Positions 1 through 64,000 of a DNA stretch of 64,000 nucleotides are shown one piece after another. Location of the stretch: positions 1-64,000 of the forward strand of contig QPGO01000219.1 of the NCBI GenBank assembly GCA_008632985.1, written 5' to 3'. Position 1 is the stretch's first letter. The number at the start of each line of letters is the position of its first letter. The notes under the pieces are model-generated. The model saw only the letters and a list, made by a program, of their open reading frames with translations. It had not been told where the DNA came from and did no database searches. Origin of the DNA: Psammoneis japonica. Its lineage: Eukaryota. The translations under genes and the position numbers were made by a program.

Positions 1-1311
1 GAATGTACTGTGCAAATTAATGGCTTTCCAAGCTCGCGCAAAAGTTCCAACGTAGGTCGCCAACCGTCCTTCAAGTGACGGTGTCCAAAGCCCGGGTTGA
101 AAAGGATGAATGCGTCGTATTCTGACAGTCCGCCATGTACGTCGTGAAGGAACCCCGGAAGATGCCAAGTAATTTGTAGTGTGGATGTATTGTTCAATGT
201 AATCTTTTGTACATTGGGTTTCATCTTCGGAACATGAGGGCCAACAAAATCAAGGCAGACATCTTGTGTTTTGCCACACGAAGTCCTGTACACAAGTAAC
301 TCTCTCCAACAGTCCAGAGGGAGAGTTGCTTCTGCTCTTGCACCGACGCAACAGAATGTTTTAGTATTTTCCATTTTGCAAGAAGCGTGCGCCAGAGTAA
401 GCGGCGCCGACAACACGTGGCTGACAAGACGTTGCGCACAGTCACGTTCTTCACTATTGCTGCTGTTCGGCAAGAGCCTCCAGTTCCGGAAACGCAAATA
501 CTCCTTCAAATTTTGAAGCGGTTCCGTTGAAGACTTTGAAATGTCAATAGGAGGTACTTCTAAACATAATCGCGCTTCTGATGGATGTCGCCTCGCCCAT
601 TCAAAGGCTCTCTCTTCGTTTTGATGAGAAAAGGTACGTGCTGATTGCAACCGCAAGTGCGAATGTTGAATAGCATCGCTTGTCCATGACCTTGCTCTGA
701 ATGCAGCATATCTTGACCGTGGTACCAACATAATAGCAAAAAATTTGGCGCTTTCGAATCAACTGATAAATGAAGAGGGAAGCATTAGCAACAGTCCAAC
801 GCCGCAACGCGTCTTGAGTCTTCTTCTTTCCCCATGGTCCATGGTCACGCTCAATTATTGAAAGTTGGCGCATGAAATCCAACGACGCGACGAACAGACG
901 AAAGTGACTCAGCAAAGTAAGATTCTCTCTACGATAGATCATACGAACCTGCAAGTATGTACGACGCCAGTATTGATTCTACGACGTGGAATCGTCTTCC
1001 CGCCAAAGCCGGGGGAACGCGACACGCGACGGAATGAACAACGCTGAACATGCCGTGCAACGATCTGCAGAAAATCGATAATCGCCATCGCAACAAGTAT
1101 TATATCTATCATAACTCACGCAAAGTAAACAAAGTCGTCCTCTTGTTTATCTCGCAAGAGTGTCTACTTGAAAACCATTCGAGCCATTAAAAATTCTCGT
1201 TGGTGCTCCTGCCTTTTGGTAGCACTATCATCTTGCTTGAGCGCCCAAGATACCGCTGCCTTTTCTACTACTCCCTCCTCCGTCCCAAGAGAATCGCGTC
1301 TGCTTTCAAAA

Positions 1312-2855
1312 ATGAGTGCCAAACAAGAAAACATGTCGATCGACGACATTTACGCCGAAATGGATCGTGCCAGGAAAGTTATCAAACCCATACCTATTTC
1401 TGTTGCTCTGCCACAGTCTTCTTGGGTGTACCTGTTTGGTTCTTTGGCATTCTGCCTGTTACCGTAACTTATCAATTGGCAAAAGCGATTCTCCAACCTT
1501 TATTGCCCAAGTCAAAGAGGATTCAGTAGAACCGGTAGACAAGACCCTCCCGTCTGATGTAACTCCACGTGAAAAGAGAAAGTATGACGTTGTGATCCTG
1601 GGAGCTACGGGCTTCACGGGGAAGATTGCAGCGACTCACATTGCAAAAACATATGGCGTCGACGGCAACAAGGTCAAGTGGGCCATTGCGGGTCGATCGA
1701 CATCCAAACTTGCACAAGTCAAGAAAGATATCGCTGCTGAATTGAACAGTTCGGATATCGATAAACTGGATACTTTGGTTGTGGACACTTCTGATTTGTC
1801 GACTCTTCCAACCTTGGTCAAGGATACAAAGTGTGTCATTACGACGGCTGGACCATTTGAAAAGTACGGTTCAAACGTCGTAGAATATTGCGCAAAGTAT
1901 GGCACGCATTATGTGGATATCACAGGAGAAATCGAATGGGTAAAGACAATGATTCTAAAGTGGGATGATGTTGCGAAGCAAACCGGTGCGATTTTGTGTC
2001 CACTCTGTGGTCATGATTCGGTTCCATGGGATTTGACTGTATACCAGCTGACACAAATGCTCAAAGACGACAAGACAAAAGAAGAAGTCAAGAGTGTCAC
2101 ATGTTTGGATGATGTGAAAGGAGAAGCTTCGGGTGGGACGCTCGATACTATCTTTTTGGCGCTGGACGGCAAGGCCACGGCGGCGCCCAAGACTGAGTTT
2201 GACCCTCTTCTCAAGACACTAGATGGCAGTAAAAGCGCCCATCGCACGAAGAATACCAGTCCCGCGTTGATGATTGAGAAGTTAGACAAGAACGCACCTG
2301 GCAGGTACAAGTCTGCCTGGGCTATGCCGTTCGTTATGGCTGAAGTCAATGGAGCCACCGTGAAGCGGAGCAATGCTCTCCTCGAGACGGTGTTTCTCCT
2401 TGACATACAAAGAGGTGCAGGTCATGCCTGACTTCAAGACAGCGTTTGTCTCCATGTTTGGTATGGTGGCTGGAGTAACCGCGCTACTTAATCCTCTTAC
2501 AGGCGCGCTCGTTAAGAAGGTGCTTCCTAAACCAGGTCAGGGACCATCTCCAAGCTCAATGGAGAGGAACTACTTGTGCATAACCGGTCAAGGCCTTGGC
2601 ACTTTGGGTAGCCTTGCAGAAACTGTCATGTATTTCTCCAAGGATGCTGGGTACAAGGAAACAGGGCGCATGGTGGCCGAAAGCGGATTGTGTCTGGCTT
2701 TGGACGAAAACAAACTCTCCGCCAAGCAAGGCGGATTTTGGACCCCTGCAACGGCCATGGGTGACTGTTTGTTGGATCGCCTCTGTGCGACCGGTACACT
2801 TTTTGCGTCCAGGATGGTTACTGAAGCGGACGGACGTTTGAAAAGCAAATTATAA
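1312..2855 (+). CDS. Saccharopine dehydrogenase-like oxidoreductase (SCCPDH family), broken across reading frames
   Basis: Rossmann motif YDVVILGATGFTGK, WAIAGRS, TTAGPFEKYG, HYVDITGE, CGHDSVPWDL, SGGT and C-terminal PKPGQGPS...DAGYKETGRMVAESGLCLA...GGFWTPATAMGD. ATG at 1312. Frame changes near ~1445, ~1515 and ~2385 with no convincing intron (sequencing indels or pseudogene). Confidence 0.85.
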
Positions 2856-2959
2856 CAATTAACTTTAACAGTTATGTGTTTGTGTGGCTCTTGCACGAAG
2901 AATGCATTATGTTACGTTGTGTTTGCTTCATCGTCGCGTAACAGCTTTGTTTTCGTATT

Positions 2960-5900
2960 TCAGATGCCAGGCTTCATTTTTCGGCGTGTTTCCTGGTAAG
3001 TTAACGTTTCGCAGTTGCTTCTCAGAACACGTTGGTCCGCAGTGGCACTAGAAGATAGGTCATCCTTTGCAAACTTAGAGCAATGTGATTGATTCAATTC
3101 TTCGCTGCAGGCTTTCATGTACACCTCGCGAAACTTGCCCCTGTTCATTTTCGGCAACCCAGAAGCACCAATGGCGACTGCAATTAACTTTCCCATGTCA
3201 GTACTTGTACCAATCGTTGTTTTGTCTTTTGACAGCAGATATTGTGCAATAATGCCAGTTGGACTGGACTGAACGAGACGTCGGGTGTGTCTATATATCG
3301 TCCAGGCATCAGCGTTGGGGTCGTTGTCCGCTTCACTGTTGCCAAGACCTGTGGAAACAAAGAAAGGCTCTACTTCCGTCCCACCAAGCCATGACGGTAA
3401 GAAGGAAGGCGGGTTTTTCTCGATTGACGTGGGTTCAAGCTTTGAACGGTAATGAGTTATGTTGCCCGCACGAAACGACTTCTCCACACTATCGGAACTC
3501 TCCCATCGAAGAACATGATGAGGAGGAATACCGACAAGCTGCATCGTTTTCATAAGTTTTTCTTCGAACAGATCGAAATCTGCGGACAATTTTATTTCAT
3601 CGAAGCAAGCTGCGCTCTCCGTCCGTTCGTCGTAGCCCAGATGAAAGTATTCGCTTGAGAAGATTTTCCGCAACTCGAAAACTACGTTGAACACCATCGA
3701 CAGAATGGCAGGATAGGTGATGTCCAATGGAATCCCATAATCTGTATCGCACATCACATTGGGACAATTGGCGACTAAACCCGATGAGAACCAGCCTCCT
3801 GCACGAGATACGACGCTTAGTTCGGGCATGACTTTGATACCCTTTGCCGCAGCAACTTTGACGAGCTCCTCGACCTGCGAGACGTTCGTCACGTTCTCCT
3901 TTGACAACGTCAGAAGAGGAGCCCAGGTACGTCGCCTGGGTGTTTGTTCTGTTACATTTCCGTTCCAGGCAATCCTTGGGTGAGACTCCAAAGTCAACGG
4001 AAAGGAAAAGTCATCAAGTAGACGAAGATGAATCAAGTTGTACCCGAGTCGAGACAGAACGTTAACCATTCGCTCGACATTTTTCAGATCGTTGACAACA
4101 GAAATATCCCACGTTACGCCCAAGTGAGGTACCACGCGGTGAAAGAGCAATTTCGTTGTGTTAGTACTGCTGACACGAGGTCCACTGGGGACCTCTCCAA
4201 AGCTCTCCCAAAAGGGTTCGACCGACAACGCGACCTCCTTTTGTGAGTTAACCACTGGCTCCCCCTTTTCATCAATCTTAAGGTCTTTCATGAGTCGCAC
4301 ATCGTAGGGTTCCGTCAGTCGGTCACATGTAGCAGCCTTCCAAGTAATCCAATGGGATTTCCACTTTTCAAGCCACTTGTTGGTGAACATCAACGGTTTT
4401 CCATCTGCCAAACACGTTTCGTCCGACCACCCCAACGATCTGCAAAAGTGAACATACATTTCTGACGACCATTGCAAGCTCTGCCCCTCCTTGGAGGCGC
4501 CCATAGCCACGACCAATAGACGCCCATAAACGTTCCGGTCCTTCCACCAGTTTGTACTCAATTCAAATGTCCCAGCAATAATACCCTTTGGATCCTCGCC
4601 GACGAGCTTCTGTGTGTGAGAAAAGAACTCTGGAGCCGCCCTTTCCCCACAGCTGTCAAAGTAGAGACCCTGTGATACAAAGAATTCCCCGTCTCTTCGC
4701 TTGTTTCTTGGAAACGTTTGCCACCAATGTACCATATCTCCGGCACGGACGTTTATTCCTTGTTGACCAGTTGTTTCCCATCGAACAACCTTATCTTCGG
4801 GCATTCTCAATTCCTTCAAAACTCTCTTGAGCCCCGCTTCGAAATCGTTGTACTTAGGCATCACCTGACCTATCTCTTGATAACACGCGCTACTCATGTG
4901 GACTTCATCGCCTCCCAAATGAATATACGGACTTGTGTGGAATATCTCAGAGACTTCTTTAATGACGTCCTTCAGCACACCCAAGAGCTTCGGGCTTGTT
5001 TCGTTGAGAGGCACACCATAGCCCTTTTCGCAGGCGAATCTAGGACACGGTACGACTAGCCCTTCTACTCCACTCCACGATCCGCAGTGACCTGGAGCGT
5101 TGATCTCGGGCATAATGGTGATGTTCTTTTCAGCGGCATACTCGACGAGGTCTCTCAGTTCATCTGTAGTCCACACAGGATTTTCCTTCTGTGGGTCTTC
5201 TGCTGTTGCCGGAGCAGGCAACGCCAGCTCTGGGTGTGATTTTAACCTGACGTTGAAGGCTTGGTCATCGGTAAGTCGCAAGTGTATGAAATTAAAGCGC
5301 AACATGTGCAGGTCGTCCACAAGTTTCTTAAGCCACGTAAGAGGAAAGTAGTGTCGGCCACCATCGACCAAGACACCCAAATACGGGACGGCAGGGTGAA
5401 ATGGCACCATTGTGGCAACTGACGGAGTCTTCAACACAGCAATGGGTTGCTCAACCATTGTCTTTTTCTTTGTCTTAACCTTGATAATCGTTGTAGCGTT
5501 GGTAGTGTTGATGCAATAGTAGCGTTAGTAGTGTTTGATGCAACAGTGAGGTTGGTTGCATTCGTCTCTTCATCGCATTCGTCGCTACTTCTCGCTCCTC
5601 TTCAACCTCCACCTCCTTTTCCACTGTCTCTACAAGCCCAAGTGCTTTCTTCCACTTGTCTGCAGCGGATTCGACAGGGGAAGGGTCTCATCCGTGTCAG
5701 CATCATTGTCGAGAACGAAATCCTTGTAGTCATCATCGTCTTCCTCTTCGTATGGTTGCTCTTCAGACCCCACAGACTGAATTACCACATTCCAAACGAC
5801 AAGGATAGTATTCTTGCTGAGTTTGAAACGTTTCTCCGTTTTCCTATCATCGACAGTTTGGCTATAAGGCATTGTAATAGTCGGCGATCTCCGGGACATG

Positions 5901-6678
5901 CATCCACGAGGTTTTCATCCAACGAGCGAATCAACTGGTTTCTCCCTAGCAAGATCTTTTCTGGTGTCCTGCCCGACAAGGCATAGATATGGCCGTTTGC
6001 AGTCTCTCTGTGAGCCGCGTAAGTAATTGCCACGAACTGGCCCTTTCTTGACTTGTTCTTGCACTTGTTGCTAACAAGGAATTGAACTTTGCCATATTTG
6101 GTATTCCTCGATGTTCCTGCCACGTTGAATCTTCCATTCTTATTAATGTTCTGTGGATTCGTAAACGGATTCTTGACTTCTGCTTTGCGTTCTGCCTCTG
6201 CTTTTCCCGCTTCGCTCCGTATGCTAGGGTCGGTAACTTCTGGTTTCGTCAGACTTAAGTTCTTTGGATTTGTCAAAGTTTCCTTGATTTCTGCTTTGCG
6301 TTCTGCCTCTTCTTTTACCGCTTCGCTCAGTGTGTTAGGGTCGGTGGTTTCTATCGTCTGATTAGCTTCATCTGTGTTCTTCGCCGGCTCTTCATTTGTT
6401 GTTGTTGGTTTTTCTCCTAAGTCTTCTCCATCCTTTTCGCTATTCTGTTTTGCATCTTGGCTGCTATTCATGGACAGATTCCTTCCTGTAAAGCTATCCA
6501 ATCGAGCAGCGAGAGCAGTGTCGGTGTCGCTTGCATGGCTCGAAGATGGCAGCGCGATCTGTGAAAGCCACGTCAAAGACACCAAACAAAACAACAGTAA
6601 ACCAGTAATGGCATGCCGAAGTCGGGTAGCAATCCCCTTCTTCTTCCTTCGAGGGGAACGCTGCGGTAGCTCCGCCAT
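2960..6678 (-). CDS. Type II membrane beta-N-acetylhexosaminidase-like protein with two tandem GH20 domains (main ORF 2960-5458; N-terminal TM/stem ORF 5782-6678 joined through frame breaks)
   Basis: Domain 1: GVLVDGGRHYF..HLRLTDDQAF, MPEINAPGH, HLGGDEV. Domain 2: HLRLLDDFSF, MPELS, FHLGYDER. Upstream ORF has a basic N-terminus plus a hydrophobic anchor (HAITGLLLFCLVSLTWL). The join between the ORFs is inferred. Confidence 0.8.
6150..6345 (-). repeat. Internal 111-bp (37 aa) coding duplication in the GH20 stem region
   Basis: tgctttgcgttctgcctct occurs at 6181 and 6292; peptide EAERKAE(I/V)K..TNP occurs twice. Confidence 0.8.
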
Positions 6679-7114
6679 GGTGATTACTACTTCTACCGGT
6701 AGTTACCGTCTGCCGTACTTTGCCAACCTACTCGGGACAAAATCCAACATGCCAGGCAAATCCGGGTCTTTATTGGATGTGAACGCGTGTCGTATTCAGT
6801 AACTTCGGACCACTCCCAGCTTGGGACTTTGGACAAGCTACCGGTAGCAAGTAGGCCTACCTACCCCGAAGATCACGAAGTCAGGGTATTATAATGCTTT
6901 CGAACGATTCAGCATGAAGGGGCATACGGACACCAACTGGCCACTCTACCTACGTAGAGAAGCAAATCGAGGAACTGTGATTTGCAACCAACGATTAGAA
7001 GCACTAGAGCCACTTTGAGACTCCCCTTTTTAGTTATAAGAGATGATACTGACAAACAGCGAGCCCAAACCATTTCAGATACTGACTCTACTATTTCCTG
7101 CCAGCAGTACAACC

Positions 7115-7913
7115 TCAGCTTCGTTTTGTAAACTCAGTCTTAGAAACTTGTACCTCACCCTTTACAAGCTCGTAGACATAACACACTACAAGAGGTCCCT
7201 GAATGGCCAGTAAGATAAAGCAAGGCGTCACGTCTTTCGTGAGTGACGAATACGCCCCTGTAATGGAGCCCTGCAGATAAGTCGAGTAGGAGAGACTACA
7301 TGTCAGCGGCACTCCGATCAAGAACCGATTCGTCAAACAATAAGAACAAAGTATCTTGGCACAAAATAGGCACTTCTACTGCACTCACTGGATTTATATG
7401 GTAATGTCCTTCTTGCTCCACCACTTCGTTCTGATGAGTGTGTCCTGAAATGAGCATGTCGACGTTGAGTTGTCGTCGGATTCGACTTAGCGCAGCGTGA
7501 TCCTTCCACGGGATCACTTGATGACCATGAATGACGCCAATACGAAATTCCCCCACTTGAACGACTCGCGTCTCGGGAAAAGTCAATTTTCCATCTGTGT
7601 CGAAATCCCCAGAAACAACGTGAACGTTGGGAGCCAACGCTGCCAACTCTTCGTACTGCTCATCACTGCCAATGTTACCTGTGCAAATTACGTGCTGCAT
7701 CTTGTTGGGAACTAGCATCCTTCAACATATACAAGAATAATTTCAATGTAAGTTTTCACAGACGGAAGAATCATTGTTTCGGGCCTGCCCAATCTACACG
7801 AGATTGCGAAACACGAAAGAAACACACCGTTTGAACTTTTCGGGAATTGCATTCGCTCTCTGCGGGATGTGCAAGTCTCCCAATACCAGCACTAACTCGC
7901 CAAAGCCTGCCAT
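7115..7913 (-). CDS. VPS29: Retromer subunit VPS29; 3 exons (7828-7913, 7389-7719, 7115-7270)
   Basis: MAGFGELVLVLGDLHIPQRA..KFKRMLVPNKMQHVICTGN, HGHQVIPW, ISGHTH, INPGSITGAYS. GT-AG introns keep the frame. Confidence 0.95.
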
Positions 7914-8112
7914 GATGAGAATAAGAACTACAAGGATTCGACTCGTGCACCTTCGTGGTATTAGGGGTTACCGTATTAGGCTTTTTGTTTTATGGTAGCT
8001 TTTAGCTTTGCTTTACATAGAGCTTTAGCCTTTAGCCGTGTTGCCAGTGCTCGCAGTGCTCAGTCAAGATTTCAATCTATCTGGAATCGGTGGTGTTGCT
8101 GCGCTAGATGGG

Positions 8113-8156
8113 AGCGCGCGCGCGCGCGTATCTTTTGCTTGCCGTGCGCGCGCGCG
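8113..8156. promoter_or_regulatory. Two (GC)n alternating tracts in the ~440-bp divergent VPS29/MscS intergenic region
   Basis: gcgcgcgcgcgcgcg at ~8113-8128 and gcgcgcgcg at ~8146-8156, between head-to-head start codons. Function not shown. Confidence 0.35.
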
Positions 8157-8353
8157 GGGGAGTTTCGAGTTTTTTGGAAGTTTGAAGTTTTGAGATTTCT
8201 GCGTGACGTTCAAGTGTGAGTGTGCCGAAACGAAGTTGTTGCATCTACTGGTACTCTAGCTAGAGAGTAGAGAGTCTAATAGATCGTAGACTGTCGCTGC
8301 TTGTTGATTCAATACATTCTTCATTCTCGCTTTGACAATTGACAAAGATCGCC

Positions 8354-9588
8354 ATGAGGTCGTGGAGCTCTGACAAAAACACGACATTGGCCGGCCACAT
8401 TTTCCCGGTACTTGACAAATTTGCTGTTTCTCGAGATCAGGTTGCCGAAATATCGAAAAGCGTCAAAGAAGTCGGCGAATGGGAAGATATCTTATTGATC
8501 TTCATAGTCGGATGGGCTCTCTTGCCGATTGTAACCTACATCATTCAAGCAAAAACAGATGTTACCAAAGAAACCTTCCGAGACACGCGAACTTATCAAG
8601 TGTTCTTGAGCATTGCCCAAGTAGCGAGGATTGCACTCCTTGTGTACATGGTCGACATCCTCGACATCTGTTTGGAGATAATGGGCTTTGAGTTCTCGCG
8701 TGGAACGCAATTGTCAAGGCCGTTTGCAAAGATTGCGTATACGCTTTGGATGGCCTCGCGACTTCACTCATACAAGCACTATCTATTGAAGACTTACCTT
8801 GGAGAAAAACAGAAAAAGCACGGACTTGCAAGCATGATGAATCATTTAAGTTCGGGTATTATTGGCGCATTGACGGCCTTTTTTCTTATTGATGTGCTAG
8901 ATGTCGAGATGGGATTTACTTTCAAAAGCGCATTTGCGTTCGGCTCGGCGGGGACGTTGGCACTCACGCTCGCGTCTCAGGGTTTGGTATCTCAAGTTAT
9001 CAATGGGTTGGCATTGACGGTATCTACCAATGTATACGAAGGCGAACTTGTACAGTTTGGAGATGGGACATGTGGCAAAGTGCTTCGAATGGGCTGGCTG
9101 CAGACGTCTCTTCGCAGTGCGTCCTGCTTTTTGTGATGTCTCTCGCAATGGAAGTAACCTGCTCTCACCTTCTACACTACATCTACTCATTGTGTGTAGG
9201 TTCCAATGATCTGGTAATGACGGTGCCAAATTCATACCTTGCATCTCAGAAAATTACCAATATGTCGCGCGATAAACTATGCCAAGTGTATCAAGAGCTA
9301 CGATTCCATTACAAGGATGCCGAGAAGCTACCGGCATGTATCAAAGACATGAAGGAAGAAATAAAGAAGAACTGTCCAAACGTCATTACGGACGGCGCTC
9401 GACAATTTCGCATCGTGTGGACAGACTTCAAGGACGATCATTTGCAAGTCATGGTCGATGTTCACTTTCGGCTGCCTCCAATCGGTGACTTGTACTGGAA
9501 TAATCGTCAGGCTGTGTTGGAGACGATCTACCAAGTGGTCAAGAAACATGAAATGGAATTTGCTGTTAAAGTGCGTCCACTTAGTTGA
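8354..9588 (+). CDS. Small-conductance mechanosensitive channel (MscS family); intron 9117-9199
   Basis: TM helices, AFGSAGTLALTLASQGLV, YEGELVQFGDGTCGKVLRMGWLQT, VPNSYLASQKITNMSR. The gtgcgt...tgtag intron joins ORFs 8339 and 9070 in frame. Confidence 0.9.
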
Positions 9589-9954
9589 TTTTTTCTTCTC
9601 CTTCGAGTTTTTGCGATCATCATTATTTGCGGCGGGAGCAGTACCAGGATATCATTCTGTTCCTACATGGTTGAGAGTCTACAACACATCCTTACTGCAG
9701 CATCCATAAGTAATTATTAATACCCGCGCTTAAAGATGCACTGGACGATTACGTGTACCTATCTCGCAGGGTGTCGTCCCATGAGACATCCACAACGAAA
9801 GGGAGTGACGGGACAGAAAACCATTTACGACTTCTATGTCCATGTACTTTGTCAAAATGCTTGGGCAAAACCTCCTGCTTGGTGGCTTCGTACCTTTGCT
9901 CCTTTAAGTAGACTTTTCTATTCACCTGCAACTCTCATGTAACGTGGTTTTTAC

Positions 9955-11715
9955 TAAGCAAGAAAATGAGGGACAGCAAAAGGAGGTGCTGAAGCTGCAG
10001 TCAAATCAGAGGAATAGAAGGAGCGCATGATGCAGGGCACAGGGCGTTTGGTGGATGGAATGGAGGAGGAGTCCTTGCAAAGGGTAGAAAGGAACTGAAG
10101 GGCATGAGCAGAGAGATGACATGTGAGATGTTGAAGCTCAATTTTTGGGTGAGCCACTGAGAGGGAGAAGAGGGCTGGTGCCTGCTGCTGAAGCAGTTGC
10201 TGGCAAGTTGGATCCAGGTGAAATCAGCAGAAGGAACAAGGGAGGTGGGAGAAGCAAGGGTGTGAAGGAAGGCAGAGCAGGAGGCATCAGAGCTGTGGAG
10301 GGCAGAGAAAGAGGGCCAAGGAGGCTTGGGCTGACAGTGGGCAGCAAGCAAGAAGACAAAAAGAAAGTGGTGAAAGAAGAAGCCAAGACCACCCAAGTGA
10401 GCAATGGCAAAAGGAAGAAGGAAGATCCCATCATTGTTGAGAGAGCCAAAGAAAAGGAGGGTCCAAGGAACTTTGATCTTGTGCTTGGCTCAAGCAGAAG
10501 TGTGCCTCAGTTGATGGCACAGGAGCAGTGAGGGTCCAGGCAGACCAGGAGGAGGGCCAAAGAAGGAGCTTTGGGCACAGTGACATCAATGGCAACACAG
10601 TGGTGATGAGAAGGGAGTGGAAAGAAAAGCAGGAGAGAAGGGGTGGAAATGCCAACATCATCTGGGCAAAGAAGGGGACAGGAGACCAAGAGTTTGCAGG
10701 CTTGATGAGATGGACATCAACAGGCAAGCAGCGTGCAACTTGGCAAGAGGCTCAAGGTTTGAGACATGACAAAGACAGCATCACAAAGGCCATTGGAGAG
10801 CTTGGGATTGTGGCTGTGTTGGCAAGAGAAGGCATGATCTCTGCAGGCATCCAGAATGGCATGGCCACAGGGGCAGAAGAAGGAAGGGCAGGAAGGCAGA
10901 GCTTGTGCTGACTGGGCAGTGGTGACACAGGTGCATGAGAGGATGCAAAGGCAGGTGGAAGCAGCAGAGCTGTGAGAGAGGGGGCAAAAGGGGAGGCTTG
11001 CAAGGGGGGAGAGGAGTGAGGAGGGGGGGAACTTGGACATCAGAGGGAGCATCAGCTGGGACAGAAGCAGCTGTGATGAGGAGCACAACAGAGATGGTGG
11101 GCCAGACAAGGAGTGGTTGTCACTGACTTGAAAGAGCAGATGGGCAAGTGGCAGAGGACACAAAGCCAAGGTCCAGGGACCAGGCAAAGTGGAGACAGAT
11201 GCTGCAAAGGCAAAGACAAGAGTGGGGTTTGTTCCAAGATGAAAGAGCTTCAGGTGCTGGGGAAGAAGAGCTGTGGAATTGCCAGGTTGAAGCTGAGTTC
11301 AGTGAGTGGCAAAGCAAGAAAAGGAGCAGAGAAGTGCCACAAGGACAAAGGGGATGACAGCGGCAGAAAAGAGCCACAAAGAGTGACCAAAGCCACCAAG
11401 GGAGGCTGGGAAAAAAGCAGCAGCAAGGCAGTGATGAAAGGCGGTGCAATGAAGAAAGCAACAGACAACAGTGAGGGCAGCACATCTCTTGAAAGAACAA
11501 GGGGGGTCGTGCAGGAGGTTTGTCAACATTGAAATTGTGGCAAAAGTTGGCACCAAAGAGGTGGGTGGAAGAAGGGATGGAGAAGTGTTCAAAGAGCCAG
11601 GCTCGACCTGGTTTTCATGAAGGCTGGTGAGGAGTTTCTTGACTTTGGAGGAGAGAACCCAGGCTGGCCAAGGAAGCAAACACCGGAAGCAAGCTCAGGT
11701 TGTGGGATGGGGTTG
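9955..11715 (-). mobile_element. Decayed 3' part of an RLE-type (CRE/R2-like) non-LTR retrotransposon
   Basis: Minus-strand peptides CPCGHAILDACRDHAFSC (Zn knuckle), LLCPDDVGI...VAIDVTV (RPAD...D-V-T-V endonuclease) and IFLLPFAIAHLGGLG. Sharp CpG/TpA-depleted island. Confidence 0.7.
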
Positions 11716-12230
11716 AATGTCGCAAGGTAGCCGACAAACTCGATTGACTTGACACGATCGTCTTTCGATCAAACACAGACATTGCGGACAAGCCTTTTGC
11801 TGATCTCTCTCGGGATATGTGACCGAAATGACTTATAGATTCGGCAATAATTATGAAGTAATCGTGAAAGATGACCACACGTGATTCTTTCGTTCAAAAG
11901 TGTACTCGGATGAAATATTTAGGGACAGTCACGAGTGGCATAAAAAGACTTAGCCAATCGATTTCAATTCTGACTCATCACATTTTTCTATGACTTTGAC
12001 ATATTCTTGTATCCGGAGATACCCGTGTTTACGTTAGTTCTACGTCAAGTGAACCGAAGGCATTTTGATCGTCGATACCGATTTATGTCGTCGATGACCA
12101 ACGATGACTTTTCCTTTGTCTCTCTCTTTTTTTCCCCCAATCTCACACAAAACGACGCAGTGTTGTTCATTTTGCGTTCTCGCGAATACAGGTAGCAAGC
12201 TTCTCCTCCTCAACTTCTTTCACTCAAGCC

Positions 12231-12704
12231 ATGAATGTGCATCGCGGATACACGGATAAGGAAGCATCCAAGTTGCCTTTGTCCTGTAGAGAAGAAGAAG
12301 AAGAAGAAGAAAGCCGTTCCAGTTCTATTGACGAGCCGAAGCACAACAAAGACATTCTGGCAATGACGCCAAAGCGATCCAGAGACGTATCGTTTCGCGA
12401 TGCTGCTTCTGTAGTCATACCTACCGGTGCCATGCCTTGCGTTGAAGAACCTTCGCCAAAAAAGCGAAGGTTTCAGAGGCGCAATTCCAAGGTACCTTCC
12501 ATGTTTTTCCCCTCCGTTTCACGACGAGACTCCGTACTGCTTGATTCTTCACCACGCGAGAGTCGCAACGACGCAGTCGTGGAGAAACAAGACAGCAAGT
12601 CATCCTTCCCTACTCAACAGGAATGGAGTCGATTTCTGCACACTTGTGATCCTAGCATAGAAGACCTGTTGAAATATTTGAACAGAGTAGACGGCCTGGC
12701 GTGA
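12231..12704 (+). CDS. Hypothetical small protein with KKRRFQRRNSKVPSM motif
   Basis: Single ATG-TGA ORF of 157 aa with normal composition. The basic RRNS motif is of a kind I recognise from diatom hypotheticals. Confidence 0.6.
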   Translation: MNVHRGYTDKEASKLPLSCREEEEEEESRSSSIDEPKHNKDILAMTPKRSRDVSFRDAASVVIPTGAMPCVEEPSPKKRRFQRRNSKVPSMFFPSVSRRDSVLLDSSPRESRNDAVVEKQDSKSSFPTQQEWSRFLHTCDPSIEDLLKYLNRVDGLA

Positions 12705-13101
12705 TCAAACGCGGATTGATGACCACGGTACCGGTGCCGTATACCCCATACCCCTCTCTGGTGTTGGAGTTGGAGATATCTTTTGGAGCACGTATTAGAC
12801 TATGCTCCGCTTCGCACGCCCAGCACTCGAGAATATTTCGAAAGCTACAAACCTGATTGAATCTGAGAATCGTACCATCAAAACACGTCAAGTTTTGTGG
12901 CAATCTCACACCGAAACTTCTCGAGATACTAAGAGCAGAACATGACGACTAAAACCCCGTTATCACCTTTTATGCAGTACATGATTAGTTCTTCTTACAG
13001 GCGTATCACAGGTACTCATAGCAATCAATAAATCTGCCAGAAGTGCCAATTATAATCCGAGTGATGCTTGTCTGGCACGCTCCCCGTATGTAAAACATGA
13101 A

Positions 13102-15999
13102 TCATTTGTAAGTAGTCCTTGCATCGCAATTCCCCGTTGGTGCATCAGACATTGAGCCCCGTAATCCCTGCTTCTCTTTGTCGTACAGAATATGTTCAAA
13201 GCCTCGCTTCTGCAAATAAGGACGTAACGACTTGGTGTTGACGGGATTCCTACGTGGCGAGAGGTAAACAGCGACTGTTAGGCAACCAACATGAAAAAGT
13301 AAAGATTGTTGTAGCGCCTAGAAAATTTGCTTACCACCAGCAGTGCGTACACTGTATAATCACATCCAAGTTGTCAGGATTCTTGTGCATATCATGTTTC
13401 TGACGATTGTTTCGAATTGTCGTACGTATCTGCTCTTTCTGATCCGCTGTTATCGTGTGCTCGCTCGCATACATGTGAGTAATCTTTGTCCTGGCCAGGC
13501 CGTTTGCAAATGCCGTCCACGTCCTGGGTTTGACATTGTATGTTTCCCCAATATTCAGACACCAAATACTACAGGAAGGGCGTTGCAGGACCTTCAGCAA
13601 ACGCAGAACCTGCTTATCACGCATTCCAATATTAAAGTTCTGAAAAATGAAAACAAGGACAGTTCGCATGAGGAAGAGTGGAGTCAAACGCCATGAAAGG
13701 GACACCACAACGGACATACCTGAATGTACAATGATTGACAATTGGTGTTCTCCTCGAGAGCGTCGAGCGCAGCATCAATGACAACCGTGGGAGTAGCTGG
13801 ATCACTAAGGTACTTCTTCATCTTCAACACAACCATGTCGCTGTCGTTGTTCTTAAGCTTTTCTAGCAAGCTCAGCGTCTTGGGTCCAGTCAAGATGGAC
13901 TGTGATGGCTGACGAACAGATCTCCGAACCCAGTTCCCCGCAGGTGTCACAGCATCGTCATCCGCAAGAATCGCCTTTAGCTCCGCGGCGGTGGGAGGTT
14001 TGGCTTCTGCCTTTACTCTCCTTGCTTCCTCTGCTTCAATTCTTGCTTTTTCCAACTCTTCCGGAGTCGGTGCCAAGATCGGCTGAGTCTTTTTCCGAAA
14101 GCCCGACTTTTTCCCCGATTTTGGTGGTCTTCCCCGCTTTTTCTTCTCAGCGGCTCCCTTGTCTGATTCGCTCTTCTTGGGTCTACCCCGCGGTCGTTTC
14201 TTTTTCTTTCGCTTGAATCTAGGCGGCACCCTCTTTTCAGTAGCGGTACCCCAGGCCGTCTCGCCCCAATCGCTATCCGACCAATACTCAACTTCACTAC
14301 TCATGGCAGAACTGGTATCACCATCCGAAGAAGCCAATACAATTTCGGACGAATTGGGATTGTCGTACTTTGCAAGACCCGGTGGAGTGCAGCCAAACAT
14401 CTTTTGTGCCCAACGCAGAATCTCCTCCTCGTCCTCTGACGACGAGGTGTCATCATCAGAACTGTCCGTGTCCACGACTTGTACTGGTGTCTCTTGCGGT
14501 TGCTTGTTTTCAATGACCTGATCGGTTCCTTTCTTCGTTGGTTCTTGCTTTTTATCCATTGGAACCACTTTTACTTCTTGTTCCCGCCGCTTGACCGGCT
14601 CGGTCGTTTGCAACTGCATCGCCGTGTCCTCTTCGGCATGATTCACCGAGTGCGGTGATTCACTGACAATACCCGCCGGCATGTCGTGGGATGTGGCAGT
14701 TCTAGGAGTTGTAGAGATGATGCGAGCTTCCAATGCTACTGCGTGATGATCAGATCCGTGATGGTATTCTTCCGACGAGGCTTCCATTAAATCCGGCGTA
14801 GCCTCGACATCAAGCGCATCAACGATCGTTCTCTTCTTTGCATCCGAGTCTGAATTGCGTAGCGATGGTTCTGGCTTCTTTTCCATACTCTCGACAGGCT
14901 TAACGATTTCCAGCTTTTCCGTGTGCGCCTTGGTTACTGACTTGACTTGTTTAGTGATACCGGTATGCCTAGGGTTCGCCACGCTCTCGACGACCGGCTT
15001 GAGATCTTCCTTCTCTTTGATGGTCACTGGTTTAACTACTCCCACACTCCCCATCGCCGCCTCTTCTTTTGTGACTTTTGCAGTCTTCGCTTCATGCTTG
15101 TCGGCGCTCTGATTCATATCGATGGTTCCTTTCTCGTTTCTGTCCTTCGACGGAACCGGTTCATCCGACTTGTCATGCTTTCCCCCAGCAGACAACGACT
15201 TGCTTTCTACATGTCGTACTTTCCCCAGTTCCCCCTTGTTCCCATCGGAAATTCCCTCTTTCTTCTTTGGAACTTCATTTCGCTGTTGTTGTTGTTGACT
15301 CGGTACCCACCGTTTCTTGAGCGGAGAGGAGCTTCTACCCAGACGAGTAGGCTTGTGCATAGAATTTTTCTTTTCTGCCTGCTGCGCTGGTGGCCTAAAG
15401 AGTGGATGTCCCGACTTTTGTCCAGGTGATCTAGAATACCCATTCAAACGTCTCCTATCCACGGAAGTGGAAGAAGACCGCGAGGGCGACTGTCTGCTGT
15501 GTTGTCGTGAATAAGAATCATAGGGAGATCTGCTGTGGTGGCTGTTGTGACTGGAACGTGAATGATGACTGGAAGACGACGAACGAGAACGAGACCGCTG
15601 TCTGTCGTATTGACCATATGAATGTGACCTTGATGATGATGGCGAGTAGTGGTGCTGTGATGATGATGCATACCGTATTCTCTCCGTGGTTGCTGCTTCT
15701 CTCCGCGGAACGGTATGTTTGTGTTGAGGTTCGTTTCGCACAACGTGTTGACTACTCTCTCCGTCACGCCTGCTGTACGGTTGCTGTTCTACTTGTCTCC
15801 GACGTTGTTGCTGATGATGATTCTCATGCTTCCATCTAGCACGCGGAGGTCCATCGTTGTGGTGGCGGTGATGCGGCAAGTCGCTTTCATACAGAGGTCG
15901 CTTCTTTCCGCGTCGACCAAAGGCATCGACCTCTTCACTAGCAAACGATGGAACCGACGAATCACCATCTTGCTTTACAAACGATCGAAATGCCGCCAT
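13102..15999 (-). CDS. Large low-complexity nuclear protein with RS-rich N-terminus, two AT-hook-like motifs and a C-terminal RNI/LRR-like domain; exons 13720-15999, 13335-13639, 13102-13249
   Basis: 771-aa ORF with KRPRGRPKK and KKRGRPPK. In-frame GT-AG introns give ...CQSLYIQNFN...IWCLNIGETY...CTHCWWNPVNTKSLRPYL. Confidence 0.85.
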
Positions 16000-18900
16000 A
16001 CTGACATTTACAAGCCTTGACTACTCGATACAACAATAAGGATGATTCAACCCTTCCAATGTCAAGAAAAACACCGCAACCTGCTGTTCGTGACTCAGAA
16101 TCAGAATCTAGCTTTTCTCCCGATCAATAGACGCGTTTCGAAATCCGCTAAGGACTCCTTTGCTTCTAAGCAGTGTGTCACGGTCTCTTTGTTGCGCTAC
16201 TCAAGACAAGGACAACAAACACAGTGCAGAGCGGAGCGGCGTTGAACAGCACTTGCCCGTCTTGGTTGATTTTATGTCTGCTGGTGCAAAGCCGCGTTGA
16301 GTTTTCAGTTTGGTAATCATCCCCTGTAGATTCTACGTGAAGTTCGGGTTTCTGTCATGGCGCACGTGCAAGCTACGTAGAAAGTAGTACTCGCTATTTC
16401 AGTGGTCGTACGGCAGGCGTTAAATTCGAAATATTTTTATTCAGCTTTTAGTACAACATAAAACGTGACGGTCTGTCTGGCTCCACGTTCCAGCACAGAC
16501 CTACATACGGTACACAGACAGACCCACCATACCACACGGCCGCCATTACAAAAAAAATTAAAAATGCGATGTGCGAGCCTGCAGTGTGATTGTAGGACCC
16601 TCTCTCTAGCTAGACTCCTTTCAATGTGAAATACCGGCAGGTAACCAAGCCGGATGCAACACCTTTGGACTGCACCAAAACTTACCCAACTTGCAAAAGC
16701 TTCACAAAGACAGAGACTTGCTGGTTTTCTTTGCCAATGCGGGGGGTCTTGGAAAGCCCACAACGAAGGAAACACATGAAGCAGACACAACTCTTTACGC
16801 ATGGCACATGGACGTTCGAGATTCATACAGACTTGTATCGTGAAGCTGTCGAAACAGGAATTTGAAATTTTTGGAAGACTCCTCTCAAACGCCTTGGCTC
16901 ATTCAGGAAAATCGGTGAAGAATTTCCGAGTTTCGAAACAGTGGGAATTGGTTCTTTGATCCATTAGAGAAAGCATCAGTGCCGCACCGTCTTTCATGAG
17001 TCCAAATTCAATGGAAAAAGGCAACACAGATCTCAGTGCCCACTATGACCTTTCAAACGATCTGACAGCGGGCTCCAAGGGATTGCAACACTAAGGATGC
17101 AGAACACCGTAAGGAGTCGAAATCCCGGAGGAGGACTTGCGCAGTATCTTTCTGCGAGCAAGCCAGAACTCTCATCACCGGTAAACTCGACGGGTACAGT
17201 ATCGATTCCAAGCGTCTTCGCCGTCCTCGCTGTCTTAAAAAAAAGGTCTCTTCAAAGGGTAGTAGCACCAACAAACCTTGGCCCTCTTTTCCAGCTCGAC
17301 CTGTGCGTCCGAAGCGGTGAATGTAGTTTCCTTGATGTCGGGTGCTCCATACAGTACACCCGTTTTAATTCAGTACGAGACGATTCTTCAAACTGGGATG
17401 CTCGACCTGCTCAGGAGCGATAATGACGCGCAGGCAAGTTGCGCGTCGCTTTTCCGTTCTGGTGGGTACTTCAACTCTTTTTGTTGTTACGCAACACGGC
17501 CGGCAGTCATCATCCAATCCATCCATCAAATAATCAAACTCGAGAGGTATCATCTTGTCTACGAAACTTGCCCCACACTGCACTCCACACTGAACTGTGC
17601 TCGAAAGCGTTTCGTTGTTTGGGATGCTCAATAAGCCCTTGTACAGGTAGGGCCTACCGGTACATTGTATGGTGAAGTTCCCGTTGCTCAAGTACTCTTT
17701 TGTATGCTTTCAAAACTGGCGGTATGGTCAAGTCGATTCGACCATACGTACATTGAAGAATTTCCGACTTTCGAAGTAACGAGAATAATTGGTGCTGTGA
17801 TCGACGATGCTTTGGTTGATGGTTGATGAGGATGTCAACAGCGACAAACACAACATCATCATCTTGGGTGATGATGCATGGATCGATGGATTCTGGGCGA
17901 ACATTCGGTCGGCCACGCGCGCACCGCGCGCACAGTTTGCTCGAAATTCGTGACTACGAAAAACCTACGTTGATTTTACTACCACGAGATTCTCGCCAGA
18001 GCGAGAAATCCGTTGGGCCGTCGCGACTTGGCTCACAATTTCCAAATTCAGCCGTTTTGTTGCTGGTCGATTGTTTTTCTTTGTTGGCTTCCAAGCGGTG
18101 AGTGTTGGTCTTGTGCAGTTCCGTTCTGATTGTTGTTACGTTCGATTTCCTTGTCACACGTCTTGTGTGTCACTTCTGTTTGCAGCAACGTTGAGAGACG
18201 CTCTGGCAGGTGTCAAACGACAAATCAAAGCTCGGATTTACCGGCAGTGTCGAGTTTGAAATCGACTTGAAAAACCGTTGTCCTTTCCGTCTGGCGAGAG
18301 GTAAGAATTTCTTTGCATCGCTGTTGCATTTGTCCGTTCTCCTCTTTGTGGAAGTCTCCCTGTCTCTGTCTCTCTCTGACAAACATGCTTCATTTTCGTC
18401 TTTCCCGCAAGTGAAGCTTGAAGGTTGTCTCGCAGGCCATTTGAATCAAGTGTGGCGATGTTCACGGCACCATCGTCATCGGATGAGGACTCACCATGGG
18501 AGGATTCACCATCAACAAATGCCCTCTGTGAAGAGCGCACTCGGGACTCGCACAATGGAAAGTCCAAACGGAGGAAGGGCAAATGAGACAATGACCAGAG
18601 TTGGGACAAAAGGCGGAAGCTGTCTGTTGAAGCAAAGCCATCAAATGAAAAGATGCTGTCTCCCTGGTGCTGTTTTGCCAACAACATTCCTTTGCCCGAC
18701 TCGATGTCATCCCACACTCAAGACCGTCAAAGCCATGCTGCTGCCACAAATGGGACAAGCGAATCGTGTGCTGTCAAGCGAATGCCATCTTCATGTGCAG
18801 CGTCGGTAAAACGAACGAGTGAGTTTGCCGATGGAAAGCCACAAGTTTTGAATAGAAGCGCTGAAGCTGGCGGCTTCCCAGAAGAATCTTCCGTGAAGAA

Positions 18901-19062
18901 GCGCCAGCGAGGTCCAGGTGAGATCGTGACTCACTTTGTTTGTTTCCTGCATGATGATGATTGTCGTCATGAAACTCATTCTTGTCAATTTCATCTCATT
19001 TGTTGAACACAGGCATGGATGGAGCTTCTGATGCTACAACCAGTGGTGGGGTTGACGCGGAG

Positions 19063-19623
19063 NNNNNNNNNNNNNNNNNNNNNNNNNNNNNNNNNNNNNN
19101 NNNNNNNNNNNNNNNNNNNNNNNNNNNNNNNNNNNNNNNNNNNNNNNNNNNNNNNNNNNNNNNNNNNNNNNNNNNNNNNNNNNNNNNNNNNNNNNNNNNN
19201 NNNNNNNNNNNNNNNNNNNNNNNNNNNNNNNNNNNNNNNNNNNNNNNNNNNNNNNNNNNNNNNNNNNNNNNNNNNNNNNNNNNNNNNNNNNNNNNNNNNN
19301 NNNNNNNNNNNNNNNNNNNNNNNNNNNNNNNNNNNNNNNNNNNNNNNNNNNNNNNNNNNNNNNNNNNNNNNNNNNNNNNNNNNNNNNNNNNNNNNNNNNN
19401 NNNNNNNNNNNNNNNNNNNNNNNNNNNNNNNNNNNNNNNNNNNNNNNNNNNNNNNNNNNNNNNNNNNNNNNNNNNNNNNNNNNNNNNNNNNNNNNNNNNN
19501 NNNNNNNNNNNNNNNNNNNNNNNNNNNNNNNNNNNNNNNNNNNNNNNNNNNNNNNNNNNNNNNNNNNNNNNNNNNNNNNNNNNNNNNNNNNNNNNNNNNN
19601 NNNNNNNNNNNNNNNNNNNNNNN
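19063..19623. other. Assembly gap (N run)
   Basis: Run of N, adjacent to the tandem duplication. Confidence 1.
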
Positions 19624-19730
19624 CCACAAGCAACTGCTGCCCGTGATGCGGACTGTCGAGGATTGCGTCAGAACATGGCTTCTGAGAAAACAAGTGAGCT
19701 TCGCGCTGCTGCTGCTGCTGCTGCTGCAGC

Positions 19731-22650
19731 TGGCACAGCAAAGCCGCCGATTCCCACAGGACAGGAAGCTGTTGCTCCAAACGAGAAGGGGGTCCTTTGC
19801 GATGACACGAATCGTCCGCGTGTCCACTGCGCTCGTTCCGGCAACCCCGTCGCCGCTGCTGTGAGCACTTCTGCCGCAAGCAAGCCTGAGTCTGGAGTGC
19901 AAATAAAAGCCAGAGTCAAGAAGAAGAAACCACATTGTGCACTCAATCCCCTTCCGAGTGTTCCTGAAGAGTGCAATGTAATTGATGGTGCGACTGCCAA
20001 ATCCAGTCGTCATCAGAGTGGTTGTTGCGAGAAAAAGAATGGCACAGCCAATGAAGCCATCGCAGTGGCTGCCAAAGATGCAAAAGGAACCTTGGAAACG
20101 GGCGACTTGAAGGGGAAACCTTTCGTGGGAAACTGAAACCGAGGTCAAGGTAAGACAACGACTCGCATTTCTTTTGGTCCAGTCGATCATGACTGTTCAC
20201 GACCGTGTTGTCATCGCCTTCATGTCAATTGTTGAGTTTAGTCGCAGTCACCGAATCTTCGCGTGACAAGATGGGAACAGCTGGGATTTCTGATGGCGAA
20301 AAGGAAGCGGAGCGATGCAATGTGCACAAGAGTGAGGGCCGTCGGAAGAACGCAGAATGCCCTAAAACGATCAGCGCTGACTCAACACCTGTTCAGCTCG
20401 GCAAGGTCCCTCTTTCGAGTGCTCTCGCGAGCAAAGAGAACACAGGTCCGAACGGGACTGACCAAACCAAGACGTCTGTGAGCAATTGTGAATTCAAAAT
20501 GAGTCGTTCGCAAAGAAACACGGCTCCAGCTCCTCCACTTGTCCCAACCGGTAAAGCTGCAGCTCCCAAGAAATAGAGAACTTTACAATGTGGTGGTGAA
20601 CGGTGCGGTCGTTCCGAGAACGAGAACACTGCCACCAATGAAGATGCATCATTTGTGGCAGCCCAAGCCTCGCCTTCAGTTGAAAATGGAACTCCTGAAA
20701 TGGCCGGTTTGTCGAAAGGACATGCCTTGAACATCACAGGCAGGAAAATGGTTCGGTTTGTTTCGCTGTGCCTCGTTCTTGACGAGGAATTTGTTCTTGC
20801 CACTTCCACATCTCGTTCGTTGCGCATAGACGCCGATGGCGGAGCGTGCATGACAAACTCCGGGCGTGATGTTAACGTGGACGCACCCGCTGTTACGAGT
20901 CAACTTGGGAAGATCCAAGCCAGGACGCCTGACATGAGTTTGAAATCGGGATCAACTGAGCACACGAGGAAACAAACGGCTGCTTCTCCGGACGTGTCCG
21001 TTTCTACCATGGATTTGGAAATGCCAAATTTCAAGCTTAGAGATGGTCATCACAAGACCACAATGAAATTTGATGAACTGGATTCATTCCCCATGCAAGA
21101 GCCTGGCAAGGAAGCAAACGAAGAAGACGTCGATGAAGAAAATGAATCTGATGCCTCGAGTGCCTTTTCTTTAGGATCTCCGCCTGTTGTTGTCACTGGC
21201 ACTGCGGTCAATGCTTCATTTAGTGCTCCCGTCGCTTCGTCTGAAGAATCAAGCCGCAACCGAATCCCAGCTGGTGCAGCAAAGCCACCAATTCCCACAG
21301 GACAGGAAGCTGTTGCTCCAAGCGAGAAGGGGATTCTTTGCAATGGCACGAATCGTCCACGTGTCCACTGCGCTCATTCCGGCAACCCCGTCGCCGCTGC
21401 TGTGAGCACTTCTGCCGCAAGCAAGCCTGAGTCTAGAACGCAAATAAAAGCCAGAGTCAAGAAGAAGAAACCACATTGTGCACTCAATCCCCTTCCAAGC
21501 ATTCCTGAAGAGTGCGATGTAATTGATGGTGCGACTGCCAAATCCAGTCGTTGTCAGAGTGGTTGTTGCGAGAAGAAGAATGGCACAGCCAATGAAGCCA
21601 TCGCAGTGGCTGCCAAAGATGCAAATGGAACCTTGGAAACGGGCGACTTGAAGGGAAAACCTTTCGTGGGAAACCGAAACCGAGGTCAAGGCAAGACAAC
21701 GACTCGCATTTCTTTTTGTCTGGTCGATCATGACTGTTCACGACAGTGTTGTCATCGCCTTCATGTCAATTGTTGAGTTTAGTCGCAGTCACCGAATCTT
21801 TGCGTGACAAGATGGGAACAGTTGCAATTTCTGATGGCGAAAAGGAAGCGGAGCGATGCAATGTGCACAAGAGTGAGGGCCGTCGGAAGAACGCAGAACG
21901 CCCTAAAACGATCAGCACTGACTCAACACCTGTTCAGCTCGGCAAGGTCCCTCTTTCGAGTGCTCTTGCGAGCAAAGAGAACATGGGTCCGAACGGGACT
22001 GACCAAACCAAGACGTCTGTGAGCAACCATGAATTCAAAATGAGTCGTTCGCAAAGAAATGCGGTTCCAGCTCCTCCACTTGTCCCAACCGGTAAAGCTG
22101 CAGCTCCCAAGAAACAGAGAACTTTACAATGTGGTGGTGAACGGTGCGGTCGTTCCGAGAACGAGAACACTGCCACCAATGAAGATGCATCATTTGTGGC
22201 AGCCCAAGCCTCGCCTTCAGTTGAAAATAGAACTCCTGAAATGGCCGGTTTGTCGAAAGGACATACCTTGAACATCACAGGTGAGAAAATGGTTCGGTTT
22301 GTTTCGCTGTGCCTCGTTCTTGACGAGGAATTCATTCTCACCACTTCCACATCTCGTTCGTTTCGTATGGACGCACGCTCTGCCCGTGTTGTTGTCTTGG
22401 ACGCACCCGCTGTTACGAGTCAACTTGGGAAGATCCAAGCCAGGATGCCTGGTGTAAGTTTGAAATCGGGATCAACTGAGCACACGGGGAAACAAAAGGC
22501 CACTTCTCCGGACGCATCCGTTTCCACCATGGATTTGGAAATGCCGAATTTCAAGCGTAGAGATGATTGTCACAAGACCACAATGAGATTTGATGAAATG
22601 GATTCATTCCCCATGCAAGAGCCTGACAAAGAAGCAAACCAAGAAGACGA
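19731..22650 (+). repeat. Tandem duplication with 1541-bp offset (copy A ~19731-21130, copy B ~21272-22650)
   Basis: Near-identical sequence, e.g. AKPPIPTGQEAVAP...KKKKPHCALNPLPS...MDLEMPNFK twice; landmarks 20150/21691 and 20829/22370. Confidence 0.97.
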
Positions 22651-24479
22651 TGAAAATCCCACGCCCAAAGTTACAGAACCTGTTGTTGCTGCATCATCAA
22701 TCCAAATGGGCGACTCTTCCGGCGGATTGGCGCACGCTGCCAATGCAGGAAGTGAAACCGGCGGCTTGCCAAACAAGCCCTCCCCCAGAAAACGCAAACG
22801 AACTGCAGGTGTGACAGTTGCCCATGTTTTGCTTGTTGCTTCTGTTGTCTGCTGTCAACATTGATGCGACCCCCTTCTCATCGGTGTCATCTCACTCGTT
22901 GAACACAGACTCTGAAAATGTGTCTTTTAGCAACGATGGAGAGTGTGAATCTGATGCCTTGGGTGACTTTCCTTTGGGATCTTCGCCTGTTGCTGCCACT
23001 GGCATCCTGTCCAATGACTCATTTAGTGCTCCCACCGCTTTGTCTAAAGAATCAAGCCGCAGCTGAATTTCAGGTGAGAAGATGATTCCCTTTTCATCGC
23101 TGCCTGTGTGATTTCATTGTTGTTGACACTGCCTCTTGCCGGCATCATCTCATTTCATTGAATGCAGACACAGAAAATGGATCTTCTGGCGAGGTTGAGA
23201 GGCAGCTTGATGCTTGCGACTCTGTTGAAGAAGAGGAAGAAGCAGCCAAGGCACCCATGCTTCCCACGACAGCCGGTGTCCGTGAAGCTGGTGGGTGGCG
23301 TGGCCATCCCATTCAAGGAGCGTCGGATGGGCCAGGCCTGGCTTCGAATGCAACCGTTGATGCGACTGAGACCAATGGGTCAATGGATCCAACAAGCAAA
23401 TCCACTTCCACTTGCTCGAATCATTCAGTTTCTACCATGTCATCTCGTTTGCTGAACAGAGACAGAGACCACAATGGATCTTCTGGCGAGGGTGACTTGC
23501 AGCTTGCTCTTTGTGACTCTGATGAAGAAGAGGAAGCAGAAGAAACCAATGAAGGTGCACCCACGCATTTCATTGCCGCCGGTGGCTGCGGAGGTGCCAG
23601 TGACTTGGGTGGCTCTGTCATTGGGGGGGTGCCTGATGCCATGACAGAAGATGCCGAAGCAGCTGTGAGTGAAAGCGACGATTTGGACAGCCTAGATTTA
23701 GGGGCTCCACCTGCTGCTGCGACCGGGAACTCTGAGCAAGCTGTAGAAAAGGCTGCCAAACCTTTGGAAAAAGGACATCGTGTCAAGAGATGGAAAACTG
23801 GCACAGGCGCTAGGTTGATGACTCAAGCCGAGGCTTCAAAAACCGGGTTGAGCTTCGATGAAGGGCTTGCACCGGTGGGTCATTGCATTCCGGACACGCT
23901 TCGTCTTGTCTTCCTTAACATGGTTCACGACAAAAACGTGAGAAGGAGATTAAAGATGTCCAAAGCGGCGATTCGAAAGGAATTGGGCCAATGGGTGGCG
24001 TCCGAGAAATGCATCTCTTTTTGTGCGAGAAAAGGATTTGAGGCGCAACTGTTGTGCCGTGAAGAATCTCGAAGTAAAATGGCGTTGCTTCTGAAAGAAG
24101 AAGGCGCATGTCTTGTCATTGTGGATTGCATGGACAGGGTCAAAAACGTGATGGCCAAGCATGCAGTGGCATGTTTTGCGAAGCATGGTGTCCTCGTAGA
24201 CACTGAGCCTTGCACTCACTTCGTCAGGCTTGAAGAGAAGGATCGAGGGACTCTTAAGCGCCGAAACAAGACGTCCATCAAGAAAGCAAATCGCATCTTT
24301 AAGAAATTATTTGACGGCGAAGAAAACAAAATGTTCGAAATGTGCCAGATTTCAAGGAAAGTGTAAGAAACGGGTGGTCAGGTTCGACAATCAGTTGCAT
24401 AGAGCGCAATGAAACCATTTTGTAAACCACTGCATAAAATTGTAAGGAGAGACTTAAGACAGTGGCATTCTAGACGCGG

Positions 24480-27400
24480 TGACAGCCACCAGCCCATGAG
24501 GGCTTTACGACCAATTCAGAACACATCAGTGGCCAATCCTTTGGCAAACTGGCAGACAAGCTGTGCAGCAGAGCTGACAGGCTGAATCTTGATCTCCAAA
24601 GCCTCAACCCCAGTGCAAAACCAGTGGCATGGAATGCCGATGGGCTTGGTTCATGGGGACAATTTAGGCATGCAAGCAAGCTGGGGGCAAGCAGCATTGT
24701 CTTCATACACAACAGATGCTGGCAGGTTGGCAGCATTGATGGGTGAGGAATCGGTGCTGTCGTTGGCCTGCAGGAAGGCCTCGGAGTGGGCAGTTGCCTT
24801 GTTGTGAGCATCCGGTTGTGCAAAGATGTGCGTGTTAATTTCCTTCAAGATCTTGCAAAGGGGGATGAGATCGCACATTGCTTGGGAGAGTGCGACATGC
24901 TCGGCTTCCATCCCAGAAAGTGCTGCCAGGGTCTGCAGCTTGGACACCCAGACGATGGGACATCTGCCACAACAAACAACACAACTGGTGTGTGACTTGA
25001 AAGAAGTGAGGTTTTGTCCATCTTCAATGCCAAAGAGTCCTGCAAAATCAGCAACAACATGACAATCAAGCCAGCGATCTGCAGTGGGTGCTCGGATGAG
25101 ACCCTTGTCAGCAGTGTCCTTCAAGTGCCAAAGAATGTGCTTGATTTCAACAGCATGGGAGGCCTTGGGAGCAAAGGAGAACTGAGCAACTTGGTGGGTG
25201 GCACAGGCAATGTCCGGGTGGCTGTTGGATGCCAGATGTGTCAACATGCTGACCATGGGCCGACAGTTGCCACAAGGTTCATCGAATGATGGGCCTTCAG
25301 AACCACTGCCAGCAGGTGCAGGAAGTGTGGGAGCAGGAGCTCTGTTGCAGTTTTCTGTCTGGGTGGCATGCAGCACTTTCTCAATTGGGCCAGGTTGGGT
25401 TCGCAGAAATCAGCCATCCTTGAGTTTCTGGATCTTCTTGATGCAAAAAAGTTGCCGACTTTGCCTGCATCATGCAGGTTGAATGCATGGCATTGCTCAT
25501 CATTGGAGACACCCAATTTAGCAATCTCAGCTTCAAGTTCTACAGATGACACTCTGGTGAACAAATCATTGTCAACACATGCCACGCACAACATGCCCTT
25601 CTTGAAACAAATGCAAGGGTTGACAGCAGACTGAATCCATCCTTGTTCAATCAATCCATGGTGCAGCTTTTCACAGAAGCACTTGGGAGACTGGCAGAGT
25701 CCATGCAGGCCTTTCAACAATTTTGGTGCCAAGTCAGCACCTGATTTCTGCTGAAAACCCTCAGGAGGCTCCACATGGACTTTCTCCTTGACATCAGCTT
25801 GGAAAAAGGTGGTGGTGCAGTCAATTTGATGAGTGGCCCAACCTTCTTTGAGCACCATTGTGAGGAGAAGCTAAATTGATGACCATTGCATGATGCGCAG
25901 GTCTTAAAACAATCAACACCTTGCACATCTGCAAATCACCATCAACACAACACTGGGCTTTGTGCTTCAAGGGTGCACCATCAGAAAGTCTTTTAAGCCA
26001 GAAAGCCCATGTGCCAGGCAATGCATTCATGTCGTCAGTCCTTGGCACGATTTCCCATGCACAACCGCGGAGCAGCGCATTCATCTCAATCTTCATGGAC
26101 CCATTTGTTGGCCCTGTGACTGCACACAGCTTCATGCAGGGATGGCACATCAGGGTCCTTGTGTTTCTTTGCAGTTGCACAAACCCTTTGCGCAAACCCT
26201 GGGATCATCAATGTTTCAGGTCTGCAAATCAATGCAGGTGTCCAGAGCAGCAAGATGCACCAACTGAGCTGCAGTCCCAAGCAACTCGTCTTTTGAGTTT
26301 GCTGGAGTAAAGAAGACTTTGTCCATGAACCTTTCAGACAGCAACTGACCCTTGTTTGATCAACTTGAACAGCACAGTGGAGGAGCTAACTCTGGAGAAG
26401 TGGAAGGAGGAGATTCCGGTGTTGTTGGCATTGTTGGAGGAGCAGGTTCAGGCAGAGTGACAGCAGGTGGTGGTTTTAACTCTGGTGGCAGTTCTGCAGG
26501 AGCACAGGCAGAGGACTGGAGGGTCATCAGGTGAATTGGGAACTTCAATGTGGACATCAGGTGTGTCTGGTGGAGGCAGTTTGAAAGCAGTCCATGCCTC
26601 TGAGCGTGAGTGGATTGTCTGGGATCTGCAGGGGCCCGGCAAAGTCATTGATGACAGAAGTGGTTTCAGGGTCACAGAATCACAGAAGTCAAACCCGTGA
26701 TGGTGGATGCTTGGAGGTGAGTTCTCACAGGTGTCATTAAAAGATGGGTTGCTTGCTTCATGCACAAGGTCGTCCAACATGCTGTCTGACAGTCTTTCCA
26801 TGTGACTTGATGTGGCGCAATGAAACACAACTGGATTCTTGATCTCTCATGCAGTGTGCAGGCTGAAAACAACTCAAGAGCTGGCAGTTCCAAGTTAAAG
26901 GAGGACAGAGCATTGGAGAGCTTGTGGAAATTGTCAGTGTCTTTGAGGTCAACCGTCTTGACCAAGATTGGAGCTGGTTTGGCCATGGCAGTTTCCCTCT
27001 TGGCCATTAGAGCAGGAGTGAAAGATGCAGAAGCAATGACCACAGGAGGGCTGCCCACAGCATTGTCAACAGGAGTGCACCACATGCCACAATGGACAAG
27101 TTCTTCATTGGCGTCAGAGTCCTTGTCCAACGGTGGAGCCATTGTTTGCTCAGGAGGACCAAATGGGACACCCGCAGAAGGATCATTTGCAGCAGAGAGA
27201 TTTGCTGAAGCAGCGGCACTGGAGGTGGGTGAAAATTTGCTGGTGTGTTCAGCACTTGAATGGCCTTGGCACATGCCCATCTCACCAGTTTCCTTGTTGA
27301 TGCACTTGTCACACAATTTCCAGAGCATGCCTTTGTCATCAGTGAGGGTGGGTCCCTTGTTCACGAAATGCCAGGTGGGCTTGGAAGGTTTTGGTTTTGG

Positions 27401-28800
27401 AGATGGTGAGTCCCTGTCTGTCTTCTTTGTGTTGTTCTTGGACTCATCTGCTTTCACCCTCTGCACTGCCATGTGCTCTTTCTCACATGCAGAACACGCA
27501 TGCTTGGTGCATCCAACCACACCACATCCCTGCAGCAATGCTTGTCCTTGATGGAAGTGTTGCTCGACTTGGGGAGTTTAGCTGTTGGCATGGGTCATGG
27601 CAATCCAGCCAATGTGGCCAACAGGCCCTGAAATTGTGCAGTCAGAGTGGTTTGGCACTTTGGCCAGGTTGCAGAGACAACACTTTTGTGTTCCATCTTC
27701 TTAACATCATCCATCTTCAAGAATGCTTGATGATTAAAGAACTTGGATGAAGTCTTGGATGCTTTGGTTAAAATGGCAGAACCTGTGTCAACCAGCAGCA
27801 CACAGTCCATCTTCACAATCTTGGCCAGAGGAAGAGCTTTGGCCACAAGCTCAGTGCAATCCTTGCCAGGGTGGAACTTGAGCAACAGTGCCTTGAGCTT
27901 CTCCTTGGTGGACTTGACATCAACAAGAGCACTTGCATTGCAAGTGTCCAGAGCCATCACAAACAACACTGACCCTGGAAGATCCTTGAAGTCCTTGATG
28001 TGGTTGAACTTGACTTTGATCTTCTTGCAGGACGTTTCCGTGATTTGAGACTTGACTTGGAGTTGAGAGAGACCGACATTGTCCTTCTTGTAATTGTCAC
28101 AGCCTTTGTCACCTGAAGCAGCATTGCAAGACTTGCACTCCTTCTCAAGAAGGTTGCTGACAGAGATGGCATGAAGGGAGTCTAACAGACAAACAACCTT
28201 GCCAACAGACGTCCTCTTTCAATGGCAGAAAATTTCTTGCCCGTGCAACTGACAAGGTCTTGGATGGTTTTGACAAAGTCTTCCTTGTCCAGTTTGGTGC
28301 TTGGACCATTGGACAGCTTGATTTGACTGTTGAACTTTGAGACAGTTGCTGAAGCAAGTTGTTCACAAAGGGATTGCTTGATGGACTTGACAGCCTTTGG
28401 ACGGCAATGCTGAGAGTGTCATCAAGAAGAGACCCACCAAGGCACATGCCACAAGAGGGATGCAATCCACCATGGATGTGCGTTGGATGCTTGCATGGCT
28501 CCAAAAGCCTTGGCAAACTTCTTGAATGTTTCCAGATCCAATCTGGGAGCAGTGGCATCAGAATCAGACATGATGCTGGATGAGGATTTGACACAAAAGA
28601 TCAGCTGCAAGGACAGGATTGCAGTGCAGAAGATCACCACAGGATGGGATGTCATCACAATGCAGTGCAGAGGAAGACAATCACAATTGACTGGAGATGA
28701 CATTTTGACCTGACGGTTTTGTGTGTCACTCTGGTTGCTGTTGCCAGAAGACTCAATGGACATTTCTTCCAGAAGCAGAGATTGATGACTGGAAGTGTCA
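24480..28800 (-). mobile_element. Decayed Ty1/Copia (CoDi-like) LTR retrotransposon: gag-like region ~26700-28600, RT ~25200-26200, RNase H ~24500-25100
   Basis: LPGTWAFWLKRLSDG..KHKAQCCVDGDLQ, HQIDCTTTFFQAD, LLKGLHGLCQSPK, CVACVDNDL (YVDD), HPDIACATHQVAQF, LDCHVVADFAG, WVSKLQT..ALSGMEAEHVALS, VYEDNAAC. No integrase recognised. Confidence 0.9.
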
Positions 28801-30219
28801 TCCATGAATCACACTTGGCATTTGACTCGTGACTCTGCAGGCTGGAACTTTGTTGTGTTTGAACTTTGTTGTTTCAAGAAACACAGCCACAGTTGTCTTC
28901 AAATGTCCTCAGGCTGTCCTTGTGACATTTTTGTGTTTGACAAACATGTGTTGACTCATCTGAACAAGAGACAAAATGCCACGGGGGCACTCCTGGTGTT
29001 GAGAAAAAGCACATGGGCTCTGTGCAACCACCATGCAGGAGCACACCATGGACAAAATAAAAAATGTTGCTGTGGTTCACACAAACAGTGGTTCAGTGGA
29101 AGGGATGTTTAAAATGCACCCTGAACAGAACTCAGATGCAACACAGAAACTGAGATGAGGGAAGAGGCATCTCCTCCTGGCCTGCTGTGACACACTCAAT
29201 GAGTGCACCCTCACCATCATCTGACAGCAGCAACTTGAGAATTCTCTGAACATGAGCTCCTCTGAGCTGTCACTTTTGGTGACCTCTGTCCTTTGCACAG
29301 CTTTGTTGGGCTTGCCAAGCTCTCCATCTGGCTGTTGCTGATGCCTCCTTTTGCAGCACTCCAGATTTCTTCCATGGGCCCTCTCATGACACTCCCAGCC
29401 AGCCACAAGCTTTTGTCAGCTCCTCACTCTCACCAGCTGCTGGGAACTGTGCCCTGCTCTCTGCCCACTGCTTCACTCACATGCTGCTGCAAGTGGGGCA
29501 AGCTGTCTCTTTGGAAGCTTTTTGCTGCATCACCTGTCAAACCTGGTTCAGAGGATGGACTTGCAAGTTTGAGGGCAGACTCATCATTCCATCACACACC
29601 ACAAAACAGTTTGCAGCTTTGAAACAGAGCAAAAGCAGCTGCTGCTTGACAAAGCCACAGCCTGGAAGCAAGGTGTGGAACAACAAATGGTGTGGCATGT
29701 TGATGAGCCACTGCAGGGAGGAGGGCAGTCCTCATTGCCATCTGCTGGTCCAAAAACCATGTCAGCAACAACCATTTTTAAGTCATGGAAGAGCCTCTGT
29801 TTTAACAGTTGTCAACTTGACACCATTTTGGACATCTCACATTTCTCTTGTGGAAGAACTCAAGGTCAATCAAATCTGCTGTGTTTGGAGCCATGAAAGC
29901 TGGCTTGGTCTCTGTGAACAATTTGTTGGAGTCAAAGTCACACACCATGTTTGCACAGCTTGTTTGTGTGATTTCAAATGTGCATGTTGCTTGTCCTTGC
30001 AAAAGCTCATCAGCCTTGTTTCTCAAAGTTTTGCAGCAGCTCACTTGCTTGCAACTGGCAATGGGCTGCATCTGCTGGGGACAGCTCAGCGTTCATGACC
30101 TTGTCACCCCCAAAGCTGCACTGACTGAAGATCTTGAACAGATTTGATTGATTGTGGACAAAGCTCTCTCTTTGTGGCTGCTTCTGAAGCTTCCCCAATT
30201 TGTCCAAACCATGCCAATC

Positions 30220-30870
30220 TTTAGAAAGCTGTGATCAAGGCAATCTCAGATGGTTGTGACACCACAACAGCCCATGTTGAGACACTTTTCTCTTCTTCTG
30301 TCCTGGTGCATTTCCAATCTTTTGCATGTTGGGATGATGTGTTTGATGCTCCATGCATGAAGTTGTCTTGTGCCTTGGGTTCTGCACCTCCACCGGCTGC
30401 TGCTGCAGGCACCACCACCAAGGGCTGTTTGCTCTGCAGCTTTGTTGCCTGGAAGAAGCTTGGCATGACCTTCCTCCTGCTTGTCTTTGGCAACTTCAAC
30501 TTGATGCACACCTCAAATGATGCATTGGTCTCCATTCAATGTGTCCTTCAGATGCATCATCTCAAACATGGTCCAGGTGCTGCTTTCAAGCAGCTGGTGC
30601 ACAGGCTCCTGATGCTTCTCCAGACAAAGGGCAAGAATGTTTTATCCTGCCACAACATGGTTTGCACATTGCACAGGAACAACAGGTGCTCTTCACATGC
30701 ACCTGCAGAAAAGTGCTGAAAACTCAGTTCAAGCACAGGACTGTCAGCATTGGCTGGAGGGTTCCTGAGCTCAAATGTCAAACTCACCTTTTGACAGTGC
30801 CTTCTCTTCTCCAGATGTTGCAAAGGAATTGGCAGCTCACTCCACTCATTCATGATTGGTTGGTTCATCA
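30220..30870 (-). mobile_element. Gypsy-type gag relic (copy 1 of 3)
   Basis: PIPLQHLEK...LTFELRNPPANADSP.LELS..FSAGACEEHLLFL; DNA similarity to 31930-32170 and 45190-45440. Confidence 0.7.
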
Positions 30871-31899
30871 ACTGTGGTGTTGAAACCTGGCACACTTGCA
30901 TGAATGTGTGCAAAAGAAGGGAGTTGGCAGACAAGAATCCTGCAGCTTCAGAGGTCAATTCATGCCAAAAAAACACCAAGAAAAGACAAGGATTCTGATG
31001 AAGGTGAGTGTTGAGTGAGTGCTTGTCAATTGTTGATCAGTTGATGCCTGCTGGTGATGATGAGCCACCTGAGTTCAAACTGCCAGCCAAGAAGCAGTGG
31101 AAAAGCAGCCCAAGTGCATCTCTTTTCCAGTTGCAACAACACAAGTTGTGTGCACCTGGCATGGTCAGGGGGTGGTGTCCCTGACCACCATGGCCCAAAG
31201 CAGTGAAATCATGCTTCACAAGAAGCTGCAAAGTGGTTTGATGTGACAAGCTGCTTTGGTGCCACCTTGGGGCCAGACAAAAGAAAATTCAAAGAAAGGG
31301 ACTCTGCAGTGGGCACACATTTTGGGCTGTGAACAGAAAAAGTAGAGTCACACATGTGCGGCAAGGACAGCTCACACAAAAATGCATTTGAGTGTGCAGC
31401 AAAAAATCAAGAACTGTCAGCAGCTGGAGTCAGTGTGTCAGTTGGTCCCAGGCCCTCAAATTGCTCAAATTGTGAAACTGGGGTGTCAAGACACACAAGA
31501 AGCCAGCTGTGGCCATGGCAACTACATGTCTGTGAGATGAGTGAGAAGAGTCATCTCATGGACTTGATCTGCTGGTCCAAGATGTGGATCTCTGCACTCT
31601 TGGTGTGCCAACACCCTCCATCCTGTCCCCTGATCAAAGCATGTTGCAGACTCCAAAGAAAAAGCAATGACATGAAGGCTGAACTTGCAAGTGTTCAAAC
31701 TGAAAAAATCAGCAAGCTCATGGGTGCTGCTGTTCTTGAGCAAATCTTGAGAATTTTCCAACAGCTGTGCTTGCAGCCAGCAGCCTTGATGTTCATGTTT
31801 GGCCGTTGCCTGGGAAGTCCACTGCCAATGTCAAGGCACATGTGTCATTTTGCCCTGCCATGACACAATGGGAGCCAGCCTGCACTGCACAGACACAAT

Positions 31900-32200
31900 G
31901 GCTGGGTGTGCACTTCACACGCTGGCAAAAAAGTGCAGAACATTCAGCTTGTGTGTTGGGCTGTCAGCATCAGCTCTGACAAGTTCCTGAGCTCACATGT
32001 CAAGCACTCTCTTTTTGACAATGCCTTCTTCTCCAGACATTTCAGCAGAGTTGGTGTGGCTCAACCTGCTCATTCATGATTGGTTGATTTGTTGTTGGTG
32101 TGGCTGACATCACAACCTTGGGCACTTGTGGGAGCAACACCACTGTGCCTGGTGCACTGTCAGGTGATGACATGGGGAAACAGCAGAGGGTGCCAAAGCT
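31900..32200 (-). mobile_element. Gypsy-type gag 5' fragment (copy 2 of 3)
   Basis: Shares ttcctgagctca(a/c)a, ttttgaca(g/a)tgcctt and catg(a/g)ttgg with the other copies, and gtgcactgtcaggtgatg with copy 3. Confidence 0.65.
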
Positions 32201-32449
32201 GCATTTTGTGAAAGCAGTTGTGAGGCTGGTTTGTCTCTAAAAAATGGAGTGGTGTGAGCAGGAAATGTGGAAATTCTCTTGTTGATTTGCACCATGGGCT
32301 GCACTGAAGCTGTGTTGATTTGGCCCACGGCTGGCTTCATTCAGAGTTTGCACAAGTTTTGAAAAAACCAGATGCATCATCACATGTGCTTGCCAAATAA
32401 ATTTCAACAATGAGCCAACTTTTGTCCATTTGCAAAACAACAAAGAGTC

Positions 32450-32840
32450 CACTGATGATGATGATCATGGCCATGCATCATGTTCAGCTTGGCAACTCTG
32501 GACATGTCATTTGCAGCCGGTCAAATGCCAGCTGCTGGCATTTCCTGGGAAGTTGTGCCTTGTCCAACCACAATCAGTGCATTTTTGGCAAAAAACAGTG
32601 GTTTGCTTGTTGAATGTGACAGCTGTGGCAAATTCAAAAATTGGCATTTTGAATTTGAAGGTTGATCAGCACAGTTTGCATGAAGGTGTTGCAGCCCTGG
32701 TGGGCAGTGGACATGTTCCAAGTGTTTGGGGGAACTCAAGAGAGGCATTCAAAACAACATGAACAAAGCACAAGCTGTTTAAAAATTTGCCAAGAGCTGA
32801 TTGCTCATCCTTTTTTTTCAGCTGCATTTAAGTTTCTTGG
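32450..32840 (+). mobile_element. Highly decayed Gypsy RT/RNase H connection fragment
   Basis: AALVGSGHVPSVWGNSREAFKT and QELIAHPFFSAAF resemble 'LTG..FVWG.EQQKAF...LLAYPDFSKPF'. Confidence 0.4.
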
Positions 32841-33449
32841 CTCTGACATTGTCTGCATGTCATCATGTGTGCACATGCATGCTGTGCCTGCATTGCTGTG
32901 CCTGCATGTGTCATCATCTTTGTGTCAATGGCCTGAGTTGTTGATCCACAGGCCCCCCTGTGCTGCCATGATGCATGCTTGCACAGTGCAGCAAACTAAA
33001 AGGAGAGAAATGATTGGTCCCAGCAACTCTGCCATTTGCATGTCCTTTCTACAAATCATTCTGTGTGCACAAGCAAAGCACAAATAAACTGAGCATGCTG
33101 CATGTGGCTGGTGTTGACTGCACACGCTGACCACAACAGCTGAAAACTGGAGCATGCTCTGGAGTGGTCAACAAGAAACAACAATTTGTTCCCTGTCCCA
33201 TGAGACATGCTGCTTGGCTCCCTTTTTTTGGGAGATGACAAACCCAACATGCAAGCACACCTTTTCGGAGAGCAATGATCTCACCACCCAAGAGGATTGG
33301 CAGAGCTGAGATTTCAAGGATGACCATGAAGAAATTTGGGAGGGCAAGCCATTTGGTGGAACCATCATTTGGTCTTGACAAAAGAGAGTCACCCATCTTT
33401 CTCACTTTTGGTGTGCACAGGACCAGCACGCAGCACAGTCACTGACTTT

Positions 33450-36400
33450 CCTGTGCATGCCAAAGAAACAACACCATTGCGAGCATGAGCTGAGGAAGGG
33501 TGGCTTTTAAATGATGACAAATGATGGCAAGTGCAAAGGAGGAAACCTGTTGCAGCATTGCTTGGTTGCAGAGAAGGAAGACAAGTTGCTTGACAATGTT
33601 GTTTTTTTCATTTTTGAGCATCTTGAGCACATCAAGTGAAGAGGTGCCTTTGGCCAAGAAAGGGATGGAGGAGGAGAGGAAAAAGTTCAGAGCCTGCATG
33701 GCTGCAAAGGAGGGGGGACTCAAGAGCTCAGAGACTGCCTGGCTGTGAGGGAGAAAAACATGAAGGTGTCTGCAATCTTGAAGCCACTGAGCTGCAGATC
33801 CATGTCATCCCTGTTCAAAGATGCTGTGCAAGCAGCAGCAATGAAAGGGACCAAGAATGCCTGTTTGTCACAGATTTTCATGCAAAGGGGCATGATCAGA
33901 CTGCCCAACATGACATGCTGCTCCACACTTGTGCCTTGGACCCAGCCTTGGCTGGCTGTGTTTTGGGCACCATGATTGACAAAGCATCTTTTTCACAAGT
34001 CCATCTGTTGTGCCAAAGAAAGGCATTTGCACTGTGCAAAGCTGCAAGGACTGTTGCAGGCCAACATCAGCTGGTGGAAGCAAGGGCAGTGCACATCCCC
34101 ATTGAGGATCCTTGCCTGATCCAAAGACATGATGCACCAGTTGGTTTGTGGCAAACTGTGCTGCACCACCCCACTGAGACCTTGTTGGTGCTTGGTCGTT
34201 GACGTTGTGTGTTTCCCACCAACCTCATGTGCACTCTGGGAGTTGACTGGTGTCATGGAGCAGGTACCAGCACACACATTGACTTCTGACAGCCCAACAA
34301 ACTCATCTGTGGCACATTGCAGCTGCTGATTTTTCTTGTGGTTGTTGAAGAGTGGGAGTCCCCTTGGGTTTTGCAATGCTGTTCTTAACGCAGATTCTTG
34401 TTTTTTCTGTGAATCATCCCCCCAATCCTCACCTGGGTGGACGGCTCTCTTGCCTGGTGCTAAAGGCTGTTGTCTAAATTCCCGCACATTGTTTGTCATG
34501 CAGTTTCATCACCTTTGGCACCCACTCCTCTGTCCAACTTGATGAGTGCCCCCCTCCCCACACCCATCTAAGAGTTGGCCCCATCTCTCAGCTCCTGCTT
34601 TCACAGGCTCTTGGTCTGCAGCACCCAATTGTTGGGGTCTGGTTTGCCTTGGATGGCATCATTCTCAGGGGGGTTGCCTTGGATGGCATCATTCTCAGGG
34701 GGCTGGGTGGCCTTGCCTGCAGGGGGGGGGGTTGATTGGGCTCACCCTGTCCTTGCAATGCTGCGGTGGGTTCATTCTGACATGTTGAGTTTGCCAGCTG
34801 GACTTGAACTTGAAGGTTCCTGATGATGGCTTCCATCTCAGCTGTCTGTGTTTACATCTGTTCTGGTTCATCTGCAGTTAAGGTGGATGTGCTTTGCGTT
34901 GATTGAAGCTGGTGAATTAAGTTGATGAGGCCTGTTCCAATGGGCAATTTGAGCCCATTGTGGCCACAGATTTGTTGGTGACATCCGGGCAGAAATCACA
35001 TTGGCTTCAATGCATCTTGGGGGCTGGTTGTTCAGGCAGCTTGGGTTTGTTGCTTGCCTCAGGCTTGGATCTGTCTGTGAAGATTGTGAACCAAAGATCC
35101 TTGTCTCCTTCAAGCAACTCAGCTGGGGTGAGGTCTTCCTCAGTTGCTGCTGCTGCGCCATTGGAAGGATCAAAGATGAGAGAGTCAGCCAGCTTGTTGG
35201 CAGCAGTCATGAAGTTCAGATGGTGTTGCTCATCTGAGTGGCGGTGCTTTAAGAGTGGCAGGAGACTGGTGATTCTTCCTCTTGCTTTGTTGGACAGCTT
35301 GGGCAAAAAGTTGAATTTTGTGCATCCCGGCATTTTCTTGTGCTTGTTGATGACTGGGAAAAGTTTCTCTCCTGGGTGCTTGTTGGAATCCATCTGCGTT
35401 GTTGCCTCACACAAGGATTTGCTGTTTGGCTGACTTTCAGATTTGCAGCCAAGTTCAAAGATCTGGTCCATTGATTCCTGGCAGCAGTCATTGCTTCTCA
35501 TCATCCTGACAAAAGTGTCTTGCCCAGCTCGCAGCATCTGTGCACCCCATTTTGACCAGTCATTGAAGACGTTTCTACAGCTTGGAACGAAATGGCAGCA
35601 TTGGCCTGAAGGGAATCTATCTTTTGGTTTTGAGGAGCAAACACGCTGCAGAGCCTTCCTGCCTTGGTGTTCCTTTTTGGAATTGGCTTCAGCTTTGGCT
35701 TCGAAAGCACAGACTTTGTTTGTCTTCATGTCCCGCCTCTGGCCTGGTTCCTGCACATGACATTTCTCCATCTAAAGCCTGCCTCCTGGCCCACAGCTTC
35801 CTGGAAAATGACCTTGTGGGCTTCACAGTTGTGGTCCTCAAAGGAACAAAGCAGCCAACCCAGCTTGGAGAGCTCCTGTGGAAGTGGCACTGAGCCAGGG
35901 TACAGTCTGACATCGTTGTCCTGGAAGAAGTGGTCAACCTCCTCCATGATGGTTTTGTGGGACTTGTTGCTTCCAATGAAGTTGTTGTGAAAAGCCTCCA
36001 CCTCCTTTTGGGTGACACAGCACTTGTGAAAGTGCTCCCTCATCTGTGCATCATTCTTGGGTGGCTCTTGTGGTTTTGTCAGTGGCTTCTTGTTCAAGCC
36101 CTCTCTCCATGGGCATGGGCACCGCATGTGTGATGTGTCCACTTCCTGGAGCAGTTCTTTGCCAGGACATCCTGATGGCATTTTCTAACCTCACTCCTGT
36201 CCTTCTTGGCAATGAACTTGATGATGAGCATGCACCTGTGTCAGTGGGTCCTGGGTGCAGCCTGAACTGCCAGCATGAGTTGCTGAACCATCTCCTGGGG
36301 GGTGGGTTTGAGGTGGAGGTTTCTGCATTCCAAGAGCTCTGATCATCCTTTGGAGCACCAGTCACTGGAGCAGCATCAGAGTTGTTTCCAGATGGGCCAT

Positions 36401-37030
36401 GGTCTTCTTGAGAGTTTTCATTTTGGGCCAGGGTGGAATTGTTTTGTTCTGGGTTGTCCTCCTCACCCTCACTGTGATTGGATTGGTTCACTCTTGGGTC
36501 AGATGCCAGCAGGAAGCAGGGGTTGTATCCTGGATCACCAGGGAACAGCAGTGAGCTGTGGCCTTGAGTTCCAATGGAGCGGGTGGGCATTGTGGCTCGT
36601 GATGTCATAAATCCCCTCTGCCTCCATGTCTGGGGTTACGTCCTGAACAGTTGGATCAACCATGACGAGTTTGAAACTGCCTGGCTTGCTTTTGAGGAGA
36701 TTTCTGAGTGAGATTGTAGCTGTTGGTGGCAGCTGATGAGGACAGTGATTCCATGTCATCAACTTGGTTGGTTTGAGTTTGTGAAGTCGTCATTCCATCC
36801 CTTCCTGCATCATCAATGGACTGTTTAGATTGTTCAACTCCAGTTGGTGTCCAAGCAACCACCCAATTGTCCATCAGCCCAATCACATGGGAGTCAGTTC
36901 TCGATTTTTTTGGTCCTTGTTTGTTTGAAGACCCTTCAGTTGCCGGAATTTCACAGTCTCTGACCATGGTGCTGCATGCATTTCCCCATCCTGGTCGCAG
37001 TTGGTCCTGTGGCACTGCTGGCATTGATTC
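33450..37030 (-). mobile_element. Decayed APE-type LINE: ORF1-like ~34900-36900 and start of ORF2 endonuclease ~33500-34400
   Basis: ORF1-like pieces LGWLLCS...QEAGFRWRNV and FNFLPKLSNKARGRITSLLPLL; endonuclease N-terminus ALQNPRGLP...EFVGLSEVNVC. Confidence 0.6.
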
Positions 37031-37034
37031 CATG

Positions 37035-37960
37035 TGTCAGATTTGAGTGGCTGTGACTTCCCTGCACACCTCTGCACAAGGGATGCACCACAGCATGTTT
37101 GTCCGCAGTTTCTGCCAGTTCACAATGTCACAGATCTTAGAGAAGTGCAATGGGCTGCATCACATCACTGCAGCCATCATGTCCCTCTCCAGCTTCCATG
37201 CTGCACCCCGTCAAGGCTGTTTGGATTGCACCAAACATGTCTGTGGATTCTTGTGCAAGATGCAACATGGTGCCCTGCAATTGCATGCCAAGGAACATGA
37301 CTGTTTGGACCTTTCTAAGCCTGTGCATGACTGGGCTCAAACCACACATGGTGATGTGGAGCAACTGATTCCCAAAGACATGCGCAGCCCTCTTGGCAAC
37401 TTTGTCGCCATGACCCATTGTGTTGATGCAAGCTTGCTCCATTGCATGCTCACTGGATGCTGTCACAGGCATCATTCTTCATTTCCTCAACAAGTTTCCA
37501 GCTGATTGGTTCCTCAAGAAACAAGCTGCAGTTGAGACTGTGACTCATGGATCTGAGTTGTTTGTTGCTGCTGGGATGTGTGTTGAACAACAGATCATTG
37601 ATCTGTGCATCACATTGCATCACCTTGTTGTCCCAATCCACAACACATGTTGCATGTTTGGGGACAACAAGTCAGTTGTGAACAGTGCCACCATCCCCCA
37701 CTCCAAGTTACACAAGCAACACACCGCCCTCTTGTTCCATCATGTGCATGAGGCAATTGCCTCCGGTTTCCTCAAGTTCGACTTCCTTGAAGGTTCCTGC
37801 AACCCCGCTGACATCCTCAGCAAACACTGGGGTTGCTCCCAGGGTTGGAACCTCCTCCATCCTCTCATGTTTTGGAGCTTTGATCCTGAGGCCTTTAGTC
37901 AATCTAACTTTGAATCTGTTGCTGTGGACTCCTCAAGCAAACTGAGGAGTGACAGGATTT
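37035..37960 (+). mobile_element. Copia (CoDi-like) RT C-terminus and RNase H, followed by a probable PPT/3' LTR start (gaggagTGACAGG, 37944-37956)
   Basis: MSLSSFHAAPRQG, THCVDASLLHCMLTG, WFLKKQAAVETVTHGSE, CMFGDNKSVV, HSKLHKQHTALLFHHVHEAIASG, NPADILSKHWG. Confidence 0.92.
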
Positions 37961-38929
37961 GAACAAGATTTTAGTTTGTTGCACACAAATGTGTGTGCTT
38001 TCAGTTCTGCACATGACACACAATGCAGTTTGCTTTTGAGCCACTTGGCTCATGAGAATTGTGGCAGTGGCACCCACATCATGACACCCCAGTCTTTGGG
38101 CTCCCACAACATTGTCTGCATGAGCATTCATCTGCTGTTTAGATGGCAGCAAGGAGTCATTGTTTTCTTCCACCCAGTCATCTTTGTTTTCTGTGAACTC
38201 ACATTCATGCTCACAAGGACTGCAACAGAGGCAACACTTTCACCCTGAAGAGCAAAGGACTTGATTGAACAGCAAAGAAAAGAGGTGGCATTGAAGACTG
38301 ACTGGTGTGGGCACAGCAAATGAATGATCAATGGACACTGGAGGATGACTCATGCTCACACTGGAAAGGGATCCAACAACAGAGGCAGTGCTTTCACCCT
38401 GAAGAGTGAGGGAAAAAGAAGCAGTGTTGAAGAGAACCCACTGGCATGGACAGAAGCAGTCTGGAGATGTGACATGCAGATTGTCAACAGTTTCTTCTGA
38501 ATCCTGCAGAACTTGAGCTGGAACCTGTGCAAAAAAGTTTCTGAGATGACAGAAATTTGAGAGAAACAACAACCAGTGTGTGAGCCACAAGGCTTCAACA
38601 CACACAATTTTCTGCTGAAAAATGTTGCTTGTCATGCTGCAGTTGGCAAATGTGGACAAAATGGGCTTGTTGGAGCCAACATGACACCATCTGAGAAGGG
38701 CAACATCAGTGCAAGAAGTTGTGCAGAAACCCGCATGGAGACCAGAATGTGCAGCTGACATCAAAAAGTGCAATTGCAAAAAGAACAGCTGCATGTTTGC
38801 CAAATGCACTGCACTCCAGTTCACCCTTCACCTGTGTGCTTTGTGGGGGGAGGCACACAACAACAGCCAGGATGCCATCAGGACAAAATTGTTGTGCTGC
38901 CTGGAGGTGTTGACAATGCCTCCACCAGC

Positions 38930-39170
38930 TGAGTGGTGCATGAGCAGCTGCACTGCCCTGGCAAGACATGTGCAGAAACATCCACTGCCCATCACTTCCA
39001 CTGGCCTGGCATCATGAGTGCTGCAGTGCACTCTGCATGTGTCAAGTGCAAACAATGCCAGGAGATGAAATGCCAGACACGGCATTGCAAGAAGCTGCCA
39101 GAAGTCCAAAAAGCAGCCAAAAGAATCCTGCGGGAGACCTTGTGTGTGGATGTGACATGGGGTCCCACCA
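38930..39170 (+). mobile_element. Gypsy integrase HHCC zinc finger and start of catalytic core
   Basis: HEQLHCPG.TCAET...HFHWPGI......CKQCQ..K...LP...RETLCVDV..GP. Confidence 0.75.
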
Positions 39171-39829
39171 AATTGAGTGATTTGGAAAAGACACTCTGCA
39201 ACAGTGAACAGCAACTGTGACTGCCCAGGCACCAGGAAGATTTGAGTGCCAAGATTGTGGAAGTGTCTGCCAAACATGATGCAGGTGTCACAGAGTCACC
39301 AGAGCAAATGTCATGAAGCAAACCTCCCTGGCCATGTGCAGGCATCCAAATCCACAGGCAAGCACTTCTGCAAAGTGCACACAACAGACACTTGGAAATG
39401 TGGTGTGCTCATTTTCAGTGTGGGACATGGAGTTGGACAAGGGGAAGGGCATCCTTTCAGCCATGGCTTCTGTCATGCATGCTGCATCACATGCCACTGC
39501 ATGGGCAAATCCCAAACAATTGGTCTTTGACATGATGCAGCTCTTCTGTCCATTGCCCTTTGTGCCAAGTGGTGGCACACCTGATGCAGAAAGCTGAAGC
39601 TGATGCACTCAAATGATGAATGCAAAAGCATGAAACAAAAGGAGTGCCAACACACCACAGGGCAGTTGGCACTTGTTGTCAAACAAGGGCAAAAAGACAA
39701 AACACAGAACTGGTTGTCATGCAGGTCCTGCCAGTGTTGTCAGCATGAGTGACAGCAACACTTTGCATCCACAAGATGGTGTGCTGACACAGACATGTGC
39801 AATCTGTGGCAGATTGTGCACTGCCATGC

Positions 39830-40570
39830 CACATCACATTTTTCTTGACGCAACAATGCAGATGAGCACTGATGGTTGATGTGCAGGAGTCATTGGCTCT
39901 CCCAAATTTGCGTGAGAGGCCAATGGATGAACATGATGACAGTGTGGTGGCAGCACTGTCAGCACTTTTCTGCTGCCATGCAACAGCACAATGTTGTCAT
40001 TGACATGACAGCACAGATGAGTGCCAATGGCTGGTGCATCAGAATGGCCCATTTTGCTCAAACTGCAGGAGCTCATCATTTTGTTCAAACTTGCATGAGA
40101 CTGGCACCACTTTCATGATGGTGTTGCAAGCACTTTTCTGCAGCCTTGTTGCAGGGTGTCTTTCTTTGTGACACAGATGAGTGCTGATGGCTGGCACAAG
40201 AAGAGAACAACCACTTTTGCTCAAATTGTGGGAGTCACTGGCTTGTTCAAATTTGAAGGAGAGACCAATGGTGCCAACACAATGACAACATGGTGGTGGC
40301 ATGTCAACACTTTCCCACAGCCGCGCCACAACAGCATGTCTTTCATGATGTGACAAGACTGCAGATGAGCATTGATGGCTGGTGTGAAGGAGAGCAGCCT
40401 GTTTTGCTCAAACCACAGGAGTTCATCACATTGTTGTTCAAGCTTGCATGAGACAGCCAACAGCATTTTTTTGCAATGATGATGTGGCGGAGTTGTCAGC
40501 ACTTTCTTGCAGCCTTGCCACAGTGTGTTTTTCTTGACAAGATGGCACAAATGATTGTTGACGAACATGT
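39830..40570. repeat. Degenerate tandem array, about 5 units of 155-188 bp
   Basis: Anchor cagatgag..(t)gatgg(c)tg at 39859, 40014, 40174, 40362 and a variant at 40548; shared ttttgctcaaa, ttgttcaa and cagcacttt motifs. Confidence 0.75.
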
Positions 40571-40749
40571 CATGTTCTGGCACACATCAGCAATTTGGAG
40601 ATGCGCTGGGCAGCAACAATGTTCCTGTTGTTGGCACACTGCCAAGGTGCACATGAAATGGTGGTTTGTGAGCTTGGCTGCTGCACCACCCCCACATGAG
40701 TGCCTCAGAACTGCCAAGCAAGAGTTGATCTTCAGATGGTCCTGATGCA

Positions 40750-43700
40750 TGATTTGGTCATTTTGGAAGACTGGCGGAGATTGTGCTTTGAATCCATGGG
40801 GCACCCTGCCTAAAAACAACTTCCATGTTGGCAACATCTGCTTTTTCAATTGCCACAAAACAAGTCTCAGCATGTGGTCCAAACACTCTGATGGCAGCAC
40901 ATGCACACTTGTGGGACATTGTCACATGCAGAGACAATGCTGCAGTTGCCATGAAGTGGCGGGAACTTCAAATGGTGGCCTCTGCTGTTGCACCATTGTA
41001 GAGTGCAGCATCTTCACTCCTCATGTCTCTTCATGATGTCTGCATGGTGCCTCACAGAATTGTGCATGGTGCATGCATGCATGGAGCCCCACATGGGGTT
41101 GCACTTGCACACCAAAATGAGCTCTTCAAGCTTTCCATCGCCATGACACCTTTTCCTGGAAAATGTTGGGTGAGTCATTGCATGAGCCCATTTGCAGGAC
41201 CTGTGTGTCTTGCACCACCTTCCTCATGGGCAGACAAGCATGCACATCTTTTGGCTGCCACCGTCAACAAGTCAAATGTGGCAGCATCCAGCATTGAGGA
41301 GATCTGATGATGTCGCCCACCACACAAAGCCTTCAAGCTCATGCAGCATGTCCTGGATGTGAGGAGTTGGGTGGGGCAATCTTTTGACCCCACTGTTGAG
41401 CTCCCAGAAATCACCAAGAAACCATGCCAGCACAAAATCTTGCTTTGGCAAGGAAAATGATGGAGCTGCACACTGCAGACACAGTTGGTTGTGCATCCAG
41501 TGATGAGAATTTCACAAATGCGCTCCACTTCCTTTCTCTTGGCATTGCCTCACATCCCCTTGGGGCTTTGCGAGGATGTCTGTTGTCAGCAACATGGCTC
41601 AGCATGATCCTCTTTAAGCTGGGTGTGGTGAGGACCCCCTTTCCATTCACCTGACATGCCATCAAACAAGGACTCACACTTTTTCAACAAACCAAGCAGC
41701 TTCACTTTCCAGTTGCTGTCAAGTCCTGTTGCTCCCTGCATTGTGTCCTCAAGGCATGCTGGCACATGCTTGGCATCTGAGATCTTTAAAATTCCATTGC
41801 TTTCTGAAAACAGTGGCTCTGGATCTTGAAAACAGATGGAGGTTTCTGCAGTGGCTTTTGTGCATTTAAATGGTGTCTTGTTGTCAACCTTTGGCCACTC
41901 CAGCATGTCTCATCCAACAACCATGTCAGGTTTGCCCAATGATCAGCTGTGTGTGTGGTGAACTTCACACACAAGTTCTGCAGTTGTGGACAATTCTGGC
42001 AACTGGAAATTGGTGGTGTGAGAACTGTGTGCCATCTTAACTCTTTGTTTGCCAGAATGGATTAGATTGGAATTTTTTGCATGGTGTGCAGACGCACATG
42101 TTTTTCATGACGTGCACCCACCACACACCACAAGGGTGGTGATGCCAACAGCCACAACAGCGTTGTTGCATTTGCCATTGTTGCAGAGCCACCATGGCAG
42201 GTGATGTCCTCCTCCATTTTCCAGTGGCATTTTTTTAATTTCAATGTTGTGGTTGCTGTCATTGCCAATTTTTCCTCTGCAACAATTTGACTGCATTCAT
42301 GTGGTCACTGTTGTTGTTGCTGTTTGAGACATTCCAACTGTGAGTTGTGCTTGGAATTGTGGAAGGGGGGCAAAAGAGATGCAAGCAAGCTTTTGTTTCA
42401 TGGTTAAAGCAAGACATGTTGTTGTCTCTTGCATTGTCATTCAGTGCTCAACACATTTAATGTGATGCCTTGGCATCACACACTGATGCATGTTTTCTGG
42501 CTGCACTCATTTGTTGCATCAGAACAAATGGAGAGCACTGTTGGTGGCATGACAGTGAACTGTCACAGCAATGCTTTTTGTTCAATTCAGGTGCAAGTGC
42601 TGCAGGAATGGCAGGATGCATGCCAGTTTAAAGAAGTCACTCTTCCTTTAAAAAGATCATTTGGAAACTGTTGTCGCACATGATGCTGTTGGATTTCAAG
42701 TGCAGATGGGGGGCAAAAGCAACAGATGCAGGCAAGCTTTTGTCATTTTTCAAAGTGAGTTTATGTTGTCTTTTTTTTGTTCAACAGATTCCATGCATCA
42801 CTTTCCAACACACATTTTTTACACCTCGGCACTGCACACTGATGCATGTGGTCAAATGTCTTCATTGCCTTCTTGTTGTGCACAAGGTCTTCTTCTTGCA
42901 CAGGCCTCTTCCTCCCTTTCTTTGGTTGACGGGTCTTTCCATGTGTGAGACCATGTTTGCTGAAAGAGCACCACTGCAAGGCACACACTCAATCAAGCCA
43001 CAGCACAGAGTGGTGCATGTTGTGTGACAGATGATGCACGTGCACATTGCCAATTTTAAACTGGCAGTTGCTGCACTTTGTTGCACCCAACATGTGTTTT
43101 AGATGTGTTGACGGCAACAATCTTAAATTGCATTGGCAGTCTTCTGTTCAGCTTTTCTTTTCTCATTGGCTGAGGGAGCCTTGTCTGCAGTGCCCATGGA
43201 CAGACATCTCCTTCCCCATGACTTCCTTGTCAAGATGCCTCTCAGAGGATCAGGGTGCAGGACATGTTCTTTGTGCATTGCATGTGAGCTTGTGCAAATG
43301 AACAAGAGACAAAAAGGCATTCAGTGGACAAACAGCAAAGGGCTGGTCTTCTGCAAATGGGTGCAACTAAGATCAGTGGAAGCTCACCTCATTTTCTTTT
43401 GTTGGACAGTGCAAGAAATGACGGGTGAAACAGCTGCAATTTCTGATGGCACTGGAGGTCAAGCAGTGGCTGGGGGAGCCACGCAGGACTCCAAATCAAA
43501 GGTGAGCATAAAGACATGCTTGCCATTGTCCATGTCCATCATGCCCATGCCACAAACAACCGTGATTTTGCACTGAAAAGTGGAAAACAGCAGCATGAAA
43601 AGCAAGGGCTGGCTGAGGGAATGTGAAATGCAAAAAAGGACAATCCAGCGTAACAGAACAACAGCATTGTGATGCACACTTGCCCATTGTTTGACAATCC

Positions 43701-45450
43701 ACCAGATTCCATCCTGCAGATGATGCAAATGACAACACCATTCTGTCAATGATGGTGGCTGGTTGCACCTGTCATGATGCAAGAAATGCTGATGCAACAG
43801 CCGGTGAGTCACAAAGTGAAAACAAGATGGCAACACAACAACACACCAAGTCAAGCCATCACAATGCACCTCGCCATGTCAGCAATCACTCCCCATGGCA
43901 TCGAGGTGCTGTCAATCACAATGACTCCAAACGGCAACATGCCACATTGGTTGTCTTTGTGTTGGATGCTCTGCAATGCGCCACATGAAAAAAAAAATGC
44001 GTGCGTGTTGCTGCAAGCTGCCTGCCACCATGTTTTTGGCTGTTGTGTGACTCAAAAGACATTTGCAGCACTTGGCATCAGGCAGCATGTGCTCCTGATG
44101 CCACCATCTGGCACTGCCTCAATTGTTTCAGGCTTGCCTTCACCATGCTTGGCATCCATGGCTGCAAACAAGATTGGCATCAGTCAGGTGTCTGTGCTTG
44201 ACGTGTGTGTGGGGTTGGCCAACAAGCGATGCACTGAACCCATTTGACTTGCACTGGCCTGCTTCTCAGGTGCCGTTGTCCTCCAAATCCTCATTGGAGT
44301 CACCCAGGGACAGGGCAAAGAAGTGATTTGGCTCCTCTTTGCAAGCCTTGCACACCACCCTGCAGCTCTCAAGCACACACTCAACTCTTGCTTTTGCAGC
44401 TTTGTCAAGCTCCTCATGAGTGTGCAGTTTCTGTGCAGCTGGCTTTCCATTGCTGTTCATGTGAAACATCTTGAGACATTTCACACCCCATGCCTCAAAC
44501 TGAGACATTCTTCCACATTGTGCACCTGGCATTGTCACCACCATGCAATGCCCAGCATTTGATGCCTTTCTCTCCTGACTGGCAACCCCAGCAATTGAGG
44601 AATGTCTCCATTCCATGGCCCTGGTGCTTCCTGCAGACCTTGGCATGACTTTCCTTGCCTTTGGCAGAGACAAGTTTGGCAACAGCATGTGTCCATGGGA
44701 CAAAACCCTGTGGGATCATCTGCCTTTGCCGTGTGTTTGAAGTGCTTCACTCAAATGAGTCAACCAGCAGCTCATCTTCTGGCAATGATGCAGGTGCAAA
44801 ACCATTGTCAATCACAGGCAGAAACAGCAAGATGTGGCCATTGACCTCATCCACTGGCCTTTCTTGTTGCACAGAGTTGCCTGTCTTCATGCCATTTGGC
44901 TTTGGCACAAAACATCACAGAGACAACATGCTTTTGCAGCACTGCTGCCTTGTGTGGGAAGATGCTTTTTGTGTCACCTTTGAGGCACACACCTTGAACA
45001 ACACACTGGCCTCCATCTGATGCCCTTTTAATGCACCATCATCAAATGCAGTCAAGACATTGCTTGTGAGCAACTGGTGCACAAGCAAAAACTTCTCCAG
45101 TCTGGTGGAACATTTTGCCCTGCCACAATGTGGCCTGCATTGTGCAGAAACACAATGATGGGTTTGCTCTTCAAACACACAACCCACAAAAAAGCACAGA
45201 ACACTCAGCTTGTGTGTTGGACTGGCTTCATCAACTGGCAATTTCCTGAGCTCACACATCTTGTGCTCTCCTTTTGACAGTGCCTTTTTCTCTGGATGTT
45301 CAAGCAGAGATGGCAGCTCAACCTGCTTTTTCATGGTTGGCTGACTTGCTGGTGCTGGTTTCAATGAGACATCATTGTGACCTTGCACATTTGCAGCAGC
45401 AATGTTGCTGTGCCTTGTGCACTGTCAGGTGATGAAAACAACAGGTTGTT
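40750..45450 (-). mobile_element. Ty3/Gypsy element: gag ~44270-45340, protease start ~44000-44130, ~1.9-kb unrelated insert, then protease end and RT ~40750-42030
   Basis: EHPEKKALSKGEHKMCELRKLP, LLKKCESLFDGMSGEWKG.PHH, KEVERICEI, KRLPHPTPHIQDMLHELEGF..ATSSDLLNAGCCHI (= ATSLDLNMGYYHI). Confidence 0.8.
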
Positions 45451-46799
45451 GAAAGTTGCGCCATGTTGTGGAGTTCATGAGACCAGCTTGTTTCTGAAAA
45501 AAATTGTGTGAATGGGGAGTTGTGCAAATTCCCTGTTGAATTGCTCTTTGGATCACATGTGGCCAACTGTGCCAAAGTTTCTCCAACTCCATTTGCACAC
45601 ATGATCATGAATGCATGCACCGCATGCCACTCTTGTGCAACATCATGATTGCATTGATGGCCTGTCAATGCACACACACCACATGCACAGAGGATGCTCA
45701 CATGCCAACACTGCTGCAGCTCTTGACAGTGATGGCAGCATGCTTTCTTCATGTCCCAGCTGTCTTCTTTCCAGCTGCAATGCCTTGACAGATTGATCTG
45801 GTTTCAGATCATTGTGTGCTGGATGGACCCCCATCTTTGGAGCTTCTCACACTGGCCAGCCAAAAAAAGCCATGCCACATTTTCCAGTTTGGCAACCCTG
45901 CCATCTCACTTGTGCACAATTTGGTGTGCATGAAGTTGGTGACCTGTGGCAAGGCATCACCACAATCAAGCATCTCCCAGTGTTCATCTCCATCTGATTT
46001 TTTGCTGTGATTGTGAACCCCATTTCTGGAAACAGCCTGTGAAGATGCGAGCACCACCATGGGTGGGAGGAATCCAGCTCCACTGGGAGCCAGGGTGGCA
46101 TTTGGTCCTTTTGTTTGCACTGGAGAGATTGGCACTGTCACCTTTCTGTCTGCAACAGCTCTTTCTTCTTTCAAAAATTGCAGAGCATCTTGCCATAAAA
46201 AATGGCAGTGCTCAACTCCGCATTTGCCACCATGACAAGTGACAACACACCTGGCAGCATTGCAACAGCCCCCCACTTGCACCATTTTGGACCACATGAG
46301 AAAGTCAATGAAGTCAATGTCATGTGCACCTCTGATTGGCAAGAAAGACATTGAAAGCCTCTTCCATTGAGTGCCCACCCAAGATGCTGGTGTTGATCTT
46401 GCCAGCAACATGACTCAGAGCACTTGAAAAAGAGCATTTGCAGAGATTGCCAAATCTTCCTTGGCATGTAATTTTCAGGCCTGGACAGGCTCTTGTCTCC
46501 ATTGCCCACAGTTTGCAGCCATCAAAGCTGTTGATTGTGGGCTGTTCAAAGCAGCAAAATTGCCTTGGTCAGCAACAGAGAGTCTTTTTGAAAAACAATC
46601 TCTGGGTGGGTTCTTTGTGCCATTGTTGACAGCTGGCAGATGCCAACAATGGTGCTTGTGTCATGGGAGCTTTGCAGCAGGGGAGACATGCAACCCAAAA
46701 GTGCTCACTCTGCAAAAGCTGCACAAACTCAGGCTCGCTCCACTGAGTGTGTGTCTTGACATGACTGTGTGTCTCAACTGTGGGTGACTCGTGTCATGA

Positions 46800-47700
46800 G
46801 CATTGTAGACTCATCTGGCTCCTGAGGTCATGTCTGGTGAGCAAAAGCTTCTGCTCATGGAAGACAACATTTGTGCATGTGTGTGAAGAGAGAGCACATT
46901 TCACAGGATGAGTCTTTTCATGACAACACATGTGCCAGCCCAGGTGAGCAGCTCTCACAGCTGTCAACAAGAACAACAAAGTTTGCAGCTGCTCAATGCC
47001 CCTTTCCCTGCTTTTGTGGCACATGAAAAAGGAGCAGGGGGTGAGCTGGGTTGTGAACAGGAGATGAAGTGCCTTGGGTTGCTCAGTCATCTCCAAGGTG
47101 AGCGAGTCAAGGATCAAGGAGAACCTTTGTCAAATGCAGTCAGCCGCACACCAGAGGGTGAAATGCAGAGAAATGGATGAGCCAGCTCACAAAAAGAGCA
47201 AAACAGCCAAGAACCCAGAGAGATGCTGGAGCTTGCGGCTCATTTGTTTCTTCACATGTGAAAGTGTCTGAGCCTTGGAAAGCCTTGACATCAGCTCTCA
47301 GAGCTGAGATGGTTGTGTTGGTGGTGGCGTTCCAACAGGAGGCAGTCTGACATTTTGACACTGGTGCACCATGTCCCAAAGGCAGCCACAATTTGTTTGT
47401 GTGTTGACTCAATGTTGCTCTTGCCTCTGTTGCAGTTGAGCAGATGCAATCCATGCTCATTCTTCATTGGCTCTCCTGCACTGTTCATGCACAAGGTGCA
47501 GAATGCAACACCTGGAGGGTCCAACAAGTGCCCAGCAAGGATGGCTTTCAACATGCCATTCTTGCTTTTTTCCATGCTCTCTGGTTGAATGGCATGGTGG
47601 CTGTCCAGTTTGACTGTCAATCTTTGAGCCCAGCAGCACATGCACTGCTTTTTCCTGGGCTTCTTGTCTTTTGATCCAACCTTTCTTCCAGGTGGCATCA
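46800..47700 (-). mobile_element. Relic of a transposase-like protein (DPPG...C.RG.N..E..H family)
   Basis: LLDPPGVAFC...NEHGLHLLNCNRGKSNIESTHKQIVAAFGTW...ERHHQHNH, and MPPGRKVGSKDKKPRKK. Family recalled from motif memory, not searched. Confidence 0.5.
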
Positions 47701-49686
47701 TTGCCAATTGTTGATGAAAGGTCATTGCGATTGGACTGTTGCAGGAAAACTCATGCAATGACATCAACAAGAAGACAATGGTGATTGACACCAGATGACG
47801 CAATGTTCGCTGCCTCTTGCTTGAAGAATGTTGGTGCATCTTTTGCACTGCACAAACCTTCACCAGCAAAGTGAGCATGACATTTCAGTTTTGTGACTTC
47901 TGATTGGTTCTTGCCATTTTTCTTTTGCTCGTTGCACAATTTTTGCACAACTGTGTTGGTGCAAAAGCTGCACGCAAGACTGCAAGCTCTCAAGCAAAAG
48001 TTCCAGTGACATGCACTGTGAGCCCTTTCTTTTAGTCTGTTCCCTCTCTCTAGAGAGTGCATGCCTTCACAGGGCATTTTGTTCACATGCAGCAGCTGCT
48101 GCTGGGCGGGCTGTGCTGGCGGGAGCTGCTGACTCCTCCTCACTTGGCTGTTGCTTTTTGCTGGGGGGGGGGGGGGCTCTGTGCCGCTGCTCTGGCTGCT
48201 GCTGCCAGCCAGAGTGCCACTGCTGCGGCTCGTCAATCGGCCATGACAGAAGCAATGAGCAGAGCGGGTGTGTGATGTGCTGATGCAGCCCCAGTCATCA
48301 TCCTTTTGAATGATGAGCAAACTGCTGTGACTGCACATTGAAAAATCATGTCTGGGATGCCCATGACCAAGCCAGAAGAGAAGGCACATGGCAAGTTGGT
48401 GGCTGGCAAAGCTCTTGTGACTCCAGAAAGAGGTTGTGCTCTCACAGCACACCAAAGCTTGCTTCCAGCAGCTCAGCACCTGAACATTGTCATGGGGACA
48501 CTGAAAGTGATGGGGGTGATGACCATTTTTTTGACACCCTCAGAAAAATGGTGGCTGGCATGGACAGACAAATGGTCAATGGGAAAGGCATGACTGACCA
48601 AGAAAACAATGCCTGTGGAAAGCTGGTCTCTGGAGTTGTGCTTGCATCTGATGAAGAAGATTGCGCTGCTGCCGCTGACAGGATCCAGCACTTGTTGATG
48701 AATCTCCAAGCATGTGTGAAAGCACCGGAGCTTGCTGTGGAGATGTCTCTCTGCTGCTGTGCACTGCATCTGTCAAATGAGACCATCACAAGCATGTGCT
48801 CCATGACCTCTTTGCCAAGCTGGGCAATCATCTTTGCAGCTTTGGTGTTTGGTGCAGAGCTCCCAGCACAATGCTTTGCTGAGGTGCCAAGGTCACATGG
48901 GCAAGAGGAGCAGCAGCATCAGCAGCAAAAAGCAGCTCTGCTGTGTGTTGGAGCACCAAGCAGCCAGAGCAACAACAACAAAAAGAAAAGATGAAAAGAG
49001 CACAAGTTGACAGGCGTGCATCATCTGAGGTGGCCAGAAATGATCTCCAGTGTGTGCCAGCACCAGACAGGCAGCACCAGCAGAAGCAGGGCAAGAAAGC
49101 AAAGGCTTGCTGTGGTGAGGATAGCATGGACAAAGTCAAGAAGCCACACAGAGAGAAGCAAGCCAACTTGGTGCAGCCTTGGCACCAGGTGATGGCTCGA
49201 GAGTGCACATCATCATGCACGGCCACTGCTTGTGAGGTGCCAAGAGCAGCAGCTGTGCTGGCCAGCTCCAAGCTCCTGCAAGAGCTTGGCTGGCCTCTCA
49301 TGTTGCCAACTCAGAACACTTTGTGGCGGAGTTGAAAAGCAAGGTGCTTTGACCATTGTGTGCAGCATGGCAGCAGCTGGAAGGAAGTGGGCAAGACAAG
49401 CTTGCTCTCTCACACTGCAAAAGAAGAAACAACAACAGAGAGACAGGAAACAAGCAACAGCTGACAATGGCAATTCTTTCTGCTTGGAATGCCATCACAT
49501 TTTCTGTGTTCACTGTCCTCGTTGCTTGCATTGGACTGGTGACATTTTTGCCACAAGATCTGACAAAGGGGCAATGTGTGATGACACAAAAAGCACAAAA
49601 ATCACCCCCTCCCCCCAATTAAGGTGTTTGCAGAACAAAGGGGTGAAGGTGCGACAATTTGATTTTTCAGGATTTTTTCCACTGTG

Positions 49687-49712
49687 CTAGAAACGCGTGG
49701 CGTGCCACGTGC
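49687..49712 (-). mobile_element. Possible Helitron-type 3' terminus (GC hairpin followed by CTAG)
   Basis: Minus strand gcaCGTGGC-ac-GCCACGcgttt-CTAG. Confidence 0.3.
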
Positions 49713-50216
49713 CTCGTTGCCAAAAATCGGAGACGTGACAGTGGTGCATTGTTGCAACCACAGTGATGACAGCAACACATGTGTCCCAGAGTCTTTTGTC
49801 AACACAGACATTTAGTTTGTTGAGTTTAAGAATGCACTCAGTCATGAAAGTCCCCACGAGCAACCTCTGTTTGAAAGCAAAGCAACGACCTGTTAATCAC
49901 ATCCTGTCCTCTGACCCATGCACTGCACGGTACAAAATTTGTGGCATGCAGCACACAACGCAATTCAATTGCCAAATTGATGACCTTCCACATCAGCGCT
50001 GTCATTGTGTGGTGTCCACATCCACATTGTTTGTTTGATGACCTGCCCTGGCCCGCCCAGGGACACAAACAGTCTGTCCAGTCAGACACCCTGGCCTGGG
50101 TGAACAAATGATGATGGGACACTGCGCACTGTAGCCAGGGTCGACTTCAGTGCTCAGTGTTCTGTGGACAAGCACACCAAGGCATGTCAATGAGTGTCAA
50201 GTGTTTCACGAATGAT

Positions 50217-50230
50217 GGGGAGTGACAAGT
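50217..50230 (+). mobile_element. Possible copia PPT/LTR junction (ggggagTGACAAG)
   Basis: Same motif as follows the copia RNase H at 37944. Confidence 0.35.
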
Positions 50231-51599
50231 CGCACAAAAATCAGCACTCAAAAGGTTCTGAGCTGCAAAAAAAAAGATGCACTGGCACACTGCTGGGATT
50301 GTGTTGCTGTTGTTGTTGTTGTTGTTGTTGTGGTCAGGGTCCCCCATCAGTTTCTTTGCATTGCAGCACAAACTGGAGCACACATGTGGTCATGATCTGA
50401 ACCTGGTGCAAATGATGGAAGAGCTTCAGCCAATCCTCTTGTCTGCAGCATTGTTTCTAGCAGCATCCCTCTGTTTTGTTGGGTTGGAAAGGTTGGGCAC
50501 CAATCGTGACAAGTGCTGGACCAATCATGCCATGCCGAATTGTAAAAGAAGTGTGAGAAACCTTGTTGTTGTCAAAGTGACTCAGCAAAGAAAGTGTGTC
50601 TGCCCTCTGATCCAGGTGCTTTCTTCAAAGGCCTGCTCAAATTCAGGTGCACTGATGATTGTGTGAATGTGCAGAAGCTGTGTCACAAAATCACAAAGAC
50701 TTTGTGAGGATTTAGAGAGGCAGCTCTCCCCACCACCTGCTGACCACTTAAAAATGGAAGCATTGGAACAGATGAAATGTGAAATGACAAGGGTGAATGG
50801 TTTGTGGCTGCAGGACAAACAGCATTTGTCAGCTGCAAGCAGACCTCCTCACAGTGCTGCTCATGCACTTCATTGCACAACATGTGTGTGCATCGTCCAA
50901 AAATTTGATGACACACATGACAGTGTGTCACTTCCAACCGGAAACCCTTGCTGCCACTCAAGCAAAATCCAACATTGATTCTTGTTGTGTGCTGCAGCAC
51001 TTTCATCTCCTTTTCACTCCCAACAACAGTCACTCACACCCGCTGATGGAAGAAGTCGAAAGCATTTGTGAATGCAAAGCCCAAAGACAGCATGGCCAGT
51101 GGCAACCCTCGTGCAAGGCAGTCTTTGTGGCATGCTTTGGATCCGCAAAATGTCTTGTCCAAGGAGGAGCTTCACACCTCCAAGCAAGTGTGCATCATGA
51201 TTGCATTGTTTTCCGGGAAGCAGATCGGCAGTCATGCTTTCCACCTCAATGCAGGGAGTTGCTGGCACCAAAATTCACTGATGTCATGTTCAATGAGAAG
51301 TGCAACACAGCTGGCCTGTTTCTCCATGTCACCTTCATCAGAATGTTTTGTGGAAACAGCGCACTCACCATTGAGACTGAGACGTCCAAGTTCTTTGCTT
51401 CATTTTTGAGGCATCATCCGTTGCTGCCACACTGCTGGACATGCTTGATCTGCTGTGCTTGGGGAAGTGCCAGGATGCCAGCACCTTCTCTGTGGTGGCG
51501 GTGGTTGGTGGGCCGCACCCACCACTCCCATTGTGCGTCAAGTTATCAATGCTTTCACCTTTGAAAAGTTGGCACCTGCTGCATTGGAGACAAAGAAGT

Positions 51600-52500
51600 T
51601 GATGGGAATCTCGTGCATGAAGAGTTCTTTGTCAACAGACCTTCTCTTGGCGAGCTGCTTCCTCTCGACAGAGAGCAACAAAATGTGCAATCCTTCAAAT
51701 TGGTGATTTTCAACATCAGCAGCTTTGTCTTGGCTCTGACTGATGTTGTGTTTGTGATGGGCTTCTTGCTGATCACATCTTCCCTGCAGGATGACTGGAG
51801 CAACGAGAGTTGCTCAACTGGCAAGCTTTCTCAGTCAGAAACGTTGTCCAAGGTTGCCCTCCGAGGTGGAGCAGAGTTCAACAATGCCAAAAGCCATCAG
51901 CAATGAGCTCTGGCATGGCTTCAAGACAATGCGAATCTAACTCGCTGCTCTGAAGCAAAGAAAGTCCAGTGCAGAACCGCACCTGGATTTCAGCGGACAA
52001 GTGGCTGTCGGACGCGGAAGAATGCACCGGTGCATGCAGCACGTTGTCTGCGATCTATCGGCGATCGGATCTATCGGCAGGTCTGTCGTTGCACTCGAGC
52101 TCCCAAACAATCGTCTCGCATGTCCTCTCCACTGGCGAGGTGCATCTGCACAATGACTTTGCTTGTAAATGGCGGAGGCGACGGGCATTGTTTCCTCCAC
52201 TGGTTGACGAACCGGCGTCGCTTGAATGCTGGCTCGAACGACTTCATCTACGAAGGCATCCCGCTCCAGTTTGGCAAGCTAACGTATTTGCTTATTTTGT
52301 CCAGGACATTTCGAACTTGGGCTACTCGTGGAAGAGGAAAGGTATTTCAAGGATTGCGTGTTCTATGTATACATAAGAGCTGAGAATCGGCGGGAACTAC
52401 GTCAACGGTCCATTCCGATGGAGATTGGCAAAATCAAGTCTCTCGAGTACCTGCATGTTGAAAACGCGGGCATTACTGGCTCCTTCTAAGAACATTACGA
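51600..52500 (+). pseudogene. Leucine-rich-repeat receptor-like protein pseudogene
   Basis: Hydrophobic segment, then ALAWLQDNANLT..SEAKKVQ, KWLSDAEEC, GIPLQFGKLTYL and PMEIGKIKSLEYLHVENAGITG, in changing frames with stops. Confidence 0.7.
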
Positions 52501-53329
52501 GCATTTCTCCCACGAAAAACACCCAGAGCAAGAAGCTCGTTTCTCCTGAAACCGTCCCAGCTTCATCAACGACACGCAGAAAGAAGATATCAAGCCCCCT
52601 CAAAAAGTTTATGGATATTTCCCCTTTCCATAAAAGCTTATTGGAATGGACTTAGGCGACATGGATTCTCTGGCTATCGTCTGTGTATCAGGATGATATG
52701 ATGTTGGAAAAGGATATGTTTGGAGTTAACCATAAATTATCATCCCCGATGGTTGATATGCGTGTTAATCCGCTCACCATCCAGCCTAACCAATGCGCAT
52801 CCACCACAGGCGCCGCCTCTAACAAAATTGGCTGAACGTTAGTCAAGTGGGTTGCTCAGCGAAGGCGACAAGTACGTCCATGACTTGGATCCGTGGTGGA
52901 TTGCCATCCGCTGTGTCGCCCATGACCTTTATGCAACAAAAGGCACTGGGAAAGTCTTGCAAGAAGACTCTCTTCAGTGCTCGGATGACGATATGGATTC
53001 AGATCTGTCGTCGTGACGGACGATTCAGAGTACCGGGATGCCTCTGCTGCCAGGATAGGAGCGCTGCCTAATACTCAAATGAGTCGGGAAGTCTCTCTGT
53101 TTGAAACCAAATTCTGGAGGATTTGGAGTTGCCCAAGGTGACTACGGTGCTATCCTGACTGCTCCACCACTTGGTTCTTCAAACTTCCCTATTGACCAAA
53201 AGCAAAACCGCAACAAGCTGACGTTGCACGCTTCTCCTCCATTGCCCTTAAAGAATCAACCCATGCCCTCGCCAACCCTACACCACCAGCTGTGACCCCA
53301 CCCACGCCACCATCGATTCATAACATTGG

Positions 53330-55345
53330 CGGCTCAATCATGCCACCGATTAAGGAATTGTCATGTGATTCATCTGCTAATGAGGACGCATAACTGCAGC
53401 AATCGGAAGACAAGTGATGATGGCAATTTGTGTTCCCTGATTTGTTGGAATCGCATCAAATTTGTTCTTACCCCGCTTCCGTGGGTAGAAACAGTTCTTG
53501 TGACAAACGAGGACGGGTCTATGTATTACGTCGATCCACCCAGCCTTACGTGTCGTATGGCGAGATACTTCCTCTTTAACCCCGAAGACCCCGGGGTCAC
53601 CTCGCTGCAGCAATTGGTGTGGGCATTGAATTTAGGAATCGCTATCGGAGTCTGCACTGCCTTGTGGGAGAATATCATTAAATTTCGTGTGAAGTTCATG
53701 TGAAAGACTGTTTCTGAGCTACTGTACATGATGGGAGTCTTTACCGACTTGGATGGGCATTCCCTCTTCTCACTACATTTGGCTTTGCCCATCTATTTTT
53801 TGGCGGGGTAAGTCTTGCTTCACATCGGTGGGTTGCAATTTTGTTTATTCTGTTTGGTCCATCTAACCGTCTACCTCTTGCTCGTATCATGTTGCAGGTT
53901 CTGTCTTAAATCTTGTCGTTTTACGGGTCCGAAAGCTATTCCGGGGCAAATTGAATGTATCAAGTCGCTGAATTCCAGGGGGTTCAGGGCTCTGATGCCT
54001 TTGTCAATCTCTTGTTTTGTTGACTGTCGGAATGGCGCCTGGTCTATCCTTGGGACCCGAGCTTCCCCTAATTCTGACTGGTGGCATGATTGGCTCCTAC
54101 TTGGGTGTCGTGACCCAACAGTCAGTCTTGTCTGCAAGAGCCATGAACTTGACGTCTGCGTCGTCGGCGGCAGCAGCTGGCTTCTTCGGACTTCCCATTG
54201 TGGAGGCACTTTTTGTGCTAGAAGCACCCCATCGAATGGGCTTGCAGCTCTCTAAAGCACCTTCATTCGAAAGTATTGCGTCTATTATCCCCGTTTTGGT
54301 AAACCGCGTGATTCTGAGGAATGGTGTCACAGGCTTACTGCAACTACATTGCCATTGTTTACGGCCTCGTCGGTGCTGTTCTTGGTGTGATTTACTGCGA
54401 TGCCGTCAAGAAAGTCAAAGTCTGTGAACGATTGGCTTCATGACACACACGCGGACGAGATCGAGCAGGAGGAGGACGAGGAGGAGAACAAAAAGATAGA
54501 TATTGTCGGAGACGTTGAGAATGGAAACGCCGGGCTCGAAGACGACTCCTTTCGCAAGACCAACCCTTGATGCGTTCTAGCTCACTTCTTACTCAAAGGG
54601 TCGGAAACGAGAGCTTGAGTCTCTCGGAAATGATGCGGAAAACGTCCAGCAGACTATTACGAATGTGTGGTATTCGGCATGAACCAGCTCGAGCTACCGT
54701 AGCTGGGATACTGGCCTGTTTCTTCACGGACGTTACGAGTATGTTTGTCCCGCATGTACTCTTTTTGGGAGAAGCCCAATTTCAGACCCTCATCGACAAG
54801 GGCAGAACACCGCTTCCTGTACTTGGAGAAGAAGGGAACCAACCGCTGATCTCATTGCCTTTGGCTATTGTTTGAGATGCGGCTGCGATTGAAGCACGGT
54901 TCAGGGTTGGCTGTGCGGCTTACACAACTTTGCAAAAATCATCGTTGCCGGCCTTAGCTTGGACACTGGCATAGTTGGAGGGCCTTTTTGGTGGCCACTC
55001 TTCGTTGGATATGCGGCTAGCCACCTCTTTACAGATGTAGTCAGAGTGTTGTCGCATTGGACTGGAATGTGCGGCACCGGTGTTCAAGGTACCTGGACAT
55101 GAGCAGTACCGGCCGTTGCTCTCGTAGCATCTCTATGAGTAGCCGAAAGAGTGGTTCAGAAGAGCTATTAACTCGTTTCTATTTTGGTGAATTGAAAGAG
55201 TTCCATCCTTCTTTGTTTGATGGATCACCCCAACGAGCTGAATCTGTGAATCGCCCACCATCTCTTCCGAAAGCGGGTTGGCGTACCATTCGACAAGAAC
55301 TCAGTTGTGATACCGGTATCGGAAATAGCTCTGGTTGGCGTTGAG
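53330..55345 (+). pseudogene. CLC voltage-gated chloride channel family pseudogene
   Basis: GLSLGPELP (GxExP motif), AAAGFFGLPI..ALFVLEAPHRMGLQ, PHVLFLGEAQFQTLIDKG; multiple stops and frameshifts. Confidence 0.75.
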
Positions 55346-56729
55346 CAACGGCGACATCCATTGGAACTAGAAATCGGCGTGTACACGACGTTTGCGTAAC
55401 TCCATTAGACTATTTTCAGTTTGGTGTATCACATAACGCTATATCTAGATTTGTTTTCTCTAATGCCTTCATTCTCGAGCATAACCCAAAACGCTCGCGA
55501 ATTTCGAATATTTTGTTTTTGTCTAGTAGAGAGTATCGTAGCGAGCTACTTTGTAATTGAGATGGCTCGAATAACCCCCAGACAAGCGGGCGATCAGCGT
55601 CGCAATAATCCAGCACATATCGATGACAAGCCTTGGGGCATACCATAACGAGCACCCCAGCGTGTACCCCATCTGAAAGAAAGAGGAGAGCGGTGTAGTA
55701 CTAAAGCAGAAACAACGACAACACAATATGCAACGACATCGCAAGCGCTACGACCGTCATCGCAGTCCATTGACATGCGTACGGAATAACTTACACGCAA
55801 ATAAGGAATACTATCTGGTACTTTTAGTTTTTCTACTTCTATTGTAAAGGTTCAAAGAGTGTTTCAATAAAATTGAGACACCATGGACTCAAGGCCGGAG
55901 AGACGCACTCGATTTGCCCCGACCTCCGGACTTAACTGGCAACACCTACGCCACCTAGAGACAACACGCCATCAAGCTAAATGAGTTGTGGAATGCCAAA
56001 CGAATGCAAGGTCTCAATCCAGAGGAAGGGCGAGCCATCCTTGGCGATAGCGGCATTCCGGCTTGGCAAACAACAAGCACATGGTGCGAGACGACGAGTT
56101 GTGATCGAAACGAAAGAATTTCCGAGACAGAGATTTGTTTGTTTCGTGACCGTTGCTAAATTTCTCAATCACTATCATTTTGTGTGTATCTTTGTAGAAT
56201 TACTACCATGATTTCGTATGTAAAAGATTCGTGGGAACTCGGTACTTTCCAAATTATTACTAATTCCTACGTACACTTTACGGTAACCGTCGAAAATGCA
56301 AAAGACTTGCCGAACGACGGACTGACGGAAAAATCTTCAAATTTCCAAATCCATCTGGAAAATCGTCCCCCAAAGCAAATTTGATGTTGAAGAGCACAGA
56401 ATCAGATGATGATGAAGGTCAAAGTGAACACAGATTGAAGATAAAAATGGTATCTCTGAAGAGAAGATGGAATCGAGACTCTCTAGAGTAAGAGTCAACT
56501 GAGAAGAATGGAGAGTGAAGAAGATATATTTGTCGAGTCGCCGTCGTCAGCGGATCCGGAGCTGACGCAATCGCGATCTGCTCGCATTCGAGCTATATCC
56601 ATCGCGAACGCGTAGAGAAATTGGACGGGACTATATTCTCCGATTGATCGATGGCCATTTCTTTTAAGTTGCGCTTTTTTGGTGATTGCCAATGTTGCAT
56701 TCTCTTTCTTGTTGCTCGTGGGGTGGTAA

Positions 56730-57280
56730 TGTGTGAGCCTTGTACGGATTGTGAACCTCGAAAGCTTTGGTTACAATTGGTCTATTCAAGTGCTTGCTGG
56801 TTTGTTCACGTACATGGTGAGAGTCTTATTGCCCTGGAGAATGGCCAACTTTTGGTACACTGTTGGTTGCGGTTTACGGAAGAACACTCCAGGCCTCGAT
56901 CTCCACGTCCTACCCACCAAAGACATTTGGAACGTAGGTGTCTTCGAACTGTCTTCTTGTTTGTTTGGATTGATTGGCGTATTGATATGTACAATGTTTC
57001 GTCTCTCGTCTCTTAGCCCTTGTTCCTTCTTTAAAAGCGTGAGACTCATCTACTGCTGCTATGAGCTTCAGGCAGAACATGGATTTTAGAGGTTACTACA
57101 TTTTTTTAAGATGAGTTTCACGTTTGCATTTCTGGCCTTCATATAGATGTCATTGGAGACCGTCAGATTACGACGGGCGAATCCAGGGTTCTTTGCGGAT
57201 GGAGAGTCTCCCGCCGACATGGTTAAGAAACACTGGAAAAGGTATTGTTGCCGCATGTTGAATGTGTGGGAAAGCTGAAG
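56730..57280 (+). pseudogene. Fragment of a hypothetical membrane protein
   Basis: YNWSIQVLAGLFTYMVRVLLPWRMANFW...PGLDLH..PTKDIW reads as protein-like but is interrupted. Confidence 0.35.
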
Positions 57281-57421
57281 ATGAAAAACAGTGACGCTGA
57301 AATGGAAATTGCAGAAAGTGACCTGGGCTACTTTCTTGGACTAGCTGTGAGTTTATCGCCTATTTTCAATTTTATCATAAAGTAGATATTGTGAATAATG
57401 AGAAAACATGTTTTTGGAGCT

Positions 57422-60400
57422 TCACTTTTTCTTTTTCGTCCTTCGGTTGTTTTGCGCCTCCTTTAATTTCGTTTGTAACGCTTCTGAAGCACGAGCGTCT
57501 TTCTTATTCTTGACTGGACCTTTGCTGATGGGTGTGGTGAGAAGCGCGCCATTGATAATGGTTCGATAAGTGCTTCCCTTCCCATCAATCGTTCTTCCGT
57601 GGGACGTTTGAACCTTGTTGATTTGCGCGTCCAAAAATGCCATATCGTCTAGTTCATCCAACTCGTGATCAGTATCTTTTGTCGACGCTCCGCCACCAAG
57701 CTTTTGGGCATTCTTCTTTTTTGCTTTTTTCTTCTTCTTTGGTTTCGGTTGCTTTTTACATTGAGACTCCTTGCTTTGAACAGCGGCCGAGGCACGAGCA
57801 GCTCTTTCTTTCGCCAAGTCGCCCAAGAGACTGTTCATTCCTGACTTTGATGGATTATTTGTCTTCACTTCCGCATGAACTTTCTCTTCTTTATCGTCTT
57901 CTGAATCGACGTCCTCGCCCAATTCTAACGCTGTAAACGCTGACATGGCCATTGCCGGCTCCTCGCCGAAAGCATCATCATTGGAAGCATGACTCGCATC
58001 ACCCGGCGGCGTGACTGACTCTTCTAGCTCATTCTCGGGAGTAACTTCAGATGCCTCTGCTTCTTCCACGGTTGCGGCAGCTTCTGGTTTAGGAATCGTC
58101 ACCTTGATGCGACGGTTCTTGCCTTCCGTGCCTTCACTGACGTGTTCCAGATGCAGTTCCTCCGCGATCTCGTGTACGAGCTTTCTATCAAGCTTGGACA
58201 GCTCAGTACTCAAGATCATCTCGGCGCCTGGTTCATGGCTAGAGACAAACTCTTGAATCGTTGTTCGCAAGGCAACCTTTTGGTCCTCGGCACTCGGTGC
58301 TTTGTATGCAGCTTCGCTTCGAGGCTTGACCGGCTTCTTCGTCGTATCCGCCTTTGTTGCATCCTCCATGATGATTCTTTCCAAGTCCAACTCGGCTTGT
58401 GCGAGATCACACGCATATTGGCCCTCCACTGAATCAGACATGAGTTCGAATGCCGAGCGCTGTTCTCCGTGCTCTTCGATCCAGTCGATCAAGTTCTTCA
58501 AAAACGGACTCTGGGATACAGTGTCGGTGTCGGCGACCACACAACAGTGTCGCTTGGCTCGGGTGACAGCGACATTCAGACGTCGATCGTCCTTGAGAAA
58601 CCCAATACCCTTGATCCCTCCCCGATTGCTGCTACGGACAAGACTCAGAACAACCGCCTCCCGCTCGCCTCCCTGGAATCCGTCTACCGAGCGAATCTGA
58701 AGCTTTGGTGCGTCGGGCAGAAGAGCCAAACGAAGAATCTCGACTTGACCATTGTAGGGAGTAATCACGGCAATCTGATCTTGCTGAACACCCATTTCAA
58801 TCAGCTTTTGGACGTGCTGAATGACCAGCTGAGCCTCTCCTTCGTTGAAGCGGGACCCAGCAGCATTCTCGGACTCGTGCATATCACACCCCGCAGTGTC
58901 AATCAGCAATAGCGGTGTTTCCTCCAGTCCACAAGTATCATCCAAACCGACGCCAACGGGGGTTGTTCCATTCAACTGTGCAAGAGTCCGGTCCCTGACA
59001 GTTTTGTGTGTCTCTAGTTGTCCATGATAAAGCGCCTGACTTGCCCAATTCGCAATCCTTTCGTGCATGCGATACTGAACCTTGAGCATCCGCGAAACAC
59101 GGCCTCCACCACTGGTGTCTCCATACAATTGCATGACGCGTTCAAACATGGTAACAGCTAGTCCTTTCTGTACAAAAGGATCGTTGCTTTGGATAGTCGG
59201 TGGTAGCTGACAATGATCTCCTGCCAGGACCAGTTTTGTTCCTGCCTGTAGTGCAGGGATCCAACAAGCAGCTTCCAACGCCTGCGCGGCCTCGTCGATC
59301 ACAACCATGTCAAATCGTTGATCCCGTAGCAACTTTTGATTTGCCGCTCCAACACACGTGGCGAGGATAACGTGTGCATTGTCCATGAGCTCCTGCACTA
59401 CCCGTTCTTCCCGCGTCCGCAGTTCTTTCCGAAGTACCTTGACTTCACGGTATGCCAGGCGCTTGTCCCCGCCCCGGCCATTTAGTATTTTCAAATAGGA
59501 CTGTAGTTCGGAACGAACGTCATTAACAATCTCGGTTCCATCCGCACCTTGTACAAGTGCCTCCAAGCTGTAGGGCAAAATGGAAGTTTGCAATCGCGCG
59601 GGATGTCCAAGGCGCACCACCTTGAGCCGCTGTCTTTTCGTATTGCGACTTGTCTTCTCACCAACCAGCTTGCTCAACACGTTATCCACCGCAACGTTGC
59701 TAGGAGCTGTCACCAGTACCTTCCATCCATGTAGCTTGACCGCTTGTTGAATAAGTTCAACGACGGTAGTCGTCTTTCCCGTTCCTGGCTGTAAAGAAAT
59801 GAGTTAGTATCGAATCGTCCGTGTCAAACTCGATTTGCCTTGCAATCTGAACGTACCGGTCCGTGAATCAACGAAATGGGTTGACTCGTTGATAGAGAAT
59901 AGGAAATAGCTTCTCGCTGACTCGAGTCTAGATTCTGATTGATTGGGTGAAAGTCCTGCAACGGAACAGATTCTGGGTTTGCGGGAACGTCAAAAAGTGC
60001 CTGTACAATCTTGGATGCAACTGGATGGCCCGCGCCCTTGCTATCGAGTTCATCCAGAGCACTGACAATTTTACGATGCACTTCAATGTTGCTTCGAGGA
60101 AGTAACGAATAGGGAGGATTTCCTATTGCCGTTTCTTCACTATCGTCGTCATCGGCTTTCTGTGTTTTGTTCTTTTTTGCTTGAAACAACGCGACAGAGA
60201 TGGACCTGTCTGACACTGCGCTAACCACTCCAGAACTGTTGTTGCTGCTGCTGTTTCCACTTCGAATCTCTACTTCATCTCCCGTGGTGAACTTATGAGC
60301 AGGTAAAAGAGCATCGTCGTCCTTGGAAAACACCACCACGGTACGTCCATACAATCCAACAGAGACGTCGGCCGAGCTCAATTGATGGAGGACATGAGAC

Positions 60401-60492
60401 TTCTTATCTTCAGAATCTGATTCACTGTGCAACTCAACTTCTAGCCATTCTCGCTGCTGTTTGCAAAAGTCATGGATGGCGGCATCTGTCAT
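57422..60492 (-). CDS. IGHMBP2: SF1 Upf1-like helicase SMUBP-2/IGHMBP2 with R3H domain; intron 59789-59856
   Basis: Spliced Walker A IHGP|PGTGKT, TAPSNVAVDN, VIDEAAQALE, LAGDHCQLPPTI, VDGFQGGERE, RRLNVAVTRAKR; R3H motif DRKLVHEIAEELHLEH.S. Confidence 0.93.
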
Positions 60493-60719
60493 GATTGAGC
60501 AACGTCGTGTACCTCGCAGGCCCTACTCTAGAAATGCTCCGCCATGGTCTTCTCTCGTTGCGCATTATTTCTCCAGCGACTTGACGCTCATTTTTTCTTC
60601 GAGCGACTTTTTTCGCGCAGCTCCGTGTCTCTCATTTTTTTCATTTTTTTGTTCCATCAAGACGAATTCAAATTCAGCCTCGATGGCGGTCATTTGCCGT
60701 ACTGTACTTTGTATCGACA

Positions 60720-61323
60720 TGGCGCATAATACCAACTCAAACCAATGCAGCCCTTTGGCGCTTCATAATGACGACGACTTTAACAAGAGTCCGTCTCAAT
60801 ACGACTGGGATATAATTTGAGAACGGTGCGGAATCCGCGGATCGCCGCAACGGCGTTGGCGCGATGCTTGCCGCGGCAAATGCCAAGAGTTCGCCGACAA
60901 GCGTTGCAAGCTCTACTGATAATAGTGATGAGCATGAGTCTATGGATTACGATGCTCGAGATGATGACAAGGAGAACCGCCGGAAAAGTACCGCAACCCA
61001 TGCACCCGTTCCGCGCCGGAAGAAGCGATCCATAGATGAGGACGATGAGGACGATGACGAGCGAGTTGGAGGGGATTATTCGGGTTCCCTCGTTACCACC
61101 CAAGCCCAAACTCGTCAAAGAGGTGAAGCTGAGCGAGCCTCCAAAGGATGTGAAGGCTACAAAGAAACAAGGCGTGGCGAAATTGCACGCCGAGCTCCGC
61201 AAAGCTCATGATGTGTACAACACCCTGTTTCCGCAGTATGAGTTGGAGCATTCCTGCCTGTCACAAGTGTGCCCCGCTGCAAAGGATTCTGAAAAGTTGC
61301 AATGGCGACTGGTCCAGGATTGA
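60720..61323 (+). CDS. Hypothetical charged protein, frame-broken
   Basis: ATG at 60720, divergent from the helicase. Protein-like pieces (DDKENRRKS..., PSLPPKPKLVKEVKLSEPPKD) lie in different frames. Confidence 0.35.
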
Positions 61324-61899
61324 GAGATTGCAACAGGACAACAAGCGCATAAATTCAATGAATGCTTCCACTTTGGTGCAAATTACAGTTTCGAGTCGGG
61401 CATGTCAATCAACTTACAGTATCTCGTTCAACCAAGCTGCATTTCTTCTTTAGTGGTGGCCAACAACAATCCAAAACTTGAAATGTAAAACCGTTGACAG
61501 GCAATCGCCGTTGCTCTAGCTTCTATTCAGACCACCACTGCCAGCTAGCAGCAGCTACTCTCTATGTTGCTCTCTGGCTTCTAGTTCTATTTACATAGAC
61601 CATCACTACTAGCTAGCTAGTAGTAGCAACTATCTACTCTACTAGAGTAGAGAGAAGAGTAGTGCCGATACAATTCACTACACATTAGACTACGTTACCA
61701 CGAGATTTGCTTCCCGGTACGGGGAGGTACAAAGAGCAATTCGATTTGTGTAGCATCTTGGTATGTTTCTACCATTTCATTTCTTCAGTAGAAGCGTACG
61801 AGTTAGCCAAGTACTGACGAACAATGCGCTATTCTACACCACACTACAACACGTAAATACAAATCTACAGCTAATACAAGTTCTATCTGTTACATCTAC

Positions 61900-62290
61900 T
61901 CTAGCTAGACTTGGAAGCCGCAGTGGCGGTACGCGGACTCCACATCCGTGTGCGTGAAAAATGGTCCTCACCCCAGAAAAGGCGGTCGTCCAAACTAGCA
62001 GAAAGGTGTTGTACACTAGATAGTTCCACAGTAACTCAATTGGGTTCATCTCAGGGGCTCGGGGGTGGGAGGAGCACGAGGCCAACTCGAAAGTTGTCCC
62101 ACAACCGCTCATCCAAAATGTCATTGTCACCAGCAACGTGGATCTGTGCATTGTCACAAACAAGCACGTCTTCTTGGTGGCTTTGCGTGAAAAAAGGCTT
62201 CTCTCTGTCCAAGTCTGCTCCCTCTGTTGGTGCATGTACGGCCGGTAATGCTCTAGCCCTGCAGCACTTGTGACTGAACAGGAAAAGCAA
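61900..62290 (-). mobile_element. IS630/Tc1-type DDE transposase C-terminal remnant
   Basis: VLVCDNAQIH...LVLLPP.SP followed, after a frameshift, by PEMNPIELLWNYLV. Confidence 0.8.
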
Positions 62291-62496
62291 AGCGGGGTTG
62301 AAGTTTCAGTTCCATAGATTTGCATTATGTTATATCGCTACTGGTTAAAGAAATAGATGATGATCCCTTGTGTACTACTATACATGGCTCTTGTTTGTTT
62401 CAAACGAGATTGCAAATATGAGTCTCGTCGTCGTTGTTGTATATCCCCAAAACAGAGCATTCCTACCCAAGTTCCCAATTACTAATAATGTAGGTT

Positions 62497-63981
62497 TCAA
62501 TCAATTGTATCCAGCTCCTTCAAGCTCTTTCGCTTTAGAAGGTCAAGTCGTGAGTGCAGCTCTTGCGTTTTCGTTTGGTTTGACTTGCTCATCATCTTTT
62601 CCTGCTGCTTCTTCTGGGCTAGTCTGATCAATTCTTGTTGTAATTCATAGGAGTAACCACCCGATGAGTTGGATGAATACGACGTGTCGTCCGCATACTC
62701 GTGTTTCGGCGACCCGTTGATTTTCGAGGTTTTTTCCTTCTTAATGTCATGGGACCCACGCTCGATAGTGTCATCAGCCGGCACGCCCTCAAAAGGTTCT
62801 TCTTCGGGAATGCCGTGCGGCTTGTTCTTCAGCCCTAGATTGGTTTCGCTCTTTCTCTTTTGCTTGGCTGATAAGGGATCGTTCCTCTTCATTAGTTCCA
62901 CAATCTTTTTGTTCTTCAACAGCGGCTTTCCTAGTATGGCAATATGACTCCCCGAGTATGTTTCTGGAATAGCCAAAAGGATCTCTCCCTTGGTGATGCG
63001 GGCGCAGCCCTCACCACCGTCGGAACTCGCCATGAGCTCCGTGTCGGTAATTTCCTTGCCATCCTTGGGTCGGCAGAGGCCGTAGTAGTCTTGATTGCCC
63101 AGCGCCGGCTCGGTTGCGTTGGACGGAATCATTTCGAGAATATCTCCCACAGTTGTAACGCTGGGAGAGTAAATGATTTGGATGAGCTCAAAGATCTTGG
63201 CTTTGGGTTGTAGCAGGAGAACAAATATTTTAAACGGATTGGAACATCCCACGACGGACCCAGCGCTCGACTGACTAAACTGACTCATCGAGTCATTAAG
63301 ATTTTGACTCGATCTCCTACTGAACGAACGGAAGGAGGACTCGCTCATGGCGGAGTCTTTTCGAAAGAGCATTCTCTCGCTTGAATCACGCTTCACCTTT
63401 GTCTTCTTTCCGTTGGCCAGACTGTACCTGATCTGTCTTCCTTCAGTAGTTGAGGGCGACGGAGTCAAGGGAGCAGAGTTGAGGAGAAAGTGACCGCTAG
63501 CTGTCTGCGGATGAACCATTCGTCTGACGCCATCATAAGGAACAATTTCACCACTTTTCATGATCGGAGAGTGTGGCACGGGCGGTGATCCTTCAGAATG
63601 AGAATGAGGCCACCACGAGTCTGCAGAGGATCTGTATTCATCATTATCATACTCCTGAACAGAGGTAGGCGAGATATTCCATCGATCGATTCGTTTCAAG
63701 AGCGAAAGTGGGGACAGAGGGATATCTCCCTTGGGCTTTTCGTAAGACGCGGGCGAAATCCCGATTCTGTCTCCGTCGTGTGTTCTGGGCACAATTGCTC
63801 GTTCTTCTTCGTTCGCGTAGTATGAAGGTTGAGTGATACCGATTCGCTCAATATCATACTCATCATGTTGCTCATCTTCATCATCGTCTGAGAAGGATGT
63901 AGAGTCATTCTGAGAATCACCTGCCGTTGGGGACTGATGAAAGAAAGCAAACGGGGTCACAATCTTGGAGGTTGTTGCCAT
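62497..63981 (-). CDS. Hypothetical protein, Ser-rich N-terminus plus a globular domain (FKIFVLLLQPKAKIFELIQ...TTVGDIL...ATEPAL)
   Basis: 494-aa ATG-initiated ORF with normal codon composition; C-terminus may be frame-shifted. Confidence 0.75.
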   Translation of the reverse strand: MATTSKIVTPFAFFHQSPTAGDSQNDSTSFSDDDEDEQHDEYDIERIGITQPSYYANEEERAIVPRTHDGDRIGISPASYEKPKGDIPLSPLSLLKRIDRWNISPTSVQEYDNDEYRSSADSWWPHSHSEGSPPVPHSPIMKSGEIVPYDGVRRMVHPQTASGHFLLNSAPLTPSPSTTEGRQIRYSLANGKKTKVKRDSSERMLFRKDSAMSESSFRSFSRRSSQNLNDSMSQFSQSSAGSVVGCSNPFKIFVLLLQPKAKIFELIQIIYSPSVTTVGDILEMIPSNATEPALGNQDYYGLCRPKDGKEITDTELMASSDGGEGCARITKGEILLAIPETYSGSHIAILGKPLLKNKKIVELMKRNDPLSAKQKRKSETNLGLKNKPHGIPEEEPFEGVPADDTIERGSHDIKKEKTSKINGSPKHEYADDTSYSSNSSGGYSYELQQELIRLAQKKQQEKMMSKSNQTKTQELHSRLDLLKRKSLKELDTID

Positions 63982-64000
63982 TTTGCCGGCAGATGGCGAT

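Follow-up and report, generated by a model that had tools for sequence, protein, structure and literature searches.

What removes TA from a gene and leaves most of its CG in place? The question is raised by an orphan gene with introns on the plus strand (18050–24250) of a 64-kb stretch of DNA from the diatom Psammoneis japonica, hereafter the window, in which the gene lies close to a block of degraded retrotransposons (24511–51940). A reading made from the sequence alone had described an intron-containing, internally duplicated host gene with abundant CG, about four TA by eye in 18301–19060 and a 402-aa ORF devoid of tyrosine. The TA count proves to be exactly four (at 18302, 18807, 18853 and 19035), and the quoted CG-rich strings lie at about 19850 and 20600. 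One intron (18301–18411, plus strand, 111 nt, GT..AG) is backed by a transcript-like contig of run X2, the letters of which pass directly from 18300 to 18412; its single TA lies within the donor GTAAGA. The internal duplication consists of two 1.4-kb tandem units on the plus strand, copy A (19727–21129) and copy B (21268–22649), with 93.6% identity. Copy A has TGA at 20134–20136 and TAG at 20574–20576, the corresponding triplets of copy B being CGA and CAG, and a donor GTAAGA in copy A corresponds to GCAAGA in copy B (21691). Shorter repeats are also present, smaller exon–intron modules recur within the locus, and an assembly gap (N run) occupies 19064–19623. The label of host gene for this orphan papain-fold locus is unproven.

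Across 18050–24366 (5,756 non-N bases), the ratio of observed to expected counts (o/e) is 0.14 for TA, 0.84 for CG, 1.49 for TG and 1.22 for CA, as compared with 0.57–0.61, 0.98–1.05, 1.13–1.14 and 1.11–1.15, respectively, in three flank zones. Plotting CG and TA separately, a check that the sequence-only reading had proposed, places TA below the flank range and CG mostly inside it. In 500-bp windows, TA o/e is 0.06–0.22 in the gene versus 0.27–0.93 in the flanks (median 0.58, n = 53), all ten gene windows being poorer in TA than the lowest of the 53 flank windows. For CG the ranges are 0.56–1.07 and 0.61–1.35, and nine of the ten gene windows fall within the flank range. The TA-poor domain is sharply bordered, its left edge lying at about 17.79 kb and its right edge at 24.25 kb. 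TA density is normal until 17786, beyond which TA occurs only as a cluster of four (17955–17980); the left border region (17790–18136) is intergenic or promoter sequence, and across 17787–18136 TA o/e is 0.18 and CG remains high at 1.34. At the level of sequence, these counts establish both the signature and its borders. A search for mobile-element borders found no direct or inverted repeats of at least 10 nt common to 17650–18150 and 24100–24650. GC-biased gene conversion was ruled out as a candidate: AA (1.36), AT (0.83) and TT (1.22) are not depleted, and the GC content of the gene is only about 50%, as compared with 47–49%.

The tandem copies provide a built-in clock. Cross-counting pyrimidine–purine steps over 1,382 aligned bases with 88 mismatches, an alignment that also confirms the duplication, we found TA in both copies at 8 steps, TA facing TG or CA at 10, and TG facing CA, as discordant doublets, at 14. 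CG is shared at 69 steps and faces TG or CA at 16, and the 34 other mismatches comprise 19 transitions and 15 transversions. By chance, 0.05–0.33 CA/TG doublets would be expected (P about 1e-18). CpG decay, with a CG loss of ~0.10 per copy (from 69 kept and 16 differing), predicts fewer than one, so that the 14 doublets are best explained as steps that were TA in the ancestor and that each copy lost on its own, to CA in one and to TG in the other. One such step appears to survive in extant sequence: at 20793, among the differences listed, two contigs of run X1 have TA at a step that is TG in copy A and CA in copy B. Judged from the two copies, the TA loss is mutational and occurred in place, most of it after the internal duplication, and its timing and its independence from CG are demonstrated in the same comparison.

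A loss model, worked by hand arithmetic from the step counts with 8 refractory TA sites assumed, yields ~40 susceptible ancestral TA steps of which 85% were lost per copy, and 48 TA per 1,382 bp when the duplication arose, equal to the flank density. The refractory or newly created class is assumed because a simple homogeneous model misfits, 8 shared TA and 10 single differences predicting ~1.5 doublets where 14 are seen. From the tandem-copy counts, the rate of change at TA steps is estimated at ~80 times that of ordinary sites and ~17 times that of CG steps, which themselves change ~4.5 times faster than other sites. The claims that TA loss outruns CpG decay and is no by-product of CpG deamination are therefore upheld: the 85% loss of TA per copy stands against the CG steps kept, and the doublets call for a process of their own. 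The elevated CG rate, together with a CG o/e of 0.67 in 22650–24250, makes some methylation of the gene possible. Rate estimates of this kind would be biased by any gene conversion between copies A and B. On the 3' side, seven of the 14 doublets are followed by T, four by C, three by G or R and none by A, numbers that are too small and that show no clear preference for TAC (as for TadA-like enzymes).

These observations probably reflect a locus-restricted TpA hypermutation across about 17.8–24.25 kb, as the diatom footprint of a process of the type described in Bigelowiella natans. In mutation-accumulation lines of that alga, Mettrop et al. (2026) report that A-to-G and T-to-C changes made up 230 of the 231 mutations found in two viral insertions, and that all GC-biased mutations fell at TpA, at ~1000 times the genome rate per generation (bioRxiv 10.64898/2026.01.13.699255). 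The preprint further describes 124 TpA-poor, CpA+TpG-rich clusters whose genes are mostly unannotated; the term 'CpG' has no occurrence in its main text, in which the relation of TpA to CpG is untreated (bioRxiv 10.64898/2026.01.13.699255). As far as the preprint's account goes, the two cases are alike in that TpA alone is converted to TpG or CpA, the process is local, with a rate that exceeds that of the surrounding genome by orders of magnitude, and its trace is TpA loss with CpA and TpG gain, and the affected clusters contain TE domains and genes that are for the most part unannotated. In the footprint studied here, likewise, the changes are almost only A:T-to-G:C at TpA, locally restricted and independent of CpG. 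The cases differ in lineage (a chlorarachniophyte, Rhizaria, versus a diatom, Stramenopila) and in target, the preprint naming giant-virus and virophage insertions, whereas here the targets are a block of Copia relics with an RVT_2 domain and a spliced orphan gene that has four distant relatives and matches no Pfam family. The ~1000-fold rate per generation was, according to the preprint, seen de novo, whereas the ~80-fold rate here comes from the footprint alone, within one 64-kb window. Furthermore, here the TE block combines TpA loss with CpG decay, whereas the gene does not.

The proposed hypermutation would convert TpA to TpG or CpA, through A:T to G:C transitions confined to TA, over about 17.8–24.25 kb. 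It would act in place after the tandem duplication, on exons, introns and non-duplicated parts alike, outpacing ordinary sites roughly 80-fold and the CpG decay of this DNA about 17-fold, and would be distinct in mechanism from CpG decay of the 5-methylcytosine type. Both processes would be saturated in the Copia relic block, whereas the gene would carry essentially the TpA process only. We infer that the agent would be an enzyme, the most plausible candidate being an adenine deaminase that is directed to particular loci in DNA, as put forward for B. natans, and that the gene itself would have been singled out because it was silenced, repeated or foreign, not reached by overflow from the TE block.

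The TE block has an o/e of 0.12 for CG and 0.06 for TA over 25001–51500, with CA (1.93) and TG (1.83) nearly doubled; 88% of the expected CG is lost, with TG and CA gained. Diatom transposable elements are reported to be methylated (PMC9998398), and the pattern of 5-methylcytosine-driven CpG decay appears in the block and only weakly in the gene (0.84; 0.67 in the 3' part). Such decay of methylated transposons resembles the CG loss of the block with its TG and CA gain; it cannot remove TA, which in the gene stands at 0.14 of expectation as compared with 0.84 for CG. A Copia-type reverse transcriptase relic (25244–25870, minus strand; Pfam RVT_2, E 2.5e-13) is the only TE domain found in a Pfam scan of 30 long frames of the block, which holds 31 frames of at least 150 aa; DNA free of TA lacks TAA and TAG, so that such relics carry long spurious ORFs. 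Internal repeats are almost lacking: self-BLAST of the window returned seven pairs, four of at least 150 bp, and the three outside the gene's tandem are 69–73% identical. A second small block without CG and TA, purine-rich on the plus strand, occupies 10000–11727. TA-free edges of 0.3–0.4 kb with some CG left, 6–7 CG each, are seen at the right end of this second block (11361–11727; 0 TA, 6 CG) and at 51600–51937 (0 TA, CG retained).

An alternative, which we consider unlikely, is that silent chromatin or a mark spread 6 kb from the TE block into an ordinary host gene, with the TpA process outreaching cytosine methylation. The gene adjoins the block, its CG o/e drops towards it (0.88–0.94 in the 5' parts, 0.67 in 22650–24250), and at the two edges just described TA loss extends 0.3–0.4 kb past the strongest CG loss. 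That reach beyond a block is far short of 6 kb, however, and depletion is strongest in the part of the gene most distant from it (TA o/e 0.09). Moreover, the 260 bp nearest the block (24251–24510, plus strand), comprising the ORF end and 3' flank between the TA-poor gene domain and the TE block, hold 11 TA, with a TA o/e of 0.56 and a CG o/e of 1.09 (Poisson P 3e-5 at the gene's TA density). This TA-normal stretch makes simple spreading from the block unlikely, and the earlier suggestion that the TA process reaches farther from the repeat block finds no support here.

Quite unlikely, in our judgement, is that targeting was triggered by homology, the repeated locus being recognised through its tandem units or paralogues and mutated along the repeat, with a logic like that of repeat-induced point mutation (RIP) and another chemistry. 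In ascomycete fungi, RIP changes C to T mainly at CpA, creates TpA and does not extend past the duplicated stretch. It shares with the present case a permanent, transition-type inactivation of a locus, sharp borders, dinucleotide specificity and an association with duplicated DNA. The 1.4-kb tandem and the smaller exon–intron modules would provide homology within the locus, and X1 contigs contain joints that gain or lose a unit (21311 back to 19808/19809; 21270 to 23107) and loose ends at 18461, 23401, 24210 and 24286 that suggest partial copies elsewhere. On the other hand, parts that are single in the window are depleted as strongly (TA o/e 0.09 in the non-duplicated 5' part and 0.14 in the 3' part, versus 0.15–0.16 in the duplicated part), and no further copy of the gene besides the internal repeats was found within the 64 kb. 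The preprint describes the main B. natans target as single-copy (bioRxiv 10.64898/2026.01.13.699255). The outcome is also the reverse of that in fungi: where RIP raises TpA by C-to-T change at CpA, TpA is 4-fold down relative to the flanks here and CpA is up, and since TA is destroyed by A-to-G change, not made, the chemistry would be the opposite of RIP.

It is very improbable that no special process was involved, the low TA of the gene being due instead to selection against UpA in mRNA, to low-complexity amino-acid composition or to a foreign origin with inherently TA-poor DNA. TA is under-represented throughout the window (o/e about 0.6), and the protein is largely low-complexity and acidic, of an orphan family. 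However, a low-complexity flanking gene (13684–16020) has a TA o/e of 0.50 versus 0.14; a match to ordinary low-complexity genes was a possibility that the sequence-only reading had set against its own view. The introns, one supported and five candidates, are depleted as well (4 TA in 581 bp), which shows that TA loss is no coding effect. The duplicate comparison, in which most loss follows duplication with differing outcomes per copy, contradicts such an explanation, and the adjoining TE relics show the same TA loss.

The same explanation fails at the protein level. The six open frames of the locus have no tyrosine in 1,637 codons, as compared with 68 in 3,370 (2.0%) in six flanking ORFs; the frame that includes the 402-aa ORF (23086–24363) has none in 426 codons, as had been noted for the ORF. 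Cysteine is 3.6% locus-wide versus 1.34%, and histidine is unchanged. The other reservation, that homologues might also be free of tyrosine, is not borne out: the C-terminal papain-fold domain (23764–24363, plus strand) has no tyrosine and 9 cysteines, whereas the last 200 residues of four distant homologues each contain 3–6 tyrosines, and in the motif HA(V/I)AYLA three of the four have tyrosine where the window protein has cysteine. Absence of tyrosine is thus not a trait of the family. On the sense strand, TG (531) exceeds CA (441), a bias within the scatter of the flanking genes for dinucleotide counts; selection could lie behind part of it, tyrosine apparently having been replaced by cysteine, not histidine.

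An artefact, in which sequencing or assembly misread modified bases at TA and CG, is barely credible: modifications can give systematic consensus errors in some technologies and X1 may be the assembled sample itself, but separately assembled X1 contigs reproduce the TA/CG-free block with 1–2% differences (6/445, 14/623, 3/383, 23/1246 and 21/1129 bases), X2 transcript-like contigs match the TA-poor gene around 18.75–18.87 kb, and the sized N gap would be typical of short-read scaffolds. Cover of X2 over the gene is thin and is not read as expression; elsewhere, X2 contigs behave like a transcript assembly in skipping 13249–13333 and 13640–13719, both GT..AG on the minus strand. Over the normal flank at 12001–16417, an X1 contig shows 11 differences, of which 5 are TA versus TG or CA, 2 involve CG and 4 are transversions, which hints that TpA transitions may still be arising, with polarity and recency insecure as X1 contigs are perhaps alleles, another strain or paralogues.

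Several adenine deaminases offer comparisons for a locus-restricted TpA hypermutation. ADAR, a metazoan family, hyper-edits double-stranded RNA from A to G, favouring adenines that have U/T on their 5' side, and action on DNA has been reported for ADAT-type enzymes (TadA/ADAT2). The present change resembles the activity of ADAR and TadA/ADAT2 in being A-to-G with a preferred 5' U/T neighbour, and differs from that of ADAR in being fixed in genomic DNA; the TA-poor DNA still contains introns, so it is not a retro-copy of edited RNA. We propose tentatively, as a conjecture with somewhat less than even prospects, that diatoms possess a guided, TpA-specific DNA adenine-deaminating genome defence, one that marks selected loci, transposons as well as spliced, cellular-looking genes, is independent of cytosine methylation, outpaces methylation-driven decay and is perhaps still active genome-wide at a low level. 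Young targets would then be TA-poor with normal CG and old targets poor in both.

A TA-specific mutation process known so far from one unrelated alga would thus appear to have acted on a diatom gene. In the literature we found no report of TpA hypermutation, or of TpA depletion in transposable elements, in diatoms, the B. natans preprint being the sole report of such hypermutation found. Diatoms are dominant and genetically tractable ocean algae. If the process is genome-wide, TpA hypermutation would extend beyond one chlorarachniophyte to diatoms as well, and if the proposed diatom defence is real, it would be a widespread counterpart, in the SAR lineage, of RIP and APOBEC with opposite chemistry. 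Relative to the published case, the tandem duplication adds a clock that places the TA process ~17-fold ahead of CpG decay, the target is no obvious virus or transposon, and adjacent regions with one and two footprints make a link to cytosine methylation directly testable. Affected proteins, tyrosine-free and cysteine-rich, would mislead annotation and homology search. A TA-specific DNA adenine deaminase, if it exists, would be a natural TA-specific editor of relevance to base editing.

The gene lies in a diatom-like setting: the best named matches of a flanking helicase gene are from raphid pennate diatoms (47–53% identity). Its own affinities are distant. An exhaustive search of 1.84 billion representatives returned only the four distant homologues of the last ORF; a word-based search found none at E 0.001 among proteins of 219–699 residues, Pfam gave no family at E 0.01 for the window protein or its four homologues, a scan of metagenome contigs for homologue DNA gave 103 pattern matches with none confirmed, and the protein Atlas offered archaeal and viral clusters without a usable lead. 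The predicted model of the C-terminal 200 residues (pLDDT 79.4) aligns with the C39 peptidase domain of PCAT1 (Z 10.2, rmsd 3.1, 129 aligned) and with staphopain C (Z 10.1, rmsd 3.7, 144 aligned), at 5–18% identity to solved chains. Foldseek matches are weaker (best E 4.6e-3), and among the 50 structural matches listed, every one with a recognisable title is an enzyme or toxin of papain fold. The five-sequence alignment shows invariant Cys41, His133 and Asp146, in the catalytic Cys, His, Asp/Asn order, and the domain is a predicted clan CA papain-fold. It differs from clan CA peptidases in its lack of a Pfam match and its four relatives only, and shares with them the predicted fold and the Cys-His-Asp residues.

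Observed/expected (o/e) dinucleotide ratios scored in 1-kb windows distinguish three compositional states. Ordinary DNA (1-10, 12-18 and 52-64 kb) has TA at 0.57-0.61 and CG at 0.98-1.05, with TG and CA at 1.11-1.15. The 27-kb block of retrotransposon relics (~24.5-51.9 kb) and a smaller block of 1.7 kb (10.0-11.7 kb) are poor in both CG (0.12-0.14) and TA (0.03-0.06), and their TG and CA ratios are almost doubled (1.6-1.9). The third state is that of the intron-containing orphan gene at 18050-24366 on the plus strand, with TA at 0.14, CG at 0.84, TG at 1.49 and CA at 1.22. In 500-bp windows, TA lies at 0.06-0.22 in 10/10 gene windows, against a minimum of 0.27 among 53 flank windows, and the CG range of the gene (0.56-1.07) overlaps that of the flanks (0.61-1.35). 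Everything that the sequence-only reading had stated about the composition of 18050-24366 was confirmed on checking: its by-eye count of about four TA in 18301-19060 is exactly four, and the last open frame, described as free of tyrosine, has none, which also holds for the five remaining open frames in the locus. Tyrosine codons number 0/1637 in these six frames and 68/3370 in six flanking ORFs. Nor does the TA ratio of the gene match that of ordinary low-complexity genes, as the low-complexity neighbour at 13684-16020 has a TA o/e of 0.50.

The TA loss is neither a coding effect nor a family trait. Only 4 TA occur in the 581 bp that make up one transcript-supported intron (18301-18411, from the letters at a contig joint) and five candidate introns. 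An exhaustive search of 1.84 billion representatives returned, for the C-terminal domain, four relatives (the best at E 1.6e-10 with 30% identity), and 4/4 carry tyrosine, with 3-6 in the last 200 residues compared with 0 in the window protein; the absence of tyrosine is thus not common to homologues. At the motif following the conserved histidine, three of the four have Tyr where the window protein has Cys, and a C-terminal motif reads Trp-Tyr in 2/4 relatives and Met-Cys here. Across the locus there are 0 Tyr for ~33 expected and 59 Cys for ~22 expected, with His unchanged.

The gene contains two tandem 1.4-kb units, copy A (19727-21129) and copy B (21268-22649), which align over 1382 bases with 88 mismatches. 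Classifying every pyrimidine-purine step in both, we found TA in both copies at 8 steps, TA opposite TG or CA in the partner copy at 10, and TG in one and CA in the other (hereafter doublets) at 14; CG is shared at 69 steps and faces TG or CA at 16. The other 34 mismatches comprise 19 transitions and 15 transversions. Since each CA/TG difference requires two adjacent transitions, the doublets far exceed the chance expectation of 0.05-0.33 (P about 1e-18). They would be explained naturally by an ancestral TA (or CG) lost separately, to CA in one copy and to TG in the other. The CG route is insufficient for 14 doublets, because CG loss of ~0.10 per copy (from the 69 and 16 steps) predicts ~1 site lost in both and <1 discordant. 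Direct support for a lost ancestral TA comes from one site, position 20793, where copy A has TG, copy B has CA and two DNA contigs of a sequencing run matching the window (X1) have TA.

A homogeneous model of TA loss predicts only ~1.5 doublets, and for this reason the 8 shared TA were assumed to be refractory. Our own arithmetic on the remaining 10 single and 14 discordant sites yields a retention of ~0.15 per copy and ~40 susceptible ancestral TA steps between the tandem copies. The TA content at duplication comes to 48 per 1382 bp, equal to the flank density, which places essentially all of the depletion after the tandem duplication. Set against an ordinary divergence of 1.2% per copy, TA bases changed ~80x faster and CG bases ~4.5x faster, such that TA change outpaced CG change by ~17x; these ratios are rough and would be skewed by any gene conversion between the copies. 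The core proposal of the sequence-only reading, a TA-directed process distinct from CpG deamination and faster, is supported, and these ratios put a figure on it. As read from the two copies, the TA loss in the locus is mutational, in place and fast.

A simple spread of TA loss from the retrotransposon block into the gene, which the same reading had considered, is unlikely. The two CG/TA-free blocks each end on the right in a stretch of 0.3-0.4 kb (11361-11727 and 51600-51937), a small-scale example of the TA-only state, in which 0 TA and 6-7 CG are left; the TA process therefore reaches a few hundred bases past the strongest CG loss or acts faster there. However, the TA-poor domain of the gene is not continuous with the block. 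On the left, TA density is normal through 17786 and TA is then absent but for four clustered at 17955-17980; it stays sparse to about 24200. The 260 bp at 24251-24510, made up of the final 110 bp of the ORF plus 3' flank, are normal in TA (11 TA, o/e 0.56; P 3e-5 at the gene's TA density) and in CG (1.09), and both CG and TA collapse only past about 24510. Furthermore, the most TA-depleted part of the locus is the part farthest from the block. Near this border stretch, transcript-like contigs lose their match at 24210 or gain it at 24286.

The gene may have been recognised as a repeat. Such recognition, if confined to the internal duplication, does not account for the extent of the loss: TA o/e is 0.09 and 0.14 where the window holds no second copy and 0.15-0.16 in the duplicated parts. 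The nearest analogue in its logic is repeat-induced point mutation (RIP). RIP creates TpA and the locus loses it, so the chemistry does not fit. CpG decay accounts for the CG loss of the retrotransposon block and for no TA loss.

The locus is best explained by a Bigelowiella-type, locus-targeted TpA-to-TpG/CpA hypermutation, which would act here in a diatom-like genome and for which we infer both the enzyme and the targeting rule. In mutation-accumulation lines of B. natans, 231/302 nuclear mutations fell inside two integrated viral regions, where 230/231 were A-to-G or T-to-C, every GC-biased mutation was on TpA, and the rate was ~1000x that of the genome (bioRxiv 10.64898/2026.01.13.699255). 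The same preprint describes 124 genomic clusters that are TpA-poor and CpA+TpG-rich, with mostly unannotated genes, and the enzyme put forward by its authors is an ADAT2-like DNA adenine deaminase; the word CpG is absent from its main text (bioRxiv 10.64898/2026.01.13.699255). The window, which records a footprint only, agrees feature for feature with the signature as set out there. On the other hand, the two cases differ in lineage, in targets (here Copia relics plus an intron-containing orphan gene) and in the relation to CpG. Judged by one helicase gene (57.4-59.8 kb), the genome is diatom-like and not that of Bigelowiella: the best named relatives are raphid pennate diatoms at 47-53% identity (Amphora, Cylindrotheca, Nitzschia, Mayamaea, Epithemia, Seminavis and Pseudo-nitzschia), and the best unnamed match has 59% identity, with none near 100%. 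We found no report of TpA hypermutation in diatoms in the literature.

There is a hint that the TpA process is still active. Over the ordinary flank (12001-16417), the single X1 contig and the window disagree at 11 sites, all of them listed: 5 are TA versus TG or CA, 2 involve CG and 4 are transversions. TA steps make up ~4% of steps, and hence 5/11 is a marked excess, albeit on 11 sites only; the differences are unpolarised, and X1 may represent a different haplotype or strain. The excess suggests that, across the genome and beyond the marked loci, TpA transitions predominate in current variation. As a lead only, the Tyr-to-Cys pattern and the excess of TG (531) over CA (441) on the sense strand suggest that A-to-G changes fell mostly on the non-template strand; TG/CA counts scatter just as widely among flanking genes, and the single-difference TA sites of the tandem copies divide into 6 TG and 4 CA.

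A search for Pfam family matches in all frames of the locus found none. The predicted fold of the C-terminal 200 residues (pLDDT 79.4) superposes on PCAT1 at its C39 domain (Z 10.2 over 129 residues, rmsd 3.1) and on staphopain C (Z 10.1 over 144 residues, rmsd 3.7), consistent with a putative papain-fold cysteine peptidase. Among the structural matches listed, all that are recognisable by title are papain-fold; Foldseek alone gave weak matches (best E 4.6e-3). Cys41, His133 and Asp146 are invariant across the window protein and its four relatives. Copy A carries the stops TGA (20134) and TAG (20574), where copy B has CGA and CAG, and its donor GTAAGA corresponds to GCAAGA in copy B. From these stops and the altered donor, the gene may be decaying, though the last frame of 426 codons is open with the triad kept.

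X1 contigs also join 21311 to 19808/19809 and 21270 to 23107, forms with one 1.5-kb unit more or fewer; alleles, strains or paralogues thus differ in how many units they have. Loose ends in X1 suggest partial copies of the locus elsewhere. In a second run, of transcript-like contigs, one contig (depth 161) matches the gene only at the acidic repeat module 23375-23542. Its unrelated flanks contain TA and CG, so that a normally composed expressed gene elsewhere has this module.

Within the retrotransposon block, a Copia-type reverse transcriptase relic at 25244-25870 on the minus strand (RVT_2, E 2.5e-13) is the sole Pfam TE domain in 30 scanned frames of at least 150 aa. Between 24400 and 52000 there are 31 stop-to-stop frames of at least 150 aa on both strands; such long spurious frames arise because TA-free DNA excludes TAA and TAG, making TA-free relic regions prone to false gene calls. 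The 1.7-kb CG/TA-free block (10000-11727) is strongly purine-rich on the plus strand (A 32%, G 36%). An X1 contig aligned over 610 bases at 16388-16994 has 16 letter differences plus 15 gap positions, far above the 11 differences of the adjoining 4.4 kb; it resembles a haplotype with local divergence in non-coding DNA beside a DEAD-box helicase gene. An 854-residue open frame on the minus strand (2963-5524) apparently consists of two similar halves, with glycoside-hydrolase-like motifs recognised by eye.

Follow-up and report, generated by a model that had tools for sequence, protein, structure and literature searches.

A diatom gene carries, probably in tandem, two copies of one 1.5-kb segment that have lost most of their TA dinucleotides separately. 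The window analysed here is the whole 64,000-nucleotide stretch of Psammoneis japonica contig QPGO01000219.1. We put the chance at about two in three that it holds a real, or nearly real, tandem duplication in a diatom gene lying inside a bounded stretch of TA-specific hypermutation. The analysis shows the pattern of the TA loss, its direction, its local limits, its relative rate and its motif, and it is through the tandem duplicate that an oddity of composition can be dated, measured and given a direction.

Regional limits of TA and CG loss

The window is nuclear DNA of a eukaryote. The best-matching proteins for a helicase ORF at 57422-59803(-) come from raphid pennate diatoms, with identities of 59% or less. 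These matches led us to set aside a dinoflagellate source, which working GC/GA donors and hydroxymethyluracil at TpA had first brought to mind. The features to which we refer are as follows.

18000..24500, + strand: host gene of the duplicate, carrying introns and of no known family
19063..19623, no strand: assembly gap of 561 N, ending 104 bases upstream of copy A
19727..21267, + strand: copy A of the tandem duplicate (alignment and frame analysis)
21268..23076, + strand: copy B of the tandem duplicate (alignment and frame analysis)
24500..52000, no strand: transposon-relic domain with TA and CG almost erased (dinucleotide counts)
24489..26205, - strand: Ty1/copia RT-RNase H relic (Pfam and tblastn), whose record is polarised by an outgroup
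37459..37875, + strand: C-terminus of a second relic of a copia polyprotein, adjoining a very high-copy segment at 37.6-38.3 kb

TA is almost erased only within a 34-kb stretch at ~18.0-52.1 kb of the window, and a general TA depletion of this DNA, which we had considered, was dropped on that ground. TA falls from ~40 per kb outside to 0-16 per kb between ~17.9 and 52.1 kb, and CG from ~55 to 0-22 per kb only between 24.5 and 52.0 kb; the edges of the depleted stretch are sharp, within ~200 bases. In 24500-51999, 103 TA are observed where 1816 are expected, and 212 CG where 1621 are expected. CA (3101 observed, 1616 expected) and TG (3326 and 1822) both stand near 1.9 times expectation, so that the combined TA and CG deficit of 3122 is close to the CA and TG surplus of 2989. 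The dinucleotides AT, AA and TT show no depletion. Comparing the copies of four repeat pairs within the domain gives 20 CA/TG doubles (CA in one copy aligned with TG in the other) over 343 aligned positions, 6 over 176, 10 over 308 and 10 over 277; for a repeat pair outside it the count is 0 over 91. The TA- and CG-poor stretch at 37.6-38.3 kb is shared with a very high-copy family, at least 90% alike and with a word depth of ~35,000 as against ~150, so the depletion may partly come from a master copy rather than arise in place.

In the host gene, TA is at 57 observed against 366 expected and CG at 315 against 374. Its open frames hold no tyrosine among 1514 codons, compared with 1.3-3.2% in five flank ORFs. 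Pfam gave no match for three of the ORFs in the host gene, no homologues were found for residues 240-426 of ORF 23086-24363, and a single-protein scan of metagenome contigs for other hypermutated copies returned no relative. A Pfam match was likewise absent for 32 of 33 ORFs. Long open frames are present in all six frames; with TAA and TAG lost, such frames arise without being genes.

The tandem duplicate and its splice signals

The original prediction placed tandem copies at an offset of 1541, and alignment agrees, pairing A 19727-21129 with B 21268-22649 in what the assembly presents as head-to-tail order. B 21268-22373 corresponds to A 19727-20832 at that offset, 21 extra bases follow in copy A (20833-20853), and B 22374-22649 then corresponds to A 20854-21129 at offset 1520. 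Copy A consists of an exon, an intron at 20150-20241 (92 nt, donor GTAAGA), a 498-nt exon, an in-frame intron at 20740-20829 (90 nt, donor GCAGGA, acceptor CATAG), an exon and a tail (21131-21267), and its frame is interrupted twice, by TGA at 20134 and by TAG at 20574. Copy B has the same exons with the frame open throughout, a first intron at 21691-21782 with the GC donor GCAAGA, and a second at 22281-22370 with donor GTGAGA and an acceptor altered to TATGG. Only copy B has 285 extra bases (22650-22933), an intron among them, before a tail (22934-23076) resembling A 21131-21273 at 81%. With pN/pS at 0.70 and divergence alike in exons and introns, the two copies evolve near-neutrally.

It had been claimed that splice sites were destroyed. 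Splice signals containing TA are indeed altered, and the list extends to one site absent from that claim, since the intron 2 donor is also damaged in copy A (GCAGGA at 20740, GTGAGA at 22281). Destruction, however, goes too far, as a GC donor can still work and intron 2 (90 nt) is in frame and without stops in both copies. The copy B donor at 21691, exonic AAG followed by GCAAGA, fits the GC-type consensus well, and across its 92-nt intron frame 0 passes correctly into frame 2; with a strong donor consensus and matching exon phase, this is probably a GC-AG intron.

Differences between the copies

Copies A and B differ at 88 of 1382 aligned positions (93.6% identity), by 73 transitions and 15 transversions. 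CA/TG doubles, 14 in number, take up 28 of these differences; 10 are TA singles (TA against CA or TG), 16 are CG singles (CG against CA or TG), and the other 34 comprise 19 transitions and the 15 transversions. Among aligned dinucleotides unchanged in both copies are 8 TA and 69 CG. Every site quoted in the original prediction was found on checking the alignment: the donor aagGTAAG in A (T at 20151) against aagGCAAG in B (C at 21692); the acceptor region cgCAtag in A (20823-20829) against cgTAtgg in B (22364-22370); tcTGga in A against tcTAga in B (19894/21435), caTGcc against caTAcc (20724) and aaTGga against aaTAga (20688); and the CA-versus-TG sites ggCAca/ggTGca (19734-35), cgtCAt/cgtTGt (20011-12) and ttTGttctTGcc/ttCAttctCAcc (20792-99). 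The CG to CA or TG changes that it mentioned are the 16 CG singles. Some differences between the copies span two or three adjacent bases, namely TTG/CCA at 20486-88, CAG/TGA at 20741-43 and ACA/GTG at 20932-34.

A stationary reversible model, with rates fitted to all cells of the dinucleotide table except the CA/TG doubles, predicts 0.87 doubles, from TA and CG together, where 14 are seen (Poisson P(>=14) = 7e-13). A burst model instead puts the loss probability per copy at 0.69 and the ancestral TA at 42, or 30 per kb. One flank of 18.0 kb holds 663 TA and the other, of 11.75 kb, 471 (37-40 per kb), a match that upholds the reading as TA loss. With a single class of sites the burst model misfits, expecting 4.0 kept, 18.0 single and 10.0 double sites where 8, 10 and 14 are seen, so the sites must be heterogeneous; sparing of TTA/TAA explains part of this. 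The per-base hazard since duplication is 48-77 times background for TA and 4.5 times for CG. CG loss is ~0.10 per copy, and a hand calculation from the counts expects ~0.4 CA/TG doubles from CG.

The CA/TG pairs had been attributed to hits on opposite strands of an ancestral TA or CG. The TA part of that proposal holds up; CG fails as the main source because 69 of 85 CG are intact in both copies. The counts support ancestral TA, hit separately in each copy, as the best explanation of these pairs. As for the proposed direction, loss of TA, one polarised change runs the other way: TAG at 20574 in copy A faces CAG in the open frame of B, a TA gain. The TGA at 20134 faces CGA in copy B and represents CpG decay.

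An outgroup for the direction of change

The Ty1/copia relic at the edge of the transposon domain (Pfam RVT_2, E = 2.5e-13) carries an RVT_2 reverse transcriptase and then RNase H, in one frame order, and tblastn with query P0125 covers 24489-26099 at 40-49% identity. Its relatives were matched by a HMMER search without a word index, and a word-indexed search among longer proteins gave no hit. Stops and frameshifts mark the element as dead, and its YVDD now reads CVDN. Conserved tyrosine is kept in none of nine columns, having become His (CAY) in six, Cys (TGT) in two and Pro in one, and conserved arginine in 2 of 12. Control residues fared differently (Gln 7 of 8, Ser 4 of 4, Pro 9 of 11, Lys 12 of 16 and Glu 7 of 9 kept), and across all conserved columns other than Tyr and Arg 106 of 167 are retained. 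Of the residues that a CA/TG exchange would swap, His is kept in 2 of 3 columns, Gln in 7 of 8, Cys in 1 of 1 and Trp in 3 of 4, the losses being to Pro, Pro and Phe. This outside polarity confirms that the direction is loss of TA, in agreement with the original prediction.

Sequence context of the loss

TTAA is largely spared (retention 0.72) and CTAA/TTAG are retained at 0.40, with the remaining NTAN contexts at 7% or less. Within VTAB, where V is not T and B is not A, retention is at most 0.06, CTAG being at 0.06 and the others at 0 to 0.05. Among the 103 TA that survive in the domain, 35 are in TTAA and 84 have a TTA/TAA half-site; for the 1130 flank TA the corresponding figures are 52 and 416 (Fisher test against the domain, 5e-18 and 1e-18). 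All 8 TA kept in both copies of the duplicate have the half-site. Three doubles go against this rule, lying in a TTAT context with a TCAT product that the rule makes rare. The hit strand, read from products at flanking bases or from tetranucleotide gains in the host gene, was too noisy to fix the context. These retention figures show that the process has three-base specificity.

Independent reads

Contigs from an independent DNA run (X1) differ from the window at 385 positions in 20 kb (310 transitions, 75 transversions). Among the 33 events listed, which account for 40 of the 385 differences, are four CA/TG doubles, one ACA>GTG triple and five TA singles. TA stands at 20793 in these contigs, facing TG in copy A and CA in copy B. 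The TA loss is probably recent or still going on.

The reads also bear on the assembly. The N gap at 19063-19623 ends 104 bases before copy A and may hide further copies of the duplicated unit. Among the X1 contigs listed, none bridges the A/B junction at 21268. In one of half depth (77.6), 21270 is followed by 30 other letters, resembling the intron at 18918, and then by 23107, so either the array differs between haplotypes or it has more copies. Third versions, matching neither A nor B, occur at 19805-07, 20793, 21581, 22452 and 22558, some at a depth of 116-154 where full depth is ~150, and argue for more than two sequences. At full depth, long contigs (one of 2397 nt has depth 123) agree with the TA- and CG-poor sequence at 98%, which indicates that CA and TG are fixed states of the reads rather than strand-dependent bubbles.

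A proposed mechanism and its alternatives

We suggest that the segment still had normal TA, ~30 per kb, when it was duplicated, and that each copy would then have lost ~70-85% of its TA independently while other sites diverged by 2.5%. Either base of TA could take the transition, T to C yielding CA and A to G yielding TG. Opposite-strand hits in the two copies would leave a CA/TG double, and a hit in one copy would leave TA against CA or TG; splice signals containing TA (GTAAG, TATAG) would be struck like any other. In the neighbouring 27.5 kb of transposon relics, TA loss together with ordinary CpG decay would have left hardly any TA or CG and twice as much CA and TG. We infer an active process, probably targeted at duplicated, transposon or silenced DNA, with a logic like that of repeat-induced point mutation (RIP) and the opposite chemistry. 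Most simply, such chemistry would deaminate the adenine of 5'-TAB-3', whichever strand carries it, a suggestion that we make tentatively. Equally speculative is the agent, a putative DNA adenine deaminase or thymine-directed equivalent acting at 5'-TAB-3' as genome-defence hypermutation in a diatom. Such adenine-directed hypermutation would still be active, since alleles differ by TA loss.

A passive regional bias could be at work instead, with old, neutral, silent chromatin brought to equilibrium by a mild context bias or by GC-biased repair or gene conversion at TA, plus decay of methylated CpG. The transposon part is clearly degenerate, as the failure of 32 of 33 ORFs to match Pfam attests, its CpG loss is what methylation decay produces, and the copies evolve near-neutrally. 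We nevertheless consider this unlikely. The duplicate dates the loss, with ~70-85% of TA gone against 1.2% change per copy elsewhere, a 48-77-fold difference; the edges span ~200 bases; the undepleted AT, AA and TT speak against any general AT-to-GC drive; and the RT relic has kept 106 of 167 other conserved columns but none of nine tyrosines. CpG decay alone, with an ancestral methylated CG deaminated on opposite strands of the two copies, can point to the 16 CG singles, to the nearly CG-free domain next door, and to TCGT as the commonest CG context, three doubles having T..T flanks. It is very hard to credit when 69 of 85 CG are intact, a loss of ~0.10 per copy predicts ~0.4 doubles rather than 14, the gene has 315 of 374 expected CG, and the intron 2 donor must have had GT, so that CG was not ancestral there.

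If CA could change to TG (or ACA to GTG) in a single event, the doubles would say nothing of an ancestral TA. Double and triple differences are frequent between the copies, and run X1, which is less diverged from the window, shows them too (four doubles and a triple among the 33 events listed). This reading is nonetheless improbable: the conserved His, Gln, Cys and Trp columns of the RT relic show no His/Cys or Gln/Trp swap, intermediates with TA are present (the 10 singles between the copies; position 20793 in X1), TA is inferred to have been as dense in the ancestor as it is in the flanks, and an ancestral TA plus one ordinary transition accounts for each triple. Slimmer still is the chance of an artefact, whether two haplotypes misplaced in tandem beside the gap or a modified base read as its transition partner. 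The N gap 104 bases from copy A and the half-depth contig joining 21270 to 23107 are what misplacement might leave behind, but third versions near full depth and CA and TG states fixed in full-depth contigs at 98% tell against it, and the substitution spectrum and the RT-relic result stand even under misassembly. Independent loss of TA from two tandem copies remains our preferred reading.

Comparison with known systems

Fungal RIP turns C into T, mainly at CpA, which becomes TpA, so that the DNA becomes rich in AT and in TA; it is premeiotic and needs a RID/DNMT4-type enzyme. The pattern described here is like it in several ways: transitions at one dinucleotide run far above background, duplicated and transposon DNA is affected, coding capacity is wrecked and the compositional islands are sharply bounded. 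Copies are mutated independently and so diverge, as in the 14 doubles between A and B and the 6-20 in four repeat pairs of the domain. The product, on the other hand, is the reverse. TpA goes to CpA or TpG, A:T to G:C, in a diatom; TA is lost (103 of 1816 expected) rather than gained, CA and TG rise to ~1.9 times expectation rather than fall, and Tyr becomes His or Cys.

Decay of methylated CpG resembles one part of the pattern, CG to TG or CA with a matching CA and TG surplus, limited to the 24.5-52.0 kb transposon part; CG depletion with TG and CA surplus was found only in 24500-51999. It spares TA, however, and cannot account for the gene and its duplicate, where CG is near normal and TA erased. 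The scarcity of CTAG in E. coli is ascribed to very-short-patch repair and concerns one tetranucleotide, genome-wide. There too a TA-containing word gives way to its CA and TG forms (CCAG/CTGG) through a biased T:G process, but here the loss is regional and CTAG (0.06) behaves as the other VTAB contexts do (0 to 0.05), every one of them at 0.06 or below with TTAA at 0.72. APOBEC and ADAR editing of retroelements likewise gives context-dependent, deaminase-type transitions clustered in mobile elements. Those enzymes act on retro-copy cDNA or RNA and are strand-asymmetric, whereas the loss described here reaches a gene with introns and falls on both strands (3101 CA and 3326 TG in the domain).

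PMC9998398 describes diatom DNMT4 as related to RID. In the portions of the literature reached by full-text search, we found hypermutation of TpA to CpA/TpG nowhere described, nor any TA-free domain in diatoms. Erasure of TpA would take with it every Tyr codon, the TAA and TAG stops and the splice signals containing TA. Transposon proteins in such regions would become undetectable, as with the 32 of 33 ORFs lacking a Pfam match, and host genes caught in the loss would be left without tyrosine. To our knowledge, the only known processes of targeted hypermutation of repeated DNA are C-to-T processes (RIP and its relatives, APOBEC editing). If true, removal of TpA by A:T to G:C transitions, with its three-base motif, sharp borders and a rate ~50 times background, would add a mutational mechanism and a form of genome defence, both new, to what is known of a major group of algae; it would be the first natural programmed A:T to G:C mutagenesis of nuclear DNA and the chemical mirror image of fungal RIP.

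Regional limits of TA loss

Averages over the whole window (observed/expected TA 0.31, CG 0.58, CA 1.49 and TG 1.47) mask a sharp structure. TA density is 0−16 per kb between 18000 and 52100, against approximately 40 outside, with edges that are sharp within approximately 200 bases (approx. 17.8−18.0 and 52.05−52.25 kb). CG density is 0−22 per kb between 24500 and 52000, against approximately 55 outside, and CA and TG there stand at about twice expectation; the drop in CG at approximately 24.5 kb corresponds to the end of a copia relic. The original prediction, a process turning TA into CA or TG, described a real phenomenon but was incomplete in scope, as the loss is regional (approx. 18.0−52.1 kb) and has a motif.

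Dinucleotide content by region
1−17.8 kb and 52.25−64 kb: flanks; observed/expected TA 0.55−0.6, CG 0.9−1.0
18.0−24.5 kb: gene with duplicate; TA 57 versus 366 expected, CG 315 versus 374
24.5−52.0 kb: transposon domain; TA 103 versus 1816, CG 212 versus 1621, CA 3101 versus 1616, TG 3326 versus 1822

In the transposon domain, the combined deficit of TA and CG (3122) is close to the surplus of CA and TG (2989). Six-frame translation of 24000−52500 gave 80 stop-to-stop ORFs of at least 110 aa, overlapping on both strands, and 32 of the 33 tested had no Pfam match. Because TGA is the sole stop left after the erasure of TAA and TAG, these long ORFs are no evidence of genes. The segment at 37600−38300, at the end of a second copia relic (37459−37875, + strand), reaches a word depth of approximately 35 000 in run X1, an independent sequencing run of the same organism, against approximately 150 elsewhere. 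Probably an LTR, this very high-copy segment is poor in TA and CG too, for which independent mutation after insertion alone offers no ready explanation.

The window is nuclear DNA of a eukaryote, and its spliceosomal introns are short. An ORF at 57422−59803 (− strand) encodes an IGHMBP2/SMUBP2-type helicase whose top matches are from raphid pennate diatoms (Amphora, Cylindrotheca, Nitzschia, Mayamaea and Seminavis; identity at most 59%), so the source is a diatom with no proteins of its own in the collection searched. In the left flank the genes are ordinary and their TA and CG content is normal; they include ORFs at 2960−5524 (−), 1316−2431 (+) and 5782−6702 (−), of glycosyl hydrolase family 20, saccharopine dehydrogenase-like and FKBP-type domain kinds.

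Differences between the duplicated copies

Repeat finding, local alignment and self-BLAST gave concordant maps of the tandem copies A and B.

Layout of the duplicate (offset, position in B minus position in A)
A 19727−20832 = B 21268−22373: main block, offset 1541
After A 20832: 21 extra bases in A
A 20854−21129 = B 22374−22649: second block, offset 1520
B 22650−22933: 285 extra bases in B, intron included
A 21131−21273 ~ B 22934−23076: tail, 81%

The copies differ at 88 of 1382 aligned positions (73 transitions, 15 transversions). CA in one copy is aligned with TG in the other (CA/TG doubles) in 14 cases, TA with CA or TG in 10 and CG with CA or TG in 16, while 8 TA, 69 CG, 99 CA and 96 TG dinucleotides are shared. 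The doubles account for 28 differences, TA singles for 10, CG singles for 16 and other changes for 34 (19 transitions, 15 transversions). The triple differences TTG/CCA, CAG/TGA and ACA/GTG are each an ancestral TA with one ordinary transition. Checked site by site, the differences quoted in the original prediction were all present, but in the three TA/TG pairs, which are real, TA is carried by copy B.

Independent loss of ancestral TA

A stationary, reversible four-state model (CA, TG, TA, CG), fitted to every cell except CA/TG, predicted 0.87 doubles against the 14 observed (P = 7e-13), so ordinary two-step change via TA or CG cannot make them. Nor is CG their source: at a loss of approximately 0.10 per copy (69 kept, 16 single), a hand calculation yields approximately 0.4 doubles, and at the donor of intron 2 CG is excluded because the donor must have had GT. 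In a burst model, where each ancestral TA is lost with probability p per copy and a double loss is visible in half of the cases, p was 0.69 with 42 ancestral TA, or 30 per kb. The window flanks have 37−40 per kb, which indicates a normal TA content at the time of duplication. The central claim, that ancestral TA was lost independently in each copy, is borne out by this excess of doubles and near-flank ancestral density: TA loss acted after duplication. The fit is imperfect (kept/single/double 4.0/18.0/10.0 expected, 8/10/14 observed), and the misfit calls for a protected class of sites, for which the TTA/TAA half-site contexts account in part. Per-base rates in the duplicate are 48−77 times background for TA and 4.5 times for CG.

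Repeats inside the transposon domain are also rich in CA/TG doubles (20/343, 6/176, 10/308 and 10/277 aligned positions, versus 0/91 in a comparison repeat outside it), so copies there were likewise struck independently after arising. At 39886−40535, approximately two copies of a tandem unit of approximately 345 bp are 69% alike, with 10 CA/TG doubles in 277 aligned positions.

Direction of change

Pfam identifies a copia-type reverse transcriptase (RVT_2) in the ORF at 25241−25870 (−). A full HMMER search with it found 4972 relatives, and tblastn with the 53 of at least 600 residues delimited the relic:

24489−26205 (−): RT-RNase H relic

Conserved columns (n = 188) were those with at least 60% agreement among at least eight homologues. 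None of nine Tyr columns is kept (now His (CAY) 6, Cys (TGT) 2, Pro 1) and only 2 of 12 Arg columns (now Gln 3, His 2, Trp 1, Cys 1, stop 2, Lys 1), versus 106/167 for all remaining residues; the catalytic YVDD reads CVDN. These losses make TA and CG to CA/TG the derived direction, so the relic, as an outgroup, agrees with the direction originally read from the splice consensus. Mutation of CA to TG in one step would also pair the two dinucleotides, but no CA/TG swap was found at conserved His, Gln, Cys or Trp columns of the relic. The duplicate holds one counter-example, a TAG stop in A that is CAG in an open frame in B, a gain of TA.

Target motif

Relative to the flanks, retention in the transposon domain is 0.72 for TTAA, 0.40 for CTAA/TTAG and at most 0.07 for other NTAN. 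Among surviving TA, 84/103 in the domain have a TTA/TAA half-site versus 416/1130 in the flanks (Fisher 1e-18); at 24500−51999, TTAA makes up 35/103 and CTAA/TTAG 30/103. All eight TA kept in both copies of the duplicate have the half-site (P ~ 3e-4), and in the 14 doubles the 3' neighbour is never A. From these sequence contexts, the target looks like 5'-TAB-3' (equivalently 5'-VTA-3'). The seemingly normal TA density at 24255−24506 consists mostly of spared contexts (9/11). Three TTAT-type doubles, giving a TCAT product, do not fit the motif neatly, and noise in the tetranucleotide gain analysis of the gene was too high to confirm the struck strand.

Gene structure and splice signals

Three-frame translation gave one open frame for each exon of copy B, with the frame fully open throughout, and two introns.

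A 20150−20241, B 21691−21782: intron 1, 92 nt; removal joins frame 0 to frame 2 correctly
A 20740−20829, B 22281−22370: intron 2, 90 nt; in frame and stop-free in both copies

The ends of intron 2 resemble those of other introns of the gene (families D5 and D7). Two stops interrupt the frame of copy A, TGA at 20134 (CGA in B) and TAG at 20574 (CAG in B). Splice signals were struck in both copies: the intron 1 donor is GTAAGA in A and GCAAGA in B, the intron 2 donor GCAGGA in A and GTGAGA in B, and the intron 2 acceptor CATAG in A and TATGG in B. 'Splice-site destruction' nevertheless overstates these alterations, since AAG|GCAAGA in copy B is a good GC-type donor by its sequence and retention of the 90-nt intron 2 would preserve the reading frame. 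With pN/pS of 0.70 and similar exon and intron divergence, the copies evolve close to neutrally.

The gene (18195−24366, + strand) matches no Pfam family, and no homologue of it could be detected. Its open frames contain no Tyr in 1514 codons (1.3−3.2% in five flank ORFs); most of its ORFs are enriched in Cys and two in His, and the final 190 residues resemble a folded domain. On the coding strand of 18000−24499 the TG surplus (542 versus 367 expected) is about twice that of CA (459 versus 374), which may reflect a transcription-linked A-to-G strand bias, or only codon usage.

Evidence from independent reads

Run X1 contains 54% of sampled window words. Its long contigs at full depth agree with the TA/CG-poor sequence to approximately 98%; the depletion is therefore present in reads and is no consensus artefact. 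Over 20 kb, contigs and window differ at 385 positions (310 transitions, 75 transversions). The 40 listed differences, on which event classes rest, form 33 events: four CA/TG doubles, one ACA>GTG triple, five TA singles, ten CG singles, one AA>CC double and 12 single changes of other kinds. The TA process was probably still at work at the time the two haplotypes diverged. At 20793, which is TG in copy A and CA in copy B, the contigs have TA, a surviving intermediate.

Two haplotypes misassembled in tandem would also yield two diverged copies, but evidence against a simple misassembly comes from contigs that match neither A nor B (19805−07, 20793, 21581, 22452 and 22558), some near full depth. 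A half-depth contig links 21270 to 23107 via an intron-like 30-mer similar to the intron at 18918, so the haplotypes may carry different repeat arrays, or the array may run on into the N gap at 19063−19623.

Mechanism and comparison with known systems

TA loss by transitions is TA-specific, motif-dependent, locally confined and far above the background rate. It would represent an active process that targets duplicated DNA, transposons or silenced DNA. In the simplest chemistry, adenine at TAB would be deaminated on either strand: the resulting hypoxanthine pairs with C and would turn TA into TG on the struck strand and into CA as seen from the opposite strand. We regard this as a tentative proposal, with roughly three chances in ten, and thymine-directed modification or biased T:G repair would leave the same footprint. 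In the transposon part, the loss of CG has the sequence character of ordinary methylation decay; it can be told apart from the TA process, since in the gene TA was lost and CG was not.

In the literature searched we found no published account of a TpA-erasing process, although the wider literature may hold one. We class TA loss as a new variety of hypermutation directed at repeats or transposons; on a bolder reading it may be the work of a programmed A:T to G:C mutator. Diatom DNMT4 enzymes are described in a passage of PMC9998398 as related to RID and of unknown function, and are a lead only. The logic of the process resembles that of fungal RIP; however, RIP makes TpA, whereas the process here removes it.

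Follow-up and report, generated by a model that had tools for sequence, protein, structure and literature searches.

Repeat block and element remains

The 64,000-nucleotide window analysed here contains a block of about 34 kb (~18,000 to ~51,950) and a second, separate island in which the dinucleotide TA is scarce (observed/expected ratio, o/e, 0.06-0.14 vs 0.59 in the flanks). The features and their coordinates are listed in Table 1.

The transposable elements (TEs) identified in the block were Copia remains. An RVT_2 match was obtained with Pfam for the minus-strand fragment (25244-25870, E 2.5e-13), the fragments aligned in tblastn with the C-terminal end of Copia polyproteins, and 120 homologues carry PF07727. 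The initial annotation had named Copia, Gypsy, LINE and DNA transposon classes, of which Copia alone was verified. In 135 ORFs and six stop-read-through frames of 24001-52504, Pfam returned nothing besides Copia; for Gypsy, LINE and DNA transposon elements, no reverse transcriptase (RT), integrase or transposase domain was matched, and decay may hide such domains. The region of the motif GCCHI gave no Pfam match, and its best PDB match had an E value of 0.22. Long Tyr-free ORFs without homologues were found in 18000-24400.

Table 1. Features of the TA-depleted block and its surroundings in the window
Feature	Coordinates	Strand	Evidence or remark
Second, separate island	10000-11730		2 TA, 8 CG; plus strand purine-rich; content unassigned
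Block left edge	17980-18137		Normal TA density stops at 17980
TA-depleted, CG-retaining segment	18000-24400		~1.54-kb tandem repeat; N gap 19063-19623
Tandem copy a	19727-21129	+	92.6% identity with copy b over 1403 columns
Tandem copy b	21268-22649	+	Compared with copy a
Near-normal TA patch	24255-24506		8 TA per 150 bp vs flank mean 6.0
Main island	24470-51940		TA o/e 0.06 and CG o/e 0.13; multi-copy in sequencing run
Copia (Ty1-type) RT/RNase H fragment, decayed	24489-26313	-	RVT_2, tblastn
Second Copia-like polyprotein 3' fragment	37152-37953	+	tblastn
Longest TA-free run of the window	38141-40810		2671 bp from TA to TA
Block right edge	51938-52056		TA and CG density normal again within ~100 bp

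Sequencing run X1, which may be the assembly's own sample, contained 77% of the sampled words. A 954-nt k-mer contig from this run (depth 33.7) showed 0 differences from 47225-48176, and 364 X1 contigs were at least 99% alike. Other copies in X1 differed mainly by transitions, CA/TG double differences (CA in one copy, TG in the other) among them. The repeat status is based on many divergent X1 contigs placed at 36000-55999, and the summed contig depth was very high at the plus-strand Copia-like fragment.

Extent and context of TA and CG loss

TA and CG had been described as nearly absent across ~27 kb, and dinucleotide counts agreed, with 104 TA (o/e 0.06) and 211 CG (o/e 0.13) in the main island. 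TG (o/e 1.83) and CA (o/e 1.92) were doubled there on both strands. The flanks were normal in TA, as had been noted (o/e 0.57-0.60), with CG at 0.98-1.05 and TG/CA at 1.11-1.15. Among the 16 dinucleotides, TA and CG only were depleted in the island, and AA, AT and the other A/T dinucleotides were unchanged. The summed deficit of TA and CG (2369) was close to the summed excess of TG and CA (2530), and TG and CA were about equal in each 1-kb bin. Three TA-free stretches picked out by eye proved exact, with nothing between the consecutive TAs at 24836 and 25519, 28183 and 29058, and 38140 and 40811; the longest TA-free run of the flanks was 205 bp. TA was under-represented even in the flanks (o/e ~0.59).

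The interval initially delimited (24470-51940) is depleted throughout but too small, since the sequence is TA-poor from ~18,000 and the second island lies apart from it. The edges of the block are sharp, within ~100-150 bp. In 18,000-24,400, TA o/e was 0.14 but CG o/e was 0.84, and from 24,470 onward CG was lost as well, indicating that the processes of TA loss and CpG loss are separable. The patch of near-normal TA density at 24255-24506 sits where the CG-retaining segment meets the Copia fragment, and does not fit a simple domain-wide model.

The TAs surviving in the main island lay mainly in YTAR contexts (35 TTAA and 30 CTAA/TTAG of 104), and RTAY contexts were almost erased (ATAT, GTAC and ATAC/GTAT together 5 of 104), a bias derived from survivors near saturation and not from a polarised spectrum. 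The preference at +1 was T or C > G > A. No strong context preference was observed for surviving CGs.

Codon changes in the Copia fragments

The motifs in which Tyr had been read as replaced by Cys or His were located at 25579 (CVDND, minus strand), 25067 (DCHVVADFAG, minus strand), 41289 (GCCHI, minus strand), 37543 (THGSE, plus strand) and 37825 (HWGC, plus strand). Columns were treated as conserved when they were conserved in at least 70% of homologues (sets of 120 and 150). The minus-strand fragment kept 0/9 conserved Tyr and 3/14 conserved Arg, and the plus-strand fragment kept 0/4 and 1/11, respectively. None of the 13 conserved Tyr was therefore left: nine had become His (CAY), three Cys (TGY) and one Phe, so that 12 of 13 codons are now CAY or TGY, as expected from the proposed change of TAY to TGY or CAY. 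The flanking helicase kept 8/8 conserved Tyr (Fisher p=4.9e-6). Conserved Arg was kept at 4/25 positions in the Copia fragments vs 31/34 in the helicase (p=3.6e-9), with CGN codons changed to those for Cys, His, Gln, Trp or stop in 19/25. Other conserved residues were kept at 224/294 positions (76%) vs 93% in the control.

Intact copies of these TE families that are equally TA-poor had been named as a finding that would count against the proposal. The 17 loci of intact environmental relatives, retrieved with peptide patterns biased towards intact copies and sharing only 39-51% identity, were not TA-poor (TA o/e 0.37-0.69 vs 0.08-0.09 here). Together with the pattern of Tyr conversion, this indicates mutation and not native composition.

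Changes in place in the tandem copies

Between tandem copies a and b, 73 of 88 differences were transitions. TA in one copy corresponded to TG or CA in the other at 10 sites, and CG to TG or CA at 16. In addition, 14 CA/TG double differences were observed in 1382 columns, compared with a mean of 0.58 under the null and never more than 5 in 2000 permutations. CG was retained by both copies at 69 sites and by just one at 16, so that CG should contribute less than one double and the doubles must come from TA. TA was thus mutated independently, on either strand, in DNA and after the duplication. TA sites account for 38 events, compared with 19 other transitions across ~1290 other columns, which corresponds to a TA conversion rate ~60-85 times that of other transitions, as a historical ratio for these copies. 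None of the 38 strand-resolved events was in a (T,A), (C,A) or (T,G) context. At duplication the unit is estimated to have held ~45 TAs (o/e ~0.5). TA singles numbered 10 where ~22 were expected relative to the doubles, a rough fit to independent uniform hits.

The Tyr codons, the tandem copies, the intact relatives and the 18-24.4 kb segment all support the earlier proposal of a second process, apart from CpG deamination, that converts TA to TG or CA in repeats.

Proposed explanation and alternatives

It is highly probable that two context-specific transition processes acted on repeated, presumably silenced diatom DNA in place, the first arm converting TpA to TpG or CpA. The host is a raphid pennate diatom, and the block contains Copia remains, the tandem repeat and further repeats without an assigned class. 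Arm 1 is an A:T to G:C change on either strand, ~60-85 times as frequent as other transitions, favouring RTAY and sparing YTAR. Arm 2 would be ordinary decay of methylated CpG (5mC presumed) to TpG or CpA at ~7 times background. With arm 1 ~10 times faster, young repeats (18-24.4 kb) would be without TA only, and old repeats (24.5-52 kb and 10-11.7 kb) would be without both TA and CG. We infer that arm 1 is enzymatic and aimed at silenced or foreign DNA. Given a real process, the likeliest chemistry, held tentatively, may be deamination of adenine to hypoxanthine in DNA; mispairing of oxidised thymine (5hmU/5fU made by a TET/JBP-type enzyme) ranks lower and seems unlikely in itself, and in these data A to G looks the same as T to C on the opposite strand.

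The same pattern could arise with no dedicated editor, as a by-product of heterochromatin such as a replication or repair bias at flexible TpA steps, with T:G or A:C mispairs resolved to G:C in late-replicating, methylated DNA. CpG decay is found in the same block as TA loss, the strands are equally affected, and the symmetric RTAY/YTAR bias could stem from duplex structure instead of enzyme specificity. We nevertheless regard a by-product as improbable, given the ~60-85-fold rate excess that is almost exclusive to TpA, the sharp edges of ~100 bp and the TA-rich patch within the block, and we know of no repair bias of such TpA specificity. In addition, the signature in the chlorarachniophyte Bigelowiella natans was present in 11/15 lines only, from which regulated activity is inferred in the accessible text of the preprint (bioRxiv 10.64898/2026.01.13.699255). 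If an ADAT- or ADAR-like enzyme had edited TE dsRNA from A to I at UpA, and the edits had become fixed when transcripts were reverse-transcribed and reinserted, each copy would have inherited its pattern at insertion; the elements identifiable here are retrotransposons, element junctions coincide with pattern changes, and, according to the same accessible text, known RNA editors prefer U on the 5' side of their target A (bioRxiv 10.64898/2026.01.13.699255). This route is considered very improbable, because identical sites in the tandem DNA copies came to differ (CA vs TG) once the duplication had occurred, near-saturation extends across all 34 kb even without recognisable coding sequence, AA is undepleted, unlike the looser preferences of ADAR, and the B. 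natans mutations are described there as arising de novo in single-copy integrated DNA (bioRxiv 10.64898/2026.01.13.699255).

The TG and CA calls might instead be due to assembly or base-calling errors, or to a modified base read as G (e.g., inosine or a modified A at TpA). X1, the sole run with this sequence, has no recorded platform and may be the source sample, and an N gap lies inside the block; still, an artefact is extremely unlikely in view of the exact 954-nt contig and the 364 near-identical contigs, which mixtures of TG and CA at each site would break. Strand-mixed miscalls would also give TA and CG calls, and these are absent; CG loss cannot arise from 5mC read-through in short-read chemistry, and the reading frames are decayed further, as the loss of conserved residues other than Tyr and Arg indicates. 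Native composition, in which the elements would have been poor in TA and CG from the outset or under selection against TA, is almost certainly wrong. The low TA of the flanks speaks for it, but Tyr is encoded by TAY codons only, yet no conserved Tyr is left; with the intact relatives and the TA count of the tandem unit at duplication, this refutes native TA/CG poverty.

Comparison with known systems

The term RIP-like, used in the initial annotation, holds as an analogy, as fungal RIP and the diatom block share dense transitions in repeated DNA, sharp edges and destroyed TE frames. RIP is a process of ascomycete fungi that is premeiotic, depends on homology and requires RID/DIM-2; RIP-like CpG mutation is reported in basidiomycetes. 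In fungal RIP, C becomes T, chiefly at CpA, which creates TpA, whereas TpA is destroyed in the diatom block. The usual RIP-positive cut-offs are TpA/ApT >0.89 and (CpA+TpG)/(ApC+GpT) <1.03; the island gave 0.067 and 2.03, and the flanks 0.63-0.70 and 1.12-1.22. With the indices reversed in the island, fungal RIP itself was rejected. In the accessible text on diatom methylation, DNMT4 is related to RID, and DNMT5a is required for CpG methylation of TEs (PMC9998398).

Methylated-CpG decay accounts for the change of CG to TG or CA here, observed in TE DNA as low CG o/e, loss of conserved Arg and the 16 tandem sites. It cannot yield the TA loss, and the 18-24.4 kb segment is without TA yet keeps CG. 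RNA editing by ADAR or ADAT shares with the diatom block the change of A to G and a bias towards U/T on the 5' side of the target A, but its substrate is RNA, whereas chromosomal DNA was changed in place here with a near-absolute requirement for TpA. ADAR prefers G at +1, which mismatches the +1 preference observed here. ADAR-type hyperediting fixed by retrotransposition was rejected, as the tandem DNA copies differ at the same sites. Very-short-patch repair, which makes CTAG scarce in E. coli, is the one textbook route from TA words to CA or TG, via T:G-to-C:G correction; it differs in being bacterial, in its CCWGG-like contexts, in acting genome-wide without confinement to a block, and in being far weaker.

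No characterised pathway had been known to the initial annotation; a precedent is now published. TpA hypermutation of integrated NCLDV and virophage DNA was reported in B. natans (Mettrop et al., bioRxiv 10.64898/2026.01.13.699255). In the accessible text of this preprint, 230/231 single-nucleotide mutations in two integrated viral regions during mutation accumulation were A>G or T>C, the GC-biased mutations were reported as all at TpA, the de novo rate was ~1000 times background and episodic among lines, and TpA-poor, CpA+TpG-rich clusters were enriched in RT and DDE domains (bioRxiv 10.64898/2026.01.13.699255). As far as that text goes, both cases consist of A:T>G:C transitions at TpA, giving TpG or CpA by strand, which are limited to discrete blocks of foreign or selfish DNA and exceed background rates by orders of magnitude. 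In the diatom, the direction appears in the Tyr to His and Cys changes and the 73/88 transitions, the TpA confinement in the 38 TA-site events vs 19 others, the discrete block in its two edges and normal flanks, and the change of chromosomal DNA in place in the 14 CA/TG doubles. Arm 1 appears to be the same process as the de novo one in B. natans.

It is possible, though doubtful, that diatoms and chlorarachniophytes have in common an old dedicated DNA-editing defence that acts on silenced foreign or repeated DNA, where it would recognise RTAY-type sites in the duplex and convert A:T to G:C. If so, it would form with CpG decay a two-arm system erasing both palindromic pyrimidine-purine steps, selfish genes would lose all Tyr codons and TAA/TAG stops with G+C unchanged, and the enzyme responsible would be a naturally occurring DNA adenine (or thymine) editor specific for TpA. 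An ADAT2-like deaminase acting on both A and C in DNA might even fill this role, in which case one enzyme could serve both arms.

The two cases differ in host (a stramenopile diatom vs a rhizarian) and in evidence, which is historical only here vs de novo mutation-accumulation lines. According to the accessible text of the preprint, they also differ in targets (LTR-retrotransposon remains and a tandem repeat here vs viral insertions) and in depth (TA o/e 0.06, near saturation, vs 0.45 in the B. natans NCLDV region), and that text reports no co-located CpG decay and describes no flanking-base bias, both of which are found here (RTAY converted, YTAR spared). The diatom case appears to be near-saturated TpA hypermutation, of the kind already reported in B. 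natans, overlaid on ordinary CpG decay.

Extent of the dinucleotide depletion

When observed/expected (o/e) dinucleotide ratios were scanned in 1-kb bins across the window, the flanks showed TA o/e of ~0.5-0.9 and CG o/e of ~0.8-1.2. The bins of 25,001-52,000 held 0-9 TA and 0-22 CG each, with a mean TG/CA o/e of 1.57-2.18. In the main island (24470-51940), 104 TA (o/e 0.06) and 211 CG (o/e 0.13) were left, in agreement with the initial annotation, which had claimed near-absence of both across ~27 kb; its three TA-free stretches were exact, and the longest spans 2671 bp, compared with a flank maximum of 205 bp. Relative to flank usage, the combined TA and CG deficit was 2369 and the TG and CA excess 2530, TG being about equal to CA in every 1-kb bin. 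The other dinucleotides were like those of the flanks with the sole exception of GC (1.25 vs ~1.0), a rise that fits frequent TAC>TGC and GTA>GCA changes.

TA depletion begins earlier than stated in the initial annotation, at ~18,000, and a separate island with 2 TA and 8 CG lies at 10,000-11,730. Both edges of the TA-poor block (~18,000-51,950) are sharp: on the left, TA density is normal as far as 17980 and the following TA is at 18137; on the right, the last TA of the block is at 51938 and density is normal again from 52056. For 18,000-24,400, TA o/e was 0.14 and CG o/e 0.84; a TG-over-CA excess here (121 vs 38 above expectation) is too weak or too baseline-dependent to be read as strand bias. 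Inside the block, a patch of ~250 bp at the junction of two elements has near-normal TA density, which hints at targeting by sequence units rather than by a continuous domain. None of the TAs of this patch is in RTAY context.

The separate island, 1.7 kb long, is 67% purine on the + strand, and Lys, Glu, Gly and Arg abound in all its + frames; Pfam gave nothing for its ORFs, and it showed no resemblance to the main island. In the old island, a perfect 30-bp tandem duplication (2.0 copies, 100% match) was observed, indicating that it is younger than the surrounding hypermutation.

Identity of the block and flanking DNA

The only Pfam domain found in 28 kb was RVT_2 (Copia reverse transcriptase); no other match was obtained in 24-52.5 kb with 135 ORFs (>=90 aa) and six X-read-through frames. 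The ORF adjoining RVT_2 matched 156 proteins at E<=0.001, and the best 120 of these 156 all carried PF07727, many being full-length polyproteins. A second ORF (37414-37959) had 2869 relatives in a profile-free HMMER search. The Copia elements named in the initial annotation are therefore present as two fragments, while for its Gypsy, LINE and DNA transposon classes no domain was recognised in 24-52.5 kb by Pfam on the same ORFs and frames, and the region it had read as GCCHI gave 0 Pfam matches and PDB matches at chance level only (E 0.22).

Features of the window and the basis of their assignment
Feature	Position	Strand	Basis or remark
Separate island	10000-11730		TA and CG poor
N run	19063-19623		561 N
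Tandem copy a	19727-21129	+	
Tandem copy b	21268-22649	+	
TA-rich patch	24255-24506		inside block
First Copia fragment	24489-26313	-	tblastn of best 120 homologues; RT-RNase H end of polyprotein
RVT_2 domain	25244-25870	-	Pfam
Perfect tandem duplication	34644-34702		
Second Copia-like 3' fragment	37152-37953	+	mapping of relatives of ORF 37414-37959
Flanking ORF			GH20 hexosaminidase
Flanking ORF			saccharopine-dehydrogenase-like protein
Flanking ORF			SMUBP-2/IGHMBP2-type helicase

Pfam recognised nothing in the ORFs of the 18-24 kb segment, and for the C-terminal part of ORF 23086-24363 none of 559 candidates was a homologue at E<=0.01. Across 18000-24400, the six frames contain 68 TAA and TAG vs 257 TGA, the + strand carries ORFs of 376-426 aa, and the ORFs contain no Tyr and are Cys/His-rich where former Tyr seem likely. 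Since the N run falls within a ~1.54-kb tandem repeat, the assembly probably contains too few repeat units.

The block DNA is repeated in the genome, as seen in contigs of the public sequencing run X1: on 36000-55999, 2384 contigs aligned at >=80% identity, 825 of those at <90%. Of the words sampled from 45000-54999, 77% were present in X1 and almost none in the runs X2 and X3 (11/30 and 1/30 bins covered). No RNA run was among those listed as containing 45000-54999, a result with no bearing on expression. Summed X1 contig depth was highest over the second Copia fragment, reaching ~35,000 at 37334-38667 vs a few hundred elsewhere. A very abundant family includes the 3' end of this element and the DNA that follows it.

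The block is flanked by long, intron-poor ORFs. The best matches of the helicase in the protein collection were 51-59% identical, and those with names were all from raphid pennate diatoms (Amphora, Cylindrotheca, Nitzschia, Mayamaea, Epithemia, and Seminavis), indicating that the window is diatom DNA without a close relative in that collection. At 52500-55700, the flanking genes are covered twice by X1 and X2 contigs, one set nearly identical and the other ~10% diverged with stretches of 50-115 nt replaced, which suggests two divergent haplotypes or subgenomes.

Direction of change at conserved codons

Consensus residues were compared with window codons in columns with >=70% agreement among >=8 aligned homologues. 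In the first Copia fragment, 137/206 columns were identical, and Trp (5/5), Pro (15/17), Gln (7/8), Lys (8/10), and Phe (8/10) were largely kept. None of its nine conserved Tyr was kept (six now CAY His, three TGY Cys), and Arg was kept at 3/14 columns, the others now being Cys, His, Trp, Gln, stop or Asp. The second fragment was identical at 91/126 columns, with Tyr 0/4 (3 His, 1 Phe) and Arg 1/11. The replacement of invariant Tyr by Cys or His, which the initial annotation had described, is thus seen at 12 of 13 columns (9 His, 3 Cys, 1 Phe), whereas the flanking helicase, treated in the same way as a control, kept 411/444 columns, with Tyr 8/8 and Arg 31/34 (Fisher, Copia fragments vs helicase: Tyr p=4.9e-6, Arg p=3.6e-9). 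The 9 vs 3 ratio of Tyr>His to Tyr>Cys was too weak or too baseline-dependent to be taken as strand bias.

Among stop codons, TAA and TAG numbered 168 vs 1412 TGA in the island, compared with 951 vs 1016 in the flanks. Since TAA/TAG stops and all Tyr codons are lost, long false ORFs arise and Pfam-based TE annotation is evaded; hypermutated blocks will produce false gene models.

Substitutions between the tandem copies

The two tandem copies share 92.6% identity and differ by 88 substitutions, 73 of them transitions. Fourteen adjacent double differences have CA in one copy and TG in the other, while random placement of the same substitutions gave a mean of 0.58 and a maximum of 5 in 2000 trials. 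Such a double implies that a palindromic dinucleotide, TA or CG, originally stood at the site and that one copy was hit on one strand, the other copy on the other. Both copies still have CG at 69 sites, and only one of them has it at 16; this loss of ~10% per copy predicts <1 double, so the CA/TG doubles descend from TA.

TA was kept in both copies at 8 sites and in one at 10. If concordant doubles, which leave no difference to be seen, are taken to be as many as the discordant ones, the unit is estimated to have held ~45 TAs at duplication (o/e ~0.5, normal here), with a TA loss since then of ~60-70% per copy. At the remaining sites, 19 of 34 differences are transitions, and roughly, TA bases have changed ~60-85x and CpG ~7x faster than transitions at other sites. 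TA singles were fewer than expected under uniform independent hits (10 vs ~22). In the TE part of other genomic copies (X1 contigs), the 18 variant sites listed include 3 CA<->TG doubles, 5 sites with CG vs TG/CA, and 2 with TA vs TG.

Two arms and the flanking-base preference

The 18-24.4 kb segment is TA-poor yet CG-rich, indicating that TA loss is independent of prior CG loss and that the TA arm (TpA to TpG/CpA) and the CG arm (CpG to TpG/CpA) are separable. This segment, the Tyr loss and the CA/TG doubles support the second process beyond CpG decay proposed in the initial annotation. On the simplest reading, both arms would act on the whole block, the TA arm ~ten-fold faster, and through these unequal speeds young repeats would have lost only TA and old repeats both TA and CG.

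Tallied by strand-folded NTAN context and set against flank counts, the surviving TAs were not randomly distributed. Among the 104 in the island, 35 were TTAA and 30 CTAA/TTAG, while ATAT, GTAC, and ATAC/GTAT together numbered 5; survival was 0.78 for TTAA, 0.53 for CTAA/TTAG, 0.05-0.18 for mixed contexts, and 0-0.03 for RTAY. Most surviving TAs lie at junctions of T-runs and A-runs. None of 38 strand-resolved events between the tandem copies was in (T,A), (C,A) or (T,G) context, the symmetry of the -2 and +1 counts being largely forced because double sites are counted on both strands. Surviving CGs followed no comparable context rule (0.07-0.23).

Possible mechanism and alternative explanations

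The A:T>G:C change at TpA occurs in chromosomal DNA, on either strand, and is confined to the block. The TA arm is probably due to an enzyme that targets silenced or foreign DNA. Deamination of adenine to hypoxanthine is in line with the direction of the changes and with the need for a 5' T; alternatively, oxidised thymine could mispair with G, with an equal duplex outcome that sequence does not separate, A>G on one strand being the same as T>C on the opposite one. A literature search for 5-hydroxymethyluracil in diatom DNA gave dinoflagellate papers only. The symmetric rule (RTAY hit, YTAR spared) suits an enzyme reading duplex DNA, and a single-strand preference for a -2 purine and a +1 pyrimidine would give the same picture.

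As a rival explanation, TA poverty could be native composition. Tyr is encoded by TAY only, so working copies need TA and the TA loss is mutational. Nor are intact relatives equally TA-poor, the case that the initial annotation had set against its own proposal: 17 metagenome loci with intact relatives (39-51% identical) had TA o/e of 0.37-0.69 and CG o/e of 0.47-1.0, compared with 0.08-0.09 and 0.14-0.24 in the two window fragments. In 12 of these 17 environmental Copia loci CG was moderately reduced (o/e <0.7), in keeping with active diatom Copia that are CpG-methylated but not TpA-hypermutated. Less probably than from the proposed enzyme, TA loss could stem from a repair bias of heterochromatin, or from RNA editing later fixed by retrotransposition.

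An artefact, such as a modified base or strand-mixed miscalls, was also considered. The stretch 47225-48176 is reproduced without a difference by a 954-nt X1 contig (depth 33.7), and 364 X1 contigs are >=99% alike, although X1 may be the assembly's own source, with the platform unrecorded, so that this agreement is not independent confirmation. Per-site TG/CA read mixtures from a modified base would stop k-mer contigs much sooner, and strand-mixed miscalls would yield CG and leave TA.

Comparison with known systems

The block is the reverse of fungal RIP, as the initial annotation had stated, with TpA/ApT of 0.067 and (CpA+TpG)/(ApC+GpT) of 2.03 in the island, compared with 0.63-0.70 and 1.12-1.22 in the flanks. 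The CG arm is of an ordinary kind: in diatoms, CpG methylation of TEs depends on DNMT5a (PMC9998398); in the text of the same article, diatom DNMT4 is related to RID, with its function not established. Full-text literature searches yielded nothing on TpA depletion in diatom transposons.

The initial annotation knew of no pathway of this kind, but TpA hypermutation is documented in Bigelowiella natans by Mettrop et al. (bioRxiv 10.64898/2026.01.13.699255), the closest precedent for the TA arm. According to this preprint, 231 of 302 nuclear mutations in mutation-accumulation lines fell in an integrated NCLDV region (186 kb) and a virophage region (25 kb), and 230 of these 231 were A>G or T>C, all on TpA per the authors, at ~6e-7/site/generation (~1000x background) and in 11/15 lines only. 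Windows poor in TpA and rich in CpA+TpG also form 124 clusters in the B. natans genome, where reverse-transcriptase and DDE domains are over-represented among coding sequences poor in TpA. An ADAT2-like DNA adenine deaminase is proposed, unproven, by the authors.

If the process is the same, TpA-directed hypermutation would occur in two distant SAR lineages, ecologically dominant diatoms included, with transposons and integrated viruses as targets, and would not be one alga's curiosity. A natural DNA editor making A:T>G:C changes at TpA would also be relevant for base-editing work.

All sequence-testable features of the B. natans phenomenon, as the preprint describes it, are present in the P. 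japonica window. The window extends the phenomenon to a new lineage, to transposons and tandem repeats as targets and to near-saturation, with CpG decay in the same place and a flanking-base rule. The preprint's main text gives no flanking-base data, though its supplements may contain some; beyond that text and its 231 de novo mutations, the near-saturated block yields this rule, the rate relative to CpG decay and the separability of the arms. Because the 2026 preprint documents another alga, the phenomenon is not categorically new, and P. japonica is a new, unusually informative case of it.
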